DNA of 64,000 nucleotides from Candidatus Poribacteria bacterium (GTDB taxonomy: Bacteria > Poribacteria > WGA-4E > JAJDTR01), in the NCBI GenBank assembly GCA_965222225.1, contig CBDCTK010000002.1, positions 2,880,001 to 2,944,000 on the forward strand, given 5' to 3'. Positions within the stretch are counted from its first letter, which is position 1. Each line of letters begins with the position of its first letter. A program made the translations under genes and the position numbers. The notes under the pieces were generated by a model. The model did not search any database, was not told where the DNA came from, and saw only the letters and a list, made by a program, of their open reading frames with translations. Shown one piece after another: positions 1-64,000 of this stretch.

Positions 1-1527
1 GGTGCAAAATTCAACCTTAACCTGCTCTACTCCGAAGGGTTATTAGAGGGAAAGATTGGCGATAAAGGGTTTTGGTATGCTGCCGGACGGAGGAGTTACA
101 TCGATCTGTTTCTTAGGTCGTTGTCGTTTGATAGCGGACAAATCACCGCTTTTCCCCGGTTCTGGGATTATCAGGTGAAAGGAGGATATGACCTCTCTGA
201 AAAGCATCAACTCTCTCTCAACCTGTTCGCTTCAGGCGACAGCTTCGCGCTCAAGCTAGATGGCGAGGATGTGGACGAGGATGTAAGAGGCAACATTAGC
301 TTTGGCAGCGGTTTCGAGGGAACTGGCATTCACCTGCGTTCACTTCTCACTGACCGGCTGAAATCCTATCTATCCTTGACCCGTTCCTATTTCGCGTTCG
401 ATGTTAATATAGGCGCTGAACTTTCCCTCAAAGTTGACGCTCCACAGTACGTGATTCGCGAGGACCTCACCTACACGCTAACGCCGAAACATCAAATTGA
501 ATCCGGTTTTATACTTGGGCTTGAACCGGGCAACGCTACCGGCACATTTCTGCGTCCGCCCGACGAGGGCGAAGTCGATTACGATCCGCGGTTTCTCGAC
601 AAGCAGACGATTGACGAATCCTCACTTGGCAAGCGAATTGAAATCTACCTGCAAGATCGATACACGCTATTGCCATTTCTGTCCGTTGTGCTCGGTCTAC
701 GAACGGATTACTTGAATCTTATTGATGAACTTTCCATCCAACCGCGCGGCAGCCTCTTGTTTGAAATTTCGGGAGGCACTCAAGTCCAATTCTCTTACGG
801 CAACTATCAGCAAGTGCCAGGCCCACCGCGGCTTACCCGGAGCGTCGGGAACCCGGAGTTGAACACAAGCCAAGCCAGCCACTACGTTGTGGAGTTTACG
901 CGTGAACTCTCGGAGGCGACTGAAATCAAAGTCGCCGGCTACTACAAGAACCTTGTTGGCCTTGTGACAAACGACGACGATGTGAGGTATCTCAATCAAG
1001 GCGTTGGATTCGCGCAGGGGACCGAGGTGTTCCTACGTCATCAAACCGGGGAGCGATTCCTGGGCTGGGGTTCTTATGCCTATGGACTCTCCAAACGGCG
1101 TGACCGCCCCGGCGAACCGTATCGCTACTATTCCTTCGATCAAACGCATGTGGCTACCTTTGCGGCGACTTACAGTCCGACTCCAACGTGGGAGATTGGC
1201 GCAAAATGGCAGTACCGAACCGGCAATCCCTATACTCCGGTGTTAGGCGCAAACTTGCAATCCGATCCCCGCAACGGGGAATCTATTTATGTCCCAATTT
1301 ACGCGGAGACAAATTCGGCACGGTTGCCGGCATATCATCGGCTTGATGCGAAGGTCAGTAAAGCCTTTCGCTTTGAAAATTGGCAGATGCGCGTCTTTCT
1401 CGAACTGTTGAACGTCTATAACCGCAAGAACCTTCTCGACTTCAGCTACAGCGACGATTATACGGAAAAGGACGACATCTACCAATTTCCGATTATCCCG
1501 TACTTGGGCATAATCGCCGAGTTATAA
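1..1527 (+). CDS. TonB-dependent outer-membrane receptor, C-terminal part (5' end outside window)
   Basis: Frame is open from position 1 through ORF 121..1527. Beta-barrel pattern with 'GNPEL..S.A.H', 'RLPAYHRLD' and 'NVYNRKN' motifs typical of TonB-dependent receptors. Confidence 0.85.
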   Translation, partial: GAKFNLNLLYSEGLLEGKIGDKGFWYAAGRRSYIDLFLRSLSFDSGQITAFPRFWDYQVKGGYDLSEKHQLSLNLFASGDSFALKLDGEDVDEDVRGNISFGSGFEGTGIHLRSLLTDRLKSYLSLTRSYFAFDVNIGAELSLKVDAPQYVIREDLTYTLTPKHQIESGFILGLEPGNATGTFLRPPDEGEVDYDPRFLDKQTIDESSLGKRIEIYLQDRYTLLPFLSVVLGLRTDYLNLIDELSIQPRGSLLFEISGGTQVQFSYGNYQQVPGPPRLTRSVGNPELNTSQASHYVVEFTRELSEATEIKVAGYYKNLVGLVTNDDDVRYLNQGVGFAQGTEVFLRHQTGERFLGWGSYAYGLSKRRDRPGEPYRYYSFDQTHVATFAATYSPTPTWEIGAKWQYRTGNPYTPVLGANLQSDPRNGESIYVPIYAETNSARLPAYHRLDAKVSKAFRFENWQMRVFLELLNVYNRKNLLDFSYSDDYTEKDDIYQFPIIPYLGIIAEL

Positions 1528-1824
1528 TGGTTTCTGGGCGTAGAAGCGCCTTAATGTTCCAAGTCTATGCCCATTCTCGGGAGGGCGGAGTCTTCAAAAA
1601 CAGCGATTCTGTCCCTCGTCGTCTTGTTGTCCTTTCCTTGTAAAGTGGAATTTTCGGTAATCAAATCACCAATTTTCCCTCCCTGCACCGATCCTTTTAA
1701 TCGTATTCTACAGGGGCCTCTGTTCCTCCTTTGAGTTTCATCTCCCGTTTCACAATCCTCAATAACAAATGGGATACGATCTTTGCATCCCTACGATATC
1801 TTGGTTGATAAACCTGGCAATTTA

Positions 1825-1833
1825 TGATATAAT
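1825..1833 (+). promoter_or_regulatory. Extended -10 promoter (TGnTATAAT) upstream of rpsF
   Basis: TGATATAAT about 90 nt upstream of the rpsF start. Confidence 0.5.
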
Positions 1834-1840
1834 TGGGCGA

Positions 1841-1912
1841 ATCTCTGCTCCGCCTTGTTTTCTAATTGAAAACCTCAATACCGATGCGGAGCCACATGTC
1901 CAAAGGGAGGAT
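1841..1912 (+). promoter_or_regulatory. Candidate S6:S18-type ribosomal protein leader hairpin
   Basis: GCTCCGC...GCGGAGC stem, with ATCTCT able to pair with the AGGGAGG Shine-Dalgarno just before rpsF. Position matches known S6:S18 autoregulatory leaders. Confidence 0.35.
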
Positions 1913-1920
1913 TAGCAATA

Positions 1921-2394
1921 TTGCGAGAATATGAATTAGTTCTGATCATCAACCCGGAACTTGACGACACCGAGACCGAGTCGCTCATTGAAGGAGTCAA
2001 GAGTAATATCGAATCCAATGGCGGCGAAGTGCTCAAGGTTGATCCATGGGGAAAGAAACGACTTGCTTTTCCCATCAAGAAACATAACGACGGCTACTAT
2101 GTTCTACTCATCTTTAGAAGCGAACCGGCTTTTGTTCCCCAACTCAGCAATTCGTTTCGGGTGATAGAATCTATCATTCGTGACATGGTGGTGCTGTTTG
2201 AAGGCGATCTTGACAAAGTTATCTCTCTGAGGGAAGCACGCCCGCCACGCGAGACGGACACGTCACTTCCGTTGAAAGAGGAAAACGAGCAGGTTGCCCT
2301 GGATACAGAATCGGAAGACGAGGATAACGTATCGGAAGTTGATAGTGAAGGTGAAGATCAGGTCGGAGAAGAAGCAGCCCCTGATAACTCCTAG
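1921..2394 (+). CDS. rpsF: 30S ribosomal protein S6 with long acidic C-terminal tail
   Basis: MREYEL..I..P and WGKKRLAFPIKK..GYY motifs; GGAGG RBS; rpsF-ssb-rpsR synteny. Confidence 0.97.
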   Translation: MREYELVLIINPELDDTETESLIEGVKSNIESNGGEVLKVDPWGKKRLAFPIKKHNDGYYVLLIFRSEPAFVPQLSNSFRVIESIIRDMVVLFEGDLDKVISLREARPPRETDTSLPLKEENEQVALDTESEDEDNVSEVDSEGEDQVGEEAAPDNS

Positions 2395-2428
2395 CATGGA
2401 TAAGCGCTAAATATAAGGAGATGATACT

Positions 2429-2866
2429 ATGGCAAGTTATAACAAAGTCATACTCATGGGTAACTTGACCCGCGATCCGGAACTGAAATATCTTCCGAGC
2501 GGATCGGCTGTGACAAATGTCGGGTTAGCCACGAATCGCGTTTGGACTGATCGCGAGTCTGGTGAAAAAAGGGAAGAGGTCTGTTTTGTTGATCTGGAGG
2601 CGTTTGGAAGAACGGCTGAAACCATGAACGAATACCTTCAAAAAGGTAGGCCAGTATTTATCGAAGGACGCCTTAGATTTCGAACTTGGGAACAAGACGA
2701 TGGGCAGAAGCGAAGTAAGCACGATGTCCTTGTAGAGCGATTTCAGTTTCTAGGTGGTCGTCAAGACGGTAGTGAGCAAGGCGGGTATAGCCGGCCGGGC
2801 GACGGGGCGCCTCAGGCTTCCGCATCTGACGCCGGCCCAGCCACTGACGACGATATCCCCTTCTAG
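2429..2866 (+). CDS. ssb: Single-stranded DNA-binding protein
   Basis: NKVILMGNLTRDPELKY at the N-terminus and DDDIPF at the C-terminus. Confidence 0.98.
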   Translation: MASYNKVILMGNLTRDPELKYLPSGSAVTNVGLATNRVWTDRESGEKREEVCFVDLEAFGRTAETMNEYLQKGRPVFIEGRLRFRTWEQDDGQKRSKHDVLVERFQFLGGRQDGSEQGGYSRPGDGAPQASASDAGPATDDDIPF

Positions 2867-2903
2867 CGGCATCTGTTGTCCCTACGGCAAGTTTATTAAT
2901 CTG

Positions 2904-2931
2904 AAAGCGGGCAAAATTGTGCCCGCTTTTT
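2904..2931 (+). terminator. Intrinsic terminator-like hairpin between ssb and rpsR
   Basis: AAAGCGGGCA-AAATTG-TGCCCGCTTTTT. Confidence 0.55.
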
Positions 2932-2964
2932 CCACGTAAATAGGAGAGTAAGAGGAATCTGATT

Positions 2965-3174
2965 ATGGCTGTACGCAAACGTTGTCGCCTGTGTACCGGA
3001 AAAATCACGGCGGTAGATTATAAAGATGTTTCTATGCTCAAGAATTTTACTAGCGAGCGTGGCAAAATCATCACGCGGCGAGCTTCGGCGAATTGTGCGA
3101 GACATCAGAAGTTAGTTACTCGCGCTGTCAAACGTGCCCGCATCGTTGCTTTATTGCCATTCAGCAAACAGTAA
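2965..3174 (+). CDS. rpsR: 30S ribosomal protein S18 (C+ zinc-binding type)
   Basis: RKRCRLC...DYKD...ERGKI..RR...CARHQ...AVKRAR..ALLPF. Confidence 0.97.
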
Positions 3175-3215
3175 GTTCGTGAGCGAACTTTTGTAATAGC
3201 GTAGCGAGGAGTCTG

Positions 3216-3662
3216 ATGGAAATCATTCTTAAAAAAACAGTGGATGGTCTTGGGAGCGGAGGAGACGTAGTCAAAGTAGCTAACGGCTATGCGCGCAACT
3301 ATCTCATTCCCATGCAACTCGCCATCCAAGCGACGGAGCAGAATCGTCGCCTGTTCGAACAGGATAAGCATATCCTAGAGAATCTCGAAACCAAAGAGAA
3401 GGCGCGCGCCGAACAGATTGCCGCGAGTATTGCCGAGGTTACGTGTACGATCCAGAGACGTTCCGGCGAAAATGACCGGCTTTTCGGGTCTGTTACGTCA
3501 ATGGACATTGCGGAAGTGCTATCCGCCCAGTCCATTGAGATTGATCGGCGTCAAATCGAATTGGACGATCCGATTAGAGAGCTGGGTGTTTTCACGGTGC
3601 CAATCCGTCTACATACCGAGGTAGTGGCGGATTTACGGGTTGTCGTCGAACGCGAAAAGTAG
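3216..3662 (+). CDS. rplI: 50S ribosomal protein L9
   Basis: LG..GDVVKVA.GYARNYLIP and LFGSVT motifs. Confidence 0.97.
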   Translation: MEIILKKTVDGLGSGGDVVKVANGYARNYLIPMQLAIQATEQNRRLFEQDKHILENLETKEKARAEQIAASIAEVTCTIQRRSGENDRLFGSVTSMDIAEVLSAQSIEIDRRQIELDDPIRELGVFTVPIRLHTEVVADLRVVVEREK

Positions 3663-3760
3663 CCTCAATGTCGGATCGGATGGTAGGTGTCAAAGGTCTT
3701 GCCCAGTTTTTTTGAGGCATCAATTATCCACGGAGTTTAAGCCCGAGAAGGTAATCTTCA

Positions 3761-5101
3761 ATGGCGTCGCCTGAACCAGTTGAACCCCTTCATGATAGAG
3801 AAGCAGAACGGGCAGTGCTAGGCGCAATGCTAATGGATACGGATGTTATCCCGCGCGTCATGCCGATTTTGGGTGAAACCCCCGAAGCCTTTTTTACGAC
3901 GGATCACCGAATCATTTATTCCGCCGCCGTGGATGTCTACGATCAGCATAGCAAGGCGGATATAATTCTTGTCGCTGACCATCTCAAGAAGACGGATCAG
4001 TTGAAGCGCGTCGGTGGCACAATCTACCTGTACGACCTTCAAGCCAGGATTGTTGAAACCGAGAACACCGAGTTTCACGCGCAGATTGTCCGGGACAAGT
4101 GGATGCGCCGCCAACTCATCCAAGCGAGTGCGACGATTCGAGAGATTGCCCAAGACGGAGAGAAGGACCTCGTTGATGTACTAGACGAGTCTCAGGAAGA
4201 AATCTTCCGATTGAATAGTCTGAACACCCATCGTGGATTTATACCGCTTGGATCGCTCATAAATCAAAGCCTCAAAGACATTGAGGAACTATATCACAAG
4301 AAAGAACAGTATGTCGGCATACCGAGTGGGTTCACGGACCTGGATATATTGACCTCGGGGTTACAACGTGGGGATTTAATCATTATCGCCGCCCGGCCCA
4401 GTATGGGAAAAACCACTCTTGTGCTAAACATCGCTCAAAACATTGCGCTCGATCAGGAACTTCCCGTTGCCGTATTCAGTCTTGAGATGCCGGCGCGCCA
4501 GGTGGCAATGCGGATGCTTGCCGCCGAAGCTCAGATAGATTTCGCGAAGCTTCGGATAGGAAATATCACAGATCAGAATTGGTCAAATCTCACTCAAGGC
4601 GCAACTACCTTGATGGAAGCGGGCAACCGAATTTCTATCCATGAGGCCCGCGGAATCACCATACAGACAGTGCGCGCGGAGGCTAGGCGGCTCAAGTCTC
4701 AACAGGAAAACTTGGCGTTGATCATAGTTGATTATTTGCAACTGCTGAGAGGGACGGGCCAATATACGGGACGAGAACAGGAGATAGCCGAAATTTCCCG
4801 CGCGCTCAAGGCGCTTGCTTGGGAGTTGGATGTACCAATTATTGCCTGTTCACAACTCAACCGCGAGCTGGAGAGACGTCCTGACAAACGCCCCCAACTG
4901 GCGGATCTGAGGGAATCAGGCGCAATTGAACAGGATGCCGACTTGGTGGTTTTCTTGCATCGGGATGATTATTACGACGAACAGTCCGAGGCGGCAGGTA
5001 TGGCAGACCTGATTATTCGAAAACAACGCAACGGCGCTACCGGTACCGTCCAACTGGAGTTCATTAAAGAGCAAATGCGGTTTGCCAATCTCCAGGTCTA
5101 A
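3761..5101 (+). CDS. dnaB: Replicative DNA helicase DnaB
   Basis: AARPSMGKT, SLEM, VDYLQL, SQLNR, DLRESGAIEQDAD and KQRNG motifs; no intein. Confidence 0.98.
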   Translation: MASPEPVEPLHDREAERAVLGAMLMDTDVIPRVMPILGETPEAFFTTDHRIIYSAAVDVYDQHSKADIILVADHLKKTDQLKRVGGTIYLYDLQARIVETENTEFHAQIVRDKWMRRQLIQASATIREIAQDGEKDLVDVLDESQEEIFRLNSLNTHRGFIPLGSLINQSLKDIEELYHKKEQYVGIPSGFTDLDILTSGLQRGDLIIIAARPSMGKTTLVLNIAQNIALDQELPVAVFSLEMPARQVAMRMLAAEAQIDFAKLRIGNITDQNWSNLTQGATTLMEAGNRISIHEARGITIQTVRAEARRLKSQQENLALIIVDYLQLLRGTGQYTGREQEIAEISRALKALAWELDVPIIACSQLNRELERRPDKRPQLADLRESGAIEQDADLVVFLHRDDYYDEQSEAAGMADLIIRKQRNGATGTVQLEFIKEQMRFANLQV

Positions 5102-5212
5102 GGAGAGAAGGTCGGCGCTGGAACGGAAGCATTTTACTGCTAGAACCGGCGCAATATCATCGCCGCGCAACTTGCACCCCGGATTTTTTGTACTCCGCCT
5201 CTGGTATTCTAA

Positions 5213-6043
5213 ATGGCAGACCAACCTTCTGTCCCACAGCAAAAAACGGTCTCGTTACTTCGATTCGCTGATTTCGCCGGTAGACGAATTCTCTGCCGGC
5301 TTTCAGGCGTTGGTCGTGCGTCCATCTTCGTATTTCGAACCCTCGCGCTTCTTTTCAAACCTCCCTTCCAACTCAATTTACTCGTCCGGCAATTACGTCT
5401 AATCGGGGTTGATTCGCTGTCAGTTGTATTGGTATCAGGGGTTTTCACGGGCATGGTGTTAGCCACCCAAGGGTACATTCAACTAAGCGATCTGTCCGCG
5501 GAGGGGCAAATTGGCGGGTTTGTTTGTGTGTCGCTGATTAAGGAGTTGGGCCCGATGGTCACGGGGTTTGTACTCGCAGGCCGGATCGGCGCTTCAATTA
5601 CCGCCGAACTCGGAACCATGAAGGTGACGGAACAAATCGACGCACTTTCAGTCATGGGAACCGATCCAGTAAAATACCTCGTCGTTCCTCGATTCTTGGC
5701 TTGCGCGTATATGCTCCCAATTTTGACGGTTTTTTCGACCTTCTCCGGTATTGCGGGCGGATATTTTGTTGCTGTTTACCTATTCAGTATGAACGGCGTT
5801 TTCTTTATGAAGCAAGTACAGAGCTACTTGTTCATGAGCAGCATTTGTATTAGCCTCATCAAAGCGACTTCGTTCGGGATGGCGATTGCGTTAGTCGGCT
5901 GCTACAAAGGGTTCACTATCTCTGTAGCCGGTGGTGCGGAAGGCGTTGGCAAGGCAACCACAGGATCTGCGGTTGTTTCTCTAATGCTTATTCTGGTTCT
6001 GGATGTGCTACTGAACCATCTGCATTTACTCTTCTTCAACTGA
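5213..6043 (+). CDS. mlaE: MlaE-family ABC permease
   Basis: KELGP...AGRIGASITAELGTMKVTEQIDAL and GGAEGVGKATT motifs. Confidence 0.93.
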   Translation: MADQPSVPQQKTVSLLRFADFAGRRILCRLSGVGRASIFVFRTLALLFKPPFQLNLLVRQLRLIGVDSLSVVLVSGVFTGMVLATQGYIQLSDLSAEGQIGGFVCVSLIKELGPMVTGFVLAGRIGASITAELGTMKVTEQIDALSVMGTDPVKYLVVPRFLACAYMLPILTVFSTFSGIAGGYFVAVYLFSMNGVFFMKQVQSYLFMSSICISLIKATSFGMAIALVGCYKGFTISVAGGAEGVGKATTGSAVVSLMLILVLDVLLNHLHLLFFN

Positions 6044-6094
6044 AATAGGCGGTCACCGAGGGGCAATCCCGCGAGGGCCTATTATTCTTGGCTT

Positions 6095-6886
6095 ATGATT
6101 CAAATCAAAAATCTTTGGAAGAGTTTCGAAGGTAAGCAAGTATTAAAGGGGCTGGATCTGTGTATCCCTCGCAGTGAAACATTGGTCATTATGGGGCGCA
6201 GCGGATGCGGGAAGAGCCTGCTTTTGAAACTTATTACCGGTTTGATGCAGCCCGATGCCGGCGAAATCTTTGCAGACGGGGAAGAGATTTCGGGGCTGAA
6301 GTTCAGAGAACTGAATCACATGCGGCGCAAAATTGGAATGCTGTTCCAATCGGCGGCGCTGTTTGATTCGATGACTGTCGAGGAGAATGTCGGGTTTATG
6401 CTTGCCCAGCATACGAAACTGTCTAGGGCAGAGATTAGAGAGATTGTTATCGAGAAACTTCATCTGGTAGATTTGGATGGAACCGAGCACTTGAGACCTG
6501 CGGAACTCAGCGGTGGAATGCGGAAACGGGTTGGTCTTGCGCGTGCTATCGCTTTTGATCCCGAGGTGATTTTATATGACGAGCCCACAACGGGATTGGA
6601 TCCGGTTACCTGCGTCGAAATCAACAGATTGATTCAAAGCCTGCATATGAAACTTGATGTGACTTCTGTCGTCGTGACGCACGACATGGATAGTGCATTC
6701 ACCGTTGCTACGTACATGGCGATGATACATAACGGTAAGATTGTTGCTTTTGGTCGCCCAAACGAGATGCTTGAGAACGATGATCCGATTCTACAGCAGT
6801 TTATTCTTCTCGGCGCCCCAGAGCAGATTCTGAATGTTAACAATCCAGTATTGCGAGAGTTTATCCATAATTTACGGGAAGATTAA
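6095..6886 (+). CDS. mlaF: MlaF-family ABC ATPase
   Basis: GRSGCGKS, LSGGMRKRVGLARA and DEPTTGLDP motifs; follows mlaE. Confidence 0.93.
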   Translation: MIQIKNLWKSFEGKQVLKGLDLCIPRSETLVIMGRSGCGKSLLLKLITGLMQPDAGEIFADGEEISGLKFRELNHMRRKIGMLFQSAALFDSMTVEENVGFMLAQHTKLSRAEIREIVIEKLHLVDLDGTEHLRPAELSGGMRKRVGLARAIAFDPEVILYDEPTTGLDPVTCVEINRLIQSLHMKLDVTSVVVTHDMDSAFTVATYMAMIHNGKIVAFGRPNEMLENDDPILQQFILLGAPEQILNVNNPVLREFIHNLRED

Positions 6887-6968
6887 TCTGCAGGTAAGTG
6901 CACCCATTACGGTTTATAGTGTTGTAAATCATGGCGCATTTTTCCGCCAAAATCGAAAAAAGAGGTAA

Positions 6969-8537
6969 TTGATGAATTCATGGACAACCCAGGCAAAAGT
7001 GGGTATTGTCGTTATAGTTGGGCTTGTATTACTTGCTGTTCTACTTGTTATGGCAACTGATTCGCCATTCGCCGCAAGCGGCGATCAGCTCACTGTTCAC
7101 TTTGAGCGTGTCAACGATCTTCAACGAGGCGCTGGCGTCTACCTTTCGGGAGTTGAGATTGGCAAAGTAACCGCCGTTGCATTGAAGACAACCGATGACA
7201 TCGTTGAAATTCGTATGCGCGTGAAAAACGCGTTTCAACTTCTCAGGCAGGGCTGTATAGTTAAGATTGGAATCATCGGTTTTGTGGGCGAAGCTTACAT
7301 TGATTTCGTCAATGGGCCGGTAGGCAACCCGCTCTTGAAACCTACGGATCTTCCACTAACCGGTCAAGCGCCCGTGGGCATACAGGACTTCCTTCAACAA
7401 TCGAATCAAGCTATCTTGGAGACAATACAACTCGCTCAATCGGCAGATGAATTGATTAAGTTGAATCAAGAGAACATACAGCAGGGCATCGCGGATGTGC
7501 GGCAGCTAGTGGCTCAGACAGGAGAAGCTGTAGAAAGAGCAAGCAAAAACGCGCAAGAAACGGTTGAAACCGTTAAGCGATTAGCCACCGAGAACGATCG
7601 GCGTTTCGAACAAACGCTTGAACGCGGGAATCAGTTGTTGGAACAACTGATGGGAGACTCCCGGCTTCTCGGTGAACGTGCGGATGCCATCACAAGTTCG
7701 GTTCTTGACCTCGTGAATCGAAATTCCGCTTCGATTGATCGGACTGTCACGGACTTGAATGCGGGATCTTCCGATTTTCGCCAACTTTTCCAACAGCTAC
7801 GTAAAGATCTTGGGGAGCTAAATGCTGAACTTTCGGGTTTGGTGGCTGAAAGTCGAAACCTCATTGAATCTGATGCGCCGAAATTGAACCAGATTCTGGC
7901 GAATATTGCGGATATGACCGCTGATCTGGAGGAGCTTCCCGAGAACCTCAATCAGATTCTAGACAAAGTCCAACACGGCGATGGAAGTTTAGCCCAATTG
8001 TTGAACAAACCCGACACGGTCCATGAGGCGCGCGAAATATTAAAAACAATTAAGGACGCCGTAGGGGAGATACACAGTTTTTCGGGGAAGGTGGACGAGC
8101 GGTTTGCCGACCTCAAAACCCCGGAGTTGGCATGGGATTATGAGCTCCGTTATCTCAGTCTTGAGGAGAGCCTTCATAATGAACTCGCACTACTGTTGTT
8201 GCCGTCGCTTACGCAGCGTTACCGATTTGGTTTTGGGGTGCGAGATAAAGATGTAAAATTTGAGTTCCAGTATGCTCAAGATTTCTTCGACGGACGCCTA
8301 CGTGGACGACTCGGGTTCATGCGTTCAAGGGCAGGGCTGGGGATGGATGTCTGGTTGTTGTCTCGACGGCTTGGGTTGACCCTTGAAGGGTTTCATCTAA
8401 CTAGCAAAAACCCCGAACTCAATGCGGAGGTGGCGTGGAGGTTCTTCCGCTATGGACATCTGATTATCGGCGCCGAAAATCTCACTGATGATATCCGCTA
8501 CACGGCGGGTATTCGACTGGTTGGTAGAAATTGGTAA
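6969..8537 (+). CDS. mlaD: MCE/MlaD-domain protein with long helical region and C-terminal beta-rich domain
   Basis: N-terminal TM helix, MCE motif (L..G..V...GV.IGKV), coiled-coil region; in operon with mlaEF. An ATG at 6972 is an alternative start. Confidence 0.85.
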   Translation: MMNSWTTQAKVGIVVIVGLVLLAVLLVMATDSPFAASGDQLTVHFERVNDLQRGAGVYLSGVEIGKVTAVALKTTDDIVEIRMRVKNAFQLLRQGCIVKIGIIGFVGEAYIDFVNGPVGNPLLKPTDLPLTGQAPVGIQDFLQQSNQAILETIQLAQSADELIKLNQENIQQGIADVRQLVAQTGEAVERASKNAQETVETVKRLATENDRRFEQTLERGNQLLEQLMGDSRLLGERADAITSSVLDLVNRNSASIDRTVTDLNAGSSDFRQLFQQLRKDLGELNAELSGLVAESRNLIESDAPKLNQILANIADMTADLEELPENLNQILDKVQHGDGSLAQLLNKPDTVHEAREILKTIKDAVGEIHSFSGKVDERFADLKTPELAWDYELRYLSLEESLHNELALLLLPSLTQRYRFGFGVRDKDVKFEFQYAQDFFDGRLRGRLGFMRSRAGLGMDVWLLSRRLGLTLEGFHLTSKNPELNAEVAWRFFRYGHLIIGAENLTDDIRYTAGIRLVGRNW

Positions 8538-8572
8538 ACCGGTTCATAGCCTGAATTCCCAAGTCGAAATCA

Positions 8573-9934
8573 ATGGCAAAAGAACGTCGGCAGTTTGTCT
8601 GTCAGGAATGCGGATACGTTTCTCTCAAATGGCTAGGCAGGTGTCCCGAGTGCCAAAAGTGGAACAGTCTTACCGAAGAAATTGAGTTTGAAACATCGCC
8701 ACCGACGCATCGCACAATTGGAAAGCCTGCGCGTCAGCCAGAGCCAATTATGGAGATTGCCGCAAGTGAAGAAGATCGGCGCTTCACCGGCATTCGTGAA
8801 TTCGATCGAGTGCTTGGCGATGGGATTGTTCCCGGATCCGTCATACTGATTGGCGGCGATCCGGGCATCGGTAAATCGACGCTGCTACTGCAAGCCAGTG
8901 ACGCCGTAAGTCGGGTTTACGGCACGGTGCTATACGTTACCGGCGAAGAATCTGCCGCCCAGACCAAGCTCCGCGCGAACCGCCTCGGACTCTCATCAGA
9001 GGCGTTGCTCGTGTTGTGCGAAAACGACCTTGAAAAAATTGAGACACATATTGTGGCGATTCAGCCAAGCATGGTGGTCATCGATTCAATTCAAGCGGTC
9101 TATTTGCCGGCGTTGCAGTCGGCGCCCGGCAGCGTAACTCAGATACGCGAATGTGCGGGACAGTTGCTCATCCTCGCGAAGAGCAAGGATATACCGGTTG
9201 TGCTTGTGGGCCACGTTACCAAGGATGGAGCGTTGGCGGGACCACGAATGTTAGAGCACATTGTGGATACCGTGCTCTATTTTGAAGGTGAACAGCAGCA
9301 TATCTATCGAGTATTGCGTGCCGTCAAGAATCGATTCGGATCAACCAACGAAATCGGGATTTTTGAAATGCTGAGCCGAGGGTTGGTGGATGTAGAGAAC
9401 CCGTCCGAGCTATTCCTTGGCGATAGGCAGGAAAACATTTCGGGCTCTGTTGTTGTGTCAAGTATTGAGGGCACGCGCCCTCTTCTCTTGGAACTTCAGG
9501 CGCTCGTTTCGCCATCAAACTTCGCTTTCCCGCGCAACACAACCGCCGGGGTGGATCGCCAGAGAATTGCGATTCTGGTCGCTGTGTTGCATAAACGTAT
9601 CGGGATGAACATTGGCGATTCGGACGTGTTCGTCAATATCACCGGGGGCGTTCGTGTAGATGAGCCCGGGATCGACCTCGGGATTGTCATAGCGATTATA
9701 TCCAACCACCGCGACATTACGATTGACCCTTATACCGTCCTAATTGGCGAGGTTGGATTAGGTGGTGAGGTCCGCTCGGTAGCGCATATCGACAAGCGGC
9801 TACGCGAAGCGGCAAAACTTGGTTTCAAACGCGCAATACTGCCGGAAACTAATCGCAAGGGACTGGACTTGACCGAGGACATTGAGTTGTTTGGAGCGAA
9901 GAATCTCCATGATGTATTAGGCATTTTGTTTTAG
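8573..9934 (+). CDS. radA: DNA repair protein RadA/Sms
   Basis: C4 zinc finger CQECG...CPEC, GGDPGIGKST and KNRFG motifs. Confidence 0.98.
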   Translation: MAKERRQFVCQECGYVSLKWLGRCPECQKWNSLTEEIEFETSPPTHRTIGKPARQPEPIMEIAASEEDRRFTGIREFDRVLGDGIVPGSVILIGGDPGIGKSTLLLQASDAVSRVYGTVLYVTGEESAAQTKLRANRLGLSSEALLVLCENDLEKIETHIVAIQPSMVVIDSIQAVYLPALQSAPGSVTQIRECAGQLLILAKSKDIPVVLVGHVTKDGALAGPRMLEHIVDTVLYFEGEQQHIYRVLRAVKNRFGSTNEIGIFEMLSRGLVDVENPSELFLGDRQENISGSVVVSSIEGTRPLLLELQALVSPSNFAFPRNTTAGVDRQRIAILVAVLHKRIGMNIGDSDVFVNITGGVRVDEPGIDLGIVIAIISNHRDITIDPYTVLIGEVGLGGEVRSVAHIDKRLREAAKLGFKRAILPETNRKGLDLTEDIELFGAKNLHDVLGILF

Positions 9935-9999
9935 ATACGGAATCATATTGTCCTATTTATCTCTGTTGTGTGTAATCTTACGAGTCAATCCGTTGGCCA

Positions 10000-10025
10000 A
10001 ACCTAATCCTTACCAACGTGTCTAA
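10000..10025 (+). promoter_or_regulatory. Candidate ECF-type promoter AACCT-N15-GTCTAA
   Basis: The same motif occurs upstream of the ECF sigma gene (25391-25417). Confidence 0.3.
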
Positions 10026-10053
10026 CTTATCAAAAACGTGAAAGAAAAAGAAG

Positions 10054-11070
10054 GTGACTGATATGCAGATCTGGATTATACGCGCATTCTTTATGATCTT
10101 GAGCGCTGCCTTCGGTTATGGCATAGATGGTATCTATGGAGGAGCTGTAGCGTTAATCGTCGCTATCATTGCGATTGGGCTTGAATCATCCGTCCCGCGT
10201 CCGCTACTTCGAGATTTCTTTGCTTGTCTAGTTGGGTTGACCTTTGGTCTTATTACTGCAGGTGTAGTCATTTACATTATGTCTCAAACGACCACAGTAA
10301 ACCCGATGGCAAAGATGGGCACAGTTCTCGTGATGAGTTATGCCGGAATGATGATTATCTATCGCAGACGAAAAAACTTTGGACTTTTCTCTCGACCTAC
10401 GCAAGGCGGGTCCTCCTCGTCACCAAGCTACAAGATTCTGGATACCAGTGTTATTATTGACGGCAGAATTCTTGAGATTTGCCAATCGGGATTTCTCACG
10501 GGCATCATCGTGATACCAAGATTTGTCCTGAACGAGTTACAGCACATCGCGGATTCCACGGAACAGCTCCGGCGAAACAAGGGACGACGTGGTTTTAAGA
10601 TTTTGCGTGATTTGCAGAATGACCCGGACATGGAGGTCGATATCACCGAGGAGGATTTTCCGGACATCGCCGAGGTTGACGCAAAGCTGGTTCGTCTTGC
10701 CCAAGAGCTGGATGCGAAGGTCGTGACAAACGACTTCAACTTGAGCAAAGTTGCGGAGCTGCAGGGCGTGACTGTTTTGAACATCAATGCACTTGCCAAT
10801 GCGGTCCGTCCCGTTGTGGTGGCTGGTGAGGTCATTCAGGTTCATGTTCTCAAAGAGGGCAAGGAGCTGAATCAAGGTGTTGGCTATCTTGATGATGGAA
10901 CGATGGTTATTGTCGAGGGTGGAAAGTCTCATGTCGGGCAGATAATTGATGTTGTGGTCACGCAAATGTTGAGGACGAGCGCGGGACAGATGATTTTCAC
11001 CCGTAGAAAAGCCGATGAAGTGGACGCAAACGAATCAGAAGATATGCGCTCTTATCCCCGCGGCTGGTAG
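10054..11070 (+). CDS. Membrane PIN/TRAM-domain protein (YacL-like)
   Basis: TM helices, KILDTSVIIDGRI, TNDFNL.KVA and QGVGYLDDGTMVIVE motifs; classic radA-yacL-ispD-ispF synteny. Confidence 0.93.
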   Translation: MTDMQIWIIRAFFMILSAAFGYGIDGIYGGAVALIVAIIAIGLESSVPRPLLRDFFACLVGLTFGLITAGVVIYIMSQTTTVNPMAKMGTVLVMSYAGMMIIYRRRKNFGLFSRPTQGGSSSSPSYKILDTSVIIDGRILEICQSGFLTGIIVIPRFVLNELQHIADSTEQLRRNKGRRGFKILRDLQNDPDMEVDITEEDFPDIAEVDAKLVRLAQELDAKVVTNDFNLSKVAELQGVTVLNINALANAVRPVVVAGEVIQVHVLKEGKELNQGVGYLDDGTMVIVEGGKSHVGQIIDVVVTQMLRTSAGQMIFTRRKADEVDANESEDMRSYPRGW

Positions 11071-11728
11071 TGGTAGCCGGATGCGGAACTCGGCGAAGAA
11101 GCCGTACCTCAATCTAGGTGATAAACCGATTCTCGTACATACAATTGGCGTATTTGATCGAAATCCGGTCATTGATACAATCTCCGTAATTGTTGATGCC
11201 GCCGATCTGGAGATGTGCCAATCGACGGTTATCGCTCCGAATGCTTTCCAAAAGGTGGGAGACTTGGTTGTCGGTGGAGAAACACGCCAAGCGTCTGTGT
11301 TCAATGGCCTTCAATCTCTACCGACCGATGTAGATTGTGTCATCGTTCATGACGGGGTTCGTCCGTTTGTGACAGATGAGGTTATCTTTGCCTGTATTGA
11401 GGCGGCTGACGAGTGGGGAGCGGCTGTAGCAGCCGTTCCGGTTAAGGATACAATCAAGGTTGCAAGCGCGGACGGATTTATCGTGGACACACCGGATCGA
11501 GATAAATTGTGGTCAGTGCAGACGCCTCAAGCCTTCCGCGCAACGGTGCTATTAGACTCACATGCGTATGCACAACGGCAGCGGATAACAGCAACCGACG
11601 ACGCTATGCTTGTCGAGCAACTCGGCTTCAAGGTTAAGATAGTCTCGGGAAGCGATTCCAACTTGAAGATTACAACTCCCGGCGATCTGATAATTGCCGA
11701 GGCGCTGAAGAGGGGGGCATGCGCGTAG
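11015..11728 (+). CDS. ispD: 2-C-methyl-D-erythritol 4-phosphate cytidylyltransferase
   Basis: [31 protein letters not shown] and NLKITTP.D motifs. Confidence 0.97.
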
Positions 11729-12198
11729 GAATTGGTTACGACCTTCACCGACTCGTGCCAAACCGCAAGTTGATTCTGGGCGGTGTTGAAATTCCACACA
11801 CGCTAGGGTTGCTAGGACACTCGGATGCGGATGTACTGACCCATGCTATCAGTGATGCGATATTGGGCGCCGCGGCGTTGGGAGACATCGGTTCGCATTT
11901 TCCGGATACCGACCCCGCGTACGAAGGGATAAACAGTCTCATTCTGCTCCGAAAGGTGAAAGCCAAAGTCGAGAATCTGGGTTTCGTCGTTCAGAATGTG
12001 GACAGTACAGTCATCGCTCAACGACCAAAGTTAGCGCCTCATATTCCCGAAATGCGGGGGCGTCTTGCTGCAACCTTAGGACTTTCCGCAAATGAGGTTA
12101 ACGTCAAAGCCACAACGTGGGAAGGCGTAGGCGTCGTTGGCAAGGAGGAGGCAATCGTAGCTCAAGCGATTGTCTGTCTGGTTGAGCATCGGGACTAA
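11719..12198 (+). CDS. ispF: 2-C-methyl-D-erythritol 2,4-cyclodiphosphate synthase
   Basis: GIGYDLH, GHSDADV..HA and GDIG.HFP motifs. Confidence 0.97.
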
Positions 12199-12249
12199 GA
12201 TTAAGGATTGTGCTACAGGGGTCAATCATCATTTTCCAGAGGCAAATAG

Positions 12250-13707
12250 ATGGCGTTGCATATTTATAATTCGCTCAACCGACAACTAGAAGAATTTATT
12301 CCGCTTCAAGATGGAAAAGTGTTAATGTATAGTTGCGGTCCCACGGTCTATGATTTCTTTCACATCGGCAATGCCCGTACATTCTTGGTTTCCGATATTG
12401 TTCGCCGCTACCTTGAATACAAAGGGTATTCGGTCACATTAGTACAAAACCTTACGGACATTGATGATAAGATTATCAACCGTGCATCAGAGATGGGAAT
12501 AGACGTACCGTTGCTCGCCAAGAACAATGCGGAGGCGTATTTTGAGGATTCGGAGTGTCTTGGCATTCGCGCGGCAGACGTTCATCCGAGAGCAACCGAA
12601 CATATTCCGGAGATTATTGAATTAATCCGTATCCTGATGGATAAAGGGGCTGCGTATGCCGTGGATGGCGATGTGTACTACCGCGTGGACTGCTTTGATG
12701 GATACGGTAAGCTCTCCCATCGCCGTCCCGAAGATTTGCTTGCCGGAGCGAGAGTTGAAGTCAATGAGCGAAAAGAGGACGCGCGAGATTTTGACCTGTG
12801 GAAGAAAGCCAAGCCGGGAGAGCCTTGGTGGGACAGCCCTTGGGGAAAGGGGCGCCCCGGGTGGCATATCGAATGTTCCGCAATGGCGATGAAGCACCTT
12901 GGTGAGACGATTGACATTCATGCTGGCGGACAAGATCTCCAATTCCCGCATCATGAAAATGAGATTGCCCAGAGCGAGTTGGCAACGGGAAAACCGTTTG
13001 CGCGATACTGGCTGCACGTCGCATTCTTGCGGGTTAATGGGCAGCGCATGGGAAAGTCGGAACGGAATTTCATCTTTGTGCGCGATGCTCTAAAGGATTA
13101 TTCTGCCGAAGCGATTCGCCACTTCCTAATCTCGGCACACTACCGTCATCCATTGGACTATAGTTCATCAAGCCTAAAGGAGTCGAGCAGCGCGATACGA
13201 CGTTTGAATAATTGTCTAGATGCCTTGAAACCGTACCAAAGTATGACCGACACGAGTCTTCTAGACAGCGATACTTTTAGCGAAGTTGATACTTCAATTC
13301 TTGAGGCGATTCAATCCATGCGAGATGGATTTGAAGAGGCTATGGATGCCGACTTCAATACGGCTAGGGCGATAGGGGAAATTTTCAAATTTGTCGGCGA
13401 AGTCAACCAAACACTTGCGGAAACTGGCGAGAATCTTGCCGACACCACAAAAGCGGCGTTGGGTAGAGGATATGGTAGCCTTAAAGAGATGTGTGAAGTA
13501 CTTGGAATTTACAGTGAATTGACCGAATCCGGCGATGGGAACATGGAGTTGCTGAATCAGTTAATGAATCTCATTATAGAAATACGTCAAACGGCGAGGC
13601 TGCACAAAGATTGGGAAACCGCGGATAAAATTCGTGATAGGCTAAAACAACTCAATATCGAGTTGCAAGATACTCGACACGATGTAACTTGGAAAATCAC
13701 CGATTAA
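12250..13707 (+). CDS. cysS: Cysteine--tRNA ligase
   Basis: CGPTVYD..HIGNAR, GRPGWHIECSAM, DL.FPHHENE and RMGKS (KMSKS-like) motifs. Confidence 0.98.
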   Translation: MALHIYNSLNRQLEEFIPLQDGKVLMYSCGPTVYDFFHIGNARTFLVSDIVRRYLEYKGYSVTLVQNLTDIDDKIINRASEMGIDVPLLAKNNAEAYFEDSECLGIRAADVHPRATEHIPEIIELIRILMDKGAAYAVDGDVYYRVDCFDGYGKLSHRRPEDLLAGARVEVNERKEDARDFDLWKKAKPGEPWWDSPWGKGRPGWHIECSAMAMKHLGETIDIHAGGQDLQFPHHENEIAQSELATGKPFARYWLHVAFLRVNGQRMGKSERNFIFVRDALKDYSAEAIRHFLISAHYRHPLDYSSSSLKESSSAIRRLNNCLDALKPYQSMTDTSLLDSDTFSEVDTSILEAIQSMRDGFEEAMDADFNTARAIGEIFKFVGEVNQTLAETGENLADTTKAALGRGYGSLKEMCEVLGIYSELTESGDGNMELLNQLMNLIIEIRQTARLHKDWETADKIRDRLKQLNIELQDTRHDVTWKITD

Positions 13708-13830
13708 GGTTCTGCACCACGCGAAAATTACTAAAGAAAAACGCATTTTATTTTGGGATCTTGGGTTCAACGACTATTCAGCCAAAGGGGGAACCTACTA
13801 CCCCGATTCTCAATATACAAGGAGTTCAAA

Positions 13831-14469
13831 ATGTCTCGTTTAACTGTTTCCTTATTGCTGTTTATCTGCCTTTTGGGCATTCCTTCCTGTTCTAAAGTCA
13901 TCTCAAAACAGGAATGGAGTGAAAATTACGCGCTTATGGATGGGGTGAAGTCTACAAGCCCTGAAATGATTGATGGGAACCTGAAAACTCTCGGCAAAAC
14001 ACTATTCCCTGTTGAACAAAACCTCTACGGCGGAAGCCCCGCTTCCGATGTGGTTATCACGTTGCCGAAAAAACGAAAGATTAGCCGAATAGTCATTCAT
14101 TCGCAAAATTTGAAGACATTCGACGTGTTAGCCGATAAAGGGGGAGGCACCGGTGACCGGATAGATTGGAAACTGGTCGGAGAGGTTAAGAGCGTTCAGA
14201 AAAACCTCGTAGATCTGTCCTTAGGCGGCACATTTCCTACTGATAGAATTAGGGTCCGCGTACTGTCGACGAGCGACGATGCGGAACTCCGACGTAGACA
14301 CAGAGCACGTACCGGTGGCGGCCGAGGACACGGCGCCCACCGTCGTGCCGCCGGGGAAATCTTTGAGGTCGAATTGTACGGCTATCAATCGGCAGGGGAA
14401 ATCGCGGAAAAGGAGGCGGAAGAAATACTTGATTCCCGCGAGAAGGAACTCGATGACTTGTTGAAGTAA
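13831..14469 (+). CDS. Putative lipoprotein, discoidin/beta-sandwich-like, function unknown
   Basis: AAGGAG RBS before ATG 13831; signal peptide with Cys; 'WS.N.A...EVELYG' pattern shared with the next gene. Confidence 0.65.
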   Translation: MSRLTVSLLLFICLLGIPSCSKVISKQEWSENYALMDGVKSTSPEMIDGNLKTLGKTLFPVEQNLYGGSPASDVVITLPKKRKISRIVIHSQNLKTFDVLADKGGGTGDRIDWKLVGEVKSVQKNLVDLSLGGTFPTDRIRVRVLSTSDDAELRRRHRARTGGGRGHGAHRRAAGEIFEVELYGYQSAGEIAEKEAEEILDSREKELDDLLK

Positions 14470-14663
14470 CACGTGTCTTCCATTTTAAGATACGCAAGAG
14501 CTACAACCAATATAGAACTTACGTACTTTACCTTGAGGTAGCCCGACTCATTGGGCTTTATGAAGTTGTGTTCTGTGGCGGCGAATCGCGGAGCAAAGCA
14601 TTCTTGGAGTTTTAACTGCATGAGTCAACGTAAGGATATTTTGATCGCCGGGATTCTGTCAGC

Positions 14664-14692
14664 TTGCATTTGCTTGAAATCTTTTATATAAT
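14664..14692 (+). promoter_or_regulatory. Sigma70-type promoter TTGCAT-N17-TATAAT
   Basis: Exact 17-nt spacer; upstream of the gene at 14787. Confidence 0.6.
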
Positions 14693-14786
14693 GAATCGGC
14701 CACGTTAGCGGAAAGTTCTAGCCCGAGGGCAAATGTCTAGGGTTAGGGCATTGCGCTCGAATCTCTAATACCGAAGGAGGAAAAAA

Positions 14787-15383
14787 ATGCGTTCTACGGC
14801 ATTAACGTTTACACTTGTTATCATAGTCTCAGCCTTACTCGCGAGTTGTGTGAGTACCGGCCCCAAGGTCCAATGGAGTAAAAATCTCGCCATCGAAGCC
14901 ACTAGTCGGGATCCCAATTCCAGGTTCCACGACGACAATCTATATACAGAGGGAGAAACCGGCCCCATTGTTGAGGATGAAAAGGATAAGGAATCGCAAT
15001 TGGAAGCCGACAAATACAGCGAAGCCGTCCTTGAGTGGCTTAACCCTCAGAAGATACAGCGAGTTGTCATCAAAGCCGACATCGGCGAGATGGAATATTT
15101 CAGGATTCAGTATTTGGACGATCAGAAGGAATGGCTGACCCTTCGCGAGGTCAAGGATCATGTCCGAGAAGTATACCAGACCAAGTTTAAGGAACCGGTG
15201 ATGTCTCGCAAGCTACGCCTGTTGGTTCCGCGCTCTTGGGAGTCGCGTCGCGTTGGTGGCGGGAAGCGAACACAGAGAAGTGATGGCGGAGCGCCTGTTC
15301 TGACTTATAAGAAGATTCGAGAAATTGAAGTTTACTACGCTCTGCCGCCAGAGGAGCCGGTAGCACCGGTAGCAAGCGAGTGA
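14787..15383 (+). CDS. Putative lipoprotein, discoidin-like, distant paralog of 13831..14469
   Basis: AAGGAGG RBS; lipobox LASC; WSKNLA...IREIEVY pattern. Confidence 0.7.
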   Translation: MRSTALTFTLVIIVSALLASCVSTGPKVQWSKNLAIEATSRDPNSRFHDDNLYTEGETGPIVEDEKDKESQLEADKYSEAVLEWLNPQKIQRVVIKADIGEMEYFRIQYLDDQKEWLTLREVKDHVREVYQTKFKEPVMSRKLRLLVPRSWESRRVGGGKRTQRSDGGAPVLTYKKIREIEVYYALPPEEPVAPVASE

Positions 15384-15386
15384 GCG

Positions 15387-16619
15387 GTGCCAATGATATT
15401 CTCCGAGGAGACGAAGAGTTTAGTCCATCTCAGTATCATTCCCGGAGTGGGTTATCAAACCATACAACGTCTGTTGGTTGCCTTTGGCTCCGCGCAGAGA
15501 GCTTTAGACGCGACACTGGAAGAGCTAACTCAAGTTGAAGGGCTCTCCCCAAATGTTGGCCAACGGTTGATTCGTGGTAAATCCCGTGTTTTCGTAGACC
15601 AAGAATTGGAACTTATCGAGGCACACAATTGCCACTTGGTCGCCATCAATGACAGCGCCTACCCAATGCTCCTCAAGGAGATTGCCGATCCCCCACATTT
15701 GCTCTACGTGCGGGGTGAACTCGGTCAACCGGATGCGCCGAGCATAACTGTTGTCGGGACTCGAAGTCCGACGAACTACGGTAAGACAATTAGTCGCCAA
15801 TTAAGCCAACAACTCGCGGAAAACGGTGTTACCGTCATCAGCGGTTTTGCTAGAGGGATTGATACGTGCGCACACCAGGGGGCACTTCAGGCAAACGGGC
15901 GAACAATTGCTGTCCTCGGCAATGGCTTGAGTCAAATATACCCGGACGAAAACAAAGATCTCGCGGATGAAATCGTGAAATCCGGAGCGCTAATTTCGGA
16001 ATTTTCGATGTCGGTGCCGCCCTTTCCAAAGAACTTCCCGCGTCGCAACCGGTTGGTAAGCGGTATGAGTTCCGGAACGGTGGTGGTTGAAGCATCGGTT
16101 CGCAGCGGATCGTTGATTACCGCGCGCCACGCCGCGGAGCAGGGACGGGAAGTGTTCGCCGTACCAGGTCAAATTTTCTCCAATCAATCACGAGGCTCGC
16201 ACCAACTAATTAACCAAGGGGCGAAGTTGATAAACGCTATCGACGACATTTGGGAAGCCTTCCCGGATCGGCGTTTGACTCCAACCCTCACTTCTTCACT
16301 AGCTCAGCTCCCTTTAGATAGTAGCGCCGCTTCTCGGGGACGGGCGAACTCCAATCTCTTCGCCGAAGTGCTTGACCGAGATACATCTATCGGGAGTATG
16401 GGAACGCCTGCGGTAAAACCGACAATACAATCGACACCCGAGCTTAGCGCCGATGAACGAACTGTTCTTGAGGCAATTGATGTCCCATGTTCGCACATCG
16501 ACCAGATCGCTCGGACGGCATCGCTTCCTATGAACAAAGTCTCCAGTACGCTCGTTATGCTTGAACTCAAGGGAATCGTCCAGCAAATGCCGGGCAAGCA
16601 GTTTGCCCGACAATCGTAA
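15387..16619 (+). CDS. dprA: DNA-processing protein DprA
   Basis: VVGTR, SGFARGID..AH, FPRRNR.VSG, SGSLITA and GREVFAVPG motifs; C-terminal winged helix. Confidence 0.96.
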   Translation: MPMIFSEETKSLVHLSIIPGVGYQTIQRLLVAFGSAQRALDATLEELTQVEGLSPNVGQRLIRGKSRVFVDQELELIEAHNCHLVAINDSAYPMLLKEIADPPHLLYVRGELGQPDAPSITVVGTRSPTNYGKTISRQLSQQLAENGVTVISGFARGIDTCAHQGALQANGRTIAVLGNGLSQIYPDENKDLADEIVKSGALISEFSMSVPPFPKNFPRRNRLVSGMSSGTVVVEASVRSGSLITARHAAEQGREVFAVPGQIFSNQSRGSHQLINQGAKLINAIDDIWEAFPDRRLTPTLTSSLAQLPLDSSAASRGRANSNLFAEVLDRDTSIGSMGTPAVKPTIQSTPELSADERTVLEAIDVPCSHIDQIARTASLPMNKVSSTLVMLELKGIVQQMPGKQFARQS

Positions 16620-16641
16620 TTGACAGACGGAGATTATAGAC

Positions 16642-17607
16642 GTGCAGTCAAAACCGCTGAGTTTTGAAAAACCGCTAAACGAACTCAATCAGCATATCGC
16701 GCAACTCAAAGGCTTTGCCGAAGCCAATCCCGAACTGGACCTAGCCCCGGGAATCGGAGCGCTTGAGAAAAACCTTGCCAACCTCACGAAGCAGGCGTTT
16801 CAAAAATTGACCCGCTGGGATAAGGTGTGGCTGGCGCGACACGAGCAGCGTCCGCAGGCGTCGACTTATATCCGAGCATTCTTCGATGATTCTATTGAGT
16901 TACGGGGGGATCGGTTACATGCGGATGACCGCGCGCTAATAGCCGGGTTGGCGCAGTTCGATGGACACCCCATCGCGTACTTGGCGCAGCAGAAGGGCAC
17001 AAATCTTGAAGAGCGGCAAGAAATGAATTTCGGGTACACGCACCCGGAGGGTTACCGCAAAGCACGGCGCGTGATGAAATTGGCGGAAAAGTTTGGTTTG
17101 CCTTTAATTTGCCTTGTCGATACCCCGGGCGCCCACTTCGATCGACGCTCGGAGGAATATGGGCAAGCCATGGCGATTGCCGAGAATCTCGCCGAGATGG
17201 CGTCGTTGCGCGTACCGATTATTGTTGTCTTGATTGGCGAAGGAGGCAGCGGGGGCGCGTTAGCCATTGCGGTTGGAGATCGAGTGCTTATGATGGAGCA
17301 CGCGGTGTACTGTGTCGCGCCTCCCGAGGCGTGCAGCGGCATTGTGTGGAAGGATCAGGGACAACACGCCCCCGAAGCGGCGGAAGGGCTCAAACCAACT
17401 GCGGACGATTTGTTGAAGCTGGGAATCATTGATGAAATCATCCCCGAGCCCCTCGGCGGAGCACACCGAGATGTCTCGCTTGCCACCAGACGGGTCAAGA
17501 TGGCTATTCGAAAACATCTCAACGCATTGCTGGAGATTGATGCGGAGCAACTCGTCCAAGATCGATATGAGCGGTATCGAAAGATTGGCGTCTATGGTGA
17601 GGAGTGA
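16642..17607 (+). CDS. accA: Acetyl-CoA carboxylase carboxyltransferase alpha subunit
   Basis: PEGYRKA.R, DTPGA and IGEGGSGGALA motifs. Confidence 0.95.
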   Translation: MQSKPLSFEKPLNELNQHIAQLKGFAEANPELDLAPGIGALEKNLANLTKQAFQKLTRWDKVWLARHEQRPQASTYIRAFFDDSIELRGDRLHADDRALIAGLAQFDGHPIAYLAQQKGTNLEERQEMNFGYTHPEGYRKARRVMKLAEKFGLPLICLVDTPGAHFDRRSEEYGQAMAIAENLAEMASLRVPIIVVLIGEGGSGGALAIAVGDRVLMMEHAVYCVAPPEACSGIVWKDQGQHAPEAAEGLKPTADDLLKLGIIDEIIPEPLGGAHRDVSLATRRVKMAIRKHLNALLEIDAEQLVQDRYERYRKIGVYGEE

Positions 17608-17627
17608 AGATTGTCTAAATTCAGCGT

Positions 17628-17872
17628 TAAAAGCCTGTCTGAAAATAGATCTGTTGTTGGGAACGCAAATCTGTGTTCCCTACTTGCCTGATTCATAGAA
17701 ATAGACAAAGACGTAGAGAATAACGATCGTTATTCTCTACAACAGCCCTACATCATGTGGTTATCGTGGAAAACTACCATTTCTGCTTTTTGCGCAAGTC
17801 CTGTCTATTCCATCCTACCAATCTTCCCGCCTTCCATAAACGGGTTTTCCATCTAGATTAAACAGGCGCTAA
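17628..17872. repeat. Composite intergenic repeat: IS-end-like termini enclosing GTAG-type REP hairpins and an 8-nt-period tract
   Basis: Ends TTAAAAGCCTGTCTGAAA and TTAAACAGGCGCTAA; GTAGAGAATAACGATCGTTATTCTCTAC palindrome; TTCCATCC/TACCAATC/TTCCCGCC tract. Confidence 0.55.
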
Positions 17873-17911
17873 AACAACTCGCTCGACTATGATGTTTCCC
17901 CTGCCTTCGCT

Positions 17912-19072
17912 TTACTCTACAATTTCGGTTACGACGCCCATCCCAATCCGCGCTCCCATCTTCTTGATTTCAAAGCGTGTGCAGACCTGAAGCGCCATCG
18001 GGACATCAAGGGCAATAGACACATGCGCGTGCTCCCCGGGGTTGACCATCGGAACATCGGGAGGCAGGTGAAGGTGTCCGGTGACATCAATTGCCCAAAG
18101 ATGGATTTCGGGTTTATCGTTGCCAACAAGCGGCACGTGCGTCTTGCACTCCTCCGGCGTCATGACATAGACCGCCGCTTCAAAGACGGTATGGGATTTT
18201 ATGCTTTTCGGTTCCGACACCACCTGTCCCGGCGATATCCAACCGGGCTCGGCATCGACCTGCACCTCGCCATCTCGCAATGCGATCAAGCGCGTCTTGA
18301 CCCGCTCTCCCTTCCCTACAATGTCAACGGCGTGTCCGACAGCGAGCCCGCCTTGGATAACTTCGCCGCGTAGCGTTGAGATTCCCTTCGGATCGTCAGT
18401 CACTTCACGAATCGGCATCAACATCGGCAAATCTATAGGTTTAATCGGTTGGGGCATGCACCTGCCCATCGCAAGAATCAGATCGACAATCGGCTTCCAG
18501 TGCTCAGAGTCTAGATTGTGTCCCTTATATCTCAGCGCTTTCAGGGCGTCGCCAATGATAATCGATGAATTCTCCTCCTCGTAACCGTAATCCGTGAGAA
18601 GTTCGCGAATCTCCACCGCGCAAATCTCAATCAACTCCGGATCCTCAACCCTTTCGGTTTGATTGAGGAATGTAATAATGACGGGAACGTGAGTTTGGCG
18701 TGCAAGCCGAATCTGCGTCTCGGACGATTCGGTGACTCCATCGACCGCGCTCACCACCCAAATTGCTCCTCGGACTTCTGGCGAACCGCTAACCAGCATC
18801 TTGATGGTATCCGCATGGCTTAGGCAGTCGATTTGCGAGTAGTGTCTGCCACTCGTTTCATAGTCGACCGCGCGGTAATCAAGTCCCACGCCCTCACTAA
18901 TTGGGTGGTGACTCGCCTGTTGCGATTCGATGTCCTCCGAGTCTACCGGAGTCGATCCAATTCGAGACACCACTTTTGTCATCGCCGCGGTAAGTGAGGT
19001 TTTGCCCGCCTGCGCTCCCCCAAGCGTGCAAACTATCAGTGCTTCATGCCGGTAACCTCTTTTGTCGTCCAT
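17912..19072 (-). CDS. Divergent elongation factor Tu-like protein with degenerate GTPase motifs
   Basis: GKTSLTAAMTKV, YET..RHYSQIDC..HAD..K, GAI.VVSA.DG, LARQ..VP.I..FLN and F.A.VYV...EE align with EF-Tu domains I-III. Confidence 0.85.
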   Translation of the reverse strand: MDDKRGYRHEALIVCTLGGAQAGKTSLTAAMTKVVSRIGSTPVDSEDIESQQASHHPISEGVGLDYRAVDYETSGRHYSQIDCLSHADTIKMLVSGSPEVRGAIWVVSAVDGVTESSETQIRLARQTHVPVIITFLNQTERVEDPELIEICAVEIRELLTDYGYEEENSSIIIGDALKALRYKGHNLDSEHWKPIVDLILAMGRCMPQPIKPIDLPMLMPIREVTDDPKGISTLRGEVIQGGLAVGHAVDIVGKGERVKTRLIALRDGEVQVDAEPGWISPGQVVSEPKSIKSHTVFEAAVYVMTPEECKTHVPLVGNDKPEIHLWAIDVTGHLHLPPDVPMVNPGEHAHVSIALDVPMALQVCTRFEIKKMGARIGMGVVTEIVE

Positions 19073-19182
19073 GATTTCACCCTTCTATCCAAGATATTAT
19101 CTATAGTACCATGTTATCATATCATGACAGAAGGAAACAACAGCGACGTGATGCCCTGTGGCTCACGACGGGTTGTTTTCCG

Positions 19183-19211
19183 TTGACACGTGCTGCAACG
19201 AAACCTATAAT
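19183..19211 (+). promoter_or_regulatory. Consensus sigma70 promoter TTGACA-N17-TATAAT
   Basis: Perfect consensus; implies the PhyH gene starts downstream, at ATG 19262 after a GGAG RBS. Confidence 0.7.
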
Positions 19212-19261
19212 TGGCACGGCGTCCGCCATCCGAACCAAGCCCGCTAACTCTGGAGATGCAC

Positions 19262-20149
19262 ATGATTCTTACGATGAACAAACACCCGTTGGAGTTGAAC
19301 GGAAAATATCTGGGAATGCTGCGCGAAGCCAACGACCTTCTCAGCGACTCCGAGGCGCTAAATGCGCGACTCGAAGAGGACGGTTACCTGCTTATCCGCA
19401 CGCTTCACAACCGCAAGAAGGTCGAGACAGCCCGCCGATTTCTTCTTGAAAAGCTTGATGAGAATGGACAACTCGACACATCCTGTCCACTGTTACAGGG
19501 AGTTCCGGCGGTGGGCAAACGTGGCACATTCCTCGGAGGAAACAAGGCGGTGACCCACGATTCGGCTTTCCTAGACGTGGTCGAGTCTCCGGAGATTATG
19601 AGTTTCTGCGAAGGGTATTTCGACGCCCCCGTGATTACGTACGATTATAAGTGGCTGCGCGTGATTCAGCCGGGAGGATATTCGGGGGCGCACTACGACA
19701 TCGTTTATATGGGGCGCGGCACCAAGCGCGTTCTCACCTGCTGGACGCCGCTTGGCGATGTCCCCCTCGAAATGGGCCCGTTGATGCTTTTGGTCGGTTC
19801 GCATCGGTTTGAGGCGATTAGAAGAACCTACGCGGAAATGGATGTTGACAGGGATCACGTTACCGGTTCGTTTTCGTATGACCCGATTGAATTGGTCGAT
19901 CGCTATGGCGGAAGGTGGGGAACGAGTTCATTCGAGATGGGAGATGTGCTAATCTTCGGCATGTACACAATGCACGCTTCACTGGATAACACCACCAATC
20001 GCTTTCGGCTAAGCACCGACACTCGCTATCAACGCGCCGACGAACCGGTGGATGAACGTTGGATTGGTGATAACCCCATCGCTCATTATGCGTGGACAAA
20101 GGGCGAAACAGTACCGATGGAGGAGATGCGGAAACGGTGGGGAGTGTAA
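19262..20149 (+). CDS. Phytanoyl-CoA dioxygenase (PhyH) family Fe/2OG dioxygenase
   Basis: HYD (HxD) motif, TCWTPLGD, GSH, GDVLIF...H.S and R.STD.RY motifs. Confidence 0.9.
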   Translation: MILTMNKHPLELNGKYLGMLREANDLLSDSEALNARLEEDGYLLIRTLHNRKKVETARRFLLEKLDENGQLDTSCPLLQGVPAVGKRGTFLGGNKAVTHDSAFLDVVESPEIMSFCEGYFDAPVITYDYKWLRVIQPGGYSGAHYDIVYMGRGTKRVLTCWTPLGDVPLEMGPLMLLVGSHRFEAIRRTYAEMDVDRDHVTGSFSYDPIELVDRYGGRWGTSSFEMGDVLIFGMYTMHASLDNTTNRFRLSTDTRYQRADEPVDERWIGDNPIAHYAWTKGETVPMEEMRKRWGV

Positions 20150-20380
20150 AAAGGCTGGAAGATGGGAAGGGCGGAAGACGGGAAGACAACTGGCGGTTTG
20201 GGAAATACCAATCCCGAAACTCAAAGCGGAGCCAAACCCACGAAGATTACGCGTACAAAAACGGGGTAAACGGTTGTTAACCGGTTTCGCCAAAAGACGG
20301 ATTCGATTGTTCCAAATTCGCTATTGAAATCAATAGGCTGAATACCTGCAAACTCCTGTTTCGTAGATTGTGTTGTGGGT

Positions 20381-21229
20381 TTAGTCACGCCTCAAGGCGG
20401 GGAGCACTTCACTGGTGGCGATCGCAACTAAAATAAGCACAGCCCCGCCAACCTGAATCCATGACAACCGATCGCCGGCTAACAGGTAGCCGAATAACAC
20501 GGCAAAAACCGGCTCCATCGTCAGGATAATAGCAGTTCTGGATGCAGACAAGCGTTGCTGAACGTATGTCTGTAGGGTGAAAGCGGCGGCGGAAGCGAGT
20601 ACGCCAGTGATAAGCAGAGCGAACCATACATGTACGGGTGGGAACGAGGGGCTTTCAAAGAGCAACCATGGTAGTCCGCATAGCAACGCGATTGCAACCA
20701 TCTGCGCCAGCGCCAAAGCGGTTGCATCGTGACGATGGGCGTAATGAGATAGCAGGGCGATGTGTAACCCAAAGCAAGCGGCGCAACCGAGGGTAAGTCC
20801 GTCCCCGATTCGTATCGATTCCGGGCTATCTCCCACGAGCAGGAGTGTTCCTACCAAACATGTTCCCAACGGTAACAGAAGAACGCGATCAATACGGACT
20901 CTAAACAGAATGTAGCTGGCAACTGGTGCGAAGACGACAAACAGCCCGGTAATGAGACCGGAGTTCGTTGGTGTTGTATGGCGTAGACCGTAGGTTTGAA
21001 GCAGGTAACCGCCCGCCAAGCATATACCGATTCCGGCACCGGGGACAAATGTCCCGCGCGTCAGCCGCTTGAATGAAAAAGGACCCAGACACAGCGAGGC
21101 TATAGTGAACCGAAGGGCAAGAAACCCAAGCACGGAGTAAGCCGTGACCGCGTCTCGAACCACGACAAACGTCCACCCCCAAACCACGGTAACGAGAAGG
21201 AGCGATCCCGACAGGAAAAAATTCCCCAT
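20381..21229 (-). CDS. EamA/DMT-family transporter
   Basis: Ten TM helices; WG.TF, RF, GD.L.L and EPVFA motifs. Confidence 0.92.
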   Translation of the reverse strand: MGNFFLSGSLLLVTVVWGWTFVVVRDAVTAYSVLGFLALRFTIASLCLGPFSFKRLTRGTFVPGAGIGICLAGGYLLQTYGLRHTTPTNSGLITGLFVVFAPVASYILFRVRIDRVLLLPLGTCLVGTLLLVGDSPESIRIGDGLTLGCAACFGLHIALLSHYAHRHDATALALAQMVAIALLCGLPWLLFESPSFPPVHVWFALLITGVLASAAAFTLQTYVQQRLSASRTAIILTMEPVFAVLFGYLLAGDRLSWIQVGGAVLILVAIATSEVLPALRRD

Positions 21230-21440
21230 TATTCAGTCACACATTACCTTTGTTCTTGTGTTCTTGTGGATTCGCGTTTGGAGGCTATCTGCCGAGAACG
21301 TGTTGCAATCTCGTTTGCGCGTTAGTGAGCATGTTTTATTGATACTTCAATACATCAGACAGTTTCGAGACTCCCGCTTTTATAGCAATTTTGGTAGGGG
21401 GATGTCAAACTTATAGTGAGGCCCCAGAGCCTTGACGTGC

Positions 21441-21469
21441 TTGCATCTACTTGGAGATGTGGATATAAT
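21441..21469 (+). promoter_or_regulatory. Sigma70-type promoter TTGCAT-N17-TATAAT inside an imperfect inverted repeat
   Basis: Exact spacing; flanking arms GTGCTTGCATCTACTTGGA and TTCAAGTAGACGAGCAC. Confidence 0.55.
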
Positions 21470-21686
21470 ATCTGAGTGATGTTGCGTTTCAAGTAGACGA
21501 GCACTACACCAGCTTTAAGGGGGAGAAAAGTGGGTTACTTCCTTTCCCGATCTTGGCGTGGAAGTTACTTCCGAATTGGCTAACCAAGATATAGGTTTTT
21601 CCTGTATGTTTTTATGAGATGAAGGTATGAGCTAGATTAATGGGAAATGGTATTACCATCAATTACAATCCGCAAGGAGAGATTCA

Positions 21687-22904
21687 TTGACATATCAAGT
21701 AGAACGAAAGTCTTTAAGAAGTTGGAACAAGATTGACAGATTCCTTCTGCATTCTGTTGGTTGTTTAATCTTGGTCGCGGCAATCTTGACACTGTGTAGC
21801 GGGTGTGAGGAGGTTCAACGTGTCCTCACATCGTTGCCGGATGGAGACGAAGATGCCATCAAAATCGGCTTTATTTATAGTAGCGCGAACCGGAGCCACA
21901 GCCTGAACGGCGCGGAACTGGCGGAACGAAAACTGAATGCAGAGGGCGGCGTGCACGGCACCTCAATCAAAGTAATAGCGCGCGGCAACATAACCGGCAA
22001 TGAGCATGCCGCGGAGATAGCTGAAGCATTGATTACCGAGGAGGGAGTATCAGCCATCATTGGTCCCAATCTATCGCGTTATGCCGTGCCCATCGGGGAG
22101 GTTGCCCAACAGCACGGAATACCGATGGTGACCACCACTGCCACCAACCCAACCGTCACTGCTGCGGGCGATTTCGTGTTTATGTCGGCGTTCACGGACG
22201 ACTTTCAGGGAAAGGTCATGGCTCAGTTCGCCTCGCAAGACCTAAAAGCAAAGACAGCGGCAGCCCTCACACGCAGAGAATCGCTTTATTCGGAGGGATT
22301 ATCCCAAACCTTTATTGACAACTTTGCAGCTTTCGGCGGCGAAGTCGTGCATGCGGAATTTTACGCGAGGGGAGACACCGATTTTACGACGCAATTGACG
22401 GCAATCGCTGAATCGGCGCCGGATGTCGTTTTTCTGCCGGGGTTCTCCGCCGAAATCCCGATAGTAGTTGAACAGGCGCGAACGCTCGGCATTACGGGAA
22501 TCCTCCTCGGCGGCGACAGTTGGGACAGTGCGGCGTTGATTGCCCAAAGTGGAGAGATTCTTGAGGGAAGTTATTTTTCTACGTTCTTCTGGGCGGACGT
22601 TCCACCGGGGTCGTTGAGCAAGGACGCTCACCAGTTTATCGATACCTATACCTTAATCTTTGGCGTCCCGCCCGGTGGCGGGGCTGCGCTCGGATATGAT
22701 GCCCTTAGGCTGACGGTTCAGGCGATGCGTCGAGCGCCCGAATTGACACCTACGGAGATCCGCGACCAGATTGCAGCCACCAAGAACTACAGCGGCGCGA
22801 CATTTATCTCCGGCTACGATCGGAACCGGCACGCGGCGAAAAGCGCTTTCATCAACCGCATTATTAACGGCGAAGCGAAGTTCCATAAACTGATTCAGCC
22901 GTAA
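21687..22904 (+). CDS. Branched-chain amino acid-type ABC substrate-binding lipoprotein (LivJ-like)
   Basis: Lipobox SGC; IKIG, N..GGV.G, AT.P.VT.AGDFVF, DF..QLT.I and ALGYDA motifs. Confidence 0.88.
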   Translation: MTYQVERKSLRSWNKIDRFLLHSVGCLILVAAILTLCSGCEEVQRVLTSLPDGDEDAIKIGFIYSSANRSHSLNGAELAERKLNAEGGVHGTSIKVIARGNITGNEHAAEIAEALITEEGVSAIIGPNLSRYAVPIGEVAQQHGIPMVTTTATNPTVTAAGDFVFMSAFTDDFQGKVMAQFASQDLKAKTAAALTRRESLYSEGLSQTFIDNFAAFGGEVVHAEFYARGDTDFTTQLTAIAESAPDVVFLPGFSAEIPIVVEQARTLGITGILLGGDSWDSAALIAQSGEILEGSYFSTFFWADVPPGSLSKDAHQFIDTYTLIFGVPPGGGAALGYDALRLTVQAMRRAPELTPTEIRDQIAATKNYSGATFISGYDRNRHAAKSAFINRIINGEAKFHKLIQP

Positions 22905-23007
22905 TTACAATCCCGATTATTATTGTTTGAGGAATACTCTGTTAATTCTTGAGTTTTGAACAATCCTGTTTGACTTCATCATTCATTCGGAAGGAGAAAT
23001 AATCGAC

Positions 23008-23844
23008 GTGAGTGAGCAAAAAAACGATGCGACATATACGATGGGACGCACCAAAGAGGAGACAGATCGGCTAATACAGCAGTCAGGACTGTACGACGAC
23101 GTGACGAAACGTTTTCTCGGGGAAGCCGGTCTGTTCAGCGGGATGAAAGTCCTTGATATTGGGAGCGGCGCCGGAGATGTTGCGATGGCTGCGGCTGAAC
23201 TCGTTGGCGATGACGGGGAAGTTATCGGCGTGGATATGAACGCCGAGATTCTCGAAACTGCCCGAGCACGGGCGCAGGGCGCGGGATTCGCAAACATCCA
23301 GTTCCTGGCAGGTGACTCGCGAACGCTAGACCTTCCCAACGACTTCGACGCCCTTATCGGACGTCTCGTCCTGATGTATATGGCGGATCCTGCAGATGCC
23401 TTGAGAGAGCTTAAAACGCGCCTGCGCCCCGGGGCTATCGTTGCTTTTCAGGAGGTTGATTTCACATCCATCTCGGCGTTTTATGCAGATCATACCCCCT
23501 TGATGAACAACCTAGCCTCGTGGGCTGTTGAGGTCTTTAAGCGTTCAGGGGCGCATACCGGAATGGGTTTGGACCTCTACGGTACTTTTATGGATGCCGG
23601 TTTGCCGGAACCTGCTCTACAATATACAGCGCCGATGGGCGGCCCGGAGGCGTGGGGCGGTTACCAATTCGTCGCCAACAGTTTCCGCAGTATTCTCCCG
23701 CTTATGGAAGCCTACGGGATTGTGACCGCGGAAGAGGTCGATATAGAGACACTTCCCCAGCGACTTCGAGGCGAGGTTGTTTCGTCGAAGCGCCCGATTC
23801 TCTTGCCGCCGCATGTGACGGCTTGGGCACAACTTCCATCGTAG
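23008..23844 (+). CDS. Class I SAM-dependent methyltransferase
   Basis: VLDIGSGAGD, GVD, FDA.IGRLVL and LRPG motifs; AAGGAG RBS. Confidence 0.92.
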   Translation: MSEQKNDATYTMGRTKEETDRLIQQSGLYDDVTKRFLGEAGLFSGMKVLDIGSGAGDVAMAAAELVGDDGEVIGVDMNAEILETARARAQGAGFANIQFLAGDSRTLDLPNDFDALIGRLVLMYMADPADALRELKTRLRPGAIVAFQEVDFTSISAFYADHTPLMNNLASWAVEVFKRSGAHTGMGLDLYGTFMDAGLPEPALQYTAPMGGPEAWGGYQFVANSFRSILPLMEAYGIVTAEEVDIETLPQRLRGEVVSSKRPILLPPHVTAWAQLPS

Positions 23845-23905
23845 AATGAATGGTTAATTTACGGATTGAAACGACATGAAAAAATTGAGGGAGAAGGAAC
23901 TCTAA

Positions 23906-25126
23906 ATGACAAATCAACGTATTCGACTGAACGAACACGGATTCATCGGCTGGTTTTGGATACCGCTATTACTTTTGGGTTTCGTGTTTGCAGGGTGTGA
24001 CCAACTCCAACAGTTGCTCGCTCCATTGCTGAGCGAAGATGATGAAACGATTAAAATCGGCTTTATCTATACAACACCGAACCGAATCAACAGCCGTTAC
24101 GGCGCGGAATTGGCGACGAACGAGTTGAACGAAGAGGGAGGAGTACGGGGTACGCCGATAGAGCTCATCGCTCACGGCATACCAACACAGCGCCTTATCA
24201 GCGAGAACATCAGCGATACCGAGTACGTCGCGGGAATAGCAGAAGAGTTGATTACCGGGGAAGGAGTAACGGCAATCGCAGGGCCCAACCGTTCGACCCA
24301 TGCCGTTATCGTTGGGGAGATTGCTCAACGCCACGGGATACCGATGATAACCACAGGTGCGACCAACCCGTCCGTTACCGCCGCCGGTGACTTCGTATTC
24401 ATGGCAGCTTTCACCGACGACTTTCAGGGCAAAGTGATGGCTCAGTTTGCCGTCCAAGATTTGGAAGCCAAATTCGCAGCGGTTCTCACGCATGCGGGAG
24501 ATGTCTATTCGGAGGGCTTATCAAAGACCTTCATCGCCAACTTTACCGCTTATGGCGGCGAGGTCGTGGCTGAACAGTTTTACATGGCGGGCGACACCGA
24601 TTTCACCGCCCAGTTAACCGCAATTGCCGAAGCTGTGCCGGACGTAATCTTTAGCACCGGTTTCATCCCCGAAGTCCCGCTGGCGGTTCGGCAGGCGAGG
24701 GATGAGATTGGCATTACAGCAACCTTCCTCGGCGGCGATAGTTGGGATAACCCGGCGTTGCTTCCCGAAGGCGGGGCGGCGGTCGACGGGAGTTTCTTTA
24801 GTAGTCCCTTCTCTGTCAAAGCTGATCCGGGCGACTTGGGTGAAGATGCCCATCAATTTGTTAGCGCCTACACCGGGATGTTTAATGAAGTGCCCGATGG
24901 CGGGGCTGCGCTGGGATATGACGCCATACGGCTGCTGGTTCAGGCAATGCGCCGAGCGTCCGACTTGACGCCAACAGCGATTCGCGACCAGATTGCAGCG
25001 ACCGACAACTACAGCGGAGCAACCCTCATCCTGGGCTATGATAAGAACCGCCACACCGCCAAGAGTGCGGCAATCAACCGTGTCGTTGATGGCGAAGTTC
25101 AGTTCTACAAACTAATCCAGCCGTAG
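23906..25126 (+). CDS. LivJ-like ABC substrate-binding lipoprotein, paralog of 21687..22904
   Basis: Lipobox FAGC; long near-identical blocks shared with the upstream paralog (FTDDFQGKVMAQFA, GGAALGYDA). Confidence 0.88.
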   Translation: MTNQRIRLNEHGFIGWFWIPLLLLGFVFAGCDQLQQLLAPLLSEDDETIKIGFIYTTPNRINSRYGAELATNELNEEGGVRGTPIELIAHGIPTQRLISENISDTEYVAGIAEELITGEGVTAIAGPNRSTHAVIVGEIAQRHGIPMITTGATNPSVTAAGDFVFMAAFTDDFQGKVMAQFAVQDLEAKFAAVLTHAGDVYSEGLSKTFIANFTAYGGEVVAEQFYMAGDTDFTAQLTAIAEAVPDVIFSTGFIPEVPLAVRQARDEIGITATFLGGDSWDNPALLPEGGAAVDGSFFSSPFSVKADPGDLGEDAHQFVSAYTGMFNEVPDGGAALGYDAIRLLVQAMRRASDLTPTAIRDQIAATDNYSGATLILGYDKNRHTAKSAAINRVVDGEVQFYKLIQP

Positions 25127-25234
25127 CTAATGCACAGACTACGTAGCGTTCAGGGGTTCTGGTACGAACCCCTGAATCCGGCGAAATCGGAATCAAAGCG
25201 CCCGTAACGAATCAAGTAGTAAACGTGGGCGAGG

Positions 25235-25269
25235 GATCTCTATCGCCCTCCCTATCCGGTCGGTGGATC
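25235..25269. repeat. 35-nt structured element, family A (leftmost copy; see findings)
   Basis: GATCTCTATCGCCCTCCCTATCCGGTCGGTGGATC. Confidence 0.8.
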
Positions 25270-25390
25270 CTCCGGTTTTATCCAATCCGCCGTGCCATTA
25301 ATCAAACTACCCTCCCAACGAACCAAGCCAAGACTCCAACCTCCGAACTCGTCATTTCAAATTCTTTCTACATTTTTTTCTTTCGAGCAT

Positions 25391-25417
25391 AACCTCCAAC
25401 CTATACAGGGTGTCTAA
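25391..25417 (+). promoter_or_regulatory. Candidate ECF autoregulatory promoter AACCT-N16-GTCTAA
   Basis: Lies directly upstream of the ECF sigma gene and resembles AAC/GTC ECF promoters. Confidence 0.4.
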
Positions 25418-25445
25418 TTAGTAGTTTCACCGATGCTTTCATTCT

Positions 25446-27221
25446 TTGGATCTGGTGGGTGCTATGTATTCAGCCGACGAAAAGTTAGTGTCCCAAACAC
25501 TCGCGGGCGATCGTGATGCCTTCGGCGTGCTGATGCACAAATATCAGGAAATGGTCTACGCCTACGCCTTTCAGAAGGTGAGGAATGAGGCTGATGCCCA
25601 GGACATCACGCAAGAAATCTTCCTGCAAGCATACCGTCATCTTTATCAACTCCGGCACCCGCATCTCTTCCGAAGCTGGCTGTATACAGTCATGTCCAAC
25701 GAGTGCAAGCGCTGGTTGGTGCGAGTCACGAAAAGACGTCGACGCGAGATTGTCTTGGAGGAGGCTGGGGACGAAACGTCACTCATTGAACCTGCCCATG
25801 ACGTACCCGTAGAAGGCTGGCAGGTAGATCTTGAGCAGGCAATCTCCGCGCTCTCTGACGAAAATCGGGTCGCCGTGTCGATGTTCTATATGGGTGATTG
25901 TACGCTGAAGGAAATCTCCGAATTCCTCGGTGTCTCCGTGAACACCGTCAAGGGTAAGTTGCATCGTGCCCGTCAGCAACTTGGGGCTGCTATGTCCCAA
26001 CACTACGGCAGGCTGTTGAAAAGCCACAAACTCAAAGGAGGTTTTCTCATGCAAATCATGGAACAGATTCGCTATATACCCGCGCCAGCAACGGGATTCG
26101 CGTGGAGTGGTGCAACTATCGGCAAGACCGTCTTTTCGCTGATTGCGGCACTGTGCATATTAATTGAACTTATTGGCGGACGAAACGATTCGCTGACAGA
26201 GTTGCCACTGAATCAAACCGAGGTAGCGCCAGCAGGCACAAGCAGATGGCCGATCGAGGTCGCCCTTCTTGCGTCCGTTCCTTACTCCACGCGCTCATCC
26301 ATTACGGGCATTCCGGAGCCGACGGGAAAGCGACCACTGGCTGCCTCCAACCGTGCCTCAACAGTGCCGAGGCGCAACTCGACTAACGGAGCGCCAATGC
26401 CACACGGTGGAGGTGCAGAAAACCCTAACGCACAATTCTCGGCTGCCATGGCAGAATACGCCGCCGAAAAGCTAACCTATTCCGGTCGTGTTGTCAACGT
26501 TGACGGTGAGCCGGTCGAGGGGGCGGAGATTCTATACGCCGTAAATTGGAGGCGCACCAAACTCGGTACACGCACGACGGCGGATGGTGCATTCCGTTTT
26601 GAGGTGCCGCGTCCGCAGCCTAGGAAGTGGGAGGGCCGCTTAGATATCGTTGTTACCCACTCTGATTACGCGAACTTGTGGAGGAAGCTGTCCCTCAAAG
26701 ACACGGAGAATGTTGAAATTCAACTCGACGCGCCGGGAACCATCGCCGGGAGAGTTATGAACGAATTAGGCGAACCAATACCGAGCGCGGAAGCCACGAT
26801 CCAGTTCACGGTAGGTGGAGATGCTTTGTCGCCCCGAATTGGGGACTACGAGGATTATACGATGTTGGAGATCTTTCATCGCACGCCTCCCGCCAAGACC
26901 GATGAAAACGGTGAATTTGCGTTCCGCAATCTGCCAACACGAGCGACCACGGTGCTTTATGTGCAAGGTCCCGGATACGCCAAGACGAAACGCATCTTTG
27001 TGCCGGTCGGCAGGCAAGACCTTGAGTTCCGGTTAAAGCACGAGGCACGCATTGAGGGACGCCTCAGTTACGCCGAAACAGGTGAACCTGTGGCGAACGC
27101 GAAGGTGGACGACCGGAGCGCCGCTCCGCATGATGACTGGTGGAGGGCAAGTGTTGATGAGAACGGGGATTTCGTCGTGAAGAATCTCGATCCCGGTACT
27201 TATACCATTTCGCTTGAATAA
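25446..27221 (+). CDS. ECF sigma-70 factor fused to a TM segment and carboxypeptidase-regulatory-like beta-sandwich repeats
   Basis: DAQDITQEIFL.AY, FRSWLY and EIS..LG.SVNTVK..LHRAR sigma motifs, then GRV....GEPV.GA / TD..GEF.F repeats. Likely start is ATG 25464; the C-terminus may be truncated. Confidence 0.9.
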   Translation: MDLVGAMYSADEKLVSQTLAGDRDAFGVLMHKYQEMVYAYAFQKVRNEADAQDITQEIFLQAYRHLYQLRHPHLFRSWLYTVMSNECKRWLVRVTKRRRREIVLEEAGDETSLIEPAHDVPVEGWQVDLEQAISALSDENRVAVSMFYMGDCTLKEISEFLGVSVNTVKGKLHRARQQLGAAMSQHYGRLLKSHKLKGGFLMQIMEQIRYIPAPATGFAWSGATIGKTVFSLIAALCILIELIGGRNDSLTELPLNQTEVAPAGTSRWPIEVALLASVPYSTRSSITGIPEPTGKRPLAASNRASTVPRRNSTNGAPMPHGGGAENPNAQFSAAMAEYAAEKLTYSGRVVNVDGEPVEGAEILYAVNWRRTKLGTRTTADGAFRFEVPRPQPRKWEGRLDIVVTHSDYANLWRKLSLKDTENVEIQLDAPGTIAGRVMNELGEPIPSAEATIQFTVGGDALSPRIGDYEDYTMLEIFHRTPPAKTDENGEFAFRNLPTRATTVLYVQGPGYAKTKRIFVPVGRQDLEFRLKHEARIEGRLSYAETGEPVANAKVDDRSAAPHDDWWRASVDENGDFVVKNLDPGTYTISLE

Positions 27222-27261
27222 TAGTGCATATGATGTCTCAATTATATCGTCCATTTTCTCT

Positions 27262-27610
27262 GTAGGAGGGAATCAAGCGAGTGAATACCGAATGATCAAC
27301 TGAGCGATTAGCGAAGGCGATAAAGATCCCCTTGCCCCGCCGAATTTGCACGGAGACAAGGTTGATTATTTCGCTCCAAGCAAGTCTCTTCACTTAATCC
27401 ACGTAATCAATGCACTTCCATTTTATAGAAAAGGTATTATTATCTATTCGCTTGCTCCCACCCCTGTGCAGGTAGGAGCGATCTCCGAATCGCGACCTGT
27501 CGGGAATCGGAAGGGATTTCTATCGCACTCGCTATCCACTCGCTTGATTCCTCCTACCAAATACACACGCCGTAAGGCATCTCTATCGGGATTAGCTATC
27601 TCCCTTGCTG
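27262..27610. repeat. REP hairpins carrying inserted family-A elements
   Basis: GTAGGAGCGATCTCCGAATCGCGAC and GTCGGGAATCGG..CCTCCTAC REP pair; family-A copies at 27294-27328 and 27515-27549. Confidence 0.7.
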
Positions 27611-27750
27611 CTCACTCTGTTGATCGTTCGGTTGATTCTCAACGGTTGACACCACCGCGGGTTCGTGTTATTTTTGGAGACGTGATTCGCAAACAATCCG
27701 ACAGATAGAAAGTCGCGTCCGCAGACTGCGGCAAGCCCGGAGCGTGGAAA

Positions 27751-28050
27751 ATGAGAGACGAAGATAAATCCCAAGTGCAACTCATCAAGGAATTGCAACT
27801 CATTCGTCAGTGCGTGGCGGAATTAGAGCAGGACAAAGTCGAATACCAGCGGCTAATGAAGCAGCTATTGCTCGAAAACGATGAGTCGGTTAGGGAGTAT
27901 TTCGACATTTACTTCCATGCCCAAGATATCATTGTCTCGGTTGATGTGGAGACGGAAAAAGTGCTCAAGTGCAATATGGCTATGATGGAAGTACTGGGCT
28001 ACAGCAGAGCGGAGATTGTTGGACATCCGATCTTTAAGTTAGGGACTTAG
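27751..28050 (+). pseudogene. N-terminal fragment of a PAS-domain sensor protein, truncated by IS1595
   Basis: MRDEDKS..QLI.EL coiled-coil, then a PAS start (N.A...LGYS..E.VG); the frame ends inside the IS terminal repeat. Confidence 0.75.
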
Positions 28051-29289
28051 TAGTTAACTGCTTTTTGGTCGATTTGCTTGCTTTTCTCTTCTTAATGTAC
28101 AATAACTTTAGACAGTGTTCGGAATCTTGATTCACACTAAAATACATCTCTATAAGAGAGAAATGGAGGCATATCATGTTGACCAAGCGTTTGTACATGC
28201 TCGCGGGAGCATTGCGGGTTATCTGCGGGATTTTAATTTCCAACACTATGGGATTTTCAGCACACCATGATGTTGTCGTTGACAGAATATACCGATAGCC
28301 AAACAATTCATGTGGCTCAGGTGAAGCATTCATCAAAAAATCTTATGAAAATCTCATCATCTTTTCTGCGATTATATTTCCAGCAAGACTCCATGATATA
28401 CAGTGGCAGCCACTTCTTGCTGTAGTGATGATGCGTTCCGTAGAATGACCTCTTGACACAAGCCCAAAACGACTCGATGGTGTTGGTGTGAGTTACGCCG
28501 TCCTCAGAAACATATCTCTCTTGGTGATGGATAACATGTCTTTCGATATCTTCGTCCAGACTATTGTAAGAGCGAAATTCATCAGTCATAAGAATAGACT
28601 CATCGGGTGAGACATTGCTAAGGATGAATTCTCTGATATTTTCACCAGATAGAACCTTCATGAATTTAGCAACCACCCGACCGCCTCTCTCGACTACGCC
28701 GATGACGGGAGATTTATTTGTGCCTCTACCTCTCTTAGATTTTGCTCTGGGTTTGCCGCCGACATAGGTTTCGTCCGCTTCAACTATCCCTTTCAGCAAT
28801 TCATCACTATCACTCATTTTCTCACGGAGGCGCATTGCCATATACCAAGCGGACTTTTGATTCATGTCCAAGTCACGAGCAAGCTGACAACTCGATATGC
28901 TTTTCTTGGCATTGGAAAGAATTGAGATAGCCAAAAACCATTTCTGGAGAGGTATCTTGGTACCATGGAAGATGGTTCCTGCTGTAGCCGAAAAGCTAGA
29001 TTCACAATCGTAGCAATTCCAACCAGTAGTAATGTCGTTTTTGTTCTTGCGTCCAACTTTTTCACTGCCACAGTGGATACAGCAAACACCGTCCTTCCAA
29101 CGTTTTTCCTCTATAAATCTGAGACAAGATTCTTGATTTGGAAACTCTTTCATAAGATTCAAAATGTCCATAGCAAACTCCTACGAGAAGAATAGTCACT
29201 ATGGACATCTACGTGTGACGAAAAGATTTACGACAGGGTACCAAGTTTTATGTTTGTCGTCAGTCTAAAAGCTACAAGCTACTAATTCC
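28043..29289 (-). mobile_element. IS1595-family insertion sequence
   Basis: Imperfect TIRs GGACTTAGTAGTT and GGAATTAGTAGCT; AT-rich; contains the transposase; no matching target-site duplication. Confidence 0.8.
28317..29171 (-). CDS. IS1595-family (ISXO2-like) transposase
   Basis: Zn ribbon C..CGS...C.DC, GTIFH.TKIPL.KWF.AI, VEADETYVGG, MTDE..SY and HTNTIESFW motifs. Confidence 0.96.
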   Translation of the reverse strand: MDILNLMKEFPNQESCLRFIEEKRWKDGVCCIHCGSEKVGRKNKNDITTGWNCYDCESSFSATAGTIFHGTKIPLQKWFLAISILSNAKKSISSCQLARDLDMNQKSAWYMAMRLREKMSDSDELLKGIVEADETYVGGKPRAKSKRGRGTNKSPVIGVVERGGRVVAKFMKVLSGENIREFILSNVSPDESILMTDEFRSYNSLDEDIERHVIHHQERYVSEDGVTHTNTIESFWACVKRSFYGTHHHYSKKWLPLYIMESCWKYNRRKDDEIFIRFFDECFT

Positions 29290-29290
29290 G

Positions 29291-30929
29291 TTGATTATTC
29301 TGGATAATCATATTACCGATCTCCGTCCGCTTTCTAACCTTACAGAACTTGTTGAACTCAATGCACGAGATAATCCCATATCCGATGTGTCTCCCGTATC
29401 CAACTTGCGTAAACTGAAGTACCTCGATTTGAGCCGATGTAATATCGTTGATTTGCAACCACTTGCAGACCTCACACAGTTACACGTGTTGCAACTAAAT
29501 CACAACAACATTGTGGATATACGACCGCTTGCTTCGCTGACGAGGCCCTATAAACTTGAATTACAGCACAACATTATCACCGATTTTAGTCCGGTTTCCC
29601 ATCTCGCACTCGACACATTCTATTTCGATCAATATTGCATTTTACCGCGTCTGCCGCTCTTACCCCGTTTAACCGGGATGACCTTCTCTACCGTATTTAT
29701 GCCTACGTGGTTCATGCCTCACGATTCCGGCAGCCATATGCCTTTTAGTCCCGCAGACCAGTTTTTTGACATGGCCTATCGTTCTGCCGACAGTCAATTA
29801 GTTTCAGATAATCTCTATAATTCTATTGCAATCCGTGACGCCATCATCGCAAATAATCCTACTACAGTTTTTCTCGCCTACCTCCCTTGGCACAAAGCAT
29901 ATTTTACCCAATTACCCAAACATTCCATGTTATGGGCTCGCAACATCAGCGGCGAATTGCTCCTTCAAGATTTCGCCACCGGCGCCTATCTCGATTACAC
30001 CAACCCACTCGCGCGAGCCCTTGTCGTTAAAATGGCATCTGACATCGATAAATGCGGACTATACGACGGCATTGTACTCGACGCCTGGGGCTACGATTTG
30101 TTGCCGACGGATGTTTACAGTTCCGAATCGCAAACAGCCGCCCGCCTCGCTCTCGTAAAAGAAATTCGTGCCGCCACACGCCCAAATTTTTTAATACAAG
30201 TCAATTCGAATAGAAATCGTATCCCCGACACAGCACTGTATATCAACGGTCTCTCAATGGAAACCGGCATTCCCGGTTGGTTTGATGAGACCGACGTGCA
30301 TCTCGCCCTGCGTGAAACTGCACACGCACTACTTTGGGCTGAATCTAACCTTCGTTATCCACAAATAAACGGTGTGGTTGGTTGGGCTATACTCAGTCAA
30401 TCTCCCCACAGCCTCGAAAATCAACGTTGGATGCGTCTTCTTACAGCTTTAACGCTTACTCATTCTAACGGCTTTACGTTGTACCAGCACGGTCCAAATA
30501 CCTGGTATGACTTTTGGGATGCGGACTTAGGGCGTCCAGTGGGGGAGAAGGCACAGGTGTACGAGGGGCGATCAAGCGAGGGGACAGCGAGTGCGATAGA
30601 GATCCCAGGGCTTTATTCGCGAGTACACGAATGGATGGGCAGTGTACAATCATAGCGGGGCGCCACAGGTCATCACATTGCCGGAGGAGGTGCAGGGGGT
30701 AGCCAGCGGACTAGTAAACGTAGAGCATGCGCTGCCGAACCTCGACGGCGAGATGTATTTGCGGGTGACGCCGAAGAATCCGGCGGATGTGAACGGGGAC
30801 GGGGTGGTGAATATTTTGGACTTAACGCTGGTGGCGCAGGGATTTGGGACGGATAGTTTGAAGGGGGATGTGAATGGGGATGGGGTGGTGAATGTGTTTG
30901 ATTTGGTGTTTGTGGCGAACCAGTTCTGA
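29291..30929 (+). pseudogene. LRR / putative glycoside hydrolase-like / dockerin protein, 5'-truncated by the IS and frameshifted near 30616
   Basis: Begins mid-LRR at the IS end; close paralog of 58583..61024; 'CTTTATTCGC' lacks 2 nt relative to GLYIRE; frame resumes in ORF 30642..30929 with the dockerin DVNGDGVVNILDL. Confidence 0.85.
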
Positions 30930-31182
30930 ATCACGGATTAAACGGATTACGCGGATTAGAGGCGGACAATCCTATAATCCACGACAGTTTTGAAATCCTG
31001 AAGCCAACGCATACGCATAATTAGGCAACTGACGCCGGTTGCATCGAAGACAATTGGTCGAATTCAATCAGATCAAGCGAACGATCAAGGAAGCGAATAG
31101 CGACCGCGATAGAGATCTTCTAGTGAGTGCGATAGCAAATCCGCGAAATCCTTTAATCCGCGAAAATCCGCGATTCAGACAA
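30925..31182 (+). mobile_element. MITE-like element, family D (TCTGAATC...GATTCAGACA), containing nested family-A copies
   Basis: Terminal inverted repeats with 9-nt-period GGATT/AATCC units; ~95-nt core shared with 55341-55506 and 61517-61720. Confidence 0.7.
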
Positions 31183-31280
31183 TCGCGCAGGGGTTCGGGA
31201 CGGATAGTTTGAAGGGGGACGTGAATGGGGAGGGGGTTGTGAATGTGTTTGGCTTGGTGTTTGTGGCAAACCAATTCTGA
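31182..31280 (+). pseudogene. Orphan dockerin C-terminal fragment IAQGFGTDSLKGDVNGEGVVNVFGLVFVANQF*
   Basis: Near copy of 30831-30929 with mostly synonymous differences. Confidence 0.8.
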
Positions 31281-31306
31281 TAACGGTGATTCTCTTGAAT
31301 AGAATC

Positions 31307-32590
31307 TCAATCCCGCCTTCTTGATGGCGCTACCGGCACGCGAATATGCGCATTCGCCTCCAATAAGCTATCCGGATCCTCCTCTAGCTGCTTGAACGCC
31401 CGCCGCGTCCACACGTCTGCCTCCACAGCCCGATCTAGCAACGGCTGCTGCACCGTGTCCTGCTCCTCCGGACAGAGATGCCGCATCAGCGGTTGCAATT
31501 CGGTTGGCAGCGCGAGATATTCCGAGTGCGACAGTGGTTGACACACAGTATTGTTTATCCCGTGCGGGGCGTAGTCATCGACAGCAAACCACCAAGGGCA
31601 CCAACGGTTCACCACCGCAATCCGCTCCCGTCCGCTCGTGTTGTGCAGCGGCGAGGCGTGCCAACTGCGCGAGTCCTGAATGTAGACAGACCCCGCCGCA
31701 GCCGTAATCTGCATATCCCCGGGAATCGGCGCCGTGCACGTGATACCGTCGGAAGCTCCGCGGGGGTTTCGTGTGTCTTTGTGAGATCCGGGAACCACCC
31801 AGGTTCCGCCCGAGTCTTCATCCACATCCGTCAGATACCAAATCAGCACCAAACACATGGCGACATCGGGGAACGGCTGGCGGATACAGCCGATGTTTCT
31901 GCCGGGATCGCCCCTGCCGTAGGCTGTCAGGTCATGAGGCCAATCCGTGTGCCATTCGCGCGTGTCGGGTCTGCCTCGGCGGTGAGCCGCACCGAAACCG
32001 CCCGGCGTCCCGTCCGGTTTTGCGGCGTCGATGATACGCAGATGCAGTTGCGCAATCCGAAGGTGGTCGTCCAGAACGCGGCGCGCCACACCGGTAACAA
32101 AGGGATTCGCCAAATGTTGAGCGTACCGCGGCATCCACACAATATCGTTGGGTAGATTCGGAGGGTGCCCGACCCGACGCGCCGGTCTCAACTCCACCTT
32201 GTCCGCGGTCGCCGGATCCGTGAGCAATGCCTCTTCCTTCGCGCCTATCTTCAGCGTTTTCAACGACCCGCCGAGCAATTCCTGCAACGCTTGATGGTTT
32301 CGGTCGATTTTCAACCGCGCAGCCTTGACCTCCTCTCGGATGGCGTCCACCACGCCGTTCGGTATGAGGTTGTCGATCACGCAGAACCCGTATCGATCAA
32401 GCGAATCGGCGCACCCCTCCACCACCTCGTCTGCCGATAACGCCGCCGCGCTGAAGGCGTAACCCCGGTTACGAGCCAGATCGTCGGTGACGGCTTTCGG
32501 GTCATGCTCGGCTTGCGCTATGCGTTCTCGAATCTCCCGAAGTTCTCGTTCCAAGCGTGCTGCTTTAGCGTACAGTGCGGAAATGTTCAT
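31307..32590 (-). CDS. PhyH-family Fe/2OG dioxygenase with N-terminal coiled-coil
   Basis: GFCVIDN, WHTDWPHD, WYLTDV...SGGTWVVPGSH and DSR.WH motifs. Confidence 0.88.
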   Translation of the reverse strand: MNISALYAKAARLERELREIRERIAQAEHDPKAVTDDLARNRGYAFSAAALSADEVVEGCADSLDRYGFCVIDNLIPNGVVDAIREEVKAARLKIDRNHQALQELLGGSLKTLKIGAKEEALLTDPATADKVELRPARRVGHPPNLPNDIVWMPRYAQHLANPFVTGVARRVLDDHLRIAQLHLRIIDAAKPDGTPGGFGAAHRRGRPDTREWHTDWPHDLTAYGRGDPGRNIGCIRQPFPDVAMCLVLIWYLTDVDEDSGGTWVVPGSHKDTRNPRGASDGITCTAPIPGDMQITAAAGSVYIQDSRSWHASPLHNTSGRERIAVVNRWCPWWFAVDDYAPHGINNTVCQPLSHSEYLALPTELQPLMRHLCPEEQDTVQQPLLDRAVEADVWTRRAFKQLEEDPDSLLEANAHIRVPVAPSRRRD

Positions 32591-32669
32591 CTATCAATCC
32601 TATCCTTGTTAATCGCCTCTTTTACGAACCGATGTGTGTTGAAACCTAGTATTTTCTGGGGCTTCAGGG

Positions 32670-33721
32670 TTAAGAACCTGTTTGAAAAATAGATGTCAAA
32701 TCCATTTTGAAGCTGTTGAGTGCTATAATCTGTAGCCCCGCTGGGGCTTAGGTGCGTGGGGTTTCGGCGTTTCCTACACACCTTCATGGATCTCTATCGC
32801 AGTCGCTATTCGCTCCCTTGATCGCACTCTGGGGCTTTTAGAGGCTTGTGCGCCGTGCGCACCCTACAAGATCCCTGATGAAAACCTTGGTTTTGAGGCG
32901 AAATGTATTACAAAAATGAAATCTCAAACAGGTTCTAAGTGTGGGAATGAAACTTGCTACAGGAACGCGTGTTTGCCCTATGAGTCCAAGTTGATTGCAA
33001 TGATACCCAATATGGTTCTGGTGGCTCCGATGTATGCGTTCTTGACACAACTGCTTGACACTTCCAACTACCGGGTGGTTTCTGCCGAGATTATAACAGA
33101 TATAGTCATTTCAATCAAGAGTTATGCATATAGGATTTACACTGTTCGGTTTGTAGGAGCGAGTTTTGCTCGCGATAGGAGGTCGCGATTCGGAGATCGC
33201 TCCTACAATCCTTTGGATGCGTCACTGCGTAAGTCCTAAGTTAATTTCATTTCCACACTTAATGGTTAATTCGCTAAGTATTTATGTATTATCCGGACAT
33301 CAAAGCCCCAGAGGGGCGACACTTGGATTACGTCCCAATCGAAAACATCACAAAGCGAGAGTTAGGCGGCTGCATCAATTTGGACCATGTATTCGAGACA
33401 CATCTGACCTTTCTGGATCTCTATCGCACGGGATCTACTATCGCCCTCCCTAATCAGTCGGCTGATCGTTGTTCACTCGTTTGATCGCAGTGCGCACCCT
33501 ACAAGATGGCAATTCAGAATTGTACTTTTGTACAAAGTCGAGCTTAGCACGGGGAACTCTATCGCACTCATTAGCCATTCGCTTAATTCTTCGTCATCCA
33601 GCCAGTTGATCGCTCGCTTGATCGCGGTAAGAGAGGAAATCGGGATTTGACATCGAAGAATTTCGTCGGCGCAAAAACGGAAGCAGAATAGTTGGGTTTC
33701 ATTGCATTCAACCCAACCTAC
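32670..33721. repeat. Composite repeat zone (REPs, IS-end-like modules, families A and C)
   Basis: GTAGCCCCGCTGGGGCT, GTGCGC..TGCGCACCCTAC, GTAGGAGCGA..TCGCTCCTAC, TAGGATTTAC..GCGTAAGTCCTA and GTTGGGT..AACCCAACCTAC units; no credible ORF. Confidence 0.75.
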
Positions 33722-33755
33722 GGGCTACCCTATGCCGCGTCGTCCCATGACAACC

Positions 33756-36700
33756 CTACTTCACAATCACCATCCGCCGCAAATCACGAAACGAAGGCGT
33801 CGCCAATACATAGAAATAGATCCCGCTGGCAACCGACTCCCCACCGTCGTTGCGACCATCCCAATACGCCGCATTCCCCCGATCGGTGTAATACCCCGCC
33901 AGCTGGTGCCCCATCTCCAACCGTCGCACCAAGCCACCCTTGGTATCATAGATTGTCAGCGTGACATCTGATGCCTCCGCCAACCGGTACGGAATCCACG
34001 TTTCCGGGTTGAACGGGTTCGGATAGTTCGCCAATAGGGCGGTCTCCCTTGGCGCAACGGATTCCAAAAGCTGTTCAAACACCTCAATTCCTCGTTTCAC
34101 GATTGCATCCTTATCCGCAATGGACCGTGCGGCGGTTAGCCAATCCCGAATCGCCCCTGCGGTCAGCGCGTGGGATGCCTCCCCAAGCAGTGAAGGCGCG
34201 GCTGCGGCATCGTCTAATGCGATCGCAACCATCACCAAATCTTGGATGTTTACAACCCCGTCTCCGTTGGTATCTGTCAACGAACTTCGACCTTCATTCC
34301 CCAAACCCGACGCAACCGCCACCAAATCCAAGATATCCACGAAGCCGTCGCGGTTCACATCCTCGGCTCGAGGAGGCCGCTTGGTAAACTGAACCAGAAC
34401 CCCTCGATCCTGTAGGCTCGGAATGTGGGTATAGATTGAGCGATAACTCAGCGGGTTATTCTTCACCTGAACAGCGTCTTCACTGCCCAATTCCGTATTT
34501 GCCACCAAGGGGGAGAGATCGGAAATACTGTTGGAATTAAGAATCACAAATGTCAGGTTGGTCAAATCCGACAAGGGGGAGACATCCGATATTCTGTTGC
34601 CGGCAACAAAAAAGAGTCTAAGGTTAGTCAAACCCGCCAAGGGGGAGATATCCGATACTGAGTTCGACCCAAGATCTAACCAACTCAGATGGATCAAACC
34701 CTTCAGAGGGGAGAGCTCCGAAATCGAGTTGTTCAGGAGAATCAGCGTTTTCAAATTGGTCGCCGCCTCTAACCCGGTCAAATCGCTAATTGAAGCCTTT
34801 CGCGCTCCCAGCTTGGTCAAAGTCGCCATGTCGGCGCCTCGGATAGTGGCGCTTGGCGACACCCCGAGTGCCGATGCGACCGCCGCACGCAGGTTGGGAT
34901 CGGGAATATCAATCTCAGCCGCCCACTGAATCCACTCGGAAGTATCCCATAGCCCGACCATGCCCGTTTCCGCTCCCGAAGCGAGGGGCGTCCCGTCAGG
35001 GGAAAACGACACGGACGAAATCCTATCGGTATGTCGAAGCGTGGCTAGGTTTTCCCCGCTCGGAACATCCCATAGCTTAACCACAACACCTCCCACGGAA
35101 GCGAGGGTGTTCCCATCGGGCGCATACGACACGGAGGTGACGCGTCTATGCTGTAGTGTGTGGATAGTCGAGTTGGTCGCAGCGTCCCATACCTTGATTG
35201 TCCCATCCGACGACGCGGTGGTGAGCGTGCGCCCGTCCGGCGAATACGACAAAGTAGCGCCCCGCGAGTTTTGAAGTGTGGCGGTAGTTGAGTTGGTCGC
35301 CACATTCCATAACTTTACCGTCCCATCCCGCGACGTGGTGGCGAGCGTACTTCCATCGGGCGAATACAACACGGAGGTGACCTGATCGTGTCGAAGCGTG
35401 GCGATGGTTGAGTTTTTCGCTACGTCCCATAACTTTACCGTCCCATCCCACGACCTGGAGGCAAGCACACCTCCATCGGGTGAATACGATACAGAAGTGA
35501 CATGATCATTCCGAAGCGTTCCGATGACATCGTTTGTCGCCGCGTTCCACAACTTGACCGTCCCATCCCACGACCCCGACGCCAGCGTGCGCCCGTCCGG
35601 CGAAAACGCTACGGTTCTGACGGAATCCGCATGCCCCTCAAGGGTGGCGATGGTTTCCCGCTCTGCCACGTTCCACAGCTTGACCGTGCCATCATCAGAC
35701 CCGGAAGCAAGAGCCTTACCATCCGGCGAAAACGATACCGAATTAACCCTCTCTGTATGCCCTCTGAGGGTGCCGATATAATTGGGCGGAAGTTCCATAA
35801 GCGTAAGCCTTTCATGATGCCAATTTCCCTCCGTATCAACGACTTGAATAGTAATCGGATGGTTAACCGGGTTGGAAAGACTCGTCAAGCCGTTGGACGG
35901 AATAACGCCGTCATAATCGAATTGGATGAGGGCATTCGTTTCGCCTCCCAGCACACGACACACCTTTACTTCACGTTGTCTGGCAGCCGAGTGTGGTACT
36001 ATTGTATTAACGAATAGCTGTGCTTGGAGAAGCCCGTCGAGATCGCCAATTCTGAATTCTAGGGAGACGCTCTGTGAGCCGGTTAGATATCCACGCGGTG
36101 ATACGAGTGTGACGGTGGGCCGCGATCCCTGTTCGATTGGCACCTCGGGATTGAGGTACGGGTGACCGGTGAGGAACTCGGCGCTGCACGCGGATAACTG
36201 ATCGTAATCCGGCCCATAAGACATGATGTACCCGCCATCGTGAAAATTATGCTCCAATCCGAAGGCATGTCCCAGTTCATGCGCCGCTTTCGCCCAGTGA
36301 AATTCATCGGTAACCAAAGCACTCCCGCCATCCTTGTTATACCGTCGTCCCAAGCCCTCTATCTCTCCGGACAGCCTATACGTACTATTATCGATGACAA
36401 TTAGATAGACATTCTTACTAAGACTAAACGCAGCCCCAATCTCAGGAAATACAGCCTCGGCATTATTGCGCGCGCCAATGTAGCGACTGTCGGGATGCTC
36501 GCCATTCACGACGTGAACCACCGGTTCGTCCTGTGCGTCGGTCTCAATCCGGAAGGTTTTGCTCCCATGTCCATGCGCCTCCATCTGATCGGCAAAAAAG
36601 CTCTGTATGGCGCGCATCTCATCCTTCATCCTCTGAACCACGTCGGGGCGAGATGGGCGGTCATTGGGGATAAAGTAAACCATCCGCACCGTTCGCGGCT

Positions 36701-36875
36701 CCCCCACATCCAAGGTTGGGGTTCCGACATCGCACGGCTCGCCCGGCTGCCAATCGGGAGTCCCGCAAAGCGGCGTTCTGTCCTTCGCCGACGATTGGGA
36801 ATAGGCTGGATTCAGTGTGGAGGTGGCGAGACAAACCAACAGGGGGAGCGTGAAACGAAGAAGTTGCGTTGTCAA
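33756..36875 (-). CDS. Secreted metzincin-like peptidase / WD40 / LRR / dockerin protein with C-terminal sorting-like (FlgD-Ig-like) domain
   Basis: Signal peptide; HELGHAFGLEH plus IMSY Met-turn; about seven GH...V.FSPDG..LASGS.DGTVKLW repeats; LRRs; DVN.DG dockerin; NYPNPFNPETWIPY. Confidence 0.92.
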   Translation of the reverse strand: MTTQLLRFTLPLLVCLATSTLNPAYSQSSAKDRTPLCGTPDWQPGEPCDVGTPTLDVGEPRTVRMVYFIPNDRPSRPDVVQRMKDEMRAIQSFFADQMEAHGHGSKTFRIETDAQDEPVVHVVNGEHPDSRYIGARNNAEAVFPEIGAAFSLSKNVYLIVIDNSTYRLSGEIEGLGRRYNKDGGSALVTDEFHWAKAAHELGHAFGLEHNFHDGGYIMSYGPDYDQLSACSAEFLTGHPYLNPEVPIEQGSRPTVTLVSPRGYLTGSQSVSLEFRIGDLDGLLQAQLFVNTIVPHSAARQREVKVCRVLGGETNALIQFDYDGVIPSNGLTSLSNPVNHPITIQVVDTEGNWHHERLTLMELPPNYIGTLRGHTERVNSVSFSPDGKALASGSDDGTVKLWNVAERETIATLEGHADSVRTVAFSPDGRTLASGSWDGTVKLWNAATNDVIGTLRNDHVTSVSYSPDGGVLASRSWDGTVKLWDVAKNSTIATLRHDQVTSVLYSPDGSTLATTSRDGTVKLWNVATNSTTATLQNSRGATLSYSPDGRTLTTASSDGTIKVWDAATNSTIHTLQHRRVTSVSYAPDGNTLASVGGVVVKLWDVPSGENLATLRHTDRISSVSFSPDGTPLASGAETGMVGLWDTSEWIQWAAEIDIPDPNLRAAVASALGVSPSATIRGADMATLTKLGARKASISDLTGLEAATNLKTLILLNNSISELSPLKGLIHLSWLDLGSNSVSDISPLAGLTNLRLFFVAGNRISDVSPLSDLTNLTFVILNSNSISDLSPLVANTELGSEDAVQVKNNPLSYRSIYTHIPSLQDRGVLVQFTKRPPRAEDVNRDGFVDILDLVAVASGLGNEGRSSLTDTNGDGVVNIQDLVMVAIALDDAAAAPSLLGEASHALTAGAIRDWLTAARSIADKDAIVKRGIEVFEQLLESVAPRETALLANYPNPFNPETWIPYRLAEASDVTLTIYDTKGGLVRRLEMGHQLAGYYTDRGNAAYWDGRNDGGESVASGIYFYVLATPSFRDLRRMVIVK

Positions 36876-36904
36876 AAATTAAGCTCCTTTATACCCGGAA
36901 TTGC

Positions 36905-37897
36905 GTGGAGGCGCTCCGATCAACCGACTGATTAGGGAGGGCGATAGTAGATCCCTCAAGCGAGTGGATAGGGAGCGATCAAAGGAATGGATAATGACTG
37001 CGATAGAGTTTCCATACCCAAGTTGCTACTTAGCTCGACTTTGTACATTTGAACGTCATAACGGACAGCGTCAATTAGGCGTTGAAGAAGAACGAGGGAG
37101 ATTTTGATGGCCTGGCTTATTTAGTTGACCATTGAAGAATTCCCCAGCGGTTTCTGATACCATACAACCTGTCGCCCCGCCGGGGATTCGGTGTGGGGTG
37201 ATTCGCTGTTGCTATACACCTATCGCCTCTCTGGGGCTTACAAAGGCCTCTTGGATCTCTATCGCGCGCGCTAACCGCTTGCCTGATTCTATTCGGTCAT
37301 TTGATCCGTACAAGAAGCGGTGGGCATTGCCCACCCTACAAATGTACAAAGTCGAACTTAGAACCTGTTTGAATAATTGGTGGCAAAGCCATTTTTGGTC
37401 ATTTGTAGAAAGTTTTTTCATGTTTTCATTGTGGTCTGCTACATACCTATGGGATTGCTATCGCACTCACAATTCGTTCGTTTGATCCCCGCTGGGGGTT
37501 AGGTGCACGGGGTTTTGGTGTTTCTATACACCTTCATGAATCTCTATCGCATTCGCTATTCGCTCCCTTGATCCCACTCTGGGGCTTTTAGAGGCTGGTG
37601 CGCAGGGGATCTCTATCGCAGTCATTATCCATTCCTTTGATCGCATCCTACAAGAGATTGCCTTGATTGGCAGTGTTTCTAGTCATTGCAACTAAGAATT
37701 ATACATTTAGGATTTGCGCTGTTCGGTTTAGAGTGGCGCATTTTATTGCGCGTATTTTGTCGGAGCGAGCGTTACTCGCGACGGGGAATCGCGACCAGGA
37801 GATCGCTCCTACAAAGGCGTTTTCGGGTAGAATGAAACGTCGGAAGTTCTTTTTTTTGTACGCGATTTCTTTTGGATTTCCGCTCAACCCAACCTAC
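36905..37897. repeat. Composite repeat zone similar to 32670-33721
   Basis: 37488-37604 is a near copy of 32735-32855; at least six family-A copies; several REPs. Confidence 0.75.
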
Positions 37898-37912
37898 GGG
37901 CTGACCACTGTT

Positions 37913-40900
37913 TTAGAACCGTTGCTCCAGCTTCAAATCGACCCCATACTTCCCATGCTCACTGCGCTCCCCTGTAACCGAGAGCCCACGCTTAATCTGA
38001 TATTCCACTTCGATACGCGGCTCCCCGTGAATTTTCAAGGTTGAGGAATAAGAAATGAGAAGACGATCGAAAATTTCTTTGGAAAGAAGGACTCGCGGTT
38101 TTCCGATGTCGGTGGGGTCATGGTCCCACACCACTTCGTGCATGCCGATGAGTTGCGCCAATCGGTTTTGGAGATACTGTTGTGACGGGCGGACGATCAA
38201 GGGCACGGACGCGCCGAGGGGTGACCTTTCACGTGCGGCGTCGCCGGTTGCCAGAATGAAAAGAATTTGCATCTGGCTCAAATTGTACTCTTCGCTGGCG
38301 CCGCGGTACAACACATCCGCGTAAAATTGGGAATGATGCCTCTGCTCCTCCTGCTTGAGGTAACCGCTGAAATGCGCGCGGATTTCCACGTCCCGTGTGT
38401 GATCGCTGCCGTCGGTCGAGATAACCTGAACCCGCTCGATTGGGTCTAAGGTTTTGGCATTAATCTCATAGCGGGGATTAAATTCATAGGGGTTGGTGTT
38501 CTCGACAAACGAACCCTCCTCAATTGTAAACCGATAAATAATGCCGTTAAGCGAGAACTCGCTCGTTGGCAGCAAATTCACTCGCCCGATGAACGACGGT
38601 TTCTGTATCCGCCCGGAAAGTTTTCCGTCTATCGACACCTCAATATCAAGCTTGCCCAAATTGGATATTACCCGGAAATCGTTCGGGGCATGCACGTCCA
38701 AATCGAATCTCAGGTCCCTCATGACGGGGTAATCGGACCAGACTTCAAGGTGAATTTTGGCTGCTTGATCGAACCACTCATTAACGAGATCCTGCCAATG
38801 TCGTTCGTAAGTACCTTCTAATATGCGAACTGAGCCCTGAATCGGCGGCAAGCCTTCAACGGAGTCGGCGGAATTGGCAATCATCAGATTCCCGCTTTCG
38901 CCGCCCCCGACTGCTCCTTTCATGAATAAGTTCACTTCGCCGCATGTGATGCGGTAGAGTCCGTAGTCTTCAAAGGTGGAACCCCCTTCCAGCGTGGCCG
39001 TGAGATCGAGGTATCCCACGCGGTGCCAGTTGGAGGTACCGTAACCGTCCGCTCGGTAAGCCCCTCCGTTCAAAACCCCTTCCCAGTGCCGTATCTGAAA
39101 TCCTTCATTCGTAAAATCCACGGTAACGTCGGTATTCTTGACGTTGATATTTGCATCTGGTAGATCAAATGCCAGGTCGGCGAAGTTGGCGACGCCTTTG
39201 AGTCGAGGCGCGTCAATCTCCCCTCCAATGGTGACATTAACGCTTCCGGAGCCTTCGGCGAACCCCACCTGCTTCTGGATAAGGGGTAGAAATTCCAAAT
39301 CTTCAATGAATACATCCAATCTCCCTTCGATGGTGTTGGCTTGACCGGGAAGGTTCGAGGTTGGCAGATTCGCATGCAGCCTGTCGAGAGACAAGTCGAG
39401 AGGAATCGATCCGGAGAAGTCCGCACGATTGGATCCGATAACAAAACGAGCCGGTTCTTCGGTATGCAGCTTTCCATTCCGGTAAGCAATCCTACCGACG
39501 CACTCGTCTACACGGGCGCGGTTAATTGATAGATTGAAGGTGTCCCACCGGCAAGTGATTTCGGGGTTTTCGCCCGTGCCGCGCACGTGCAACTCTGAAT
39601 TGAGGCGCCCGTCAACGGCATACCCGTCGGGAAGAAAATCGGAGACAAAGCCAAGATTCAGGTTGCTCGTACGCATGTCGAGAACGTAGTGACCCGTGTA
39701 CGGCGCTTCGTCATCTGCTATTACCGCTTCCTTGCCGGAGACCGACCACTGACCGTTCTCCACTACCAACGTGAAACGCTCCTTCTCACCGATGCCAACA
39801 CGTTGGTCCTGTAAGATGAATCCATCGGCAAGATTAAGCTGCCCGGCGGCTAAATGACACTCGAGTGGGTTGAGGTTTCGGACTTCATAGTCAAGAGCGT
39901 TGATGAAAAGTTCTTCAACCTTTAGCCCGCCCGCCGCATAGCTGGCAAGGTTATGCGGAGTTAACGGCAAAATAATCTTGGGAAGCCACGGCGCATCGCC
40001 CGCCGTGACAAACCGCTCTATCGGGAGGCTTAAATGTCCTTGCGCGGTCACATGTCCGGTCAGATTGGCCGCCATCTTCGCCGGCAGAACGTTTCGGGCG
40101 AAGTCGGAGAGTTGCGCCTGTTGGGCATGAAAACTCCGAACTTCAACGGTTCTGGGGAGGAGTCCGTTCATATCGCAATAAACGTTCAGCGCATACTTGC
40201 CTTCGCCGATTTCAAAGCGAAACTCCGGTACGCGGAGCTCATCCTGTTCCACTCGCAGGCTTAGCCGTGCGTCCGAAATCGGTGTATCAAAGTTGGTGAA
40301 TTTGACCATCCCACCTTGGAGGGATGCCGTGCCGTATAAATGCGGCGCGGCGGTTGTGCCGCGTATCTTGAGGTTTATATCGGCTATCCCGCTGGTGGTT
40401 TCGAGTTGTGGCTGAAACCGGGAGAGAAAACTGAGATCGGCTTCTTGACTGCGTATTTCGAGATTAACGGGCTGGTCGAGGAATCGGTCTTTCAAGTCGT
40501 GCGGTTGGAGTCGCAGATCAATCGGTATGGTGCCCTGTATTCTCAAATGGTTTCCATAACCGCTCAATTGGGTCTGCTTAATCTCGAATACACGCTCGCG
40601 ATATTCCACCTGTCCGGTATCCGTGAACTCCAGGAAATGAGACGTGAGTTGATCGCCGACGCTGCCGTGCGCCTCCCACTCTGCATCAATGACGGGATTA
40701 GCGATATTCCCGCCTACATGAGCCACGCCGGTCAAACTCGCTTCAACCCCGACGGTGCTGTTGAACAGCGGCACCGTCATCCCGGGCAACAGGGCGCCGA
40801 ACGGAAAGCCCGTGAGTTCAAAATCAAACTCCAAATCACCATCCAAGTTGATCCAGCCGCGGGTGTCAGCCCATTTGGCGATGTTCGGGGATGGGCGATT

Positions 40901-43900
40901 GCCGGATTGATTGGCGACTACCGAATCCTCGTTTTCCTCTGCTTCGTTGCTCTCCATACTGCTAGGCGACCCAATTTGGAACGAGTTTATCCGGAACGTG
41001 CCATCGGCTAATTCGGCGCGAATCGGTTCGACGGTTAGCATGTCGCGGTTGTTAAAATCTACGTGTAAATTGTCAAGCGTCAGTTGCGCCGAAATTCGAT
41101 CAAGGCTGTAGCCGTCCCCGTCAAGTTCGAGCCGCGAATCGACTATCGCTCGGGTAATCTTGTCGGAGAACAGATACTCGGAGATTTCGTGACTGCCGAT
41201 CTTGTTGACGAAGTGCCTCGCGAAATCGGTTAGATTGATGCCTTTTCCATCTAGCTGAAGTTGAAAAGAGGGATCAAGCGACCGAATAGGGAGCGCGATA
41301 GTGATCCCCTCAAGCGACGATTCTCCCTCCTCCCTTTCATTGGAATCGCCCTCCGCGTACGACAGAAAGAGATCGATGAGTGTGGTTTGCGTCTTTGTTC
41401 GAGGCAGCTGCCAATTCGCCTTCGCTTGATAGCGCCCCTCTCCTATCTGCCATGCGGCGGTATCTGCGGTAACTGTCAGCAGCTTGTCGGATGTCCCGTC
41501 TCCGCCAACGACTCGCAGATCAAGGTTTATGTTTTCAAGCGGCTGAGGGTAATCGAGAACGTGCACTTTGGCGTCGGTTACGCCGATTGATGCGTCAACC
41601 CTCGGGTCGCTGAACGTTCCGGTGAGATGTGCGTCGAGGTTTAGCTGTCCCTCCGTAGACAGCTTAATCGTAGGTTGCCAATCGTGGATTGCCTCGAAGA
41701 GCTGCTCTAGATTCATGGAACCCAAATCAAAATCCACGATGTATGTTCGGAGATCGACGGTTGAGGATTGAAGGCTATCGAGATCCACGGCGGCAGTGGC
41801 TTCGGCTTCCACCGGCACGCCCGTCAGGAGAAAATTGAAGGGTTCGACTGTCAGCGTTTGGTCGGCATAGGCAACCTTGCCCGACGCCTCGCTTACGACG
41901 ATCGGAACGGGGGCGTTTTCAACGCGGAGTTCGGGAATCGCCCACTCAAGCGTGAGTTCGGGGTTTGCGAGGCTTCCGGCGCCGATGAGCTTGTAGCTGG
42001 CGCTTCCGGTTAGGGTTGCGGGGAGGTCCAACACGCCGCATAAGGGTTCAAGCCGGAAGTCTCGGGATTCGGCGACAAAATCAATCGACTGATCGTCTAG
42101 CGTCAAGCAGCAAGTCACGAACGGGGTGTCAACGGTTTTCCCTTCTAAATTGGCGAGCGAGAAGGAATCAACTCTCCAGATGTTGTCGATAAAACCGAAC
42201 CTGATTGGCGCCGCATTTGTCAACCGCCTGCCGTTGACTTCGAGTGCGAGGGAAGAGATCGACGTATCAAGCGTGAATTGTGTCAAATCTAGCAGTGTGC
42301 CGCTGAGTTGGAATGTGCCGTTAGCCGTCGCCGGAATCTCTTTTAAGGCATTGTGAAATATGCCTAGTATGGGACCGATGTTTATCCCGTTGCTCCGCAT
42401 GAAAAGTTGGTAGGGGTTGCCGAGGGTCGATTCTATGATGCCGCGTATCTGGCTGCTGCCGTCAAAGCCGATGCCTTCGAATCGGAGCGCGTTCTCGGTG
42501 AACACGCCGCTGATTCGAATCTCGGGGGAATTACGATTGCCATCACCTTCAGGGATTATGGTGTGATTGTCGTAGGTGATGTCGGAGAAATCGAAATTGA
42601 CATCAACTCGCGGATTGGCGGCATTGCCTTCACCGGTCGCGTGCACGAGGAGGTCGGCGTCCAACAGAAAATCCGGTTCCGGTATAGCGCGGGCAATCGC
42701 AAGTTCTTTCAATCGCATCGGATCGCTCTGAAACTGGAGTTGATAGTCAAGCTCCGGCGTGATTTGGAAATTGATGACGCCGCGTTGTTCCCGCGCGAAC
42801 ACCTCAAAGTCGGACACGTGCACGGTGTAATCCTCTATGACTAGGGGAAGGATTAGGGGGTCGAGCGCCAAATCCCAGGCTTTCGCATCCGCGACGTTGA
42901 GCCTGCCGCGCCCGTCAATGCCGTTTAACGTCCCGTCAAGCGCCAGATTGCCGGTGACAACACCCTCGACGGGGTACTCGGCGCCTGCCAATAGCCGCAC
43001 ATAATCCGAAATCTGAAAGGGATGGGCACGGACGCGGAACTCGACGGGGATATCGCCCTCGACTTGAGCGACTCCGTCCAGGGTCAATAGGCTCTCCCCT
43101 TTGGATAGGCGGACGGGTTGGAGGGTTACGCTGCCGTTCCGATAATGGAAGTTCGCTGTCAACACGCCGATGGGCACATCGAAAAGACTGGCTTCGGGGA
43201 TTTCCAGAAATCCGGTTAGCGGAACATCCGATGTAATCTTTCCGCGGAGTGTCGCGTCGCCGCCGAGATTGGGGGCGCGTATGATTTCCATCAATTTGCC
43301 GGTGTCGATGCGCCGTATCTCCAGATCGAGATTCAACGCCCCTTCTAGACCGGCTGCGCCGTTGACTCGGATGTTGGCGTCGTCGAGATTGGCGGCAACT
43401 TGGAGTTGGTTCCCCGCTATCTCAAAACTGGCTTCCGAAACGCGGATGCGAACATCGTTCATCGTGGCTTGGTCGATTTTCAACCCGCCCGTAAGCGTTA
43501 AGGAATCAGCGATCGCCGATTTCGGATTCTCTTCGCTTTGCGGCGACACCTCTTGAGTTGTCGGCAGCGAGCCGCTGATGTGGAGGCGGCTGTCGAGGAT
43601 TCCAGTCATGGTGAGAAAGTCTTCGGGAAGGTCGATGAACACTGGGAGGATTTCCTCGACGTTGGCGCCCTCAAGCTCTGCCCAGCCATCGTAGGCAATC
43701 GGCGATTCTGCGTTCTCTTCGGATGAAGGTGTCTGCGCCGTGGTATCCCGAGGCGATTGCTCGGAAATGGACATTAGAGAAAAAAGACTTCTTCCCAGGC
43801 CCCCGAAACGCGCCTCCAAACCCGCGGTGAGTTTGCCGGACGCGAGCGTCCCATTCACGTCGGTCAACTTAAGCGCGTTCCGGTTGAATTCGGCATTGAC

Positions 43901-45169
43901 GTTGAGTTCCTCCAACTGGAAGTTGTTGAAGGCTGCCGCGCGCAACTCGAGGTGCAGGTTGCCGCTGATATCCGATGATGTCCCCTTCGCTTCGAGGTTT
44001 ATCCGCGCATTCCCGGCGACCTCGAATCGGTCGGGGAGGAGATTTTGGAAGTCACCCAAATCAATATCCAAATCGATTCTGGTCTCCAGATAGCGCGACG
44101 CCTCCGTGAAATCGCGGACTTTTCCGGCAATCGCCAAGCGCGACTTCCCCATCGCAAGTTGCATCTCTTTCAACTCACCCTCGTCCGCGAGCAGCTTGAA
44201 CCGGGTTTTGAACTCATGAATCTTCGTCTTTACGCCATTTAGCTCGAAACTCCCATCTTGAATAGCCAAGTTTCCGGTGTGCTCCCACCGATCAAGCGGT
44301 CCTTCGACCCGACTTTGAATGCCGCTGACAGCAATCTTCAGATTACGTTCGCCGTCTTCATAGTTCACGTACCCATCGACAAACTCGATATTGGAGATTC
44401 CGAATTGGAACGGCAGGCTTGAATCCGATGTGGAATCGGTTTGCGGCGCAAGTGAAGTTAGGTTGAGCCGCCCATCCTCCCGCATACGAAGGTTGAACTC
44501 GGGTCGCATGAAACGCAGCTTGGTGATGTGGAATTTGCCGCCTATCAATCGCCAAAGATCGTATTTTAACACAATCTCTTCCGCGGAGATGAACGGGTGA
44601 TGTCGAAGAAGTCTATCCGAGATTTCAAACCGCTTGAGGCTCAAGCCCGTGAAGATGTCCCCGGAAAGATGGCCGATGCTGACAATGTATTTGAAGACAT
44701 TGAATAATCGGCGATCATCAAATCGCCAGTTTCCCGTCTCGTTGCCATCGCGCCTTATGGCGTATCGCCATTTGTGGTTTTTGTCAGAGACGACCCACTC
44801 TCCAAGTTTGTCAAGGAAGGCAACGGAGACGGCAGGGGAGAATTCGACGCCGTAGTCGGCAAATGCGGATTGCAACACCTCCGGAAGCCGCCCATTATCC
44901 AACGTTACGGCATGCAGATCCGCATACTCTACCGTAAATAGAAGAGGCTGTTCGAATTGCTGACCCAGCCGCGTTTCGAGGGTTGCGCGAATTTTTTCAA
45001 GGAGATAGGCGGAGCGCAGAAACACGACAGCGCCGATGATGAGGCAGATAGGAATTGTTGTGAGTAGTGCTATGACTATGTTTCGTCGGCTCATTGGTGT
45101 AAAGGAATGTCCGGTGACCTGTGACCAACAAAAACGGGTGTCTCTATTTTCCCCGTTTACTGGCGACAA
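37913..45169 (-). CDS. tamB: Translocation/assembly module TamB-like protein (AsmA-like N-terminus, DUF490-like C-terminus)
   Basis: 2418 aa, N-terminal TM anchor, recurring 'G....P...G' beta-taco repeats, C-terminal VEYQI...GVDLKLEQRF. ATG 45094 is an alternative start. Confidence 0.82.
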   Translation of the reverse strand: MSPVNGENRDTRFCWSQVTGHSFTPMSRRNIVIALLTTIPICLIIGAVVFLRSAYLLEKIRATLETRLGQQFEQPLLFTVEYADLHAVTLDNGRLPEVLQSAFADYGVEFSPAVSVAFLDKLGEWVVSDKNHKWRYAIRRDGNETGNWRFDDRRLFNVFKYIVSIGHLSGDIFTGLSLKRFEISDRLLRHHPFISAEEIVLKYDLWRLIGGKFHITKLRFMRPEFNLRMREDGRLNLTSLAPQTDSTSDSSLPFQFGISNIEFVDGYVNYEDGERNLKIAVSGIQSRVEGPLDRWEHTGNLAIQDGSFELNGVKTKIHEFKTRFKLLADEGELKEMQLAMGKSRLAIAGKVRDFTEASRYLETRIDLDIDLGDFQNLLPDRFEVAGNARINLEAKGTSSDISGNLHLELRAAAFNNFQLEELNVNAEFNRNALKLTDVNGTLASGKLTAGLEARFGGLGRSLFSLMSISEQSPRDTTAQTPSSEENAESPIAYDGWAELEGANVEEILPVFIDLPEDFLTMTGILDSRLHISGSLPTTQEVSPQSEENPKSAIADSLTLTGGLKIDQATMNDVRIRVSEASFEIAGNQLQVAANLDDANIRVNGAAGLEGALNLDLEIRRIDTGKLMEIIRAPNLGGDATLRGKITSDVPLTGFLEIPEASLFDVPIGVLTANFHYRNGSVTLQPVRLSKGESLLTLDGVAQVEGDIPVEFRVRAHPFQISDYVRLLAGAEYPVEGVVTGNLALDGTLNGIDGRGRLNVADAKAWDLALDPLILPLVIEDYTVHVSDFEVFAREQRGVINFQITPELDYQLQFQSDPMRLKELAIARAIPEPDFLLDADLLVHATGEGNAANPRVDVNFDFSDITYDNHTIIPEGDGNRNSPEIRISGVFTENALRFEGIGFDGSSQIRGIIESTLGNPYQLFMRSNGINIGPILGIFHNALKEIPATANGTFQLSGTLLDLTQFTLDTSISSLALEVNGRRLTNAAPIRFGFIDNIWRVDSFSLANLEGKTVDTPFVTCCLTLDDQSIDFVAESRDFRLEPLCGVLDLPATLTGSASYKLIGAGSLANPELTLEWAIPELRVENAPVPIVVSEASGKVAYADQTLTVEPFNFLLTGVPVEAEATAAVDLDSLQSSTVDLRTYIVDFDLGSMNLEQLFEAIHDWQPTIKLSTEGQLNLDAHLTGTFSDPRVDASIGVTDAKVHVLDYPQPLENINLDLRVVGGDGTSDKLLTVTADTAAWQIGEGRYQAKANWQLPRTKTQTTLIDLFLSYAEGDSNEREEGESSLEGITIALPIRSLDPSFQLQLDGKGINLTDFARHFVNKIGSHEISEYLFSDKITRAIVDSRLELDGDGYSLDRISAQLTLDNLHVDFNNRDMLTVEPIRAELADGTFRINSFQIGSPSSMESNEAEENEDSVVANQSGNRPSPNIAKWADTRGWINLDGDLEFDFELTGFPFGALLPGMTVPLFNSTVGVEASLTGVAHVGGNIANPVIDAEWEAHGSVGDQLTSHFLEFTDTGQVEYRERVFEIKQTQLSGYGNHLRIQGTIPIDLRLQPHDLKDRFLDQPVNLEIRSQEADLSFLSRFQPQLETTSGIADINLKIRGTTAAPHLYGTASLQGGMVKFTNFDTPISDARLSLRVEQDELRVPEFRFEIGEGKYALNVYCDMNGLLPRTVEVRSFHAQQAQLSDFARNVLPAKMAANLTGHVTAQGHLSLPIERFVTAGDAPWLPKIILPLTPHNLASYAAGGLKVEELFINALDYEVRNLNPLECHLAAGQLNLADGFILQDQRVGIGEKERFTLVVENGQWSVSGKEAVIADDEAPYTGHYVLDMRTSNLNLGFVSDFLPDGYAVDGRLNSELHVRGTGENPEITCRWDTFNLSINRARVDECVGRIAYRNGKLHTEEPARFVIGSNRADFSGSIPLDLSLDRLHANLPTSNLPGQANTIEGRLDVFIEDLEFLPLIQKQVGFAEGSGSVNVTIGGEIDAPRLKGVANFADLAFDLPDANINVKNTDVTVDFTNEGFQIRHWEGVLNGGAYRADGYGTSNWHRVGYLDLTATLEGGSTFEDYGLYRITCGEVNLFMKGAVGGGESGNLMIANSADSVEGLPPIQGSVRILEGTYERHWQDLVNEWFDQAAKIHLEVWSDYPVMRDLRFDLDVHAPNDFRVISNLGKLDIEVSIDGKLSGRIQKPSFIGRVNLLPTSEFSLNGIIYRFTIEEGSFVENTNPYEFNPRYEINAKTLDPIERVQVISTDGSDHTRDVEIRAHFSGYLKQEEQRHHSQFYADVLYRGASEEYNLSQMQILFILATGDAARERSPLGASVPLIVRPSQQYLQNRLAQLIGMHEVVWDHDPTDIGKPRVLLSKEIFDRLLISYSSTLKIHGEPRIEVEYQIKRGLSVTGERSEHGKYGVDLKLEQRF

Positions 45170-45999
45170 CCACCGACGAGTTCTTGATGCGCTTGATCTA
45201 CCATCTGCTCAACGAGGTTAAGCGCGAAGGATTGCGCTCTATGCCCATCCTCGTTAATCCAAAGGAGATATTCGATGTTGCCTGCGGGACCCCGGATAGG
45301 CGAGTGCGTAATTCCCAACACGGACATCTCCATCTCCCGGACAAATTGAATGAGGGTTCGGATAACGTTGAGGTGAATCTGTGGATCGCGAACGACGCCC
45401 CCCTTATTGACGTATTCTTTGCCTGCCTCGAATTGCGGCTTAATCAAGAGGATGAGGTCGCTCCCCGCTTCGACGCATCCCTTCACCGCGGGTAACATCG
45501 TGCGCAGCGAGATAAACGAAACGTCAACAACGCAAATCTCTACCGGGAGATCGAATAGCGTTCGATCTATCGCGCGGGCGTTGGTACGTTCGATAACTCC
45601 CACCCTCGAATCTTGGCGCAGTTTCCACGCCAATTGACCGTAGCCCACATCCACGGCATAGACGTGCCGCGCGCCGTTTTGGAGAAGGCAGTCCGTGAAT
45701 CCGCCGGTAGACGCCCCGACATCGAGCGCGGTTTTCCCCAAAACGTCCACATCGAAAACATGGAGCGCTTTCTCCAGCTTCAGCCCGCCGCGGCTCACAT
45801 ATCGGAGCGGTTGTTTTATCTCAATGCTCGCGTCTACCGGGACGCTCTGTCCCGGCTTGGAATGCAATTCACCTTCGACGAGGACTTCACCCGCAAGAAT
45901 AAGCCGCTTCGCTTGTTCTCGGCTATCGACAAGCTCCCGATCTGCGAGGAGTGTATCAAGCCGTTGTTTGTTAGGATTGTGGATCGTCGTAGGTTGCAT
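45157..45999 (-). CDS. tlyA: TlyA-family rRNA methyltransferase
   Basis: S4-like RLD.LL..R, YVSRGGLKLEKAL, DVGASTGGFTDCLLQ, LIKPQFE and GN.EY motifs. Confidence 0.96.
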   Translation of the reverse strand: MQPTTIHNPNKQRLDTLLADRELVDSREQAKRLILAGEVLVEGELHSKPGQSVPVDASIEIKQPLRYVSRGGLKLEKALHVFDVDVLGKTALDVGASTGGFTDCLLQNGARHVYAVDVGYGQLAWKLRQDSRVGVIERTNARAIDRTLFDLPVEICVVDVSFISLRTMLPAVKGCVEAGSDLILLIKPQFEAGKEYVNKGGVVRDPQIHLNVIRTLIQFVREMEMSVLGITHSPIRGPAGNIEYLLWINEDGHRAQSFALNLVEQMVDQAHQELVGGCRQ

Positions 46000-46398
46000 A
46001 AAAACAGTGGCTAGTGGGGAAATCCATCTAAGAAGGGAATCGGCGATGTGATGATTGGAGATTCCGTTCTAGCGCTTAGAGCCTGTTTGAATAATTAGGT
46101 GTCAAAGCCATTTTTGGGCATCAGAGGCATTTAAGTTGCTACTACTTTGAAATTCTCAACCGTGATTTGATGATTGAAGATTGCTCCTACAGGACATACT
46201 TCATTAAGAAAAGGCTGGTGCGCAGTGCGCACCCTACATCGGCTATCGACAAGCTCCCGATCCGCGAGGAGTGTATCAAGCCGTTGTTTGTTAGGATTGT
46301 GGATCGTCGTAGGTTGCATAAAAACAGTGGCTAGTGGGGAAATCCATCTAAGAAGGGAATCGGCGATGTGATGATTAAAGATTCCATTCTAGCGCTTA
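45919..46398. repeat. 160-bp direct duplication of the tlyA 5' end and upstream region (45919-46078 and 46239-46398) around a repeat insert
   Basis: Near-identical copies 320 nt apart; produce the truncated ORF 46131..46319. Confidence 0.9.
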
Positions 46399-46547
46399 CA
46401 AAGGCTGATGTGAGAAGAAAACAAGAGGAGAATCAAGGAAGGGAATTTGAAAAGAGGAAATCGGGGATTGATGATTGCGAATCCCGGCACTTCTATAATC
46501 AGATGCGATTCCCTTTCTATCTGGCGGTATCCAATAGCCGGGAATAT

Positions 46548-46948
46548 TTATCGGCCCTCAACGCTGTCAGCTTTGCCATGTATTCGTTCCCTGATTTCCG
46601 CGCGTAAATCGTTTGCCACGCCGTCCATTTTATCTAGCACTTTCATTATGTCCGTATGGTGTGCGTCATAAAGCCCATCCATCCTGTCGCTGAGCTTGTC
46701 CATCCTGTCGTCGAGTTTGCTCATTTTGCAGAGAGCCTATCTGCGAGACTCCCCATGTCTGCGCTGAGCCTGTCTGCGAGATTCTTCATGTCTGCGCGCA
46801 GTTTGTCATTTAATCTGTACATATCGGCTCTGAGTTCCGATATGTCCTTTTTTGTTGCCATGCTCGTAGTAAGTTTCCACCACAATGCGGCAATCCCGAC
46901 CAGCGGCGCAATAACTGGCGCGATAACTTTAATCCATTCTTCCATCAC
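46548..46948 (-). pseudogene. Small TM-anchored coiled-coil protein, frameshifted in an A-run near 46724
   Basis: AAGGAG RBS; 11-aa repeats LRADM..L.D(K/R); the reading continues as MSKLDDRMDKLSDR...VEGR* in another frame. Confidence 0.65.
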
Positions 46949-47090
46949 TTTTCTCCTTTAGGGGTCAGCGGTTGGACTAGAATTTCAATTATAACACCGT
47001 CGCAGCCGATTTTCAACCTCTGCCTATCAACCACAGGACAATCGCATCCAATTATGGGTAGTAGAAACGTCTTCTACCTCGCTTGACCGC

Positions 47091-48950
47091 TCACTTCCCT
47101 ACAAGCTTCCGCCCTTCGCGCACAACCGCTTCCTCGTCACAACCACACAGGCTGTACAGCGTCTTCACATCGCCGTGCTCAATGAACTGATCCGGGATAC
47201 CGAGACGCCTCACTTGAACGCCTTGAATCCCCCGATGCGCGAGCGCCTCCAACACCGCGCTTCCAAAGCCACCCATCAGCACGCCGTCCTCAATCGTAAT
47301 AACCCGCCCGATTCTTTCCGCCAGCGACACAATCAACTCCTCGTCAAGCGGTTTGACGAAACGCGCATTGACGACGGCAGCGGAGATTCCGAAATCCGCC
47401 AACACGTCCGCGGCTTCGACAGCGGGATACACACGATTCCCGATGGCGACAATCAGCAGATCTTCGCCCTCGCGGAGGACTTCTCCCTTCCCGATAGGCA
47501 ACGCCTGCGATTCATTCTGCATGGGAACGCCAATCCCTGCACCGCGGGGATAACGAAAGGCGATTGGTCCATCCTCGTACTCAACGGCGGTGCTTACCAT
47601 GTGTTGCAGTTCATCTTCATCTTTGGGCGCCATCGCCACCATGTTCGGCAACGAGCGCAAATAGGCGTAGTCGAACACGCCGTGATGGGTGGGACCGTCG
47701 GCGCCCACAAGCCCGGCGCGGTCCAAGACGAAGGTCACGGGCAAGTTTTGGATACAAACATCGTGAATCACCTGATCATAAGCGCGTTGCAGGAAGGTGG
47801 AATAAACGGCGACAACCGGCTTGATTCCCTGAGTCGCCAACCCGGCGGCGAAGGTGACGGCGCACTGTTCAGCCAGACCCACATCGAAGAACCGTTTGGG
47901 GAACGCCTCTTGGAACTTGTCCAATCCGGTGCCGCTGGGCATTGCCGCGGTCACACCCACAATTCGAGAGTCGCCCTTTGCCAGTTTGATTAACGTTTGA
48001 CTGAACACATCGGTATACGCGGGTACTGAGGATTTGGCGGCGATAAACTTGCCGGTCTGAACATCGAGTTTGCCGCTGAGGCTATAGAATCCCACAGGAT
48101 CGGTTTCGGCGGGGGCGTACCCTTTCCCTTTCCGAGTGCTGACATGCAACAGAATCGGACCTTGCAGCGCCTTGACGCCCTCAAGTACCGGCAACACGGC
48201 TTCAAGGTCGTTGCCGTCGAGGGGCCCGAAGTACCGAAAACCGAACTCCTCGAACAGCGTGCCCGGCTTGAGCGCAGCTTCTATCTTCCGCGCCACGAGT
48301 TTGGCGTCGGGCGAGATGAAATCCATGAACTCTTTGGCTCCGGATCTGAGGACATTGTACGCCTTGTTGCTCGTGAGCCGATTAAAGTATTTCGAGAACG
48401 CCCCGACGGTCGCGGATATCGACATCTGGTTATCGTTGAGCACCACGATCATATCGGTCCGGAAATCGCCCGCGGCATTCAGCGCCTCGAACGCCATGCC
48501 TCCCGTAAGTCCGCCGTCACCGATCACGGCGACAACTTTGTAATTCTCCTTGTTGATTTCCCGTGCGGTGGCGATTCCTAGCGCGGCGGCGAGTGAGGTG
48601 CTCGAATGACCCGCGCCGAACACATCGTACTCGCTCTCTTCTCGGCTCAAAAAGCCGCTGATGCCCCCGTATTCGCGCACGGTCGGGAACTGATCGCGCC
48701 TTCCGGTCAATAGCTTGTGGGGATAGGCTTGGTGCCCGATATCCCAGATGACCCGATCGCGCGGGGTGTCAAAAACGCGATGAAGCGCGATGGCAAGTTC
48801 AATCGTTCCAAAGTTTGGCGCAAAATGCCCCGGGTGTTCGGACAGTACGGCGAGCATATATTCGCGAATCTCCTGAGCCAGAGTTTTCAACTCTGCGAGG
48901 CTTAATGATTTCAGATTCGCGGGACTGTCGATTTTTTCGAGTATCATCAA
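47091..48950 (-). CDS. dxs: 1-deoxy-D-xylulose-5-phosphate synthase
   Basis: WDIGHQAY.HK.LTGR, GHSSTS, GDG.LTGGMAFEALN, DVG.AEQ and DGPTHHG motifs. Confidence 0.98.
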   Translation of the reverse strand: MMILEKIDSPANLKSLSLAELKTLAQEIREYMLAVLSEHPGHFAPNFGTIELAIALHRVFDTPRDRVIWDIGHQAYPHKLLTGRRDQFPTVREYGGISGFLSREESEYDVFGAGHSSTSLAAALGIATAREINKENYKVVAVIGDGGLTGGMAFEALNAAGDFRTDMIVVLNDNQMSISATVGAFSKYFNRLTSNKAYNVLRSGAKEFMDFISPDAKLVARKIEAALKPGTLFEEFGFRYFGPLDGNDLEAVLPVLEGVKALQGPILLHVSTRKGKGYAPAETDPVGFYSLSGKLDVQTGKFIAAKSSVPAYTDVFSQTLIKLAKGDSRIVGVTAAMPSGTGLDKFQEAFPKRFFDVGLAEQCAVTFAAGLATQGIKPVVAVYSTFLQRAYDQVIHDVCIQNLPVTFVLDRAGLVGADGPTHHGVFDYAYLRSLPNMVAMAPKDEDELQHMVSTAVEYEDGPIAFRYPRGAGIGVPMQNESQALPIGKGEVLREGEDLLIVAIGNRVYPAVEAADVLADFGISAAVVNARFVKPLDEELIVSLAERIGRVITIEDGVLMGGFGSAVLEALAHRGIQGVQVRRLGIPDQFIEHGDVKTLYSLCGCDEEAVVREGRKLVGK

Positions 48951-49155
48951 TAGACTCCATGACAGGTTGAGACAACCGTCAAATTATACCATTTCTCTAA
49001 AATTCAAGTGCATTGATTGCGTGGGTCAAGTAAAGAAACTTATTTGGATCGGAGTAAGAGGCCTTGTCTCCACGCAAAGTGGGCGGGGGAAGGGGATCTC
49101 TATCGCATTCGCTATTCGCTCATTTGATCGTCGCTGGTGCGTTCAAAGGCTGGTG

Positions 49156-49727
49156 CGCAGTGCGCACCCTACAAGATGGCAATTCGGAATTGTACTTTTG
49201 TACAAAGTCGAGCTTAGGGCCTGTTTGAATAATAGGTGGCAAAGCAATTTCGGTCACTTTGGGCGCGGCTTTTTCATGCTTTTGTGGTCGCCTGCTATAC
49301 ACCTGTCAGGATTTCTATCGTATTCGCTATTCGCTCGCTTGATCCCACGCTGGGGCTTTCAAAGGCTGGTAGGATCTCTATCGCGCTCATTATTCATTCG
49401 CTTGATCGCAGTGCGCACCCTACAAGATGGCAATTCGGAATTGTACTTTTGTACAAAGTCGAGCTTAGGGCCTGTTTGAATAATAGGTGGCAAAGCAATT
49501 TCGGTCACTTTGGGCGCGGCTTTTTCATGCTTTTGTGGTCGCCTGCTATACACCTGTCAGGATTTCTATCGTATTCGCTATTCGCTCGCTTGATCCCACG
49601 CTGGGGCTTTCAAAGGCTGGTAGGATCTCTATCGCGCTCATTATTCATTCGCTTGATCGCAGTGCGCACCCTACAAGATGGCAATTTGGAATTGTACTTT
49701 CGTACAAAGTCAAGCTTAGGGCCTGTT
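49156..49727. repeat. 251-bp tandem repeat, about 2.3 copies, built from REP, IS-end-like and family-A modules
   Basis: Units start at 49156, 49407 and 49658. Confidence 0.9.
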
Positions 49728-49766
49728 GGTAACGACATTCGGGGGCCGAAGGACAGTCAAACTCGC

Positions 49767-50060
49767 CTAGAAGGGGATGACGTCCTCCGTTTCCGAGGCG
49801 GCTTCGGATTCCGCACCTTGAGCCGCTTCACCTTCACTTTCGGTCAGTGACGTATCCGGATCGCTCTCCTCATCCTCAACCAGTCGCCGTACCCGCAACT
49901 CCGCCTCCTCAAGCGTCTTGCGGCACAACCGCGTCAATCGAACACCCTCCTCGAACGCCGCCAAAGATTCATCCAACGTCAACGAATCCCCACGTTCAAG
50001 CCGATCGACCACGTCTTCAAGCTGTTTTAGAGTTTCCTCAAACGTCAATTCTTCAGACAT
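49767..50060 (-). CDS. xseB: Exodeoxyribonuclease VII small subunit with acidic tail
   Basis: TFEE.L..LE.VV..LE.G...L.ESL..FEEG..L...C...L..AE motif; downstream of xseA. Confidence 0.95.
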   Translation of the reverse strand: MSEELTFEETLKQLEDVVDRLERGDSLTLDESLAAFEEGVRLTRLCRKTLEEAELRVRRLVEDEESDPDTSLTESEGEAAQGAESEAASETEDVIPF

Positions 50061-50219
50061 AAGTGTTCCTTTTCAGCATCTCTCAATATTAGGGTTCATC
50101 TTCTGAAACGAACCAACCTGTAGTGTGGAAGATTGGAAGGATGAAAGAACGGAAGAAAAAGACATTCGAAGAGGAAACATTGGTGATTTGACGATGGTAG
50201 AATCTTCTTTGTAGAAAGC

Positions 50220-51515
50220 TCATTGATTTATCGTGTTCTCCGTCCGCTTCTCGACCACCTCACACCTCAACGCGCCGCGCGAGAGCCGAACGTCAAGCGC
50301 CTCGCCATCCTCCGTCTGCGACGCATCGGTAATCACTTCACCATTCTTACGCTGACAAACACTGTAACCCCGCGCCAGCGTCGCGATCGGATTCAACGCC
50401 GCCAACTGCGCCGACACGACCTTCCACTTCTCCATACCGGTATTGACGCGTTGCGCCGCAAGTTGCTTGAGGGGCGCGGCAAAACCGTCCAATTCGCCGC
50501 TTGCATCCGTCAGCCGCTGTTTCATCTCTCGATGGCTCTGCATCTCAAGCCGATCAATCGTTTGGTAAAACCGATTGATAGCATCTATCCGCTGACCGGG
50601 TACGATACGGTTGTCCATGTTTGACAATTCGGTTCGGGCGGAGGCGATACATGCCATTATACTTCGCTCAAGCCGAGCTTCAAAATTATAAACGTGCCGC
50701 CGAAGCTCTGCTCGATCCGGAACAATCAACTCGACCGCAGCCGACGGGGTTGGAGCGCGTTTGTCAGCCACGAAATCGGATATGGTGAAGTCCGTTTCGT
50801 GCCCGACAGCCGAAACGATGGGGATCTCCGAGGCAAAAATGGCGCGGGCGACAATTTCCTCGTTGAACGCCCACAAATCCTCAATCGACCCTCCACCTCT
50901 GCCGACGATTAGGAGATCGATACCCGAAAAGCGGTTCATTCGTTCGATCGCTCGCGCAATCATGGGCGCCGCCTCGTCTCCCTGCACAAGCGTCGGGCAC
51001 AGGACGACTTCGACCAATGGATACCTTTTGCTCAACATCCGGAGGATGTCTTGCACCGCAGCCCCTGTCTCCGACGTGATAACGCCAATCTTCCGAGGAA
51101 ACTCTGGCAACGGTTTTTTGTGGTCGGGATCGAACAACCCCTCCTCCGCAAGTTGCTCTTTGAGCCGTTCAAAAGCCAACTGCAGCGCGCCGACACCAGC
51201 AGGCTCCATCCGATCGCCGATAATCTGGTATTCCCCGCGTGCCTCATAGATACCAAGACGCCCATTCAGCAAAACCGCGTCTCCGTCTTTCGGGGGAAAT
51301 TTCAGTCGCATGGCGGCTTGACGAAACATAGCGCAACTTATCTGGCTTTGGTCGTCCTTCAGTTTGAAATAGATGTGCCCCGATCTCGGACGTGCAATGC
51401 CCGAAATCTCGCCCTCAATCCAGCAGTCTTGGAACCTCGGTTCCGACTCGACGACATTCCGCAGAATCGCCGTGATTTCACTAACGGTGTATGTCTTTTT
51501 ATCGGGAAACATCAT
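50220..51515 (-). CDS. xseA: Exodeoxyribonuclease VII large subunit
   Basis: GEIS, SGH.YF.LKD, RGGGSIEDLWAFNEE and SAVGHETD..D.RAPTPSAA motifs. Confidence 0.98.
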   Translation of the reverse strand: MMFPDKKTYTVSEITAILRNVVESEPRFQDCWIEGEISGIARPRSGHIYFKLKDDQSQISCAMFRQAAMRLKFPPKDGDAVLLNGRLGIYEARGEYQIIGDRMEPAGVGALQLAFERLKEQLAEEGLFDPDHKKPLPEFPRKIGVITSETGAAVQDILRMLSKRYPLVEVVLCPTLVQGDEAAPMIARAIERMNRFSGIDLLIVGRGGGSIEDLWAFNEEIVARAIFASEIPIVSAVGHETDFTISDFVADKRAPTPSAAVELIVPDRAELRRHVYNFEARLERSIMACIASARTELSNMDNRIVPGQRIDAINRFYQTIDRLEMQSHREMKQRLTDASGELDGFAAPLKQLAAQRVNTGMEKWKVVSAQLAALNPIATLARGYSVCQRKNGEVITDASQTEDGEALDVRLSRGALRCEVVEKRTENTINQ

Positions 51516-51659
51516 TGTGTTTTATTTTCATTAATATTTACATATATTGATTGCATGTTACGCGATTTGACAATTGAAGATTGCTGCGACAAACCATTTG
51601 CCTGTAGGAGCGATCAAAGGAATGAATAATGACTGCGATAGAGAACTCTATCGCGTTCC

Positions 51660-52460
51660 CTATTCGGTCACTTGATCCTCCAAAGGCACCCGAATCCGCT
51701 CAATGGACAGCGCCTTCCCCGTATCATCATCTACCTCAATCACGACGCCGCAAAGTATAACGTCCCTCTTCGCCACATTATGCCGTATCGGAAGCATGGT
51801 GGTGAAATGGTAGAGCACATCCTCTTTTCGGGTGCCGATGACGGAATCATGGGGGCCTGTCATTCCAACGTCGGTGATGTATGCCGTACCGCCCGGGAGA
51901 ACCCGCTCATCCGCGGTTTGAACGTGCGTATGCGTCCCAACCACCGCCGCCACCCGCCCGTCGGCGTGCCAGCCCATGGCTATCTTTTCGGCGGTTGCCT
52001 CCGCGTGGAAATCCAAAAACAGACAAGCAACCTTCTCCCGAATCTCGGGCAAAATCTCGTCAAGCGTTTGAAAGGGATTGTCGAACCCTCCCATATAGAC
52101 TTGACCGGCGATATTTATCACGCCTAGCCGGTCTCCGCAGGAATTTGAAACCACTGTCCAGCCGCAGCCGGGAGCGCTTTTCGGATAATTTGCGGGCCGC
52201 ACGAGATTCGACTGATTGTCTATGAACGTCAGAATTTCACGCTGCGCCCAAACATGGTTGCCGGTTGTAATCGCATGAACACCCGCCCCCGATAGCTCAT
52301 TAACAATCGCTTTTGTTAACCCTTTGCCTCCCGCGGCGTTCTCGCCGTTCACCACAGCGAAGCTGAAACGCCCGTAACGCTCCGACAGTAGTGGGAGCAG
52401 CGTCAAAACTGCTTTTCGCCCCGGCTGTCCGACAATATCTCCAACGAACAATATCTTCAT
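51660..52460 (-). CDS. ymdB: YmdB-like (TIGR00282-type) metallophosphoesterase
   Basis: GDIVG.PGR, NGENAAGG.G, GNH, DFHAEAT.EK, GTHTHV and TDVGMTG motifs. Confidence 0.94.
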   Translation of the reverse strand: MKILFVGDIVGQPGRKAVLTLLPLLSERYGRFSFAVVNGENAAGGKGLTKAIVNELSGAGVHAITTGNHVWAQREILTFIDNQSNLVRPANYPKSAPGCGWTVVSNSCGDRLGVINIAGQVYMGGFDNPFQTLDEILPEIREKVACLFLDFHAEATAEKIAMGWHADGRVAAVVGTHTHVQTADERVLPGGTAYITDVGMTGPHDSVIGTRKEDVLYHFTTMLPIRHNVAKRDVILCGVVIEVDDDTGKALSIERIRVPLEDQVTE

Positions 52461-52586
52461 AATAGTGATGCGTTGCAGAGGAATAGCAGAAACCGAGTTT
52501 TCAAGAAGAACAAGAAATCTCTATCGCACAGGATTTTCTATCGGGAGTTCTATCGCCTTCCTAATCCAGTCAGTTGATCGGTTTCG

Positions 52587-53099
52587 TCAAAGTTGATTCA
52601 AGGTAAAGACGGAGTTGAGCGAGCAGCCCAGCGCTTCAATCTTTTCACGCCCGCCCTGCTGCCGATCAATGGCGCACACGACATGCTCGACGACCAATTC
52701 CCGTTCCCGTATTTCGCCTACGGACTCGCACACCTGCCCCGCTGTCGTGATAACGTCCTCAATGACGACAACTCGGTCGCCCGGCTGAAATCCCCCCTCG
52801 ACGAGATTGCATGTCCCGTAGGTCTTCGCCTCTTTGCGCACGTATAGGCACGGCTTTCCAGTGCGCAGAGACAGCCCGGTCGCCAAGGGGACCCCGCCCA
52901 ACTCCAACCCCGCGAGCCTATCGAAAGCGTCGGGCAAAAGCGACTCCATTTCAGCCGCAAGAGCCGCCAATAAAGCGGGGTCGCTTTCAAATCGGTATTT
53001 GTCCCAGTAAAATGAACTAATCTTCCCCGATCTCAGCTTGAACTCCCCGGTCAAGTAGGAGACCTCTCTGATTTTGCTTGCAAGTTCCTGTTTGGTCAT
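52587..53099 (-). CDS. pyrE: Orotate phosphoribosyltransferase
   Basis: GEFKLRSG..S..Y.D, ELGGVP, VRKEAK.YG and VIEDVITT.G motifs; likely start is ATG 53099. Confidence 0.9.
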   Translation of the reverse strand: MTKQELASKIREVSYLTGEFKLRSGKISSFYWDKYRFESDPALLAALAAEMESLLPDAFDRLAGLELGGVPLATGLSLRTGKPCLYVRKEAKTYGTCNLVEGGFQPGDRVVVIEDVITTAGQVCESVGEIRERELVVEHVVCAIDRQQGGREKIEALGCSLNSVFTLNQL

Positions 53100-53242
53100 G
53101 TTCGAGTCTTGGTATTGAGACCTTGTTTGAATCATCTTCGATTTGACGATTGAAAAACCTACAAGAAATGGTGGGCAATGCCCACCCTACAGAAATACTG
53201 TTTGGTCATGGTCGAATCCGGTATTAAAGACAAGTGCAGACT

Positions 53243-54292
53243 CTAGGCAAAAACGTGTATCTCGGCTTTCGCCGACTCAGCGACCCGTCCCACCACGGCG
53301 GCTTCCGGGCAATCTCGCCCATGCAATTCCGCCACCGCCTCGGACGCCTCGGATTCCGGCACCGCAAATAGCAATCCGCCCGAGGTCTCGGCTTCCAGCA
53401 ACACATGGCGCATCTCCTCGGAAACCTCCGGATCGAACGTCACAACCCCATCCAAGAACTTGGTGTTGGCGGCGTAGGCGCGGGTATAGGTCTTCTTCTT
53501 GACCAACTGTGACGCGCCGTCAAAAACGGGAATCTTGTCGGCAAACAAATCCAGCCGAACGCCATTCCCTTGCGCCATTTCAAAACCGTGCCCGAGCAAT
53601 CCGAACCCCGTAATGTCGGTGCAGGCATGGGCGTTGTGCTGCTGCATCACCTCCGATGCCGAGGCGTTGAGCCGCGCCATCGACTCGACAATCTCCGGAA
53701 GAACAGTTTCACTGATTTTGTTGAACTTCAATCCTGTTGTAAGAATTCCGACACCGAGCCGTTTCGTGAGAATCAGGGCATCGCCCGGCTTCGCGCCGAA
53801 ATTCCTGACAATCCGATCCGGATGAATGACACCCGTCACGGCAAGCCCGTACATCAGTTCTTGGGAGGTCACGGTATGTCCGCCGAGACTCACCGCTTTC
53901 GCCTGCTTGACCTTATCGGCTCCGCCGCGCAACACATCGTGGAGGATGCCGAGATCGAGTTGATCCTTGGGCCAACAGGTGATGTTCAACGCGGTTTTGG
54001 GGATGCCCCCCATGCTATAGACATCGCTCAGCGAGTTGGTCGCGGCGATGGCGCCGTAGTCATACGGATCGTCGACGATCGGCGTAAAATAATCGGTGGT
54101 GTTGATGATGGCGAGCTCCTCGCTAAGCTGGTAGACGCCGGCGTCATCGGATGTCTCCGTGCCCACGAGCAGGTTCGGATCATCCATTGCGGGCAAACCG
54201 TCCAAAACCTGTGCCAGATCCCCCGGATCCAGTTTGGACGCTCAGCCGGCGCACTCAACCGTCTTCGTTAAGCGAATTTTCTTCTTCGTCAT
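53243..54292 (-). CDS. selD: Selenide, water dikinase SelD, selenocysteine-containing (in-frame TGA at codon 17)
   Basis: MTKKKIRLTKTVECAG-U-ASKLDPGDL is in frame with ORF 53243..54205, which has DDAGVY, TTDYFTPIVDDP, GGHT, TDITGFGLLGH and ETSGGLL motifs. Confidence 0.95.
54199..54240 (-). promoter_or_regulatory. Bacterial SECIS-like hairpin just 3' of the selD UGA
   Basis: CGUCCAAA-CUG-GAUCC-GG-GGAUC-UGGCA-CAG-GUUUUGGACG. Confidence 0.7.
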
Positions 54293-54310
54293 TAGCCTAA
54301 AAGCCCTTTC

Positions 54311-54871
54311 CTAATCCTGATGTTTCGGGGTACCAAAGAGAGTCTCCACGCTGTCCCTAAACTGTTGAAAAATCGTTCCCTCCCGTTGACAATCCGGTTG
54401 GTTGCACAAACTTGCCGCCAGTTCGCGGTAGTACCATTCCTGCGCGCCCTTCCCCCTGCTAAAACGATCCCAAACATCGTCCCCGACAACCTCGTAATCT
54501 GCAATGATTGTCAGAAGATTATGAAGTTTATCGGCGCAAGTAACCGTACGCACCTCCAAGGGAGCGGTTTTCAAGAATTTCACCGTATGCTGCTTCCGCT
54601 GCTCCCAAGGCAACGACTTTTCCGGTTCCGAACACCCTTGCACAATCTGCGCGACGTTCCCGCCGAACTTCTCGCGGATATAGTCGACCGTAAGAGAGGT
54701 GTCTTCAACGGTATCGTGAAGAATTCCCGCGACAACAAGCTCCTCGGAACAACCCGCGTCCGAGAGGATACGCGCCACGGCGCGCGGATGGGAAATATAT
54801 GGGATGTCACTGCCCTTGCGGAACTGACCGCGATGCGCCTCCTCGGCGACTTCAATGGCAACATCAATCAT
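54311..54871 (-). CDS. HD-domain protein, small alarmone hydrolase/Mesh1-like
   Basis: AH.GQ.RK....PYI.HP, LHDTVEDT and ADKLHN motifs. Confidence 0.88.
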   Translation of the reverse strand: MIDVAIEVAEEAHRGQFRKGSDIPYISHPRAVARILSDAGCSEELVVAGILHDTVEDTSLTVDYIREKFGGNVAQIVQGCSEPEKSLPWEQRKQHTVKFLKTAPLEVRTVTCADKLHNLLTIIADYEVVGDDVWDRFSRGKGAQEWYYRELAASLCNQPDCQREGTIFQQFRDSVETLFGTPKHQD

Positions 54872-55242
54872 CTTTTGTCCACCGCGCATAGGGGCAGATA
54901 TCCTTTCCACAACTCCGGTCGGGGCGACACCCATTTACAAACAGGTTGGAATCAATAACAACCGAAAATTCGTCTATTTAAGAATAATAACATATTGGCA
55001 GGGGAGCGTCAAGCGATTGCCGTCAGCGCCTAGGGCAATCGCATTTGATATTTAGGATGGGAGGACGGAAGACGGGAAAACAGGAACTTGAGCCACGGAT
55101 TAGTGGATAGTACGTACGGACGACAGAGGAATTGAAATGAAGAAATTCAAGAAGAGAGAACGAGGAAAATTGGGGATTTGATGATTGGAACTCGCACCTT
55201 TCGTTGTACCAGCCGCTTGATCGCTATTCCCTACAGTCCCCA

Positions 55243-55340
55243 TCAAAATACATTAGCTGCAAACACCAAATCAAACACATTGACAACCCCATCCCCGTTC
55301 ACGTCGATGCCCGCTTCATCCTCCCGAACCCCTGGGCCAT
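55243..55340 (-). pseudogene. Orphan dockerin C-terminal fragment (MAQGFG, frameshift, EDEAGIDVNGDGVVNVFDLVFAANVF*)
   Basis: Direct translation of the minus strand; abuts the family-D element end. Confidence 0.75.
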
Positions 55341-55506
55341 TGTCTGAATCGCAGGATTTGCTATCGCGCTCATTATTCATTCGCTTGATCGTCTTTGATT
55401 CAACCGGCGTCAGTTGCCTAATTATGTGTATGCGTTGGCTTCTGGATTCCCAAACTGTCGTGGATTAAAGATCACCCGCTTTTAATCTGCGCAATCTGTG
55501 TAATCC
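55341..55506 (-). mobile_element. Family-D MITE-like element, partly eroded
   Basis: Shares the core and the GATTCAGACA end with 30925-31182. Confidence 0.65.
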
Positions 55507-55563
55507 GAACATCTTGGCGCGCTAGCGATTCAATTTGCTTTCAAAACGATGAAACTAAATCCT

Positions 55564-56550
55564 CTATTTCGGAACATACTCTACTAATCCGGCGTTTTGC
55601 AGGGCTTCGCGGATTCGGGTGCGGTCTTTTGGTGTAAATTGCCTGTTTTTCACAGGGGTCATCGGCGATCCCTTTGCAAGCCAATCGTTCCGACGTTGAA
55701 TAGCGAGGTTGTAACTCATCTCGTCTGGAAAACGAGTTAATATCATAGCGGAACGCCTACGTGCACGATCCAAGTTTGGGTCGGATGGCGGGGCGGGATG
55801 TGATATGATATCGATTAGGGGGCGAATCACGCGTCTATCAAGCGTAAAATCCAAGCACTCAAGAAAAAACATAGCTTCGCCCTTTCCTCCGTTCTTTTCT
55901 ATCTCATCTTCTAGCATCTGGATGAGGATGGCGATTCCCTCACCACCGGCATACCCCAGTCCAAAAAGCGCCCCGTTCGTAACATGATACCCATAGTTTC
56001 CATAATAGTTGATGCGCGCGCGCGAGCTGTGTTCAGTCGGACGCTCAGCCAACACGGCCTTCAGGGCGGGAACCGCCGCTTCGCCTGCCAATATTGCTAG
56101 ATCAATGGCTGCTGTCTTCCTCACTCGCCAAGACGTATCATTTTGCAACGAATCGGTGATAACATCTATCGCCTCGCGATTGCGTGAATAGCCCAAGAGT
56201 GTAATGGCGCGTTGTCTAACTTCATGAGAGTCATCATTCAGGGCAGCGGCTAACAGCTTGACTGTTCCCGATGAGAGAAATACGTTGCCCGTCATCGCCA
56301 AAGCGTCAAAGGCTCTGTCATACAGCGTTTCCTCATGAAGATTGCGAGCAACGATCCTCAGGTCAACTGTTTGAAGGGACCGCCCGGGCCACTGGTAACT
56401 AATAACATCGACCTGCACGGGATGTTCTCGATCCGATGTCTCCGTTTCTTGAGAATGCAGATTAAAAACACCTATTACGGTCAACATACAGCAGGTTGAA
56501 AAGAAACTAAGAACGCAGTGGCGGAATGCAGAGAATTTGACGCTCATCAT
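55564..56550 (-). CDS. Exported HEAT/PBS-lyase-like repeat protein
   Basis: Signal peptide; LNDDSHEVRQRAITLLG and LQNDTSWRVRKTAA.DL repeats; AAGGAG RBS. Confidence 0.8.
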   Translation of the reverse strand: MMSVKFSAFRHCVLSFFSTCCMLTVIGVFNLHSQETETSDREHPVQVDVISYQWPGRSLQTVDLRIVARNLHEETLYDRAFDALAMTGNVFLSSGTVKLLAAALNDDSHEVRQRAITLLGYSRNREAIDVITDSLQNDTSWRVRKTAAIDLAILAGEAAVPALKAVLAERPTEHSSRARINYYGNYGYHVTNGALFGLGYAGGEGIAILIQMLEDEIEKNGGKGEAMFFLECLDFTLDRRVIRPLIDIISHPAPPSDPNLDRARRRSAMILTRFPDEMSYNLAIQRRNDWLAKGSPMTPVKNRQFTPKDRTRIREALQNAGLVEYVPK

Positions 56551-56598
56551 GACAAGGCTCCTTATTTGGCGTACGTGATTGGCAACCTAATTTTATCC

Positions 56599-57897
56599 TT
56601 ATGGCTTGGGATATTTCCAATTAATTACTTTCCCTTGGAGATAATTGTCAGGTTCGTATTTCATCACTGTTGCCGCTATGAACCAGTAAGTATCGGTAAG
56701 CCAAATCTCAACAAAACGTCGAAATGCATCTTCGCCGACAGAAGGGGCGCCGATGAGTCGTGCGGCTTGTGCTTCAGGATCATCGGGCGTCCCCTTTTGG
56801 ACGACGTGATGATAGAAGTAGGAGTAGTGGCTGTCGATGTGTAAATCTTTTGGCCCCGTAAAACCTTCATGCTTCTTGACAGCCGGTTCTATGTCGCTAT
56901 AGTTCACTTCGTCGGGCTTTCCGGGCACTGTAGCTAGGTCGCCTTGAGCATTCTTGAAATTAATCCAACTCTGAGGCCAATTTGCTTGTGCCATGCCGAA
57001 ATGTCTGTTGATTCTAATATGTATCGGCATCTCTACGCTGAGACCGGTTACATACCTTAAACCTTGATTGGGGCCAGAGTCTACACGGGCTGATTCAACA
57101 TTATACGCGCGATTGCTTATTGTGGTGTCCGCATTTCCCAAATCATTCTCCTCCCTTGGTTCTGCCTTGCCCCAAGTGGTTGTATCCGTAGAAAAGGGAA
57201 TGTCTGTCTCCCATCCGCTTCTGTCGTCAACATCAACAGATTTGGACGCAGAAACTTTCGTGTTGTTAACGGTTGCAGTAACCTCTATCGTACTACTGCT
57301 AACCATTATTCCACGCCACGTTGGGATTGGTCCTGTATTTTCCGTGATAGTTGTTTCCTCATGGGTAATGCTTGGATGTACACTCTTGGTGAATTTGGTT
57401 ACACTTTTCCAGTTAAACTTGGGATTAAGGTTTGACGGACTTGCGGTTGCAGTGAAAGTCGCGGTTCCGCCTCTTGTGACCGAGTCGGGGCCGACCAGAG
57501 AAAGTTTTAAAACCGTGACTTCCATCGTATCTATACTTATCAACCCATCATTATCCGTCACGGTCAGAGTGACGTTGTATATGCCCGGCGAAGTGTAGGG
57601 GTGCGATGGCGTTTCGCCAGTGCCTGTCGAACCGTCGCCGAAATTCCATGTGTAGGTTAACGTCCCGCCATCGGGGTCATGCGAATTTGAGCCGTTGAAC
57701 TGGACCTTTGCCTCGCCAGTATTCGGGTCAATAGGGACAACCTGATCCGGGGCCGCATCTGCTACCGGCGGCATTCCACTCGGGGAGGGGGTGTATCCGT
57801 TGTAGGGAGTACCACTTCCTCCACTGGATCGGGTGTTATAACGGCGTCTAGTCGCCGCCATTGTTTGACTGAGCGAGGTGTGTCGAGATCTATTCAT
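56599..57897 (-). CDS. PKD-domain protein with uncharacterised C-terminal domain
   Basis: PPVADA..F.GS.S.DPDG..LTY.W.FGDG...H.Y..PG.Y.V.LTVTD PKD motif; AAAGGA RBS. Confidence 0.82.
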
Positions 57898-58280
57898 CGT
57901 AGTCTGAAATCCTTTCGTTCCGTTTTAGAGTCCGTTTGTAGATTTATTTCGAAGAAAAATATATCTTTAGATAGTCCTAATTTTCTTACGTATTAGACCT
58001 GATGCCGTACAGCTCAATATAGCGTAATAAGATCTCGGTTGATTGTTGGCTTGATTCTCCAATCTTCACAGCATAATCATACCTTGTAAAAAGTCATTTT
58101 TCAATCAGAAATAGTTAATATATGTTAAGTATTATATAATTAAGCCTGCTTCATAGGACATAGACAATTCCTCGCTTGGGTTTCCGGTGGTCCCTGCCCA
58201 CTGTCTTTCTCGCCCTTCCATCCTTCCACCAGCCAGCTAACCCTATACAAAAAAAGCCCGCCAGCGGCGTCATGAGAAAC

Positions 58281-58368
58281 AGTGATGAGTGACCAGTTGC
58301 CAGTGTCCAGTAAAAGCCAAACATTTTCTTGCCGTTACTGACCACCAACCACTGACCACAAGCCACTG
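58281..58368. repeat. Inverted pair of 7-nt-period tracts (CAGTNNC / ACTGACC)
   Basis: GAGTGAC-CAGTTGC-CAGTGTC-CAGT versus ACTGACC-ACCAACC-ACTGACC-ACAAGCC-ACTG. Confidence 0.65.
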
Positions 58369-58437
58369 GGTTTCTAAGACTTCCACTAACGGGCTTGTCT
58401 TTCTTCCACACCCTATGGTTATTACCGTGAACTGAAG

Positions 58438-58582
58438 AGAAACTCTATCGATCAACTGAGTGAATAACGAAGGATTAAGCGAATGAATAATGAGCGCGAT
58501 AGTGAATCCTGATAGAAAGTCCTACTCCCTATTCAGTCGCTTGAGGGATTTACTATCGCCTTCGCTATCCGCTCAGTTGATC
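58438..58582. repeat. Cluster of nested and truncated family-A elements in both orientations
   Basis: Multiple TATCG heads and TTGATC/TTGA tails; the last copy abuts the stop codon at 58583. Confidence 0.75.
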
Positions 58583-61024
58583 CTATTTCACAATCACCAT
58601 CCGCCGCGCCGCCGCATAATCCCCCGCCCGGAATTGATAAATATAAATCCCGCTCGCAACCGATTCCCCGTCTTCGTTCCGCCCGTCCCAATACGCCGCC
58701 TTTCCACGCTCCGCGTAATACCCCGTCGCCTGATTCCCGAGCGCCAACCGCCGTACCAGCGTCCCCTTCGTGTCATAAATTGTAATCACCACTTCCGCCT
58801 CTTGAGCGAGACGATACGGGATCCACGTCTCCGGATTGAAGGGGTTAGGGTAATTCGGCAACAGCGCCGTCTCTTTAGGCGTCAACGCCGCAAGCAACTG
58901 CTCAAGGAAGCGGATTCCCCGTTGAAAATTCGGGTCAACGACACCTAAACCCTGTGCGCCTGCAAGCCATCTCTCGACATCCGCAGCGCTAATAATCGAC
59001 GGGTCCAGGGAATCTGCCGAAGGCGCAGCTCTGCCATCCCCGATTGCCCCGGCAACCTGAACAAGATCAAACACATTCACAACCCCGTCCCCGTTTACAT
59101 CCCCCCGCAAGCCATCTCTTCCGAACGCCTGCGCGACCACCACCAAATCCAAAATATTCACCACCCCATCGCCGTTGACATCCGCTGTATTCTTCGGCTT
59201 CACACGCAAGTACATCTCCCCGTCAAGGTTAGCTAGCGCGTGCTCCGTGTTCACCAACCCGCTGGCGACGCCCTGCACCTCCTCTGGCAGCGTGATGACC
59301 TGTGCTTCGCCGCTGTGGTTGTACACCGCCCATCCGTTCGTGAACTCGCGGATATAAAGCCCTGGGATGTCTTCGTTGAATAGTTGGGTCTTCTCGCCGA
59401 CCGGTCTGCCCAAGTCCGCATCCCAAAAGTCGTACCAAGTGTTTGGCGCTGCTTGGTAAAGAGTGTATCCCTCACTAAGCGTAAGGCTCAGTGTCGTAAG
59501 GAAGCGCATCCAGCGCCGGTTTTCTGGACTGTCGGATGGTTCGTGGTGAATCGCTTCGCCTACAACGCCGTTAATTCGAGGTGTTCGGAGATTATGTTCG
59601 GCCCACTGAAGTGTGGTTTCTGTTTCATGTAGCGTGCGATCGCGCTCAGTGTATCCGCTGATAAACCAGTTTGGGATTCCCGTTTCCATGGAAAGACCGT
59701 TGATGTAGGGTGCAGTGTCGGGGATGCGATTTCGATTCGAATTCACTTGTATTAAGAAATTGGGGCGTGTTACGGCCCTAATTTCTTGTACCAGAGCGAT
59801 GCGCGCGGCTTTCTGTGATTCAGAACTGTAGAGATCGATCGGCAACAAATCGTAGCCCCACGCGTCGAGTACAATGCCGTCGTATAGCCCGCATTTATCG
59901 ACATCGGAAACCATTTTTACGACGTGAGCGCGAGCGTGCGGGTTTGTATAGTCTAGATCTGCGCCGGTTTCAAAATCTTGCAAAAACAATTCGCCGGCGG
60001 TGTTCCGAGCCCAGAGGGACGATTCACGCGGTAGCTGGGTAAAAAAAGCCTTGTGCCAAGGTATATACGCGATAAAAATGGTATTGGGATTCGTGGCGAT
60101 TATTGTGTCGCGGAGTGATATGGAGTGCTCAAGGTCCGTAGAAATTAACCGGCTGTCAGCGTTACGATATATCATGTCAAAGAATTGGTCGGCAGGACCA
60201 AAAGGCATTTGGCTGCCGGAATCATACGACATGAGCCAAGTGGGCATGAATACAGCGGGGAAGGTCATATCGTTTAAGCGAGGTAGTAACGGTAAGGGGG
60301 GCATCTCGCAAAACTGGTCGTATGCAAACTCACTTAAACTTAACCCGTCAAGCGGGCTATGATCATTTATAACATTGTGTTCGATATATAGTGTTTCTAA
60401 ACTCGTCAAATTGGCGAGCGGGCGAACGTCGGTGATATGGTTGCGTGCGATATAGAGTCTTTCCAAATTGACTAAATTGGCGAGCGGGCGAATGTCCATG
60501 ATACGGTTGTCTGCGAGATAGAGTCTTTCCAAATTCACCAAATTCATGAGTGGGCGAACGTCGGTGATACGATTCGCCGTTAAGTTTAAGCCAAGGAGAT
60601 GTGTTAGATTTGATAGTGGCGAAACATCGACAATATTACAAAAACTCAAATCAAGATCTGCAAGTTGCACGAGCTGCCTCAATGGTCGCAAATCTGACAC
60701 AAGTCCAAATTGCAAATACAGACGTTCTAACTGCGTTAACGATGCAAGCGGAGTTAAATCCGACATTTTATTCCGGCCAAGCCGGAGGTCTCGGAGCGAT
60801 ACGGCGAACTCCATTCCCGTGAGCTCTACTATCCCTGCGTTTGGTGCATTCAGCGCGTGTAGTTCTGCCATGCGCTGCTTTGTAATGTCGTCCCCCGGCT
60901 GAAGCTCCATTGCTTCTCGAAGTACCTGCTCCAAATTGGGATCGGGAATATGGATAACCTCTGCGCACACGGGCACAGTTGCCAGCATGCAAAACATCAA
61001 TACATAAAACATTTTCATAATCAT
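58583..61024 (-). CDS. Secreted LRR / putative glycoside hydrolase-like / dockerin / C-terminal sorting-like domain protein
   Basis: Signal peptide, IPDPNL cap, internalin-type LRRs, CGLYDGI..D.W domain, dockerin and NYPNPFNPETWIPY. Confidence 0.9.
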   Translation of the reverse strand: MIMKMFYVLMFCMLATVPVCAEVIHIPDPNLEQVLREAMELQPGDDITKQRMAELHALNAPNAGIVELTGMEFAVSLRDLRLGRNKMSDLTPLASLTQLERLYLQFGLVSDLRPLRQLVQLADLDLSFCNIVDVSPLSNLTHLLGLNLTANRITDVRPLMNLVNLERLYLADNRIMDIRPLANLVNLERLYIARNHITDVRPLANLTSLETLYIEHNVINDHSPLDGLSLSEFAYDQFCEMPPLPLLPRLNDMTFPAVFMPTWLMSYDSGSQMPFGPADQFFDMIYRNADSRLISTDLEHSISLRDTIIATNPNTIFIAYIPWHKAFFTQLPRESSLWARNTAGELFLQDFETGADLDYTNPHARAHVVKMVSDVDKCGLYDGIVLDAWGYDLLPIDLYSSESQKAARIALVQEIRAVTRPNFLIQVNSNRNRIPDTAPYINGLSMETGIPNWFISGYTERDRTLHETETTLQWAEHNLRTPRINGVVGEAIHHEPSDSPENRRWMRFLTTLSLTLSEGYTLYQAAPNTWYDFWDADLGRPVGEKTQLFNEDIPGLYIREFTNGWAVYNHSGEAQVITLPEEVQGVASGLVNTEHALANLDGEMYLRVKPKNTADVNGDGVVNILDLVVVAQAFGRDGLRGDVNGDGVVNVFDLVQVAGAIGDGRAAPSADSLDPSIISAADVERWLAGAQGLGVVDPNFQRGIRFLEQLLAALTPKETALLPNYPNPFNPETWIPYRLAQEAEVVITIYDTKGTLVRRLALGNQATGYYAERGKAAYWDGRNEDGESVASGIYIYQFRAGDYAAARRMVIVK

Positions 61025-61516
61025 TTATCTGGCACCCACCGCGGTTTCGCCTCGACGGGCGTTTCCTCCTTTTTCTCAAGCGGCGTTGCGCGCAGGATAG
61101 CCAACCCATCCTGTCGATACGCCGTATATCGGCCTTGAGCCTCGCCGTGCACCAGCTCGTTCAATGCCTGAGCCACGCCCGGCGTGTCCTCGTTGAAATA
61201 ATCGTGCAGCGCCAACCACCCCCCATCCACCAGATGTGACAAAATGCAACTTAGCTCCTTACGTGTCGGTTCATAATGGTGGCTGGAATCAATAAACGCC
61301 AAGCGTATGGGGGACCTCCAAAAATGCTGGAGGTATAAAACCGTATCCGATAATACGGGCGTAATGTGCTCGTGCAACCGAAACTCCCACAGGTTCTCGC
61401 GCATCTCGAAGTAAGCATCATCGAATAGCTGACGCAGCGGACGGTAGTCTTTTGTGTACGAATCGATCGCTACGAGCGGGTACTCGTGTAAATCGTCATC
61501 CCGTAGCGCGTGCCCG
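61021..61516 (-). pseudogene. Class I (Methyltransf_24-like) methyltransferase, 5'-truncated at a family-D element
   Basis: VAIDS, LAFID..H.YE and L..GG....HDY motifs are present; the Gly-rich SAM motif and a start codon are missing upstream of the element end. Confidence 0.72.
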
Positions 61517-61720
61517 TTGTCTGAATCGCGGATTTGCTATCGCACTCACTATCCGTTCGCTTGATTTGATTAAATTCGACCAATCATCTTCGATGCAACC
61601 GGCGCCATTTGCCTAATTATGCGTATGCGTTGACTTCAGGATTCCCAAACTGTTGTGGATTAACGGATTGCCCGCTTTTATCTGCGCAATCTGTGTAATC
61701 CGTTTAATCAGCGATTCAGA
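61517..61720 (-). mobile_element. Family-D MITE-like element
   Basis: TCTGAATCGC...GCGATTCAGA terminal inverted repeats; shared core; one family-A copy at about 61530-61566. Confidence 0.7.
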
Positions 61721-63662
61721 ACTGATTCGCCACAAACACCAAATCAAACACGTTGACGACACCATCTCCATTCACGTCCGCCTCCAAACTGTCCGTCCCA
61801 AACCCCTGAGCCACCAACGTCAAATCGAAGATATCCACCACCCCATCCCCGTTCACACCCGCCGGATTCTTGGGTTTGACGCGCAGATACATCTCCCCGT
61901 CAAGATTGGTGAGGACGTGTTCCATGTTCGCCAACCCGCTGGCGACACCTTGCACCTCCTCCGGCAACGTGATGACTTGCGGCTCGCCGCTGTGGTTATA
62001 TACCGCCCACCCGTTCGTGAATTCGCGTATATAAAGCCCTTCAATCTCTTGATACAGTTGCCCCTTCTCGCCTATTGGCCTGCCCAAATCCGCATCCCAG
62101 AAATCGTACCAATAGTGGTTATGACCACTATAACCATTGGTAAATACCACATATCCATCGGAATGGGTGAGAGTGAGCGTTGTGGAGACTCGCATCCAGC
62201 GCAGGTTGTCGGGGCTGTCGGGCGGTTGTGAAGGGATTGCTTCGCCCTCGTAGCCGTTGATGCGCGGCTCGCGAAGATTTTCATCTAGCCAGCGCAACGA
62301 GTTCTCAACCTTAGATAGAGCAGCGTCAAGTTCATGGGCAGGTGTCATGCGAGGTATTCCGGTCTCCATAAACCCGCCGTTAATGTACGGTCCGGTGCGG
62401 GGTATGATTCGCTGATTGGTATTGCCCATGATTAAGAAGTCGGGGCGGGTGTTGGCGCGTATGCGCTGAATGATGTTATCGCGTGCGCGCTGCTCCGCTT
62501 CAAAGCCGCTCCAACCGACAGATACCGGTTTAACCTCTTTCCACCAGTCGAAAAAGATGCCGTCGTATAGCCCGCATTTGTCTACGGCAATAGCTTGCGC
62601 TACAATCATATCTTGAACGTCCGGATGCGTAAAGTCAATAACATGCCACGTTTCCCCGACTCTATTACCGTTTTCGTCGCGTACCCAATAGGGCGAATCC
62701 TCGGGAAAATAATGTGAGCCGGCATCGCGCATGCGGATTTCCGACAAAAATATCATATTGGGATTTATGGCGAGATGGCTGTCACGAAGCGTCTGGGCGT
62801 AATTGGGCTCACCGAGTACATACCACCTGCCATCGATGTTGCGGTAATTATGCCCAAAGATAAGACGTGAAAACACGAAGTCATGCAGCGCACGGCGCTC
62901 CACCTCGGGAAGATTGGGTTTGTTCAGGATGCCACCCCACGGCGCGAATATTGATGGATACGTTCTGTTTTCAAGGCGCGGCTGTAAGGGGAGCGGCGGT
63001 TCCTCGCAGGTTTGGTCATATGTAAAATATTCAAACGCTATATGGTCAAGCGGGCTGTGATCGAGGATGTAATTGTCGTGAATTTCCAGATGTACTAGCT
63101 GTGGAAGTGCTGCGATGGGACGCACATCCGTAATCTTGTTGTCACGCAATCGCAATTCGCGTAAGCGTTTGAGATTCTGCAAGGGCTTGAGGTCGGAAAT
63201 ATTGTTGCGGCTTAAGTTAAGTGTTTCAAGCCACGTTAATTTTCGTAAAGGTGTGATATCCGTGATTTCGTGGCAAGTGCCCGCGTCCAAATGTTTTATG
63301 CGCGTAAGATTCGTAAGCGGACTGATGTCATCGATTGGATTTCTCCAAAAAAGTAACACTTGCAATTTGGTCAGTTCCGTTATGGGGGACAGATCGGTTA
63401 TTGCATTGCGGCGGATGTCTAGGTTGATGAGGTTTGTGGCGAATTCTATACCGTTCAAGGACCTAATTCCACGCTTACGCGCGCCTAGACGACGCAGTTC
63501 ACGCATGACATCTTCTGTCAGCATGGCATTTGGAGGTAGTTCAAGTGCTTCATAAATAGCTGCGCGCAGGTTGGGGTCGGGGATATGTACGGGTTGTGTG
63601 TATGCGGCGTGTGGCAAGAAAATCACCAACAAGATTTGGAGACATCGATTTATAACGTTCAT
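61716..63662 (-). CDS. Secreted LRR / putative glycoside hydrolase-like / dockerin protein (short form ending VANQF)
   Basis: AAGGAG RBS; signal peptide; LRRs; CGLYDGIFFDWW; YDFWDADLGRP; dockerin. Confidence 0.9.
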   Translation of the reverse strand: MNVINRCLQILLVIFLPHAAYTQPVHIPDPNLRAAIYEALELPPNAMLTEDVMRELRRLGARKRGIRSLNGIEFATNLINLDIRRNAITDLSPITELTKLQVLLFWRNPIDDISPLTNLTRIKHLDAGTCHEITDITPLRKLTWLETLNLSRNNISDLKPLQNLKRLRELRLRDNKITDVRPIAALPQLVHLEIHDNYILDHSPLDHIAFEYFTYDQTCEEPPLPLQPRLENRTYPSIFAPWGGILNKPNLPEVERRALHDFVFSRLIFGHNYRNIDGRWYVLGEPNYAQTLRDSHLAINPNMIFLSEIRMRDAGSHYFPEDSPYWVRDENGNRVGETWHVIDFTHPDVQDMIVAQAIAVDKCGLYDGIFFDWWKEVKPVSVGWSGFEAEQRARDNIIQRIRANTRPDFLIMGNTNQRIIPRTGPYINGGFMETGIPRMTPAHELDAALSKVENSLRWLDENLREPRINGYEGEAIPSQPPDSPDNLRWMRVSTTLTLTHSDGYVVFTNGYSGHNHYWYDFWDADLGRPIGEKGQLYQEIEGLYIREFTNGWAVYNHSGEPQVITLPEEVQGVASGLANMEHVLTNLDGEMYLRVKPKNPAGVNGDGVVDIFDLTLVAQGFGTDSLEADVNGDGVVNVFDLVFVANQF

Positions 63663-64000
63663 GCGGAATTCTCCTTATGCGAAACGAAGAGTAAATTCAA
63701 AATCGCCTTGTTTACAGCCTACACTCCGCACCTATTTTGGGGGTTTACAAGATTTATTGAAATCCTGTAAACCCGCGTGGGTACTGAGTTTATTAATTTT
63801 TGACAATCCAATTGGGGCTTGGATTCGATTCGAGTTGCGCCCCAAAACGGTGTTTTTTGGTCGACTAAATGGTCGCAAAGCTAGTATTCATGGAGTGCGG
63901 AATACGGGATATATGTATTGCTAACGTGTTAAGTCTGCGAATTTGTTATTAGCTCCGCATTGTAGTGTCAATATATAGCGTGTTACTTGTAGTACGAATA

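Follow-up and report, generated by a model that had tools for sequence, protein, structure and literature searches.

A REP-Like 36-Base Hairpin Element Inserted Many Times in a Sponge-Associated Poribacteria Genome

A DISPERSED HAIRPIN ELEMENT

The window, by which we mean the whole 64,000-nt stretch analyzed here, comes from the genome of an uncultured, sponge-associated member of the Poribacteria. Its first 25 kb holds densely packed housekeeping genes: DnaB, a RadA-like ATPase, CysRS, and DprA. Farther along lie a DDE transposase gene and a long TamB/AsmA-like gene, and dispersed between positions 25241 and 61566 are 26 copies of a 36-base DNA hairpin element, here called family A. These were found at no more than 2 mismatches with the pattern given in a first-pass annotation of this DNA; dinucleotide-preserving shuffles of the window yield a mean of 0.02 copies, and 0 of 100 shuffles reached 26. 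That annotation had counted more than 25 dispersed copies and none in the first 25 kb, and both statements hold at this threshold. The features are as follows, the strand of each family-A copy being the one that carries TATCGC.

25233..25269, +, family-A copy (1 mismatch; sequence read)
27294..27330, -, family-A copy (0 mismatches)
27513..27549, +, family-A copy (1 mismatch)
28317-29171, DDE (IS1595-family) transposase gene
30570..30606, -, family-A copy (1 mismatch)
31083..31119, -, family-A copy (1 mismatch)
32787..32823, +, family-A copy (0 mismatches)
33431..33467, +, family-A copy after the truncated 5' module of an older copy, a nested insertion (genome 2913422; 1 mismatch)
33552..33588, +, degenerate family-A copy (2 mismatches)
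36918..36954, -, family-A copy (0 mismatches)
36977..37013, -, family-A copy (0 mismatches)
37451..37487, +, family-A copy (1 mismatch)
37537..37573, +, family-A copy within a REP-B-type hairpin, with paralogous empty sites (genome 2917545; pattern match and empty-site comparison)
37606..37642, +, family-A copy (0 mismatches)
37913..45169, -, TamB/AsmA-like gene, 2,418 aa, bearing the 72-nt in-frame insertion
41272..41308, -, family-A copy within the TamB-like coding frame (pattern match and gene comparison)
41279..41350, -, 72-nt in-frame insertion in the TamB-like gene (comparison with same-genus genomes)
49093..49129, +, family-A copy (0 mismatches)
49308..49344, +, family-A copy in unit 1 of a 251-bp tandem duplication (1 mismatch)
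49371..49407, +, family-A copy in the 5' stem of a GTAG REP (REP-C), with 11 paralogous empty sites (genome 2929379; pattern match and empty sites)
49559..49595, +, family-A copy in unit 2 of the 251-bp duplication (1 mismatch)
49622..49658, +, family-A copy at the REP-C stem site in unit 2 of the duplication (genome 2929630; pattern match and empty sites)
51612..51648, -, family-A copy; the orthologous intergenic region is just about 31 nt in genome G005 (pattern match and orthologue comparison)
51641..51677, +, family-A copy, head to head with the 51612..51648 copy (pattern match and orthologue comparison)
52543..52579, +, family-A copy after two truncated 5' modules (pattern match and orthologue comparison)
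55354..55390, +, family-A copy (0 mismatches)
58473..58509, -, family-A copy (1 mismatch)
58546..58582, +, family-A copy (0 mismatches)
61530..61566, +, family-A copy (1 mismatch)

Across the whole genome, the pattern recovers 1,019 copies at no more than 2 mismatches and 1,113 matches at no more than 3, of which 564 are exact, and a reversed-sequence control returns 0. Copy number within the genus ranges from about 570 to 1,270. The distribution in the phylum is patchy: family A occurs in 17 of 151 Poribacteria genomes searched, and the remaining 134 gave no match to the pattern. It is present in a second genus as well, where the upstream GATC half is replaced by an AAGAC-type module. By crude ORF calls made for this analysis, 871 of the 1,019 copies (85%) are intergenic, in a genome of which about 20% is intergenic. 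Orientation is unbiased with respect to flanking codirectional genes (288 versus 309) and follows GC skew instead, the TATCGC strand lying on the locally G-rich strand in 693 of 1,016 copies and, after clusters are collapsed, in 338 of 506. Neighboring copies no more than 400 nt apart share an orientation in 264 cases and are opposed in 76; the clusters are head-to-tail.

HAIRPIN ARCHITECTURE AND THE PAIRING STRAND

The purine strand of family A reads 5'-GATCAA-NN-GA-NN-G(R)ATA-NN-GA-NN-GCGATAGA-RATCYY-3'. Its hairpin consists of two 2-bp mini-helices around a tandem G·A/A·G apposition, with a five-base closing loop, and is flanked by invariant unpaired tags, GATCAA and GCGATAGA on the pairing strand, which a position-by-position logo reads as TCTATCGC / TTGATC. 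The first-pass annotation had noticed that the variable dinucleotides are complementary, and when 1,010 distinct copies, each taken with its 30-nt flanks, were compared column against column, the pairs thus predicted (10-18, 7-21, 6-22, and 11-17) ranked first to fourth by mutual information among all column pairs. Watson-Crick combinations make up 93%, 91%, 71%, and 83% of these pairs, respectively. A formal count on 118 copies, taken from the window and other Poribacteria genomes, bears out the covariation: 85.2% of cells are paired versus 52.2% in shuffles, and the covariation score is 0.869 versus 0.263, neither value being reached in 500 shuffles, while slid controls did not exceed 0.175. 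On the TATCGC strand, A·C appositions account for 24% of copies at pair 6-22 and 14% at 11-17, and G·T for only 1-2%; because A·C is common there and G·T rare, the complementary purine (GATCAA) strand is the pairing strand, as had been proposed.

Other parts of the original description fared less well. Selection on structure rather than on sequence is only half right: compensatory pairing is kept, but the core is nearly invariant at 19 of its 29 positions, and 98-99% of copies keep the tandem TC/TC (GA/GA) apposition unchanged. The GATC:GATC basal stem finds no support: its upstream half is poorly conserved and is replaced in the second genus, and the two halves do not covary among copies genome-wide. 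Nor does nearest-neighbor DNA folding predict a stable hairpin on either strand (Z-scores of -0.18 to +1.40).

The wobble pattern would also be compatible with G·U pairing, and tandem G·A pairs are common in RNA, so that family A could be imagined as an RNA element (a small RNA, a terminator, or an mRNA stabilizer) whose covariation reflects RNA pairing. We regard this as highly improbable: the element is indifferent to the direction of adjacent codirectional genes and tracks GC skew, no T-run lies downstream of the hairpin, the fold is very weak, and the Rfam search that the annotation had suggested gave 0 matches at the gathering score on both strands of the 64-kb window.

FILLED AND EMPTY SITES

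For 92 copies, the same genome also contains an empty version of the site elsewhere, with 12+12 nt of exactly identical flank; many of these filled sites may be duplicates of composites and not separate events. In most of these pairs a 37-nt block replaces 1-4 nt, with 0-3 target bases lost. C is the last base of the replaced segment in 90 of the 92 pairs, and GC its last two in 68, a typical target on the pyrimidine strand being T|CGC or G|C. Filled and empty sites differ by one unit, a singlet, and no target-site duplication is found in them. At the left junction the endpoint shifts by 0-3 nt and the purines found there vary; how many of the terminal GATC bases come from the target differs between sites, and the other side loses 0-3 nt.

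The recurrent targets are hairpins of GTAG-tagged REPs, a second REP type, and other family-A copies, and repeatedly used sites are always filled in one orientation. Eight hairpin variants occur at the same site in the REP-C loop and 11 at the same site in the REP-C stem, with 4 in REP-B, 3 in REP-E, and 6 in other GTAG REPs; copies embedded in REP-C number 43 in one orientation and 0 in the other. Twenty-five filled/empty pairs, comprising 18 hairpin variants, represent insertion into other family-A copies. Occupancy also differs among 6 species at 7 orthologous regions: the block at 52543..52579, for example, is missing in genome G003, whereas in G005 that position is taken by another hairpin variant. 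The 72-nt insertion in the TamB-like gene, which comprises most of the 41272..41308 copy and 35 further bases, is absent from 5 of 5 same-genus genomes, one of which has 98-99% identical flanks. Family A is an insertional element that has been inserted many times, and both the very small nonautonomous element of the first-pass annotation and the contrast between filled and empty sites that it looked to are upheld.

A static selected motif, bound for instance by a nucleoid protein, a methylation-related (GATC) protein, or one associated with replication, would fit the invariant blocks with their one nearly invariant GATC, the intergenic enrichment, and a strong replication-strand bias of the kind that architecture-imparting motifs show. 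It is very unlikely to be the explanation in view of the 92 exact-flank pairs, the nested copies, the in-frame insertion in a gene, the differing positions between species, and the 134 of 151 phylum genomes in which the pattern was not found; a host role may have been gained secondarily. The DDE transposase gene in the window could be taken to suggest a MITE left by a DDE transposon, a reading that is barely credible for an element of 36 nt, far under MITE size, with strand-specific insertion orientation and no terminal inverted repeats matching an IS end. The MITE class as such was rejected on two grounds, the lack of target-site duplication and ends that are not inverted repeats conserved across lineages.

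A different reading grants that copies arrive at new sites but holds that family A never was, or no longer is, self-mobile and spreads only as a passenger of RAYT-moved REPs and by local duplication. The commonest hairpin variant (64 of 881 copies) is indeed the one that sits in the REP-C loop, often with identical flanks, two copies in the window were doubled by the 251-bp tandem duplication, and a REP-C RAYT, though truncated in this genome, is present in 4 other genus members. Yet only about 9% of copies adjoin REP-C halves, many hairpin variants share the same site of the same host repeat, 25 of the pairs lie within other family-A copies, and neither the TamB-like gene insertion nor those in low-copy repeats (e.g., the GCACAA|TC|TGTTAG context) have REP-C around them, all of which makes passage with REPs quite improbable as the sole route.

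CANDIDATE ENZYMES AND STRAND POLARITY

Among the genes of this genome are several for Y1/HUH transposases, of the RAYT type and of the IS200 type (5 Pfam Y1_Tnp matches and 7 matches to the NCBIfam RAYT model), in keeping with the earlier suggestion of a mobilizing enzyme encoded elsewhere. One, RAYT-157, is an intact IS200-like Y1 protein of 157 aa (C2:3080255-3080728) that scores 65.8 bits against the IS200/IS605 transposase model NF033573 (cutoff, 55); its nearest solved structures are ISDra2 and IS608 TnpA, and inspection by eye picks out an HUH-like 'HIHIL' and a tyrosine region, 'RYIKNQ', as putative catalytic motifs. The REP that flanks it, REP-B, is CCTGTCGCCCCGCTGGGGCTT, and T[A/G]TCGC just 5' of the hairpin is common to REP-B and family A. 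At 3 Y1 loci (RAYT-157, the truncated REP-C RAYT, and a remnant at C2:3560268-3560543), family-A copies in inverted orientation lie no more than 250 nt away on either side, an arrangement seen at only 43 of 4,127 crude genes, and at RAYT-157 homologues in other genus members the flanking copies are nearly always '-' upstream and '+' downstream. The annotation had proposed to look for copies flanking an HUH gene; such copies exist, but no Y1 gene is dedicated to family A by its flanks. In every RAYT clade examined, the REP nearest the gene belongs to a different family, and the inverted family-A copies at RAYT genes could be a by-product of insertion into REP hairpins.

A tree speaks for the link with RAYT-157: of the 17 homologues in it, the 6 rows of genus 1 group with one of genus 4 (support, 100/98), and genus-6 rows, from genomes that gave no family-A pattern match, sit apart. 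Co-occurrence, on the other hand, is not strict. Homologues are found in genera without family A (7 of 7 genomes in genus 6 and 5 of 10 in genus 3), and in genus 4 there is no RAYT-157 match in 2 of 4 genomes carrying about 200 family-A copies. The GTAG strands of four GTAG REP families lie on the C-rich strand in 59-77% of cases, and the family-A purine strand does so in 74%; family A and the GTAG REPs of this genome share replication-strand polarity, with the pairing strand of family A mostly on the C-rich strand, that is, the leading-strand template. Shared polarity and co-orientation with the GTAG REPs point to the same machinery.

Insertion without a Y1/HUH enzyme, by microhomology-guided template switching at replication forks or by a not-yet-recognized enzyme family, would account for junctions that resemble microhomology joins (a variable GATC contribution and 0-3 nt loss), for the missing dedicated Y1 gene, and for the loose association with RAYT-157. 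We consider it unlikely. Template switching alone would not keep four covarying pairs, with a strand-specific wobble, and 19 invariant positions across about 1,000 copies; the polarity and co-orientation shared with GTAG REPs argue for the machinery of the latter; and TnpA-REP too is reported, in PMC3333891, to cut ssDNA at several loosely defined sites.

A MODEL FOR FAMILY-A MOBILITY

The reading that we favor, and hold to be probable although well short of certain, is that family A is a REP-class nonautonomous mobile element of about 36 nt that is moved as ssDNA by a Y1/HUH transposase. We posit that the unit moves in single-stranded form and that a transposase supplied in trans would recognize the folded hairpin together with its tags, by analogy with IS200/IS605 TnpA and TnpA-REP. 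The best candidate would be RAYT-157, whose flanking REP-B shares with family A the T[A/G]TCGC that is both tag and preferred target. In addition, GTAG REPs have probably carried some copies along as passengers. The element bears a single-strand signature in its strand-specific wobble, absence of target duplication, fixed orientation, co-orientation, and replication-strand bias. Against the ssDNA/Y1 reading stand the folding model, which predicts no stable hairpin, a left junction unlike the clean junction of IS200/IS605 elements, and a pairing strand on the leading-strand template, opposite to the IS608/ISDra2 rule; the Y1 link is further weakened by the lack of a dedicated gene and by the fact that RAYT-157 and family A do not strictly co-occur.

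COMPARISON WITH KNOWN SYSTEMS

As described in PMC3333891, E. coli REPs combine an unpaired tag that is conserved, a likewise conserved mismatch in the stem, and stem bases that covary, and TnpA-REP requires the 5' tag and the stem mismatch. Family A resembles the REP/RAYT systems (y/z REPs and BIMEs of E. coli, REPINs of Pseudomonas) in its size class (20-40 nt), mostly intergenic location, and presence in hundreds to a thousand copies, and in combining an unpaired tag beside an imperfect hairpin with a non-Watson-Crick spot and complementary variable bases in the stem (features given in PMC3333891 and PMC3116915). Its genome holds several REP families and Y1 genes, matching the account in PMC6006769 of REP families that coexist in a genome, each with Y1 genes, and family A inserts into palindromes and in frame into ORFs, locations that PMC3733652 reports for REPs. 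The conserved noncomplementary GA/GA recalls the stem bases of canonical REPs, and its role in enzyme binding is putative. Canonical REPs carry a 5' GT[AG]G tetranucleotide at the hairpin foot, according to PMC6006769, whereas the logo of family A contains no GT[AG]G on either strand; family A has no CGTC tag; its stem has just 4 Watson-Crick pairs, split by the tandem GA/GA; and no Y1 gene is flanked primarily by it. Unlike the inverted doublets of Bertels and Rainey, the family-A unit is a singlet in head-to-tail clusters; for Pseudomonas REPINs, the excision results in PMC3116915 give the doublet as the unit, with singlet excision not seen. The annotation did not recognize a described family here; the anatomy is that set out for E. 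coli REPs in PMC3333891.

The CGTC-tagged REPs (Di Nocera et al. 2013) are, in the description of PMC3733652, without a dedicated flanking transposase gene in hosts that encode Y1 transposases, and family A is REP-like in the same way; it differs from them in its tag, its stem length (7-9 bp there), and their head-to-head dimers, of which family A has none.

A link to the IS200/IS605 elements IS608 and ISDra2 runs through the candidate enzyme, which exceeds the cutoff of the family model and has the TnpA proteins of these two elements as its nearest structures. PATEs are nonautonomous derivatives of the IS200/IS605 family. Family A shares with its members the lack of target duplication, a short specific site, and a single orientation, and would also share recognition of a subterminal hairpin on one strand and the tie to a replication strand (PMC3333891 and PMC2806898, in their treatment of these elements). 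It differs in having one hairpin with no distinct left and right ends, a length of 36 nt with no coding capacity, one imprecise junction, and a pairing strand mostly on the leading-strand template, whereas PMC3333891 places the active strand of IS608 and ISDra2 on the lagging-strand template. The pyrimidine strand of family A ends in TTGAT, the ISDra2 target pentanucleotide, which may be a coincidence.

The SDR repeats of filamentous cyanobacteria (Elhai et al. 2008) are reportedly very small hairpin-forming units of about 21-27 nt with nested insertion and compensatory stem changes, in which they would resemble family A; they differ from it in phylum and sequence. Family A does not stand for a novel class: it is built like a REP, with a structure that is unusual among REP-like repeats and insertion traces that are unusually clear.

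Distribution of family A

The degenerate pattern drawn up in the first-pass annotation, allowing up to two mismatches, finds 26 copies of family A, the dispersed hairpin element of ~36 nt, in the window, all between 25241 and 61566; shuffled versions of the window hold 0.02 matches on average, and none of 100 shuffles reached 26. The dispersed element first recognized by eye thus stands, as does its absence from the first 25 kb, where closely spaced housekeeping genes on one strand, among them those for DnaB, a RadA-like ATPase, CysRS, and DprA, leave little room between them. The assembly that holds the window (5.70 Mb in two contigs) contains 1,113 matches with up to three mismatches (564 exact and 317, 138, and 94 with one, two, and three, respectively), and the same genome reversed but not complemented, our control, contains none. 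Part of this copy number comes from local duplication, because a 251-bp tandem duplication (window 49308-49658) carries identical copies at 49316 and 49567 and at 49379 and 49630.

Ten genomes of the source genus (genus-1) hold ~570-1,270 copies each, all four genomes of a genus from another family ~200 each, and a sister genus three; one genome of genus-6 has 21. Across a sample of the phylum, 17 of 151 genomes carry family A, and 0 of 100 genomes of its largest family do; at ~1,000 copies per genome, the element is present in at least 14 species. In an exact-pattern scan of genome contigs (at least 101 stretches), all but one of the matches listed lie in Candidatus Poribacteria metagenome-assembled genomes (MAGs). 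The exception, in a Bdellovibrionales MAG (locus L030), matches a pattern of 19 specified bases and is probably due to chance, since by our own arithmetic a search of 596 Gb, both strands counted, should give ~4 matches by chance. Viral contigs scanned with the exact pattern gave no match.

Other features of the window are as follows.

28317-29171, minus strand: IS1595-family DDE transposase gene (Pfam DDE_Tnp_IS1595, 126 bits)
25446-27221, 29291-30655, 33756-36875, 58583-61024, and 61716-63662: eukaryote-like repeat proteins

The IS1595-family gene is probably a recently acquired insertion sequence; the stretch containing it (28001-30000) has 43% G+C, against ~50% elsewhere in the window. Among the repeat proteins are leucine-rich repeat proteins that carry a dockerin and a possible T9SS sorting tail, a WD40 protein of 1,039 aa, and a fusion of an ECF sigma factor with CarboxypepD_reg domains.

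Hairpin architecture and the paired strand

Conservation extends from 8 nt upstream of TATCGC to ~2 nt beyond TTGATC, and 19 of the 29 core positions are near-invariant. When mutual information is computed for all column pairs of 1,010 distinct flanked copies, the predicted pairs of the hairpin core take the top four places: 10-18 (1.19 bits, 93% Watson-Crick), 7-21 (1.00 bits, 91%), 6-22 (0.79 bits, 71%), and 11-17 (0.43 bits, 83%); the next value is a neighboring-column effect. Among 118 copies from at least six genomes, 85.2% of cells are paired versus 52.2% after shuffling, and the covariation score is 0.869 versus 0.263; neither value was reached in 500 shuffles, and slid controls score at most 0.175. 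The covarying hairpin proposed in the first-pass annotation is therefore borne out, and so is its choice of the folded strand. Non-Watson-Crick combinations are almost wholly A·C on the pyrimidine (TATCGC) strand (24% at 6-22 and 14% at 11-17), where G·T accounts for 1-2%; C and T are equally good partners for G only on the purine (GATCAA) strand, so the pairing constraint acts on that strand. The strict pairs are the two adjoining the invariant GA/GA step, with wobble tolerated at the outer and loop-closing pairs.

The GATC:GATC basal stem drawn in the same proposal is not supported: conservation of its upstream half is weak and covariation absent, and in a second genus an AAGAC-type module stands in its place. 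Loci from that genus (L023, L027, L029, L036, L043, L059, L065, and L069, in Poribacteria genomes of 4.7-4.9 Mb) have the same TATCGC...TTGATC core, preceded over 8 nt by (R)AAGAC or AAAAAC where genus-1 has GGGATCTC; the upstream module is therefore lineage specific. Nearest-neighbor DNA folding of four copies gave minimum free energies of −0.1 to −2.6 kcal/mol on both strands, not better than shuffles, so that thermodynamics favors neither strand. Nearest-neighbor parameters handle sheared G·A pairs poorly. If the hairpin forms, it relies on noncanonical pairs or on a protein.

Evidence for insertion

Ninety-two copies have an empty counterpart in the same genome, defined by exact 12+12-nt flanks that abut the 37-nt block in the filled form and are separated by 1-4 nt (rarely up to 8) in the empty one. 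An automatic prefix/suffix parser calls most boundaries imperfect (69 of 88) because the host sites are themselves repeats. The segment replaced by the block is TGC (23), GC (20), CGC (14), TC (10), or similar, ending in C in 90 of the 92 pairs and in GC in 68. On the simplest reading, a 36-nt insert is placed directly 5′ of a C, with the loss of 0-3 target bases on the opposite side and no target duplication.

Other REPs are frequent hosts. REP-C, a GTAG-tagged REP of this genome, is struck at two positions (18 and 19 copies, with 8 and 11 hairpin variants), and further filled sites lie in REP-B (4), REP-E (3), other GTAG REPs (6), and other repeats (17). Another 25 copies, of 18 variants, sit inside family A itself, and this nesting accounts for the many places where a full unit is preceded by truncated 5′ modules. 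Occupation of one site by different hairpin variants argues for repeated hits; identical composites also occur, so that the number of independent events is at most 92.

A gene for a TamB/AsmA-like protein of 2,418 aa contains an in-frame insertion of 72 nt to which the copy at 41272 belongs; the insertion is absent from all five same-genus genomes compared, one of which has flanks 98-99% identical on both sides. In seven orthologous regions from six species, the presence, position, and variant of family A are almost never shared; species-level intergenic alignments are too divergent to define junctions. That family A is mobile, as had been suggested, is thus supported by the filled/empty pairs, by the TamB-like gene, and by the differing occupancy of orthologous regions. 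Over window 40800-41800, the part of the TamB-like gene compared with the congener G005 (L181) is 98-99% identical, and the neighboring genes are 84-92% identical; this stretch may have recombined or been transferred recently between the two species.

Genomic placement and strand bias

By our own crude ORF calls, under which ~20% of the genome is intergenic, 871 of the 1,019 copies fall between genes, 93 within ORFs, and 55 across an ORF end. In gaps between codirectional genes, the transcript would carry one strand of family A 288 times and the other 309 times, which makes an RNA role tied to the neighboring genes unlikely. A match to a known Rfam family had been named as evidence against a new element; none was found in the 64-kb window at gathering thresholds.

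Orientation follows local base composition: the TATCGC strand is the locally G-rich strand for 693 of 1,016 copies (odds ratio 4.5) and for 338 of 506 when one copy per cluster is kept. Neighbors up to 400 nt apart are co-oriented in 264 cases and inverted in 76, a head-to-tail arrangement that differs from that of BIMEs and REPINs. Along the whole of contig C2, the curve of cumulative GC skew is irregular and switches polarity at least six times rather than having one minimum and one maximum, owing either to many large inversions or to assembly joins in the MAG; gene-strand and repeat-strand biases track the local skew.

Once family A is masked, the commonest 11-mers of the genome are GTAG-tagged hairpins, and every RAYT (single-tyrosine, Y1, transposase) clade examined has its own flanking REP.

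REPs of the genome and the Y1 genes that they flank
REP-B (CCTGTCGCCCCGCTGGGGCTT): 157-aa IS200-like protein; its ATATCGCTCC variant flanks a paralogous clade
REP-C: 190-aa RAYT clade, restricted to genus-1
GTAGGTTGGGTTGA REP: 180-aa RAYT clade
CTGTAGGAGCGATCTCC REP: TAG-interrupted RAYT gene, C2:3088913-3089326 (L116/L144)

Two classical RAYT genes are broken in this genome and intact in congeners: that at L116/L144, by an in-frame TAG, and one at C2:1545573-1545923 (L205), flanked by GTAGGGTGCGCA REPs, by the loss of its first ~70 codons. The purine strand of family A runs with the GTAG strand of REP-C in all 43 embedded copies (0 opposite) and in 113 versus 3 cases scored by nearby markers, and the C-rich strand carries the GTAG strand of four GTAG REP families in 59-77% of cases and the family-A purine strand in 74%. 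Given this shared orientation and polarity, family A behaves as one more REP family of the genome, in which GATCAA...GCGATAGA replaces GTAG.

Candidate enzyme

Three Y1 loci of this genome have inverted family-A flanks; such flanks lie within 250 nt of 43 of 4,127 crude genes and within 200 nt of 33, two of them Y1 genes. The enrichment could be secondary, because family A inserts into REP hairpins. We infer that the best candidate for a mobilizing enzyme is the intact 157-aa protein encoded at C2:3080255-3080728, which scores above the cutoff of the IS200/IS605 transposase model and has ISDra2 and IS608 TnpA as its nearest solved structures. Its REP-B shares with family A a T[A/G]TCGC directly ahead of the hairpin, T|CGC is the commonest family-A target, and family-A copies beside homologs of the candidate keep a single polarity. 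A tree of 17 homologs of at least 150 aa (four shorter ones left out) unites six rows from genus-1 with one from the other positive genus (100/98 support), apart from a genus whose genomes gave no match to the family-A pattern. Homologs also occur in genera without family A, and the search gave no match in two family-A-positive genomes. The RAYTs of REP-C and REP-E are both damaged in this genome, the former by truncation and the latter by a stop.

Two other candidates were rejected. The Y1 remnant at C2:3560268-3560543, which looked cognate with inverted copies close on either side, has six open-frame relatives in other members of the genus, none with family A within 1.5 kb. The genus-only clade of 190-aa RAYTs, with family-A flanks in three of five genomes, was set aside as the dedicated enzyme because its constant flank is REP-C, a host of family-A insertions. 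Inverted family-A copies also bracket a 395-aa ORF (C2:2702925-2704112, plus strand) whose N-terminal sequence looks Cas1-like by eye.

Interpretation

Family A is a real, abundant, insertional element of the REP class, and the 157-aa protein is a candidate for the enzyme that mobilizes it. A fuller reading, which we consider rather improbable, is that of a minimal ssDNA transposon made of a single hairpin, one that acts as a "parasite of REPs." The 36-nt unit would be recognized by a noncanonical tandem G·A motif and not by a GTAG tag, would home to extruded hairpins, those of other REP families and its own, and would move as a singlet, by means of an IS200-like enzyme borrowed from another REP family or an enzyme still unrecognized; its stems would diversify freely, with pairing as the sole constraint. 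Were this reading true, no natural record so far would show the integration of a REP-class unit more clearly than the 92 internal filled/empty pairs. REP multiplication is still debated on indirect evidence.

Family A provides a large natural data set, with dozens of filled and empty site versions within one genome, the same few nucleotides struck repeatedly by distinguishable hairpin variants, and a clear strand rule; it thereby opens the choice of target, the chemistry of the junctions, and the function of the conserved G·A/A·G apposition to direct tests that use oligonucleotides and a single small enzyme. It also reveals a dense and layered REP population in an uncultured sponge-associated phylum, one replication-strand polarity common to GTAG REPs and the untagged family A, and the capacity of REP-class units to sit in frame within a large envelope protein gene.

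Comparison with known systems

The literature consulted on Poribacteria and on family-A motifs gave no account of REPs in the phylum or of family A; a comparable family might be listed in the supplementary REP catalogs of PMC3733652 and PMC6006769. Several described systems share a common logic with family A. For Escherichia coli, PMC3333891 offers models and data on cleavage in vitro; the REPs there carry a tag on the 5′ side, need a mismatch in the stem, and vary in a complementary manner, and TnpA-REP cleaves only ssDNA, at loosely defined sites to either side. Canonical REPs have GT[AG]G, and some Y1 classes are associated with atypical, weaker structures (PMC6006769); the CGTC superfamily is described as having no dedicated transposase, with REPs found inside palindromes and in frame in ORFs (PMC3733652). 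In Pseudomonas the unit is a doublet, and the experiments described in PMC3116915 caught doublet excision only, singlet excision not being seen. ISDra2 inserts 3′ of TTGAT without duplication (PMC2806898). Against these systems, family A is set apart by its tag, its stem design, its singlet mobility, its head-to-tail arrays, and its landing in other REPs. Its polarity is also the opposite of that of IS608 and ISDra2: these are said to favor the lagging-strand template (PMC3333891), whereas the pairing strand of family A lies mostly on the leading-strand template, a puzzle that could be explained by preferential loss from the lagging-strand template or by another strand-limited step.

What the first reader, a model, noticed from the sequence alone, without database searches (positions are those of the whole stretch)
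31071..33486. Family-A elements insert into each other and into REP hairpins without target-site duplication
Seen in sequence, from filled and empty comparisons within the window. (1) 33416-33486 is an outer copy split after TATCGCAC by a 36-nt inner copy, and the reconstructed outer copy still covaries (AC,GT,AC,GT). (2) The copy at 31071-31141 matches the uninterrupted copy at 61530-61566 apart from a net +35-nt inner copy at 31083-31117. (3) The empty REP GGCTGGTGCGCAGTGCGCACCCTAC (49148, 46213) is interrupted at 49371 and at 37606 at different offsets, net about +34 to +35 nt. (4) Stacked or truncated copies occur at 36918-37013, 52514-52579 and 58438-58582. Junctions show no duplication, and often 1-3 nt of microhomology or loss. 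Inference: insertion targets hairpin-forming or single-stranded DNA, as in HUH-type or template-switch capture rather than DDE transposition.
Basis: partly seen in the sequence, partly recalled or inferred. Interest (0 to 1): 0.8.

Follow-up and report, generated by a model that had tools for sequence, protein, structure and literature searches.

The report
Tiny self-nesting hairpin element in Poribacteria
A 36-37-base non-coding hairpin sequence has copied itself more than a thousand times through this sponge-symbiont genome, landing inside other hairpins (including its own copies) without the usual transposon footprint, and no enzyme that moves it could be found.

Summary
Family A is a 37-nt unit, GGGATYT-CTATCGC-nn-TC-nn-TATYC-nn-TC-nn-TTGATC. 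It has 1131 copies on the main contig, against 0 in a reversed-sequence control.

- **Structure:** four covarying stem pairs.
- **Nesting:** 307 of 1131 copies sit inside another copy, in 290 distinct combinations.
- **Other targets:** further copies interrupt at least three REP families at fixed sites and in one orientation.
- **Junctions:** against 87 high-quality paralogous empty sites, 77 filled sites lack 1-4 target bases and none shows a duplication.
- **Mobility:** orthologous empty sites in sister species prove it. One site shows an empty, single and nested series.
- **Strand bias:** orientation follows local GC skew (odds ratio 4.45).
- **Range:** abundant only in two genera of Candidatus Poribacteria.

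No dedicated transposase was found. The Y1 (HUH) genes are flanked by other repeats.

The best reading is a trans-mobilised, unit-length single-stranded hairpin module patched into hairpin DNA during replication. It is not DDE transposition. The exact enzymology is open. The closest known things are REPs and the very small cyanobacterial repeats.

The parts
33415..33429 (+). Head of the outer family-A copy (GGATCTCTATCGCAC), split after its first stem dinucleotide
   Evidence: excision gives a 51.4-bit outer copy at offset 16
33430..33467 (+). Inner family-A copy nested in the outer copy, same orientation
   Evidence: matrix hit 33431-33467, 39.1 bits
33468..33486 (+). Tail of the outer copy (GTTGTTCACTCGTTTGATC). 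It is followed at 33487-33503 by the 3' arm of REP1 (GCAGTGCGCACCCTACA)
   Evidence: tail matrix 25.8 bits; family D10
31071..31082 (-). Tail of the outer copy, read on the minus strand
31083..31119 (-). Inner copy inserted in the loop of the outer copy. Net +35 nt relative to the intact copy at 61530-61566
   Evidence: 47.9 bits; excision gives a 49.9-bit outer copy at offset 22
31120..31142 (-). Head of the outer copy
   Evidence: head matrix 24.6 bits at 31125-31142
61530..61566 (+). Uninterrupted copy with the same stems as the outer copy at 31071-31142. It serves as the empty-site reference
46213..46237 (+). Empty REP1 (its complement is a GTAG-tagged REP)
   Evidence: 56 such empty copies in the genome
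49148..49172 (+). Empty REP1, first unit of a 251-nt tandem repeat
   Evidence: (D5, D10)
49371..49407 (+). Family-A copy inside REP1 after GGCTGGT, with target GC missing. It is repeated at 49622-49658 in the next tandem unit
   Evidence: 18 filled sites of this type, all lacking GC
37606..37642 (+). Family-A copy inside REP1 at another offset (after GGTGCGCA), with target GTGC missing
36918..37013 (-). Stack made of a full copy (36918-36954), a tail fragment (36954-36972) and a full copy (36977-37013). A related strain carries 19 extra A-like bases after 36916
   Evidence: run X10, one contig
52514..52579 (+). Two orphan heads followed by one full copy (52543-52579)
58438..58582 (.). Complex of copies in both orientations: tail 58450-58468 (-), full 58473-58509 (-), tail 58528-58546 (+), full 58546-58582 (+)
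41272..41350 (-). Family-A copy (41272-41308) plus 42 nt of unique sequence inside a 2418-aa TamB/AsmA-like ORF. This is an in-frame +72 nt insertion absent from six sister species
32787..32823 (+). Solitary family-A copy lying inside a 'B' REP (…ACACCTTCA[A]CACTCTGGGGC…)
   Evidence: (D9), 58-type matrix hit listed

Best explanation
Family A is a very small non-coding mobile element, one 36-37-nt hairpin module. It spreads as a whole unit and depends on factors supplied in trans.

**Shown**
- It is a discrete unit with conserved unpaired blocks and four covarying stem pairs.
- New copies arise over time, as shown by the empty, single and nested series at one orthologous site.
- They land preferentially in hairpin-forming DNA: their own copies and several REP families.
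- Orientation is fixed relative to the target, and the strand follows the local GC skew.
- Integration makes no target duplication and usually removes 1-4 target bases, occasionally many more.
- The TTGATC end of the unit overlaps bases already present in the target by 1-7 nt.

**Inferred**
- A unit-length single-stranded copy (DNA, less likely RNA) is released from, or copied off, an existing element.
- The structured strand is the one reading GATCAA-nn-GA-nn-GRATA-nn-GA-nn-GCGATAG, because it alone allows G.T wobbles and tandem G.A pairs.
- This copy is patched into a nick or gap at an extruded hairpin during replication. One end is set by short base pairing with the target and the other by the end of the unit.
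- The enzyme is unknown. The HUH (Y1) nucleases that serve the genome's REPs are the obvious candidates for making unit-length pieces.

The outcome is a selfish repeat that occupies 0.74 % of the genome and keeps breaking up REPs, its own copies and, rarely, genes.
For: **Unit and structure**
- 1131 copies against 0 in the control.
- 910 distinct 37-mers among 1047 copies. Mutual information for the four pairs is 0.43-1.16 bits.
- On 145 copies from 14 genomes, 95.3 % of cells pair against 64.5 % in shuffles (0 of 500 shuffles reach it). All 4 of 4 pairs show double changes.

**Strand of the fold**
- Of 4524 pair cells, 3731 are Watson-Crick, 517 are A.C on the top strand (that is, G.T on the bottom strand), 102 are G.T on the top strand and 174 are other mismatches.

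**Independent insertions**
- 307 nested cases fall into 290 distinct combinations of offset, orientation, outer stems and inner stems.
- Copies at the same REP site carry different stems.
- Inner copies score higher than reconstructed outer copies, 45.7 against 40.5 bits.

**Orthologous proof of mobility**
- +72 nt in the TamB-like gene against six sister species. G022 flanks are 99 % identical.
- Three-state series: G024, G022 and G023 empty; G026 with one copy; G000 with the same copy plus an inner one.

**Junctions**
- 77 of 87 high-quality comparisons lose 1-4 nt, 0 are exact, 0 are true duplications, 3 are mixed. The remaining 7 are alignments to variant or otherwise altered contexts, not target duplications.
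- REP1 is filled 18 times, always minus GC. REPg is filled 22 times, always minus ATGC. The B REP is filled 33 times, minus CGC.
- The lost bases end in C, the last base of the unit, in 57 of 77 cases.
- There is a 7-nt overlap, GATCAAG, at the TamB site and a 2-nt overlap at the 133-nt deletion.

**Hairpin targets:**

**Strand asymmetry**
- Orientation against skew sign is 337/188 and 174/432, odds ratio 4.45, P = 2e-33.
- Spearman correlation is 0.55 with skew and 0.04 with gene strand.
- The association holds for nested, in-REP and other copies.
- REP families show the same polarity. A is always on the same relative strand inside REPs, 27-52 cases against 0-4.

**Established knowledge.** Y1 HUH enzymes act on single-stranded hairpins at replication forks, and REPs are hairpins with a 5' guide tetranucleotide (PMC6006769, passages read).
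Against: - No intermediate (unit-length ssDNA, circle or RNA) was observed.
- No enzyme is tied to the element. Y1 genes near A copies are near them only because A sits in their own flanking REPs.
- Known HUH transposons insert precisely next to a fixed short target and lose nothing. Here no fixed target motif exists and loss is variable.
- The junction statistics are dominated by a few REP families, so the cases are not independent.
- The replication origin was not located and the skew curve is fragmented. 'Follows replication' therefore rests on skew as a proxy. Under the usual convention, the structured strand lies on the C-rich strand, which is not the strand expected from IS608-type elements.
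- The G.T asymmetry would fit an RNA fold as well.
- Two of the coding-region sites (the 133-nt deletion and the 42 nt of unique filler) could reflect secondary events after insertion.
Confidence: 0.55

Rival explanations
1. This is canonical single-strand (HUH, IS200/IS605- or RAYT-like) transposition. A Y1 transposase recognises the A hairpin, excises or copies it, and inserts it precisely. The small losses are later decay or alignment ambiguity.
For: - The hairpin has conserved unpaired bases. There is no duplication. The strand bias matches that of the genome's REPs.
- The genome has five Y1_Tnp matches. One is an intact 157-aa IS200-like gene with visible HUH and catalytic-Tyr motifs.
- The insertion site within each REP family is reproducible: 18 of 18, 22 of 22 and 33 of 33.
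Against: - No Y1 gene is flanked by A as its own repeat. The Y1a type is bracketed by the B REP in the 29 loci inspected by eye across the phylum. A is present only in genus g1, inside those REPs.
- Full-length relatives of the A-flanked remnant Y1e have no A in 29 of 29 loci.
- The four g7 genomes show no consistent pairing.
- There is no conserved flanking target motif.
- Target loss of 1-4 nt occurs in 77 of 87 comparisons and is never 0.
- There is a 7-nt overlap and extra filler at the orthologous TamB site.
Confidence: 0.2
2. Insertion is RNA-mediated. A small structured RNA transcribed from A copies is reverse-transcribed into nicked hairpin DNA, in a target-primed manner.
For: - Wobble pairs are allowed on one strand only.
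- Small target deletions and overlap at one end resemble target-primed reverse transcription (recalled knowledge).
- 3' halves outnumber 5' halves, 1539 against 1134.
- One reverse-transcriptase-like gene is present.
Against: - Orientation is unrelated to gene strand (rho 0.04) but related to GC skew.
- Copy density is equal in all intergenic types, about 0.88 per kb.
- The only RT is a 670-aa gene below the Pfam cut-off (26.8 against 29.6 bits). It is found in 1 of 4 A-positive g7 genomes and carries a stop codon in G022.
- Much of the tail excess comes from outer copies whose heads are split by the main insertion hotspot.
Confidence: 0.1
3. A has no mobility of its own. It was captured once in each context, the composites (REP+A, A+A) were amplified by REP machinery or recombination, and the nested forms are by-products or assembly errors.
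For: - Some composites recur. The largest nested combination has 4 copies.
- A 251-nt tandem repeat duplicates a filled REP (D5).
- Filled REPs always show the same junction.
Against: - 277 of 290 nested combinations are singletons.
- Stems differ among copies at the same REP site while the REP flanks stay near-identical.
- Orthologous empty sites exist in unique coding sequence.
- The same pattern appears in 13 other assemblies.
Confidence: 0.03

Closest known systems
[quoted passage not shown] The paper is not held in the library. It is described here from recall and from its citation as an unexplained short palindromic repeat in PMC3116915 (passage).
   Same: Both are tiny (tens of nt) non-coding dispersed repeats with a hairpin. 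Both are found inside one another and inside other repeats. Both are thought mobile with no transposase known (recalled).
   Different: - The phylum differs (Poribacteria, not Cyanobacteria).
- This unit is 36-37 nt; the SDRs are recalled as 21-27 nt.
- The junction rules, the GC-skew bias and the orthologous nested series shown here could not be checked against that paper.
REP / REPIN elements mobilised by RAYT (TnpA-REP) Y1 HUH transposases. Sources: PMC6006769, PMC3733652 and PMC3116915, read as passages and abstracts.
   Same: - Extragenic, high-copy hairpins of 21-65 nt.
- Single-strand logic.
- Same polarity relative to GC skew as this genome's own REPs.
- No target duplication.
- Some REPs are reported to sit inside target palindromes (PMC3733652, passage).
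   Different: - There is no GT[AG]G guide at the foot of the hairpin.
- No cognate flanked transposase gene (REPtron) was found.
- It is not organised as inverted doublets.
- It inserts into REPs and into itself.
- It removes 1-4 target bases.
IS200/IS605 family (IS608, ISDra2) and their gene-less derivatives
   Same: Strand-specific hairpin ends, insertion into single-stranded DNA at the replication fork, and no duplication (PMC6006769 abstract and background).
   Different: - Those elements have two different ends.
- They insert next to a fixed 4-5-nt target and lose nothing (recalled).
- A is a single hairpin with no fixed flanking motif and variable target loss.
- No TnpB-type gene was found in the genome.
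Insertion sequences that target REPs (IS1397 and others). These are seen only as reference-list entries in PMC3116915 and in one sentence of PMC3733652.
   Same: REP hairpins serve as preferred insertion sites.
   Different: Those are full-length protein-coding insertion sequences. A is 37 nt and non-coding. No IS110-type gene was found here.
Rickettsia palindromic elements (RPE) inserted in frame in genes (PMC3733652, background passage)
   Same: A is occasionally found in frame inside long ORFs: +72 nt in a TamB-like gene and +36/+72 nt at C2:3117010.
   Different: In-ORF copies are rare here. Only 68 of 1131 lie inside crude ORFs, and 8 have at least 80 codons on both sides.

Membership tests
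REP / REPIN (RAYT-associated) | Short hairpin of 21-65 nt present in many extragenic copies | tested here: met
   A 37-nt hairpin with 1131 copies, 1055 of them outside crude ORFs
REP / REPIN (RAYT-associated) | GT[AG]G guide tetranucleotide 0-2 nt 5' of the hairpin foot (PMC6006769, methods passage) | tested here: not met
   The structured strand starts GATCAA and the other strand starts CTATCGC. Neither has GTAG or GTGG at the foot
REP / REPIN (RAYT-associated) | A cognate tnpA-REP gene flanked by the repeat (REPtron) | tested here: not met
   Y1 genes are flanked by other REPs. A is adjacent only where it has inserted into those REPs
REP / REPIN (RAYT-associated) | Units paired as inverted doublets (REPINs) | tested here: not met
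   Neighbouring copies 21-100 nt apart are mostly direct: ++ 67, -- 92, -+ 30, +- 8
IS200/IS605-type single-strand transposon (or gene-less derivative) | Insertion immediately 3' of a fixed 4-5-nt target, with no loss or gain of target bases (recalled) | tested here: not met
   No conserved flanking motif among 524 solitary copies. Loss of 1-4 nt in 77 of 87 comparisons
IS200/IS605-type single-strand transposon (or gene-less derivative) | Orientation bias relative to replication | tested here: inconclusive
   There is a strong bias relative to GC skew (odds ratio 4.45). The origin and terminus are not mapped, the skew curve is fragmented, and the polarity appears opposite to that expected
DDE-transposase MITE | Terminal inverted repeats plus a target-site duplication of fixed length | tested here: not met
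   0 true duplications in 87 comparisons. None at the orthologous sites
Cyanobacterial SDR families (Elhai 2008) | Sequence or structure match to SDR1-8 | not testable with these tools
   The paper and its sequences are not held. A full-text search for SDR5 found 0 papers
Any Rfam RNA family | Match at or above the gathering score | tested here: not met
   0 matches in the 64-kb window, which holds 29 copies

The most novel reading that the evidence does not exclude
Family A moves by a route that is not transposition in the usual sense. Hairpins extruded at the replication fork are nicked or gapped, and the gap is filled with a unit-length hairpin 'patch' primed by a few bases of homology. Ordinary replication or repair enzymes would do this, and no element-specific recombinase would be needed. 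The element would then be a self-propagating repair filler that selects for its own target, since each insertion creates a new hairpin. That would explain why it nests in itself.
Probability: 0.3. Interest if true: 0.9.

Novelty: new variant of a known kind. Interest (0 to 1): 0.75.

Why it matters
How the smallest bacterial repeats move has been open since REPs and the cyanobacterial small dispersed repeats were described. For REPs a nuclease is known, but insertion has never been reconstituted. For the smallest repeats nothing is known.

This family offers an unusually clean data set.
- The unit is sharply defined and has a proven structure.
- There are more than a thousand copies in each of ten sequenced species.
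- There are hundreds of independent self-insertions. Their junctions can be read against a known target, the element itself.
- At least one orthologous series runs from empty to single to nested.

The rules extracted here are concrete enough to test on oligonucleotides or in a heterologous host. They are hairpin targets, fixed relative strand, loss of 1-4 bases, overlap at one end only, and strand bias with GC skew.

The element also matters for annotating sponge-symbiont genomes. It fragments short-read assemblies, disrupts REPs, and occasionally adds or removes codons in genes.

Tried and rejected
1. **Raw-read test for chimeras and population polymorphism.** Only Logan contigs were available for the four runs laid (X3, X4, X10, X13). 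They break at the repeats, so nested sites are not bridged. The one hint is 19 extra A-like bases after 36916 in one X10 contig.
2. **Orthologous intergenic empty sites in sister species.** Genes are only 85-89 % identical, and intergenic DNA does not align.
3. **Closer strains in metagenome contigs.** The best relatives are at most 77 % identical at protein level. There are 0 A copies in 716 kb.
4. **A as the cognate repeat of a Y1 transposase.** Rejected.
5. **Reverse transcriptase, IS110 and TnpB as movers.**
   - One weak RT with a non-matching distribution.
   - No IS110 and no TnpB match in a 94.9 %-complete genome.
6. **A as the joined ends of a longer element.** Head-to-tail distances give no class beyond nesting.
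7. **Gaps in whole-genome self-alignment.** Megablast broke alignments at the copies and yielded only 8 gap events. This was replaced by joined-flank searches.
8. **Preference for terminator-like positions or for a gene strand.** None found.
9. **Viral contigs.** 0 matches.
10. **Rfam.** 0 matches.
12. **Elhai 2008.** Could not be read. Literature searches for Poribacteria repeats or similar nested hairpin elements returned nothing relevant. These cover only the held open-access library.
13. **Coding-region cases L336, L337 and L339.** L336 and L339 were too repetitive or complex to interpret. L337 was fetched but not searched.
Full report
**Scope and source.** The window is G000:C2:2880001-2944000 of a 5.70-Mb, two-contig genome with 50 % G+C. 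An exact-pattern scan of one genome per species returned 129 loci. All of them come from 13 assemblies titled Candidatus Poribacteria.

**The unit.**
- Aligning 1047 pattern matches gives sharp borders and a 37-nt consensus, GGGATYT-CTATCGC-nn-TC-nn-TATYC-nn-TC-nn-TTGATC.
- A weight matrix finds 1131 copies at 15 bits or more on C2 and none on the reversed sequence. That is 0.74 % of the contig. The window holds 29.
- The eight 'n' positions form four pairs with mutual information of 0.43-1.16 bits. There are 910 distinct 37-mers among the 1047 copies.
- On 145 copies from the window and 13 other assemblies, 95.3 % of cells pair against 64.5 % in shuffles (0 of 500 shuffles reach it). All four pairs show double changes.
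- Non-Watson-Crick cells are strongly one-sided. There are 517 A.C on the strand written above, which are G.T on its complement, against 102 G.T on the written strand, out of 4524 cells.
- The strand that folds is therefore GATCAA-nn-GA-nn-GRATA-nn-GA-nn-GCGATAG-ARATCCC. It forms a 4-bp-plus-tandem-G.A stem with a five-base loop. The reading of the G.A pairs is an inference from sequence.
- No Rfam family matches.

All are present as described.

**Self-nesting genome-wide.**
- Removing each copy in silico, with 4 nt of slack either side, and rescanning the joined flanks reveals an outer copy of 20 bits or more for 333 of 1131 copies. The figure for displaced controls is 1 of 1125. The controls avoided neighbouring copies.
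- Of the 333, 307 have the junction at offsets 4-33. Of those, 261 are in the same orientation as the host and 46 are opposite.
- Offsets cluster after CTAT in the head (142 cases), after the first stem dinucleotide (offsets 15-19) and in the loop (offsets 22-23).
- The 307 cases make 290 distinct combinations of offset, orientation and stem alleles. 277 of these are singletons, so they are independent events rather than amplified composites.
- Inner copies score higher than reconstructed outer ones (45.7 against 40.5 bits), as expected if the outer copies are older.
- In the loci from other species, 64 of 215 copies are nested with the same main hotspot, against 0 of 207 controls.

**REP targets.** The genome has several GTAG-tagged REPs and a non-GTAG 'B' REP.

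| REP | Empty form | Empty copies | Filled copies | Target bases always missing |
|---|---|---|---|---|
| REP1 | GGCTGGT-GCGCA-GTGCGCACC | 56 | 18 | GC |
| REPg | GGGGCAAG-ATGCCC-CGCCTAC | 15 | 22 | ATGC |
| B | ACCTGT-CGCCCCG-CTGGGGC | 14-27 | 33 | CGC |

- Copies at one site carry different stems while the REP flanks stay alike.
- A is always in one relative orientation, 27-52 cases against 0-4. This places its folding strand on the GTAG strand.

**Junction rules from paralogous empty sites.**
- Joined 70+70-nt flanks were searched against the genome. 87 copies have an empty paralogue at 88 % identity or more that spans at least 30 nt on each side.
- 77 of the 87 lack 1-4 target bases (20, 27, 24 and 6 cases respectively), none is exact and 3 are mixed. 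The 7 that appear to carry extra bases are alignments to variant contexts, not duplications.
- The missing bases end in C, the last base of the unit, in 57 of 77 cases. This suggests that the last one or two bases are often shared with the target.
- In 54 non-nested cases the missing bases lie in a predicted stem (45) or loop (9), never outside. Background in the same windows is 54/34/12 %.
- Many cases sit at the loop-stem boundary, judged by eye.
- These cases come from a handful of REP families and are not independent.
- For 524 solitary copies, the joined flanks fold better than two controls: median -8.1 against -6.1 and -6.0 kcal/mol, P about 1e-22 and 1e-18.

**Orthologous evidence.** Copies inside long ORFs (8 of 1131) allowed alignment to sister species.

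1. *Window 41272-41350, in a 2418-aa TamB/AsmA-like ORF.*
   - G000 has 72 extra in-frame bases compared with six species. G022 flanks are 99 % identical.
   - The insert follows a pre-existing GGATCAAG, a 7-nt overlap with the start of the folding strand.
   - It consists of the rest of A plus 42 nt found nowhere else in the genome.
   - About 15 nt beside the far junction also differ from G022.
2. *C2:2965617.* A replaces 133 nt of a 23S_rRNA_IVP-family gene that three sister species retain, with a 2-nt overlap.
3. *C2:3909957.* There are +36 nt relative to an 82 %-identical paralogue. The 3' half of A lies over a similar target stretch. This case is weaker because the comparison is with a paralogue.
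4. *C2:3117010.* G024, G022 and G023 are empty. G026 has one copy (+36). G000 has the same copy, with the same stems, plus an inner copy after CGCAC (+72). This shows sequential nesting directly.

None of the four sites has a duplication.

**Strand asymmetry.**
- Orientation tracks the sign of GC skew within ±50 kb: 337 '+' and 188 '-' where skew is positive, 174 '+' and 432 '-' where it is negative. The odds ratio is 4.45, P = 2e-33.
- Over 100-kb bins, rho is 0.55 with skew and 0.04 with gene-strand bias.
- The association holds for nested copies, in-REP copies and other copies, with odds ratios of 3.6, 7.2 and 3.7.
- The element's own composition works against this correlation (an inference from its sequence).
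- REP families show the same polarity.
- The cumulative skew curve has several reversals. Replication direction is therefore inferred, not known.
- Density is about 0.88 per kb in every class of intergenic region, and orientation is only weakly related to neighbouring genes, 322 same against 380 opposite.

**Distribution.**
- Exact-pattern counts in 176 genomes of the phylum are 380-934 in all 10 genomes of genus g1, 129-151 in all 4 of g7 (another family), 16 in G041, 5 in G146 and 0-2 elsewhere. The reversed pattern gives 0 everywhere.
- Diverged variants would escape this pattern.
- There is no match in viral contigs.

**Search for a mover.**
- G000 has five Y1_Tnp matches.
- Y1a is intact at 157 aa. 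It scores 65.8 bits against the NCBIfam IS200 model and 83.7 bits against Pfam.
- Relatives of Y1a occur in 105 of 176 genomes. In the 29 loci read by eye, the gene is bracketed by inverted B-type hairpins, not by A.
- A lies next to it only in genus g1, inside those hairpins.
- The 92-aa remnant Y1e is flanked by A on both sides, but its full-length relatives are not, in 0 of 29 loci.
- Y1c and Y1d are flanked by their own GTAG REPs. Y1c carries a stop codon and Y1d a frameshift.
- The four g7 genomes show no consistent Y1-A pairing.
- No IS110 or TnpB match was found.
- One RT-like gene has a distribution that does not match that of A.

**Mechanism.**
- *Shown:* a discrete mobile unit, hairpin targets, fixed relative strand, no duplication, small target loss, overlap at the TTGATC end, skew-linked orientation, and no cognate gene.
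- *Inferred:* a unit-length single-stranded copy is patched into nicked or gapped hairpin DNA at the replication fork, anchored by short pairing at one end.
  - Constant unit length argues for a discrete intermediate rather than free template switching.
  - Imprecise junctions, the 133-nt deletion and the foreign filler argue against a precise HUH strand transfer.
- A strict HUH model, an RNA route and a 'no own mobility' model are kept as rivals at 0.2, 0.1 and 0.03.

**Comparison with known systems.**
- A works most like REPs and like the cyanobacterial small dispersed repeats. It fails the tested REP criteria: the guide tetranucleotide, the flanked cognate gene and the doublet organisation.
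- It fails the IS200/IS605 criteria of a fixed target and an exact junction.
- It fails the MITE criterion of a duplication.
- Membership of the SDR families could not be tested because the paper is not held.
- I file it as a new variant of the very small hairpin repeats, in a new phylum, with unusually explicit insertion rules.

**Limits.**
- The gene map is a crude ORF map.
- GC skew is only a proxy for replication direction.
- Folding used RNA parameters.
- Junction counts are family-biased.
- The literature check covers only the held library.

Noticed in passing
G000:C2:3080255-3080728 (L130 1384-1857, minus strand), and 29 loci L135-L163 in other genomes: An intact 157-aa IS200-like Y1 transposase gene has relatives in 105 of 176 Poribacteria genomes. 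It is bracketed by inverted copies of a non-GTAG hairpin repeat (…AGCCCCAGCGGGGCGACAGGTG / CACCTGTCGCCCCGCTGGGGCTT), often in arrays. The arrangement is REPtron-like, although NCBIfam calls the gene IS200-type rather than RAYT.
   Followed up: partly
whole contig C2: The cumulative GC skew has several reversals: a maximum near 0.83 Mb, a minimum near 2.54 Mb and a second maximum near 3.25 Mb. Blocks of uniform repeat orientation follow these reversals. This suggests large inversions or assembly joins.
   Followed up: no
window 40900-41700 (TamB/AsmA-like ORF 37913..45169, minus strand): This stretch is 99 % identical to G022, whereas the neighbouring gene at 31307-32590 is 89 % identical to the same genome. 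This could reflect recent exchange or strong conservation of the giant gene.
   Followed up: no
window 49142-49894: A 251-nt unit is repeated about three times in tandem at 98 % identity. Each unit is a mosaic of REP1, family A and the B REP, and the first unit holds an empty REP1 where the next two hold filled ones.
   Followed up: partly
G000:C2:3560268-3560543 (L134 1444-1719, minus strand): A 92-aa C-terminal remnant of a RAYT-like gene begins exactly at a family-A copy and ends 20 nt before another. A may have truncated the gene.
   Followed up: partly
G000:C2:3088937-3089269 and C2:3727739-3727966: Two further RAYT-like genes are flanked by their own GTAG REPs (GTAGGAGCGATC… and GTAGTAGGCAC…). 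One has an in-frame TAG and the other a frameshift, so both are probably decaying.
   Followed up: no
G000:C2:4499560-4501572 (L321 514-2526, minus strand): A 670-aa protein has a weak reverse-transcriptase match and a YVDD motif. It lies next to another 164-aa ORF. It is present in G034 and is stop-interrupted in G022. It looks like a defence-type RT, which is an inference.
   Followed up: partly
window 30782-31268 and 55243-61860: There are repeated 81-nt-spaced segments whose translation reads like GDVNGDG…VN calcium-binding or dockerin-like repeats. This is my reading of the DNA and was not tested against a family library.
   Followed up: no
window 36916: One contig of run X10 carries 19 extra bases here that resemble the first half of a family-A copy. 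It is otherwise near-identical, with 2 differences in 393 nt. This hints at strain-level variation in a stack of copies.
   Followed up: no
genome-wide stem positions of family A: Each variable stem position uses only three of the four bases. For example, T never occupies the first stem position and A never occupies the second on the written strand. One Watson-Crick pair type is therefore missing at each pair. This is unexplained.
   Followed up: no
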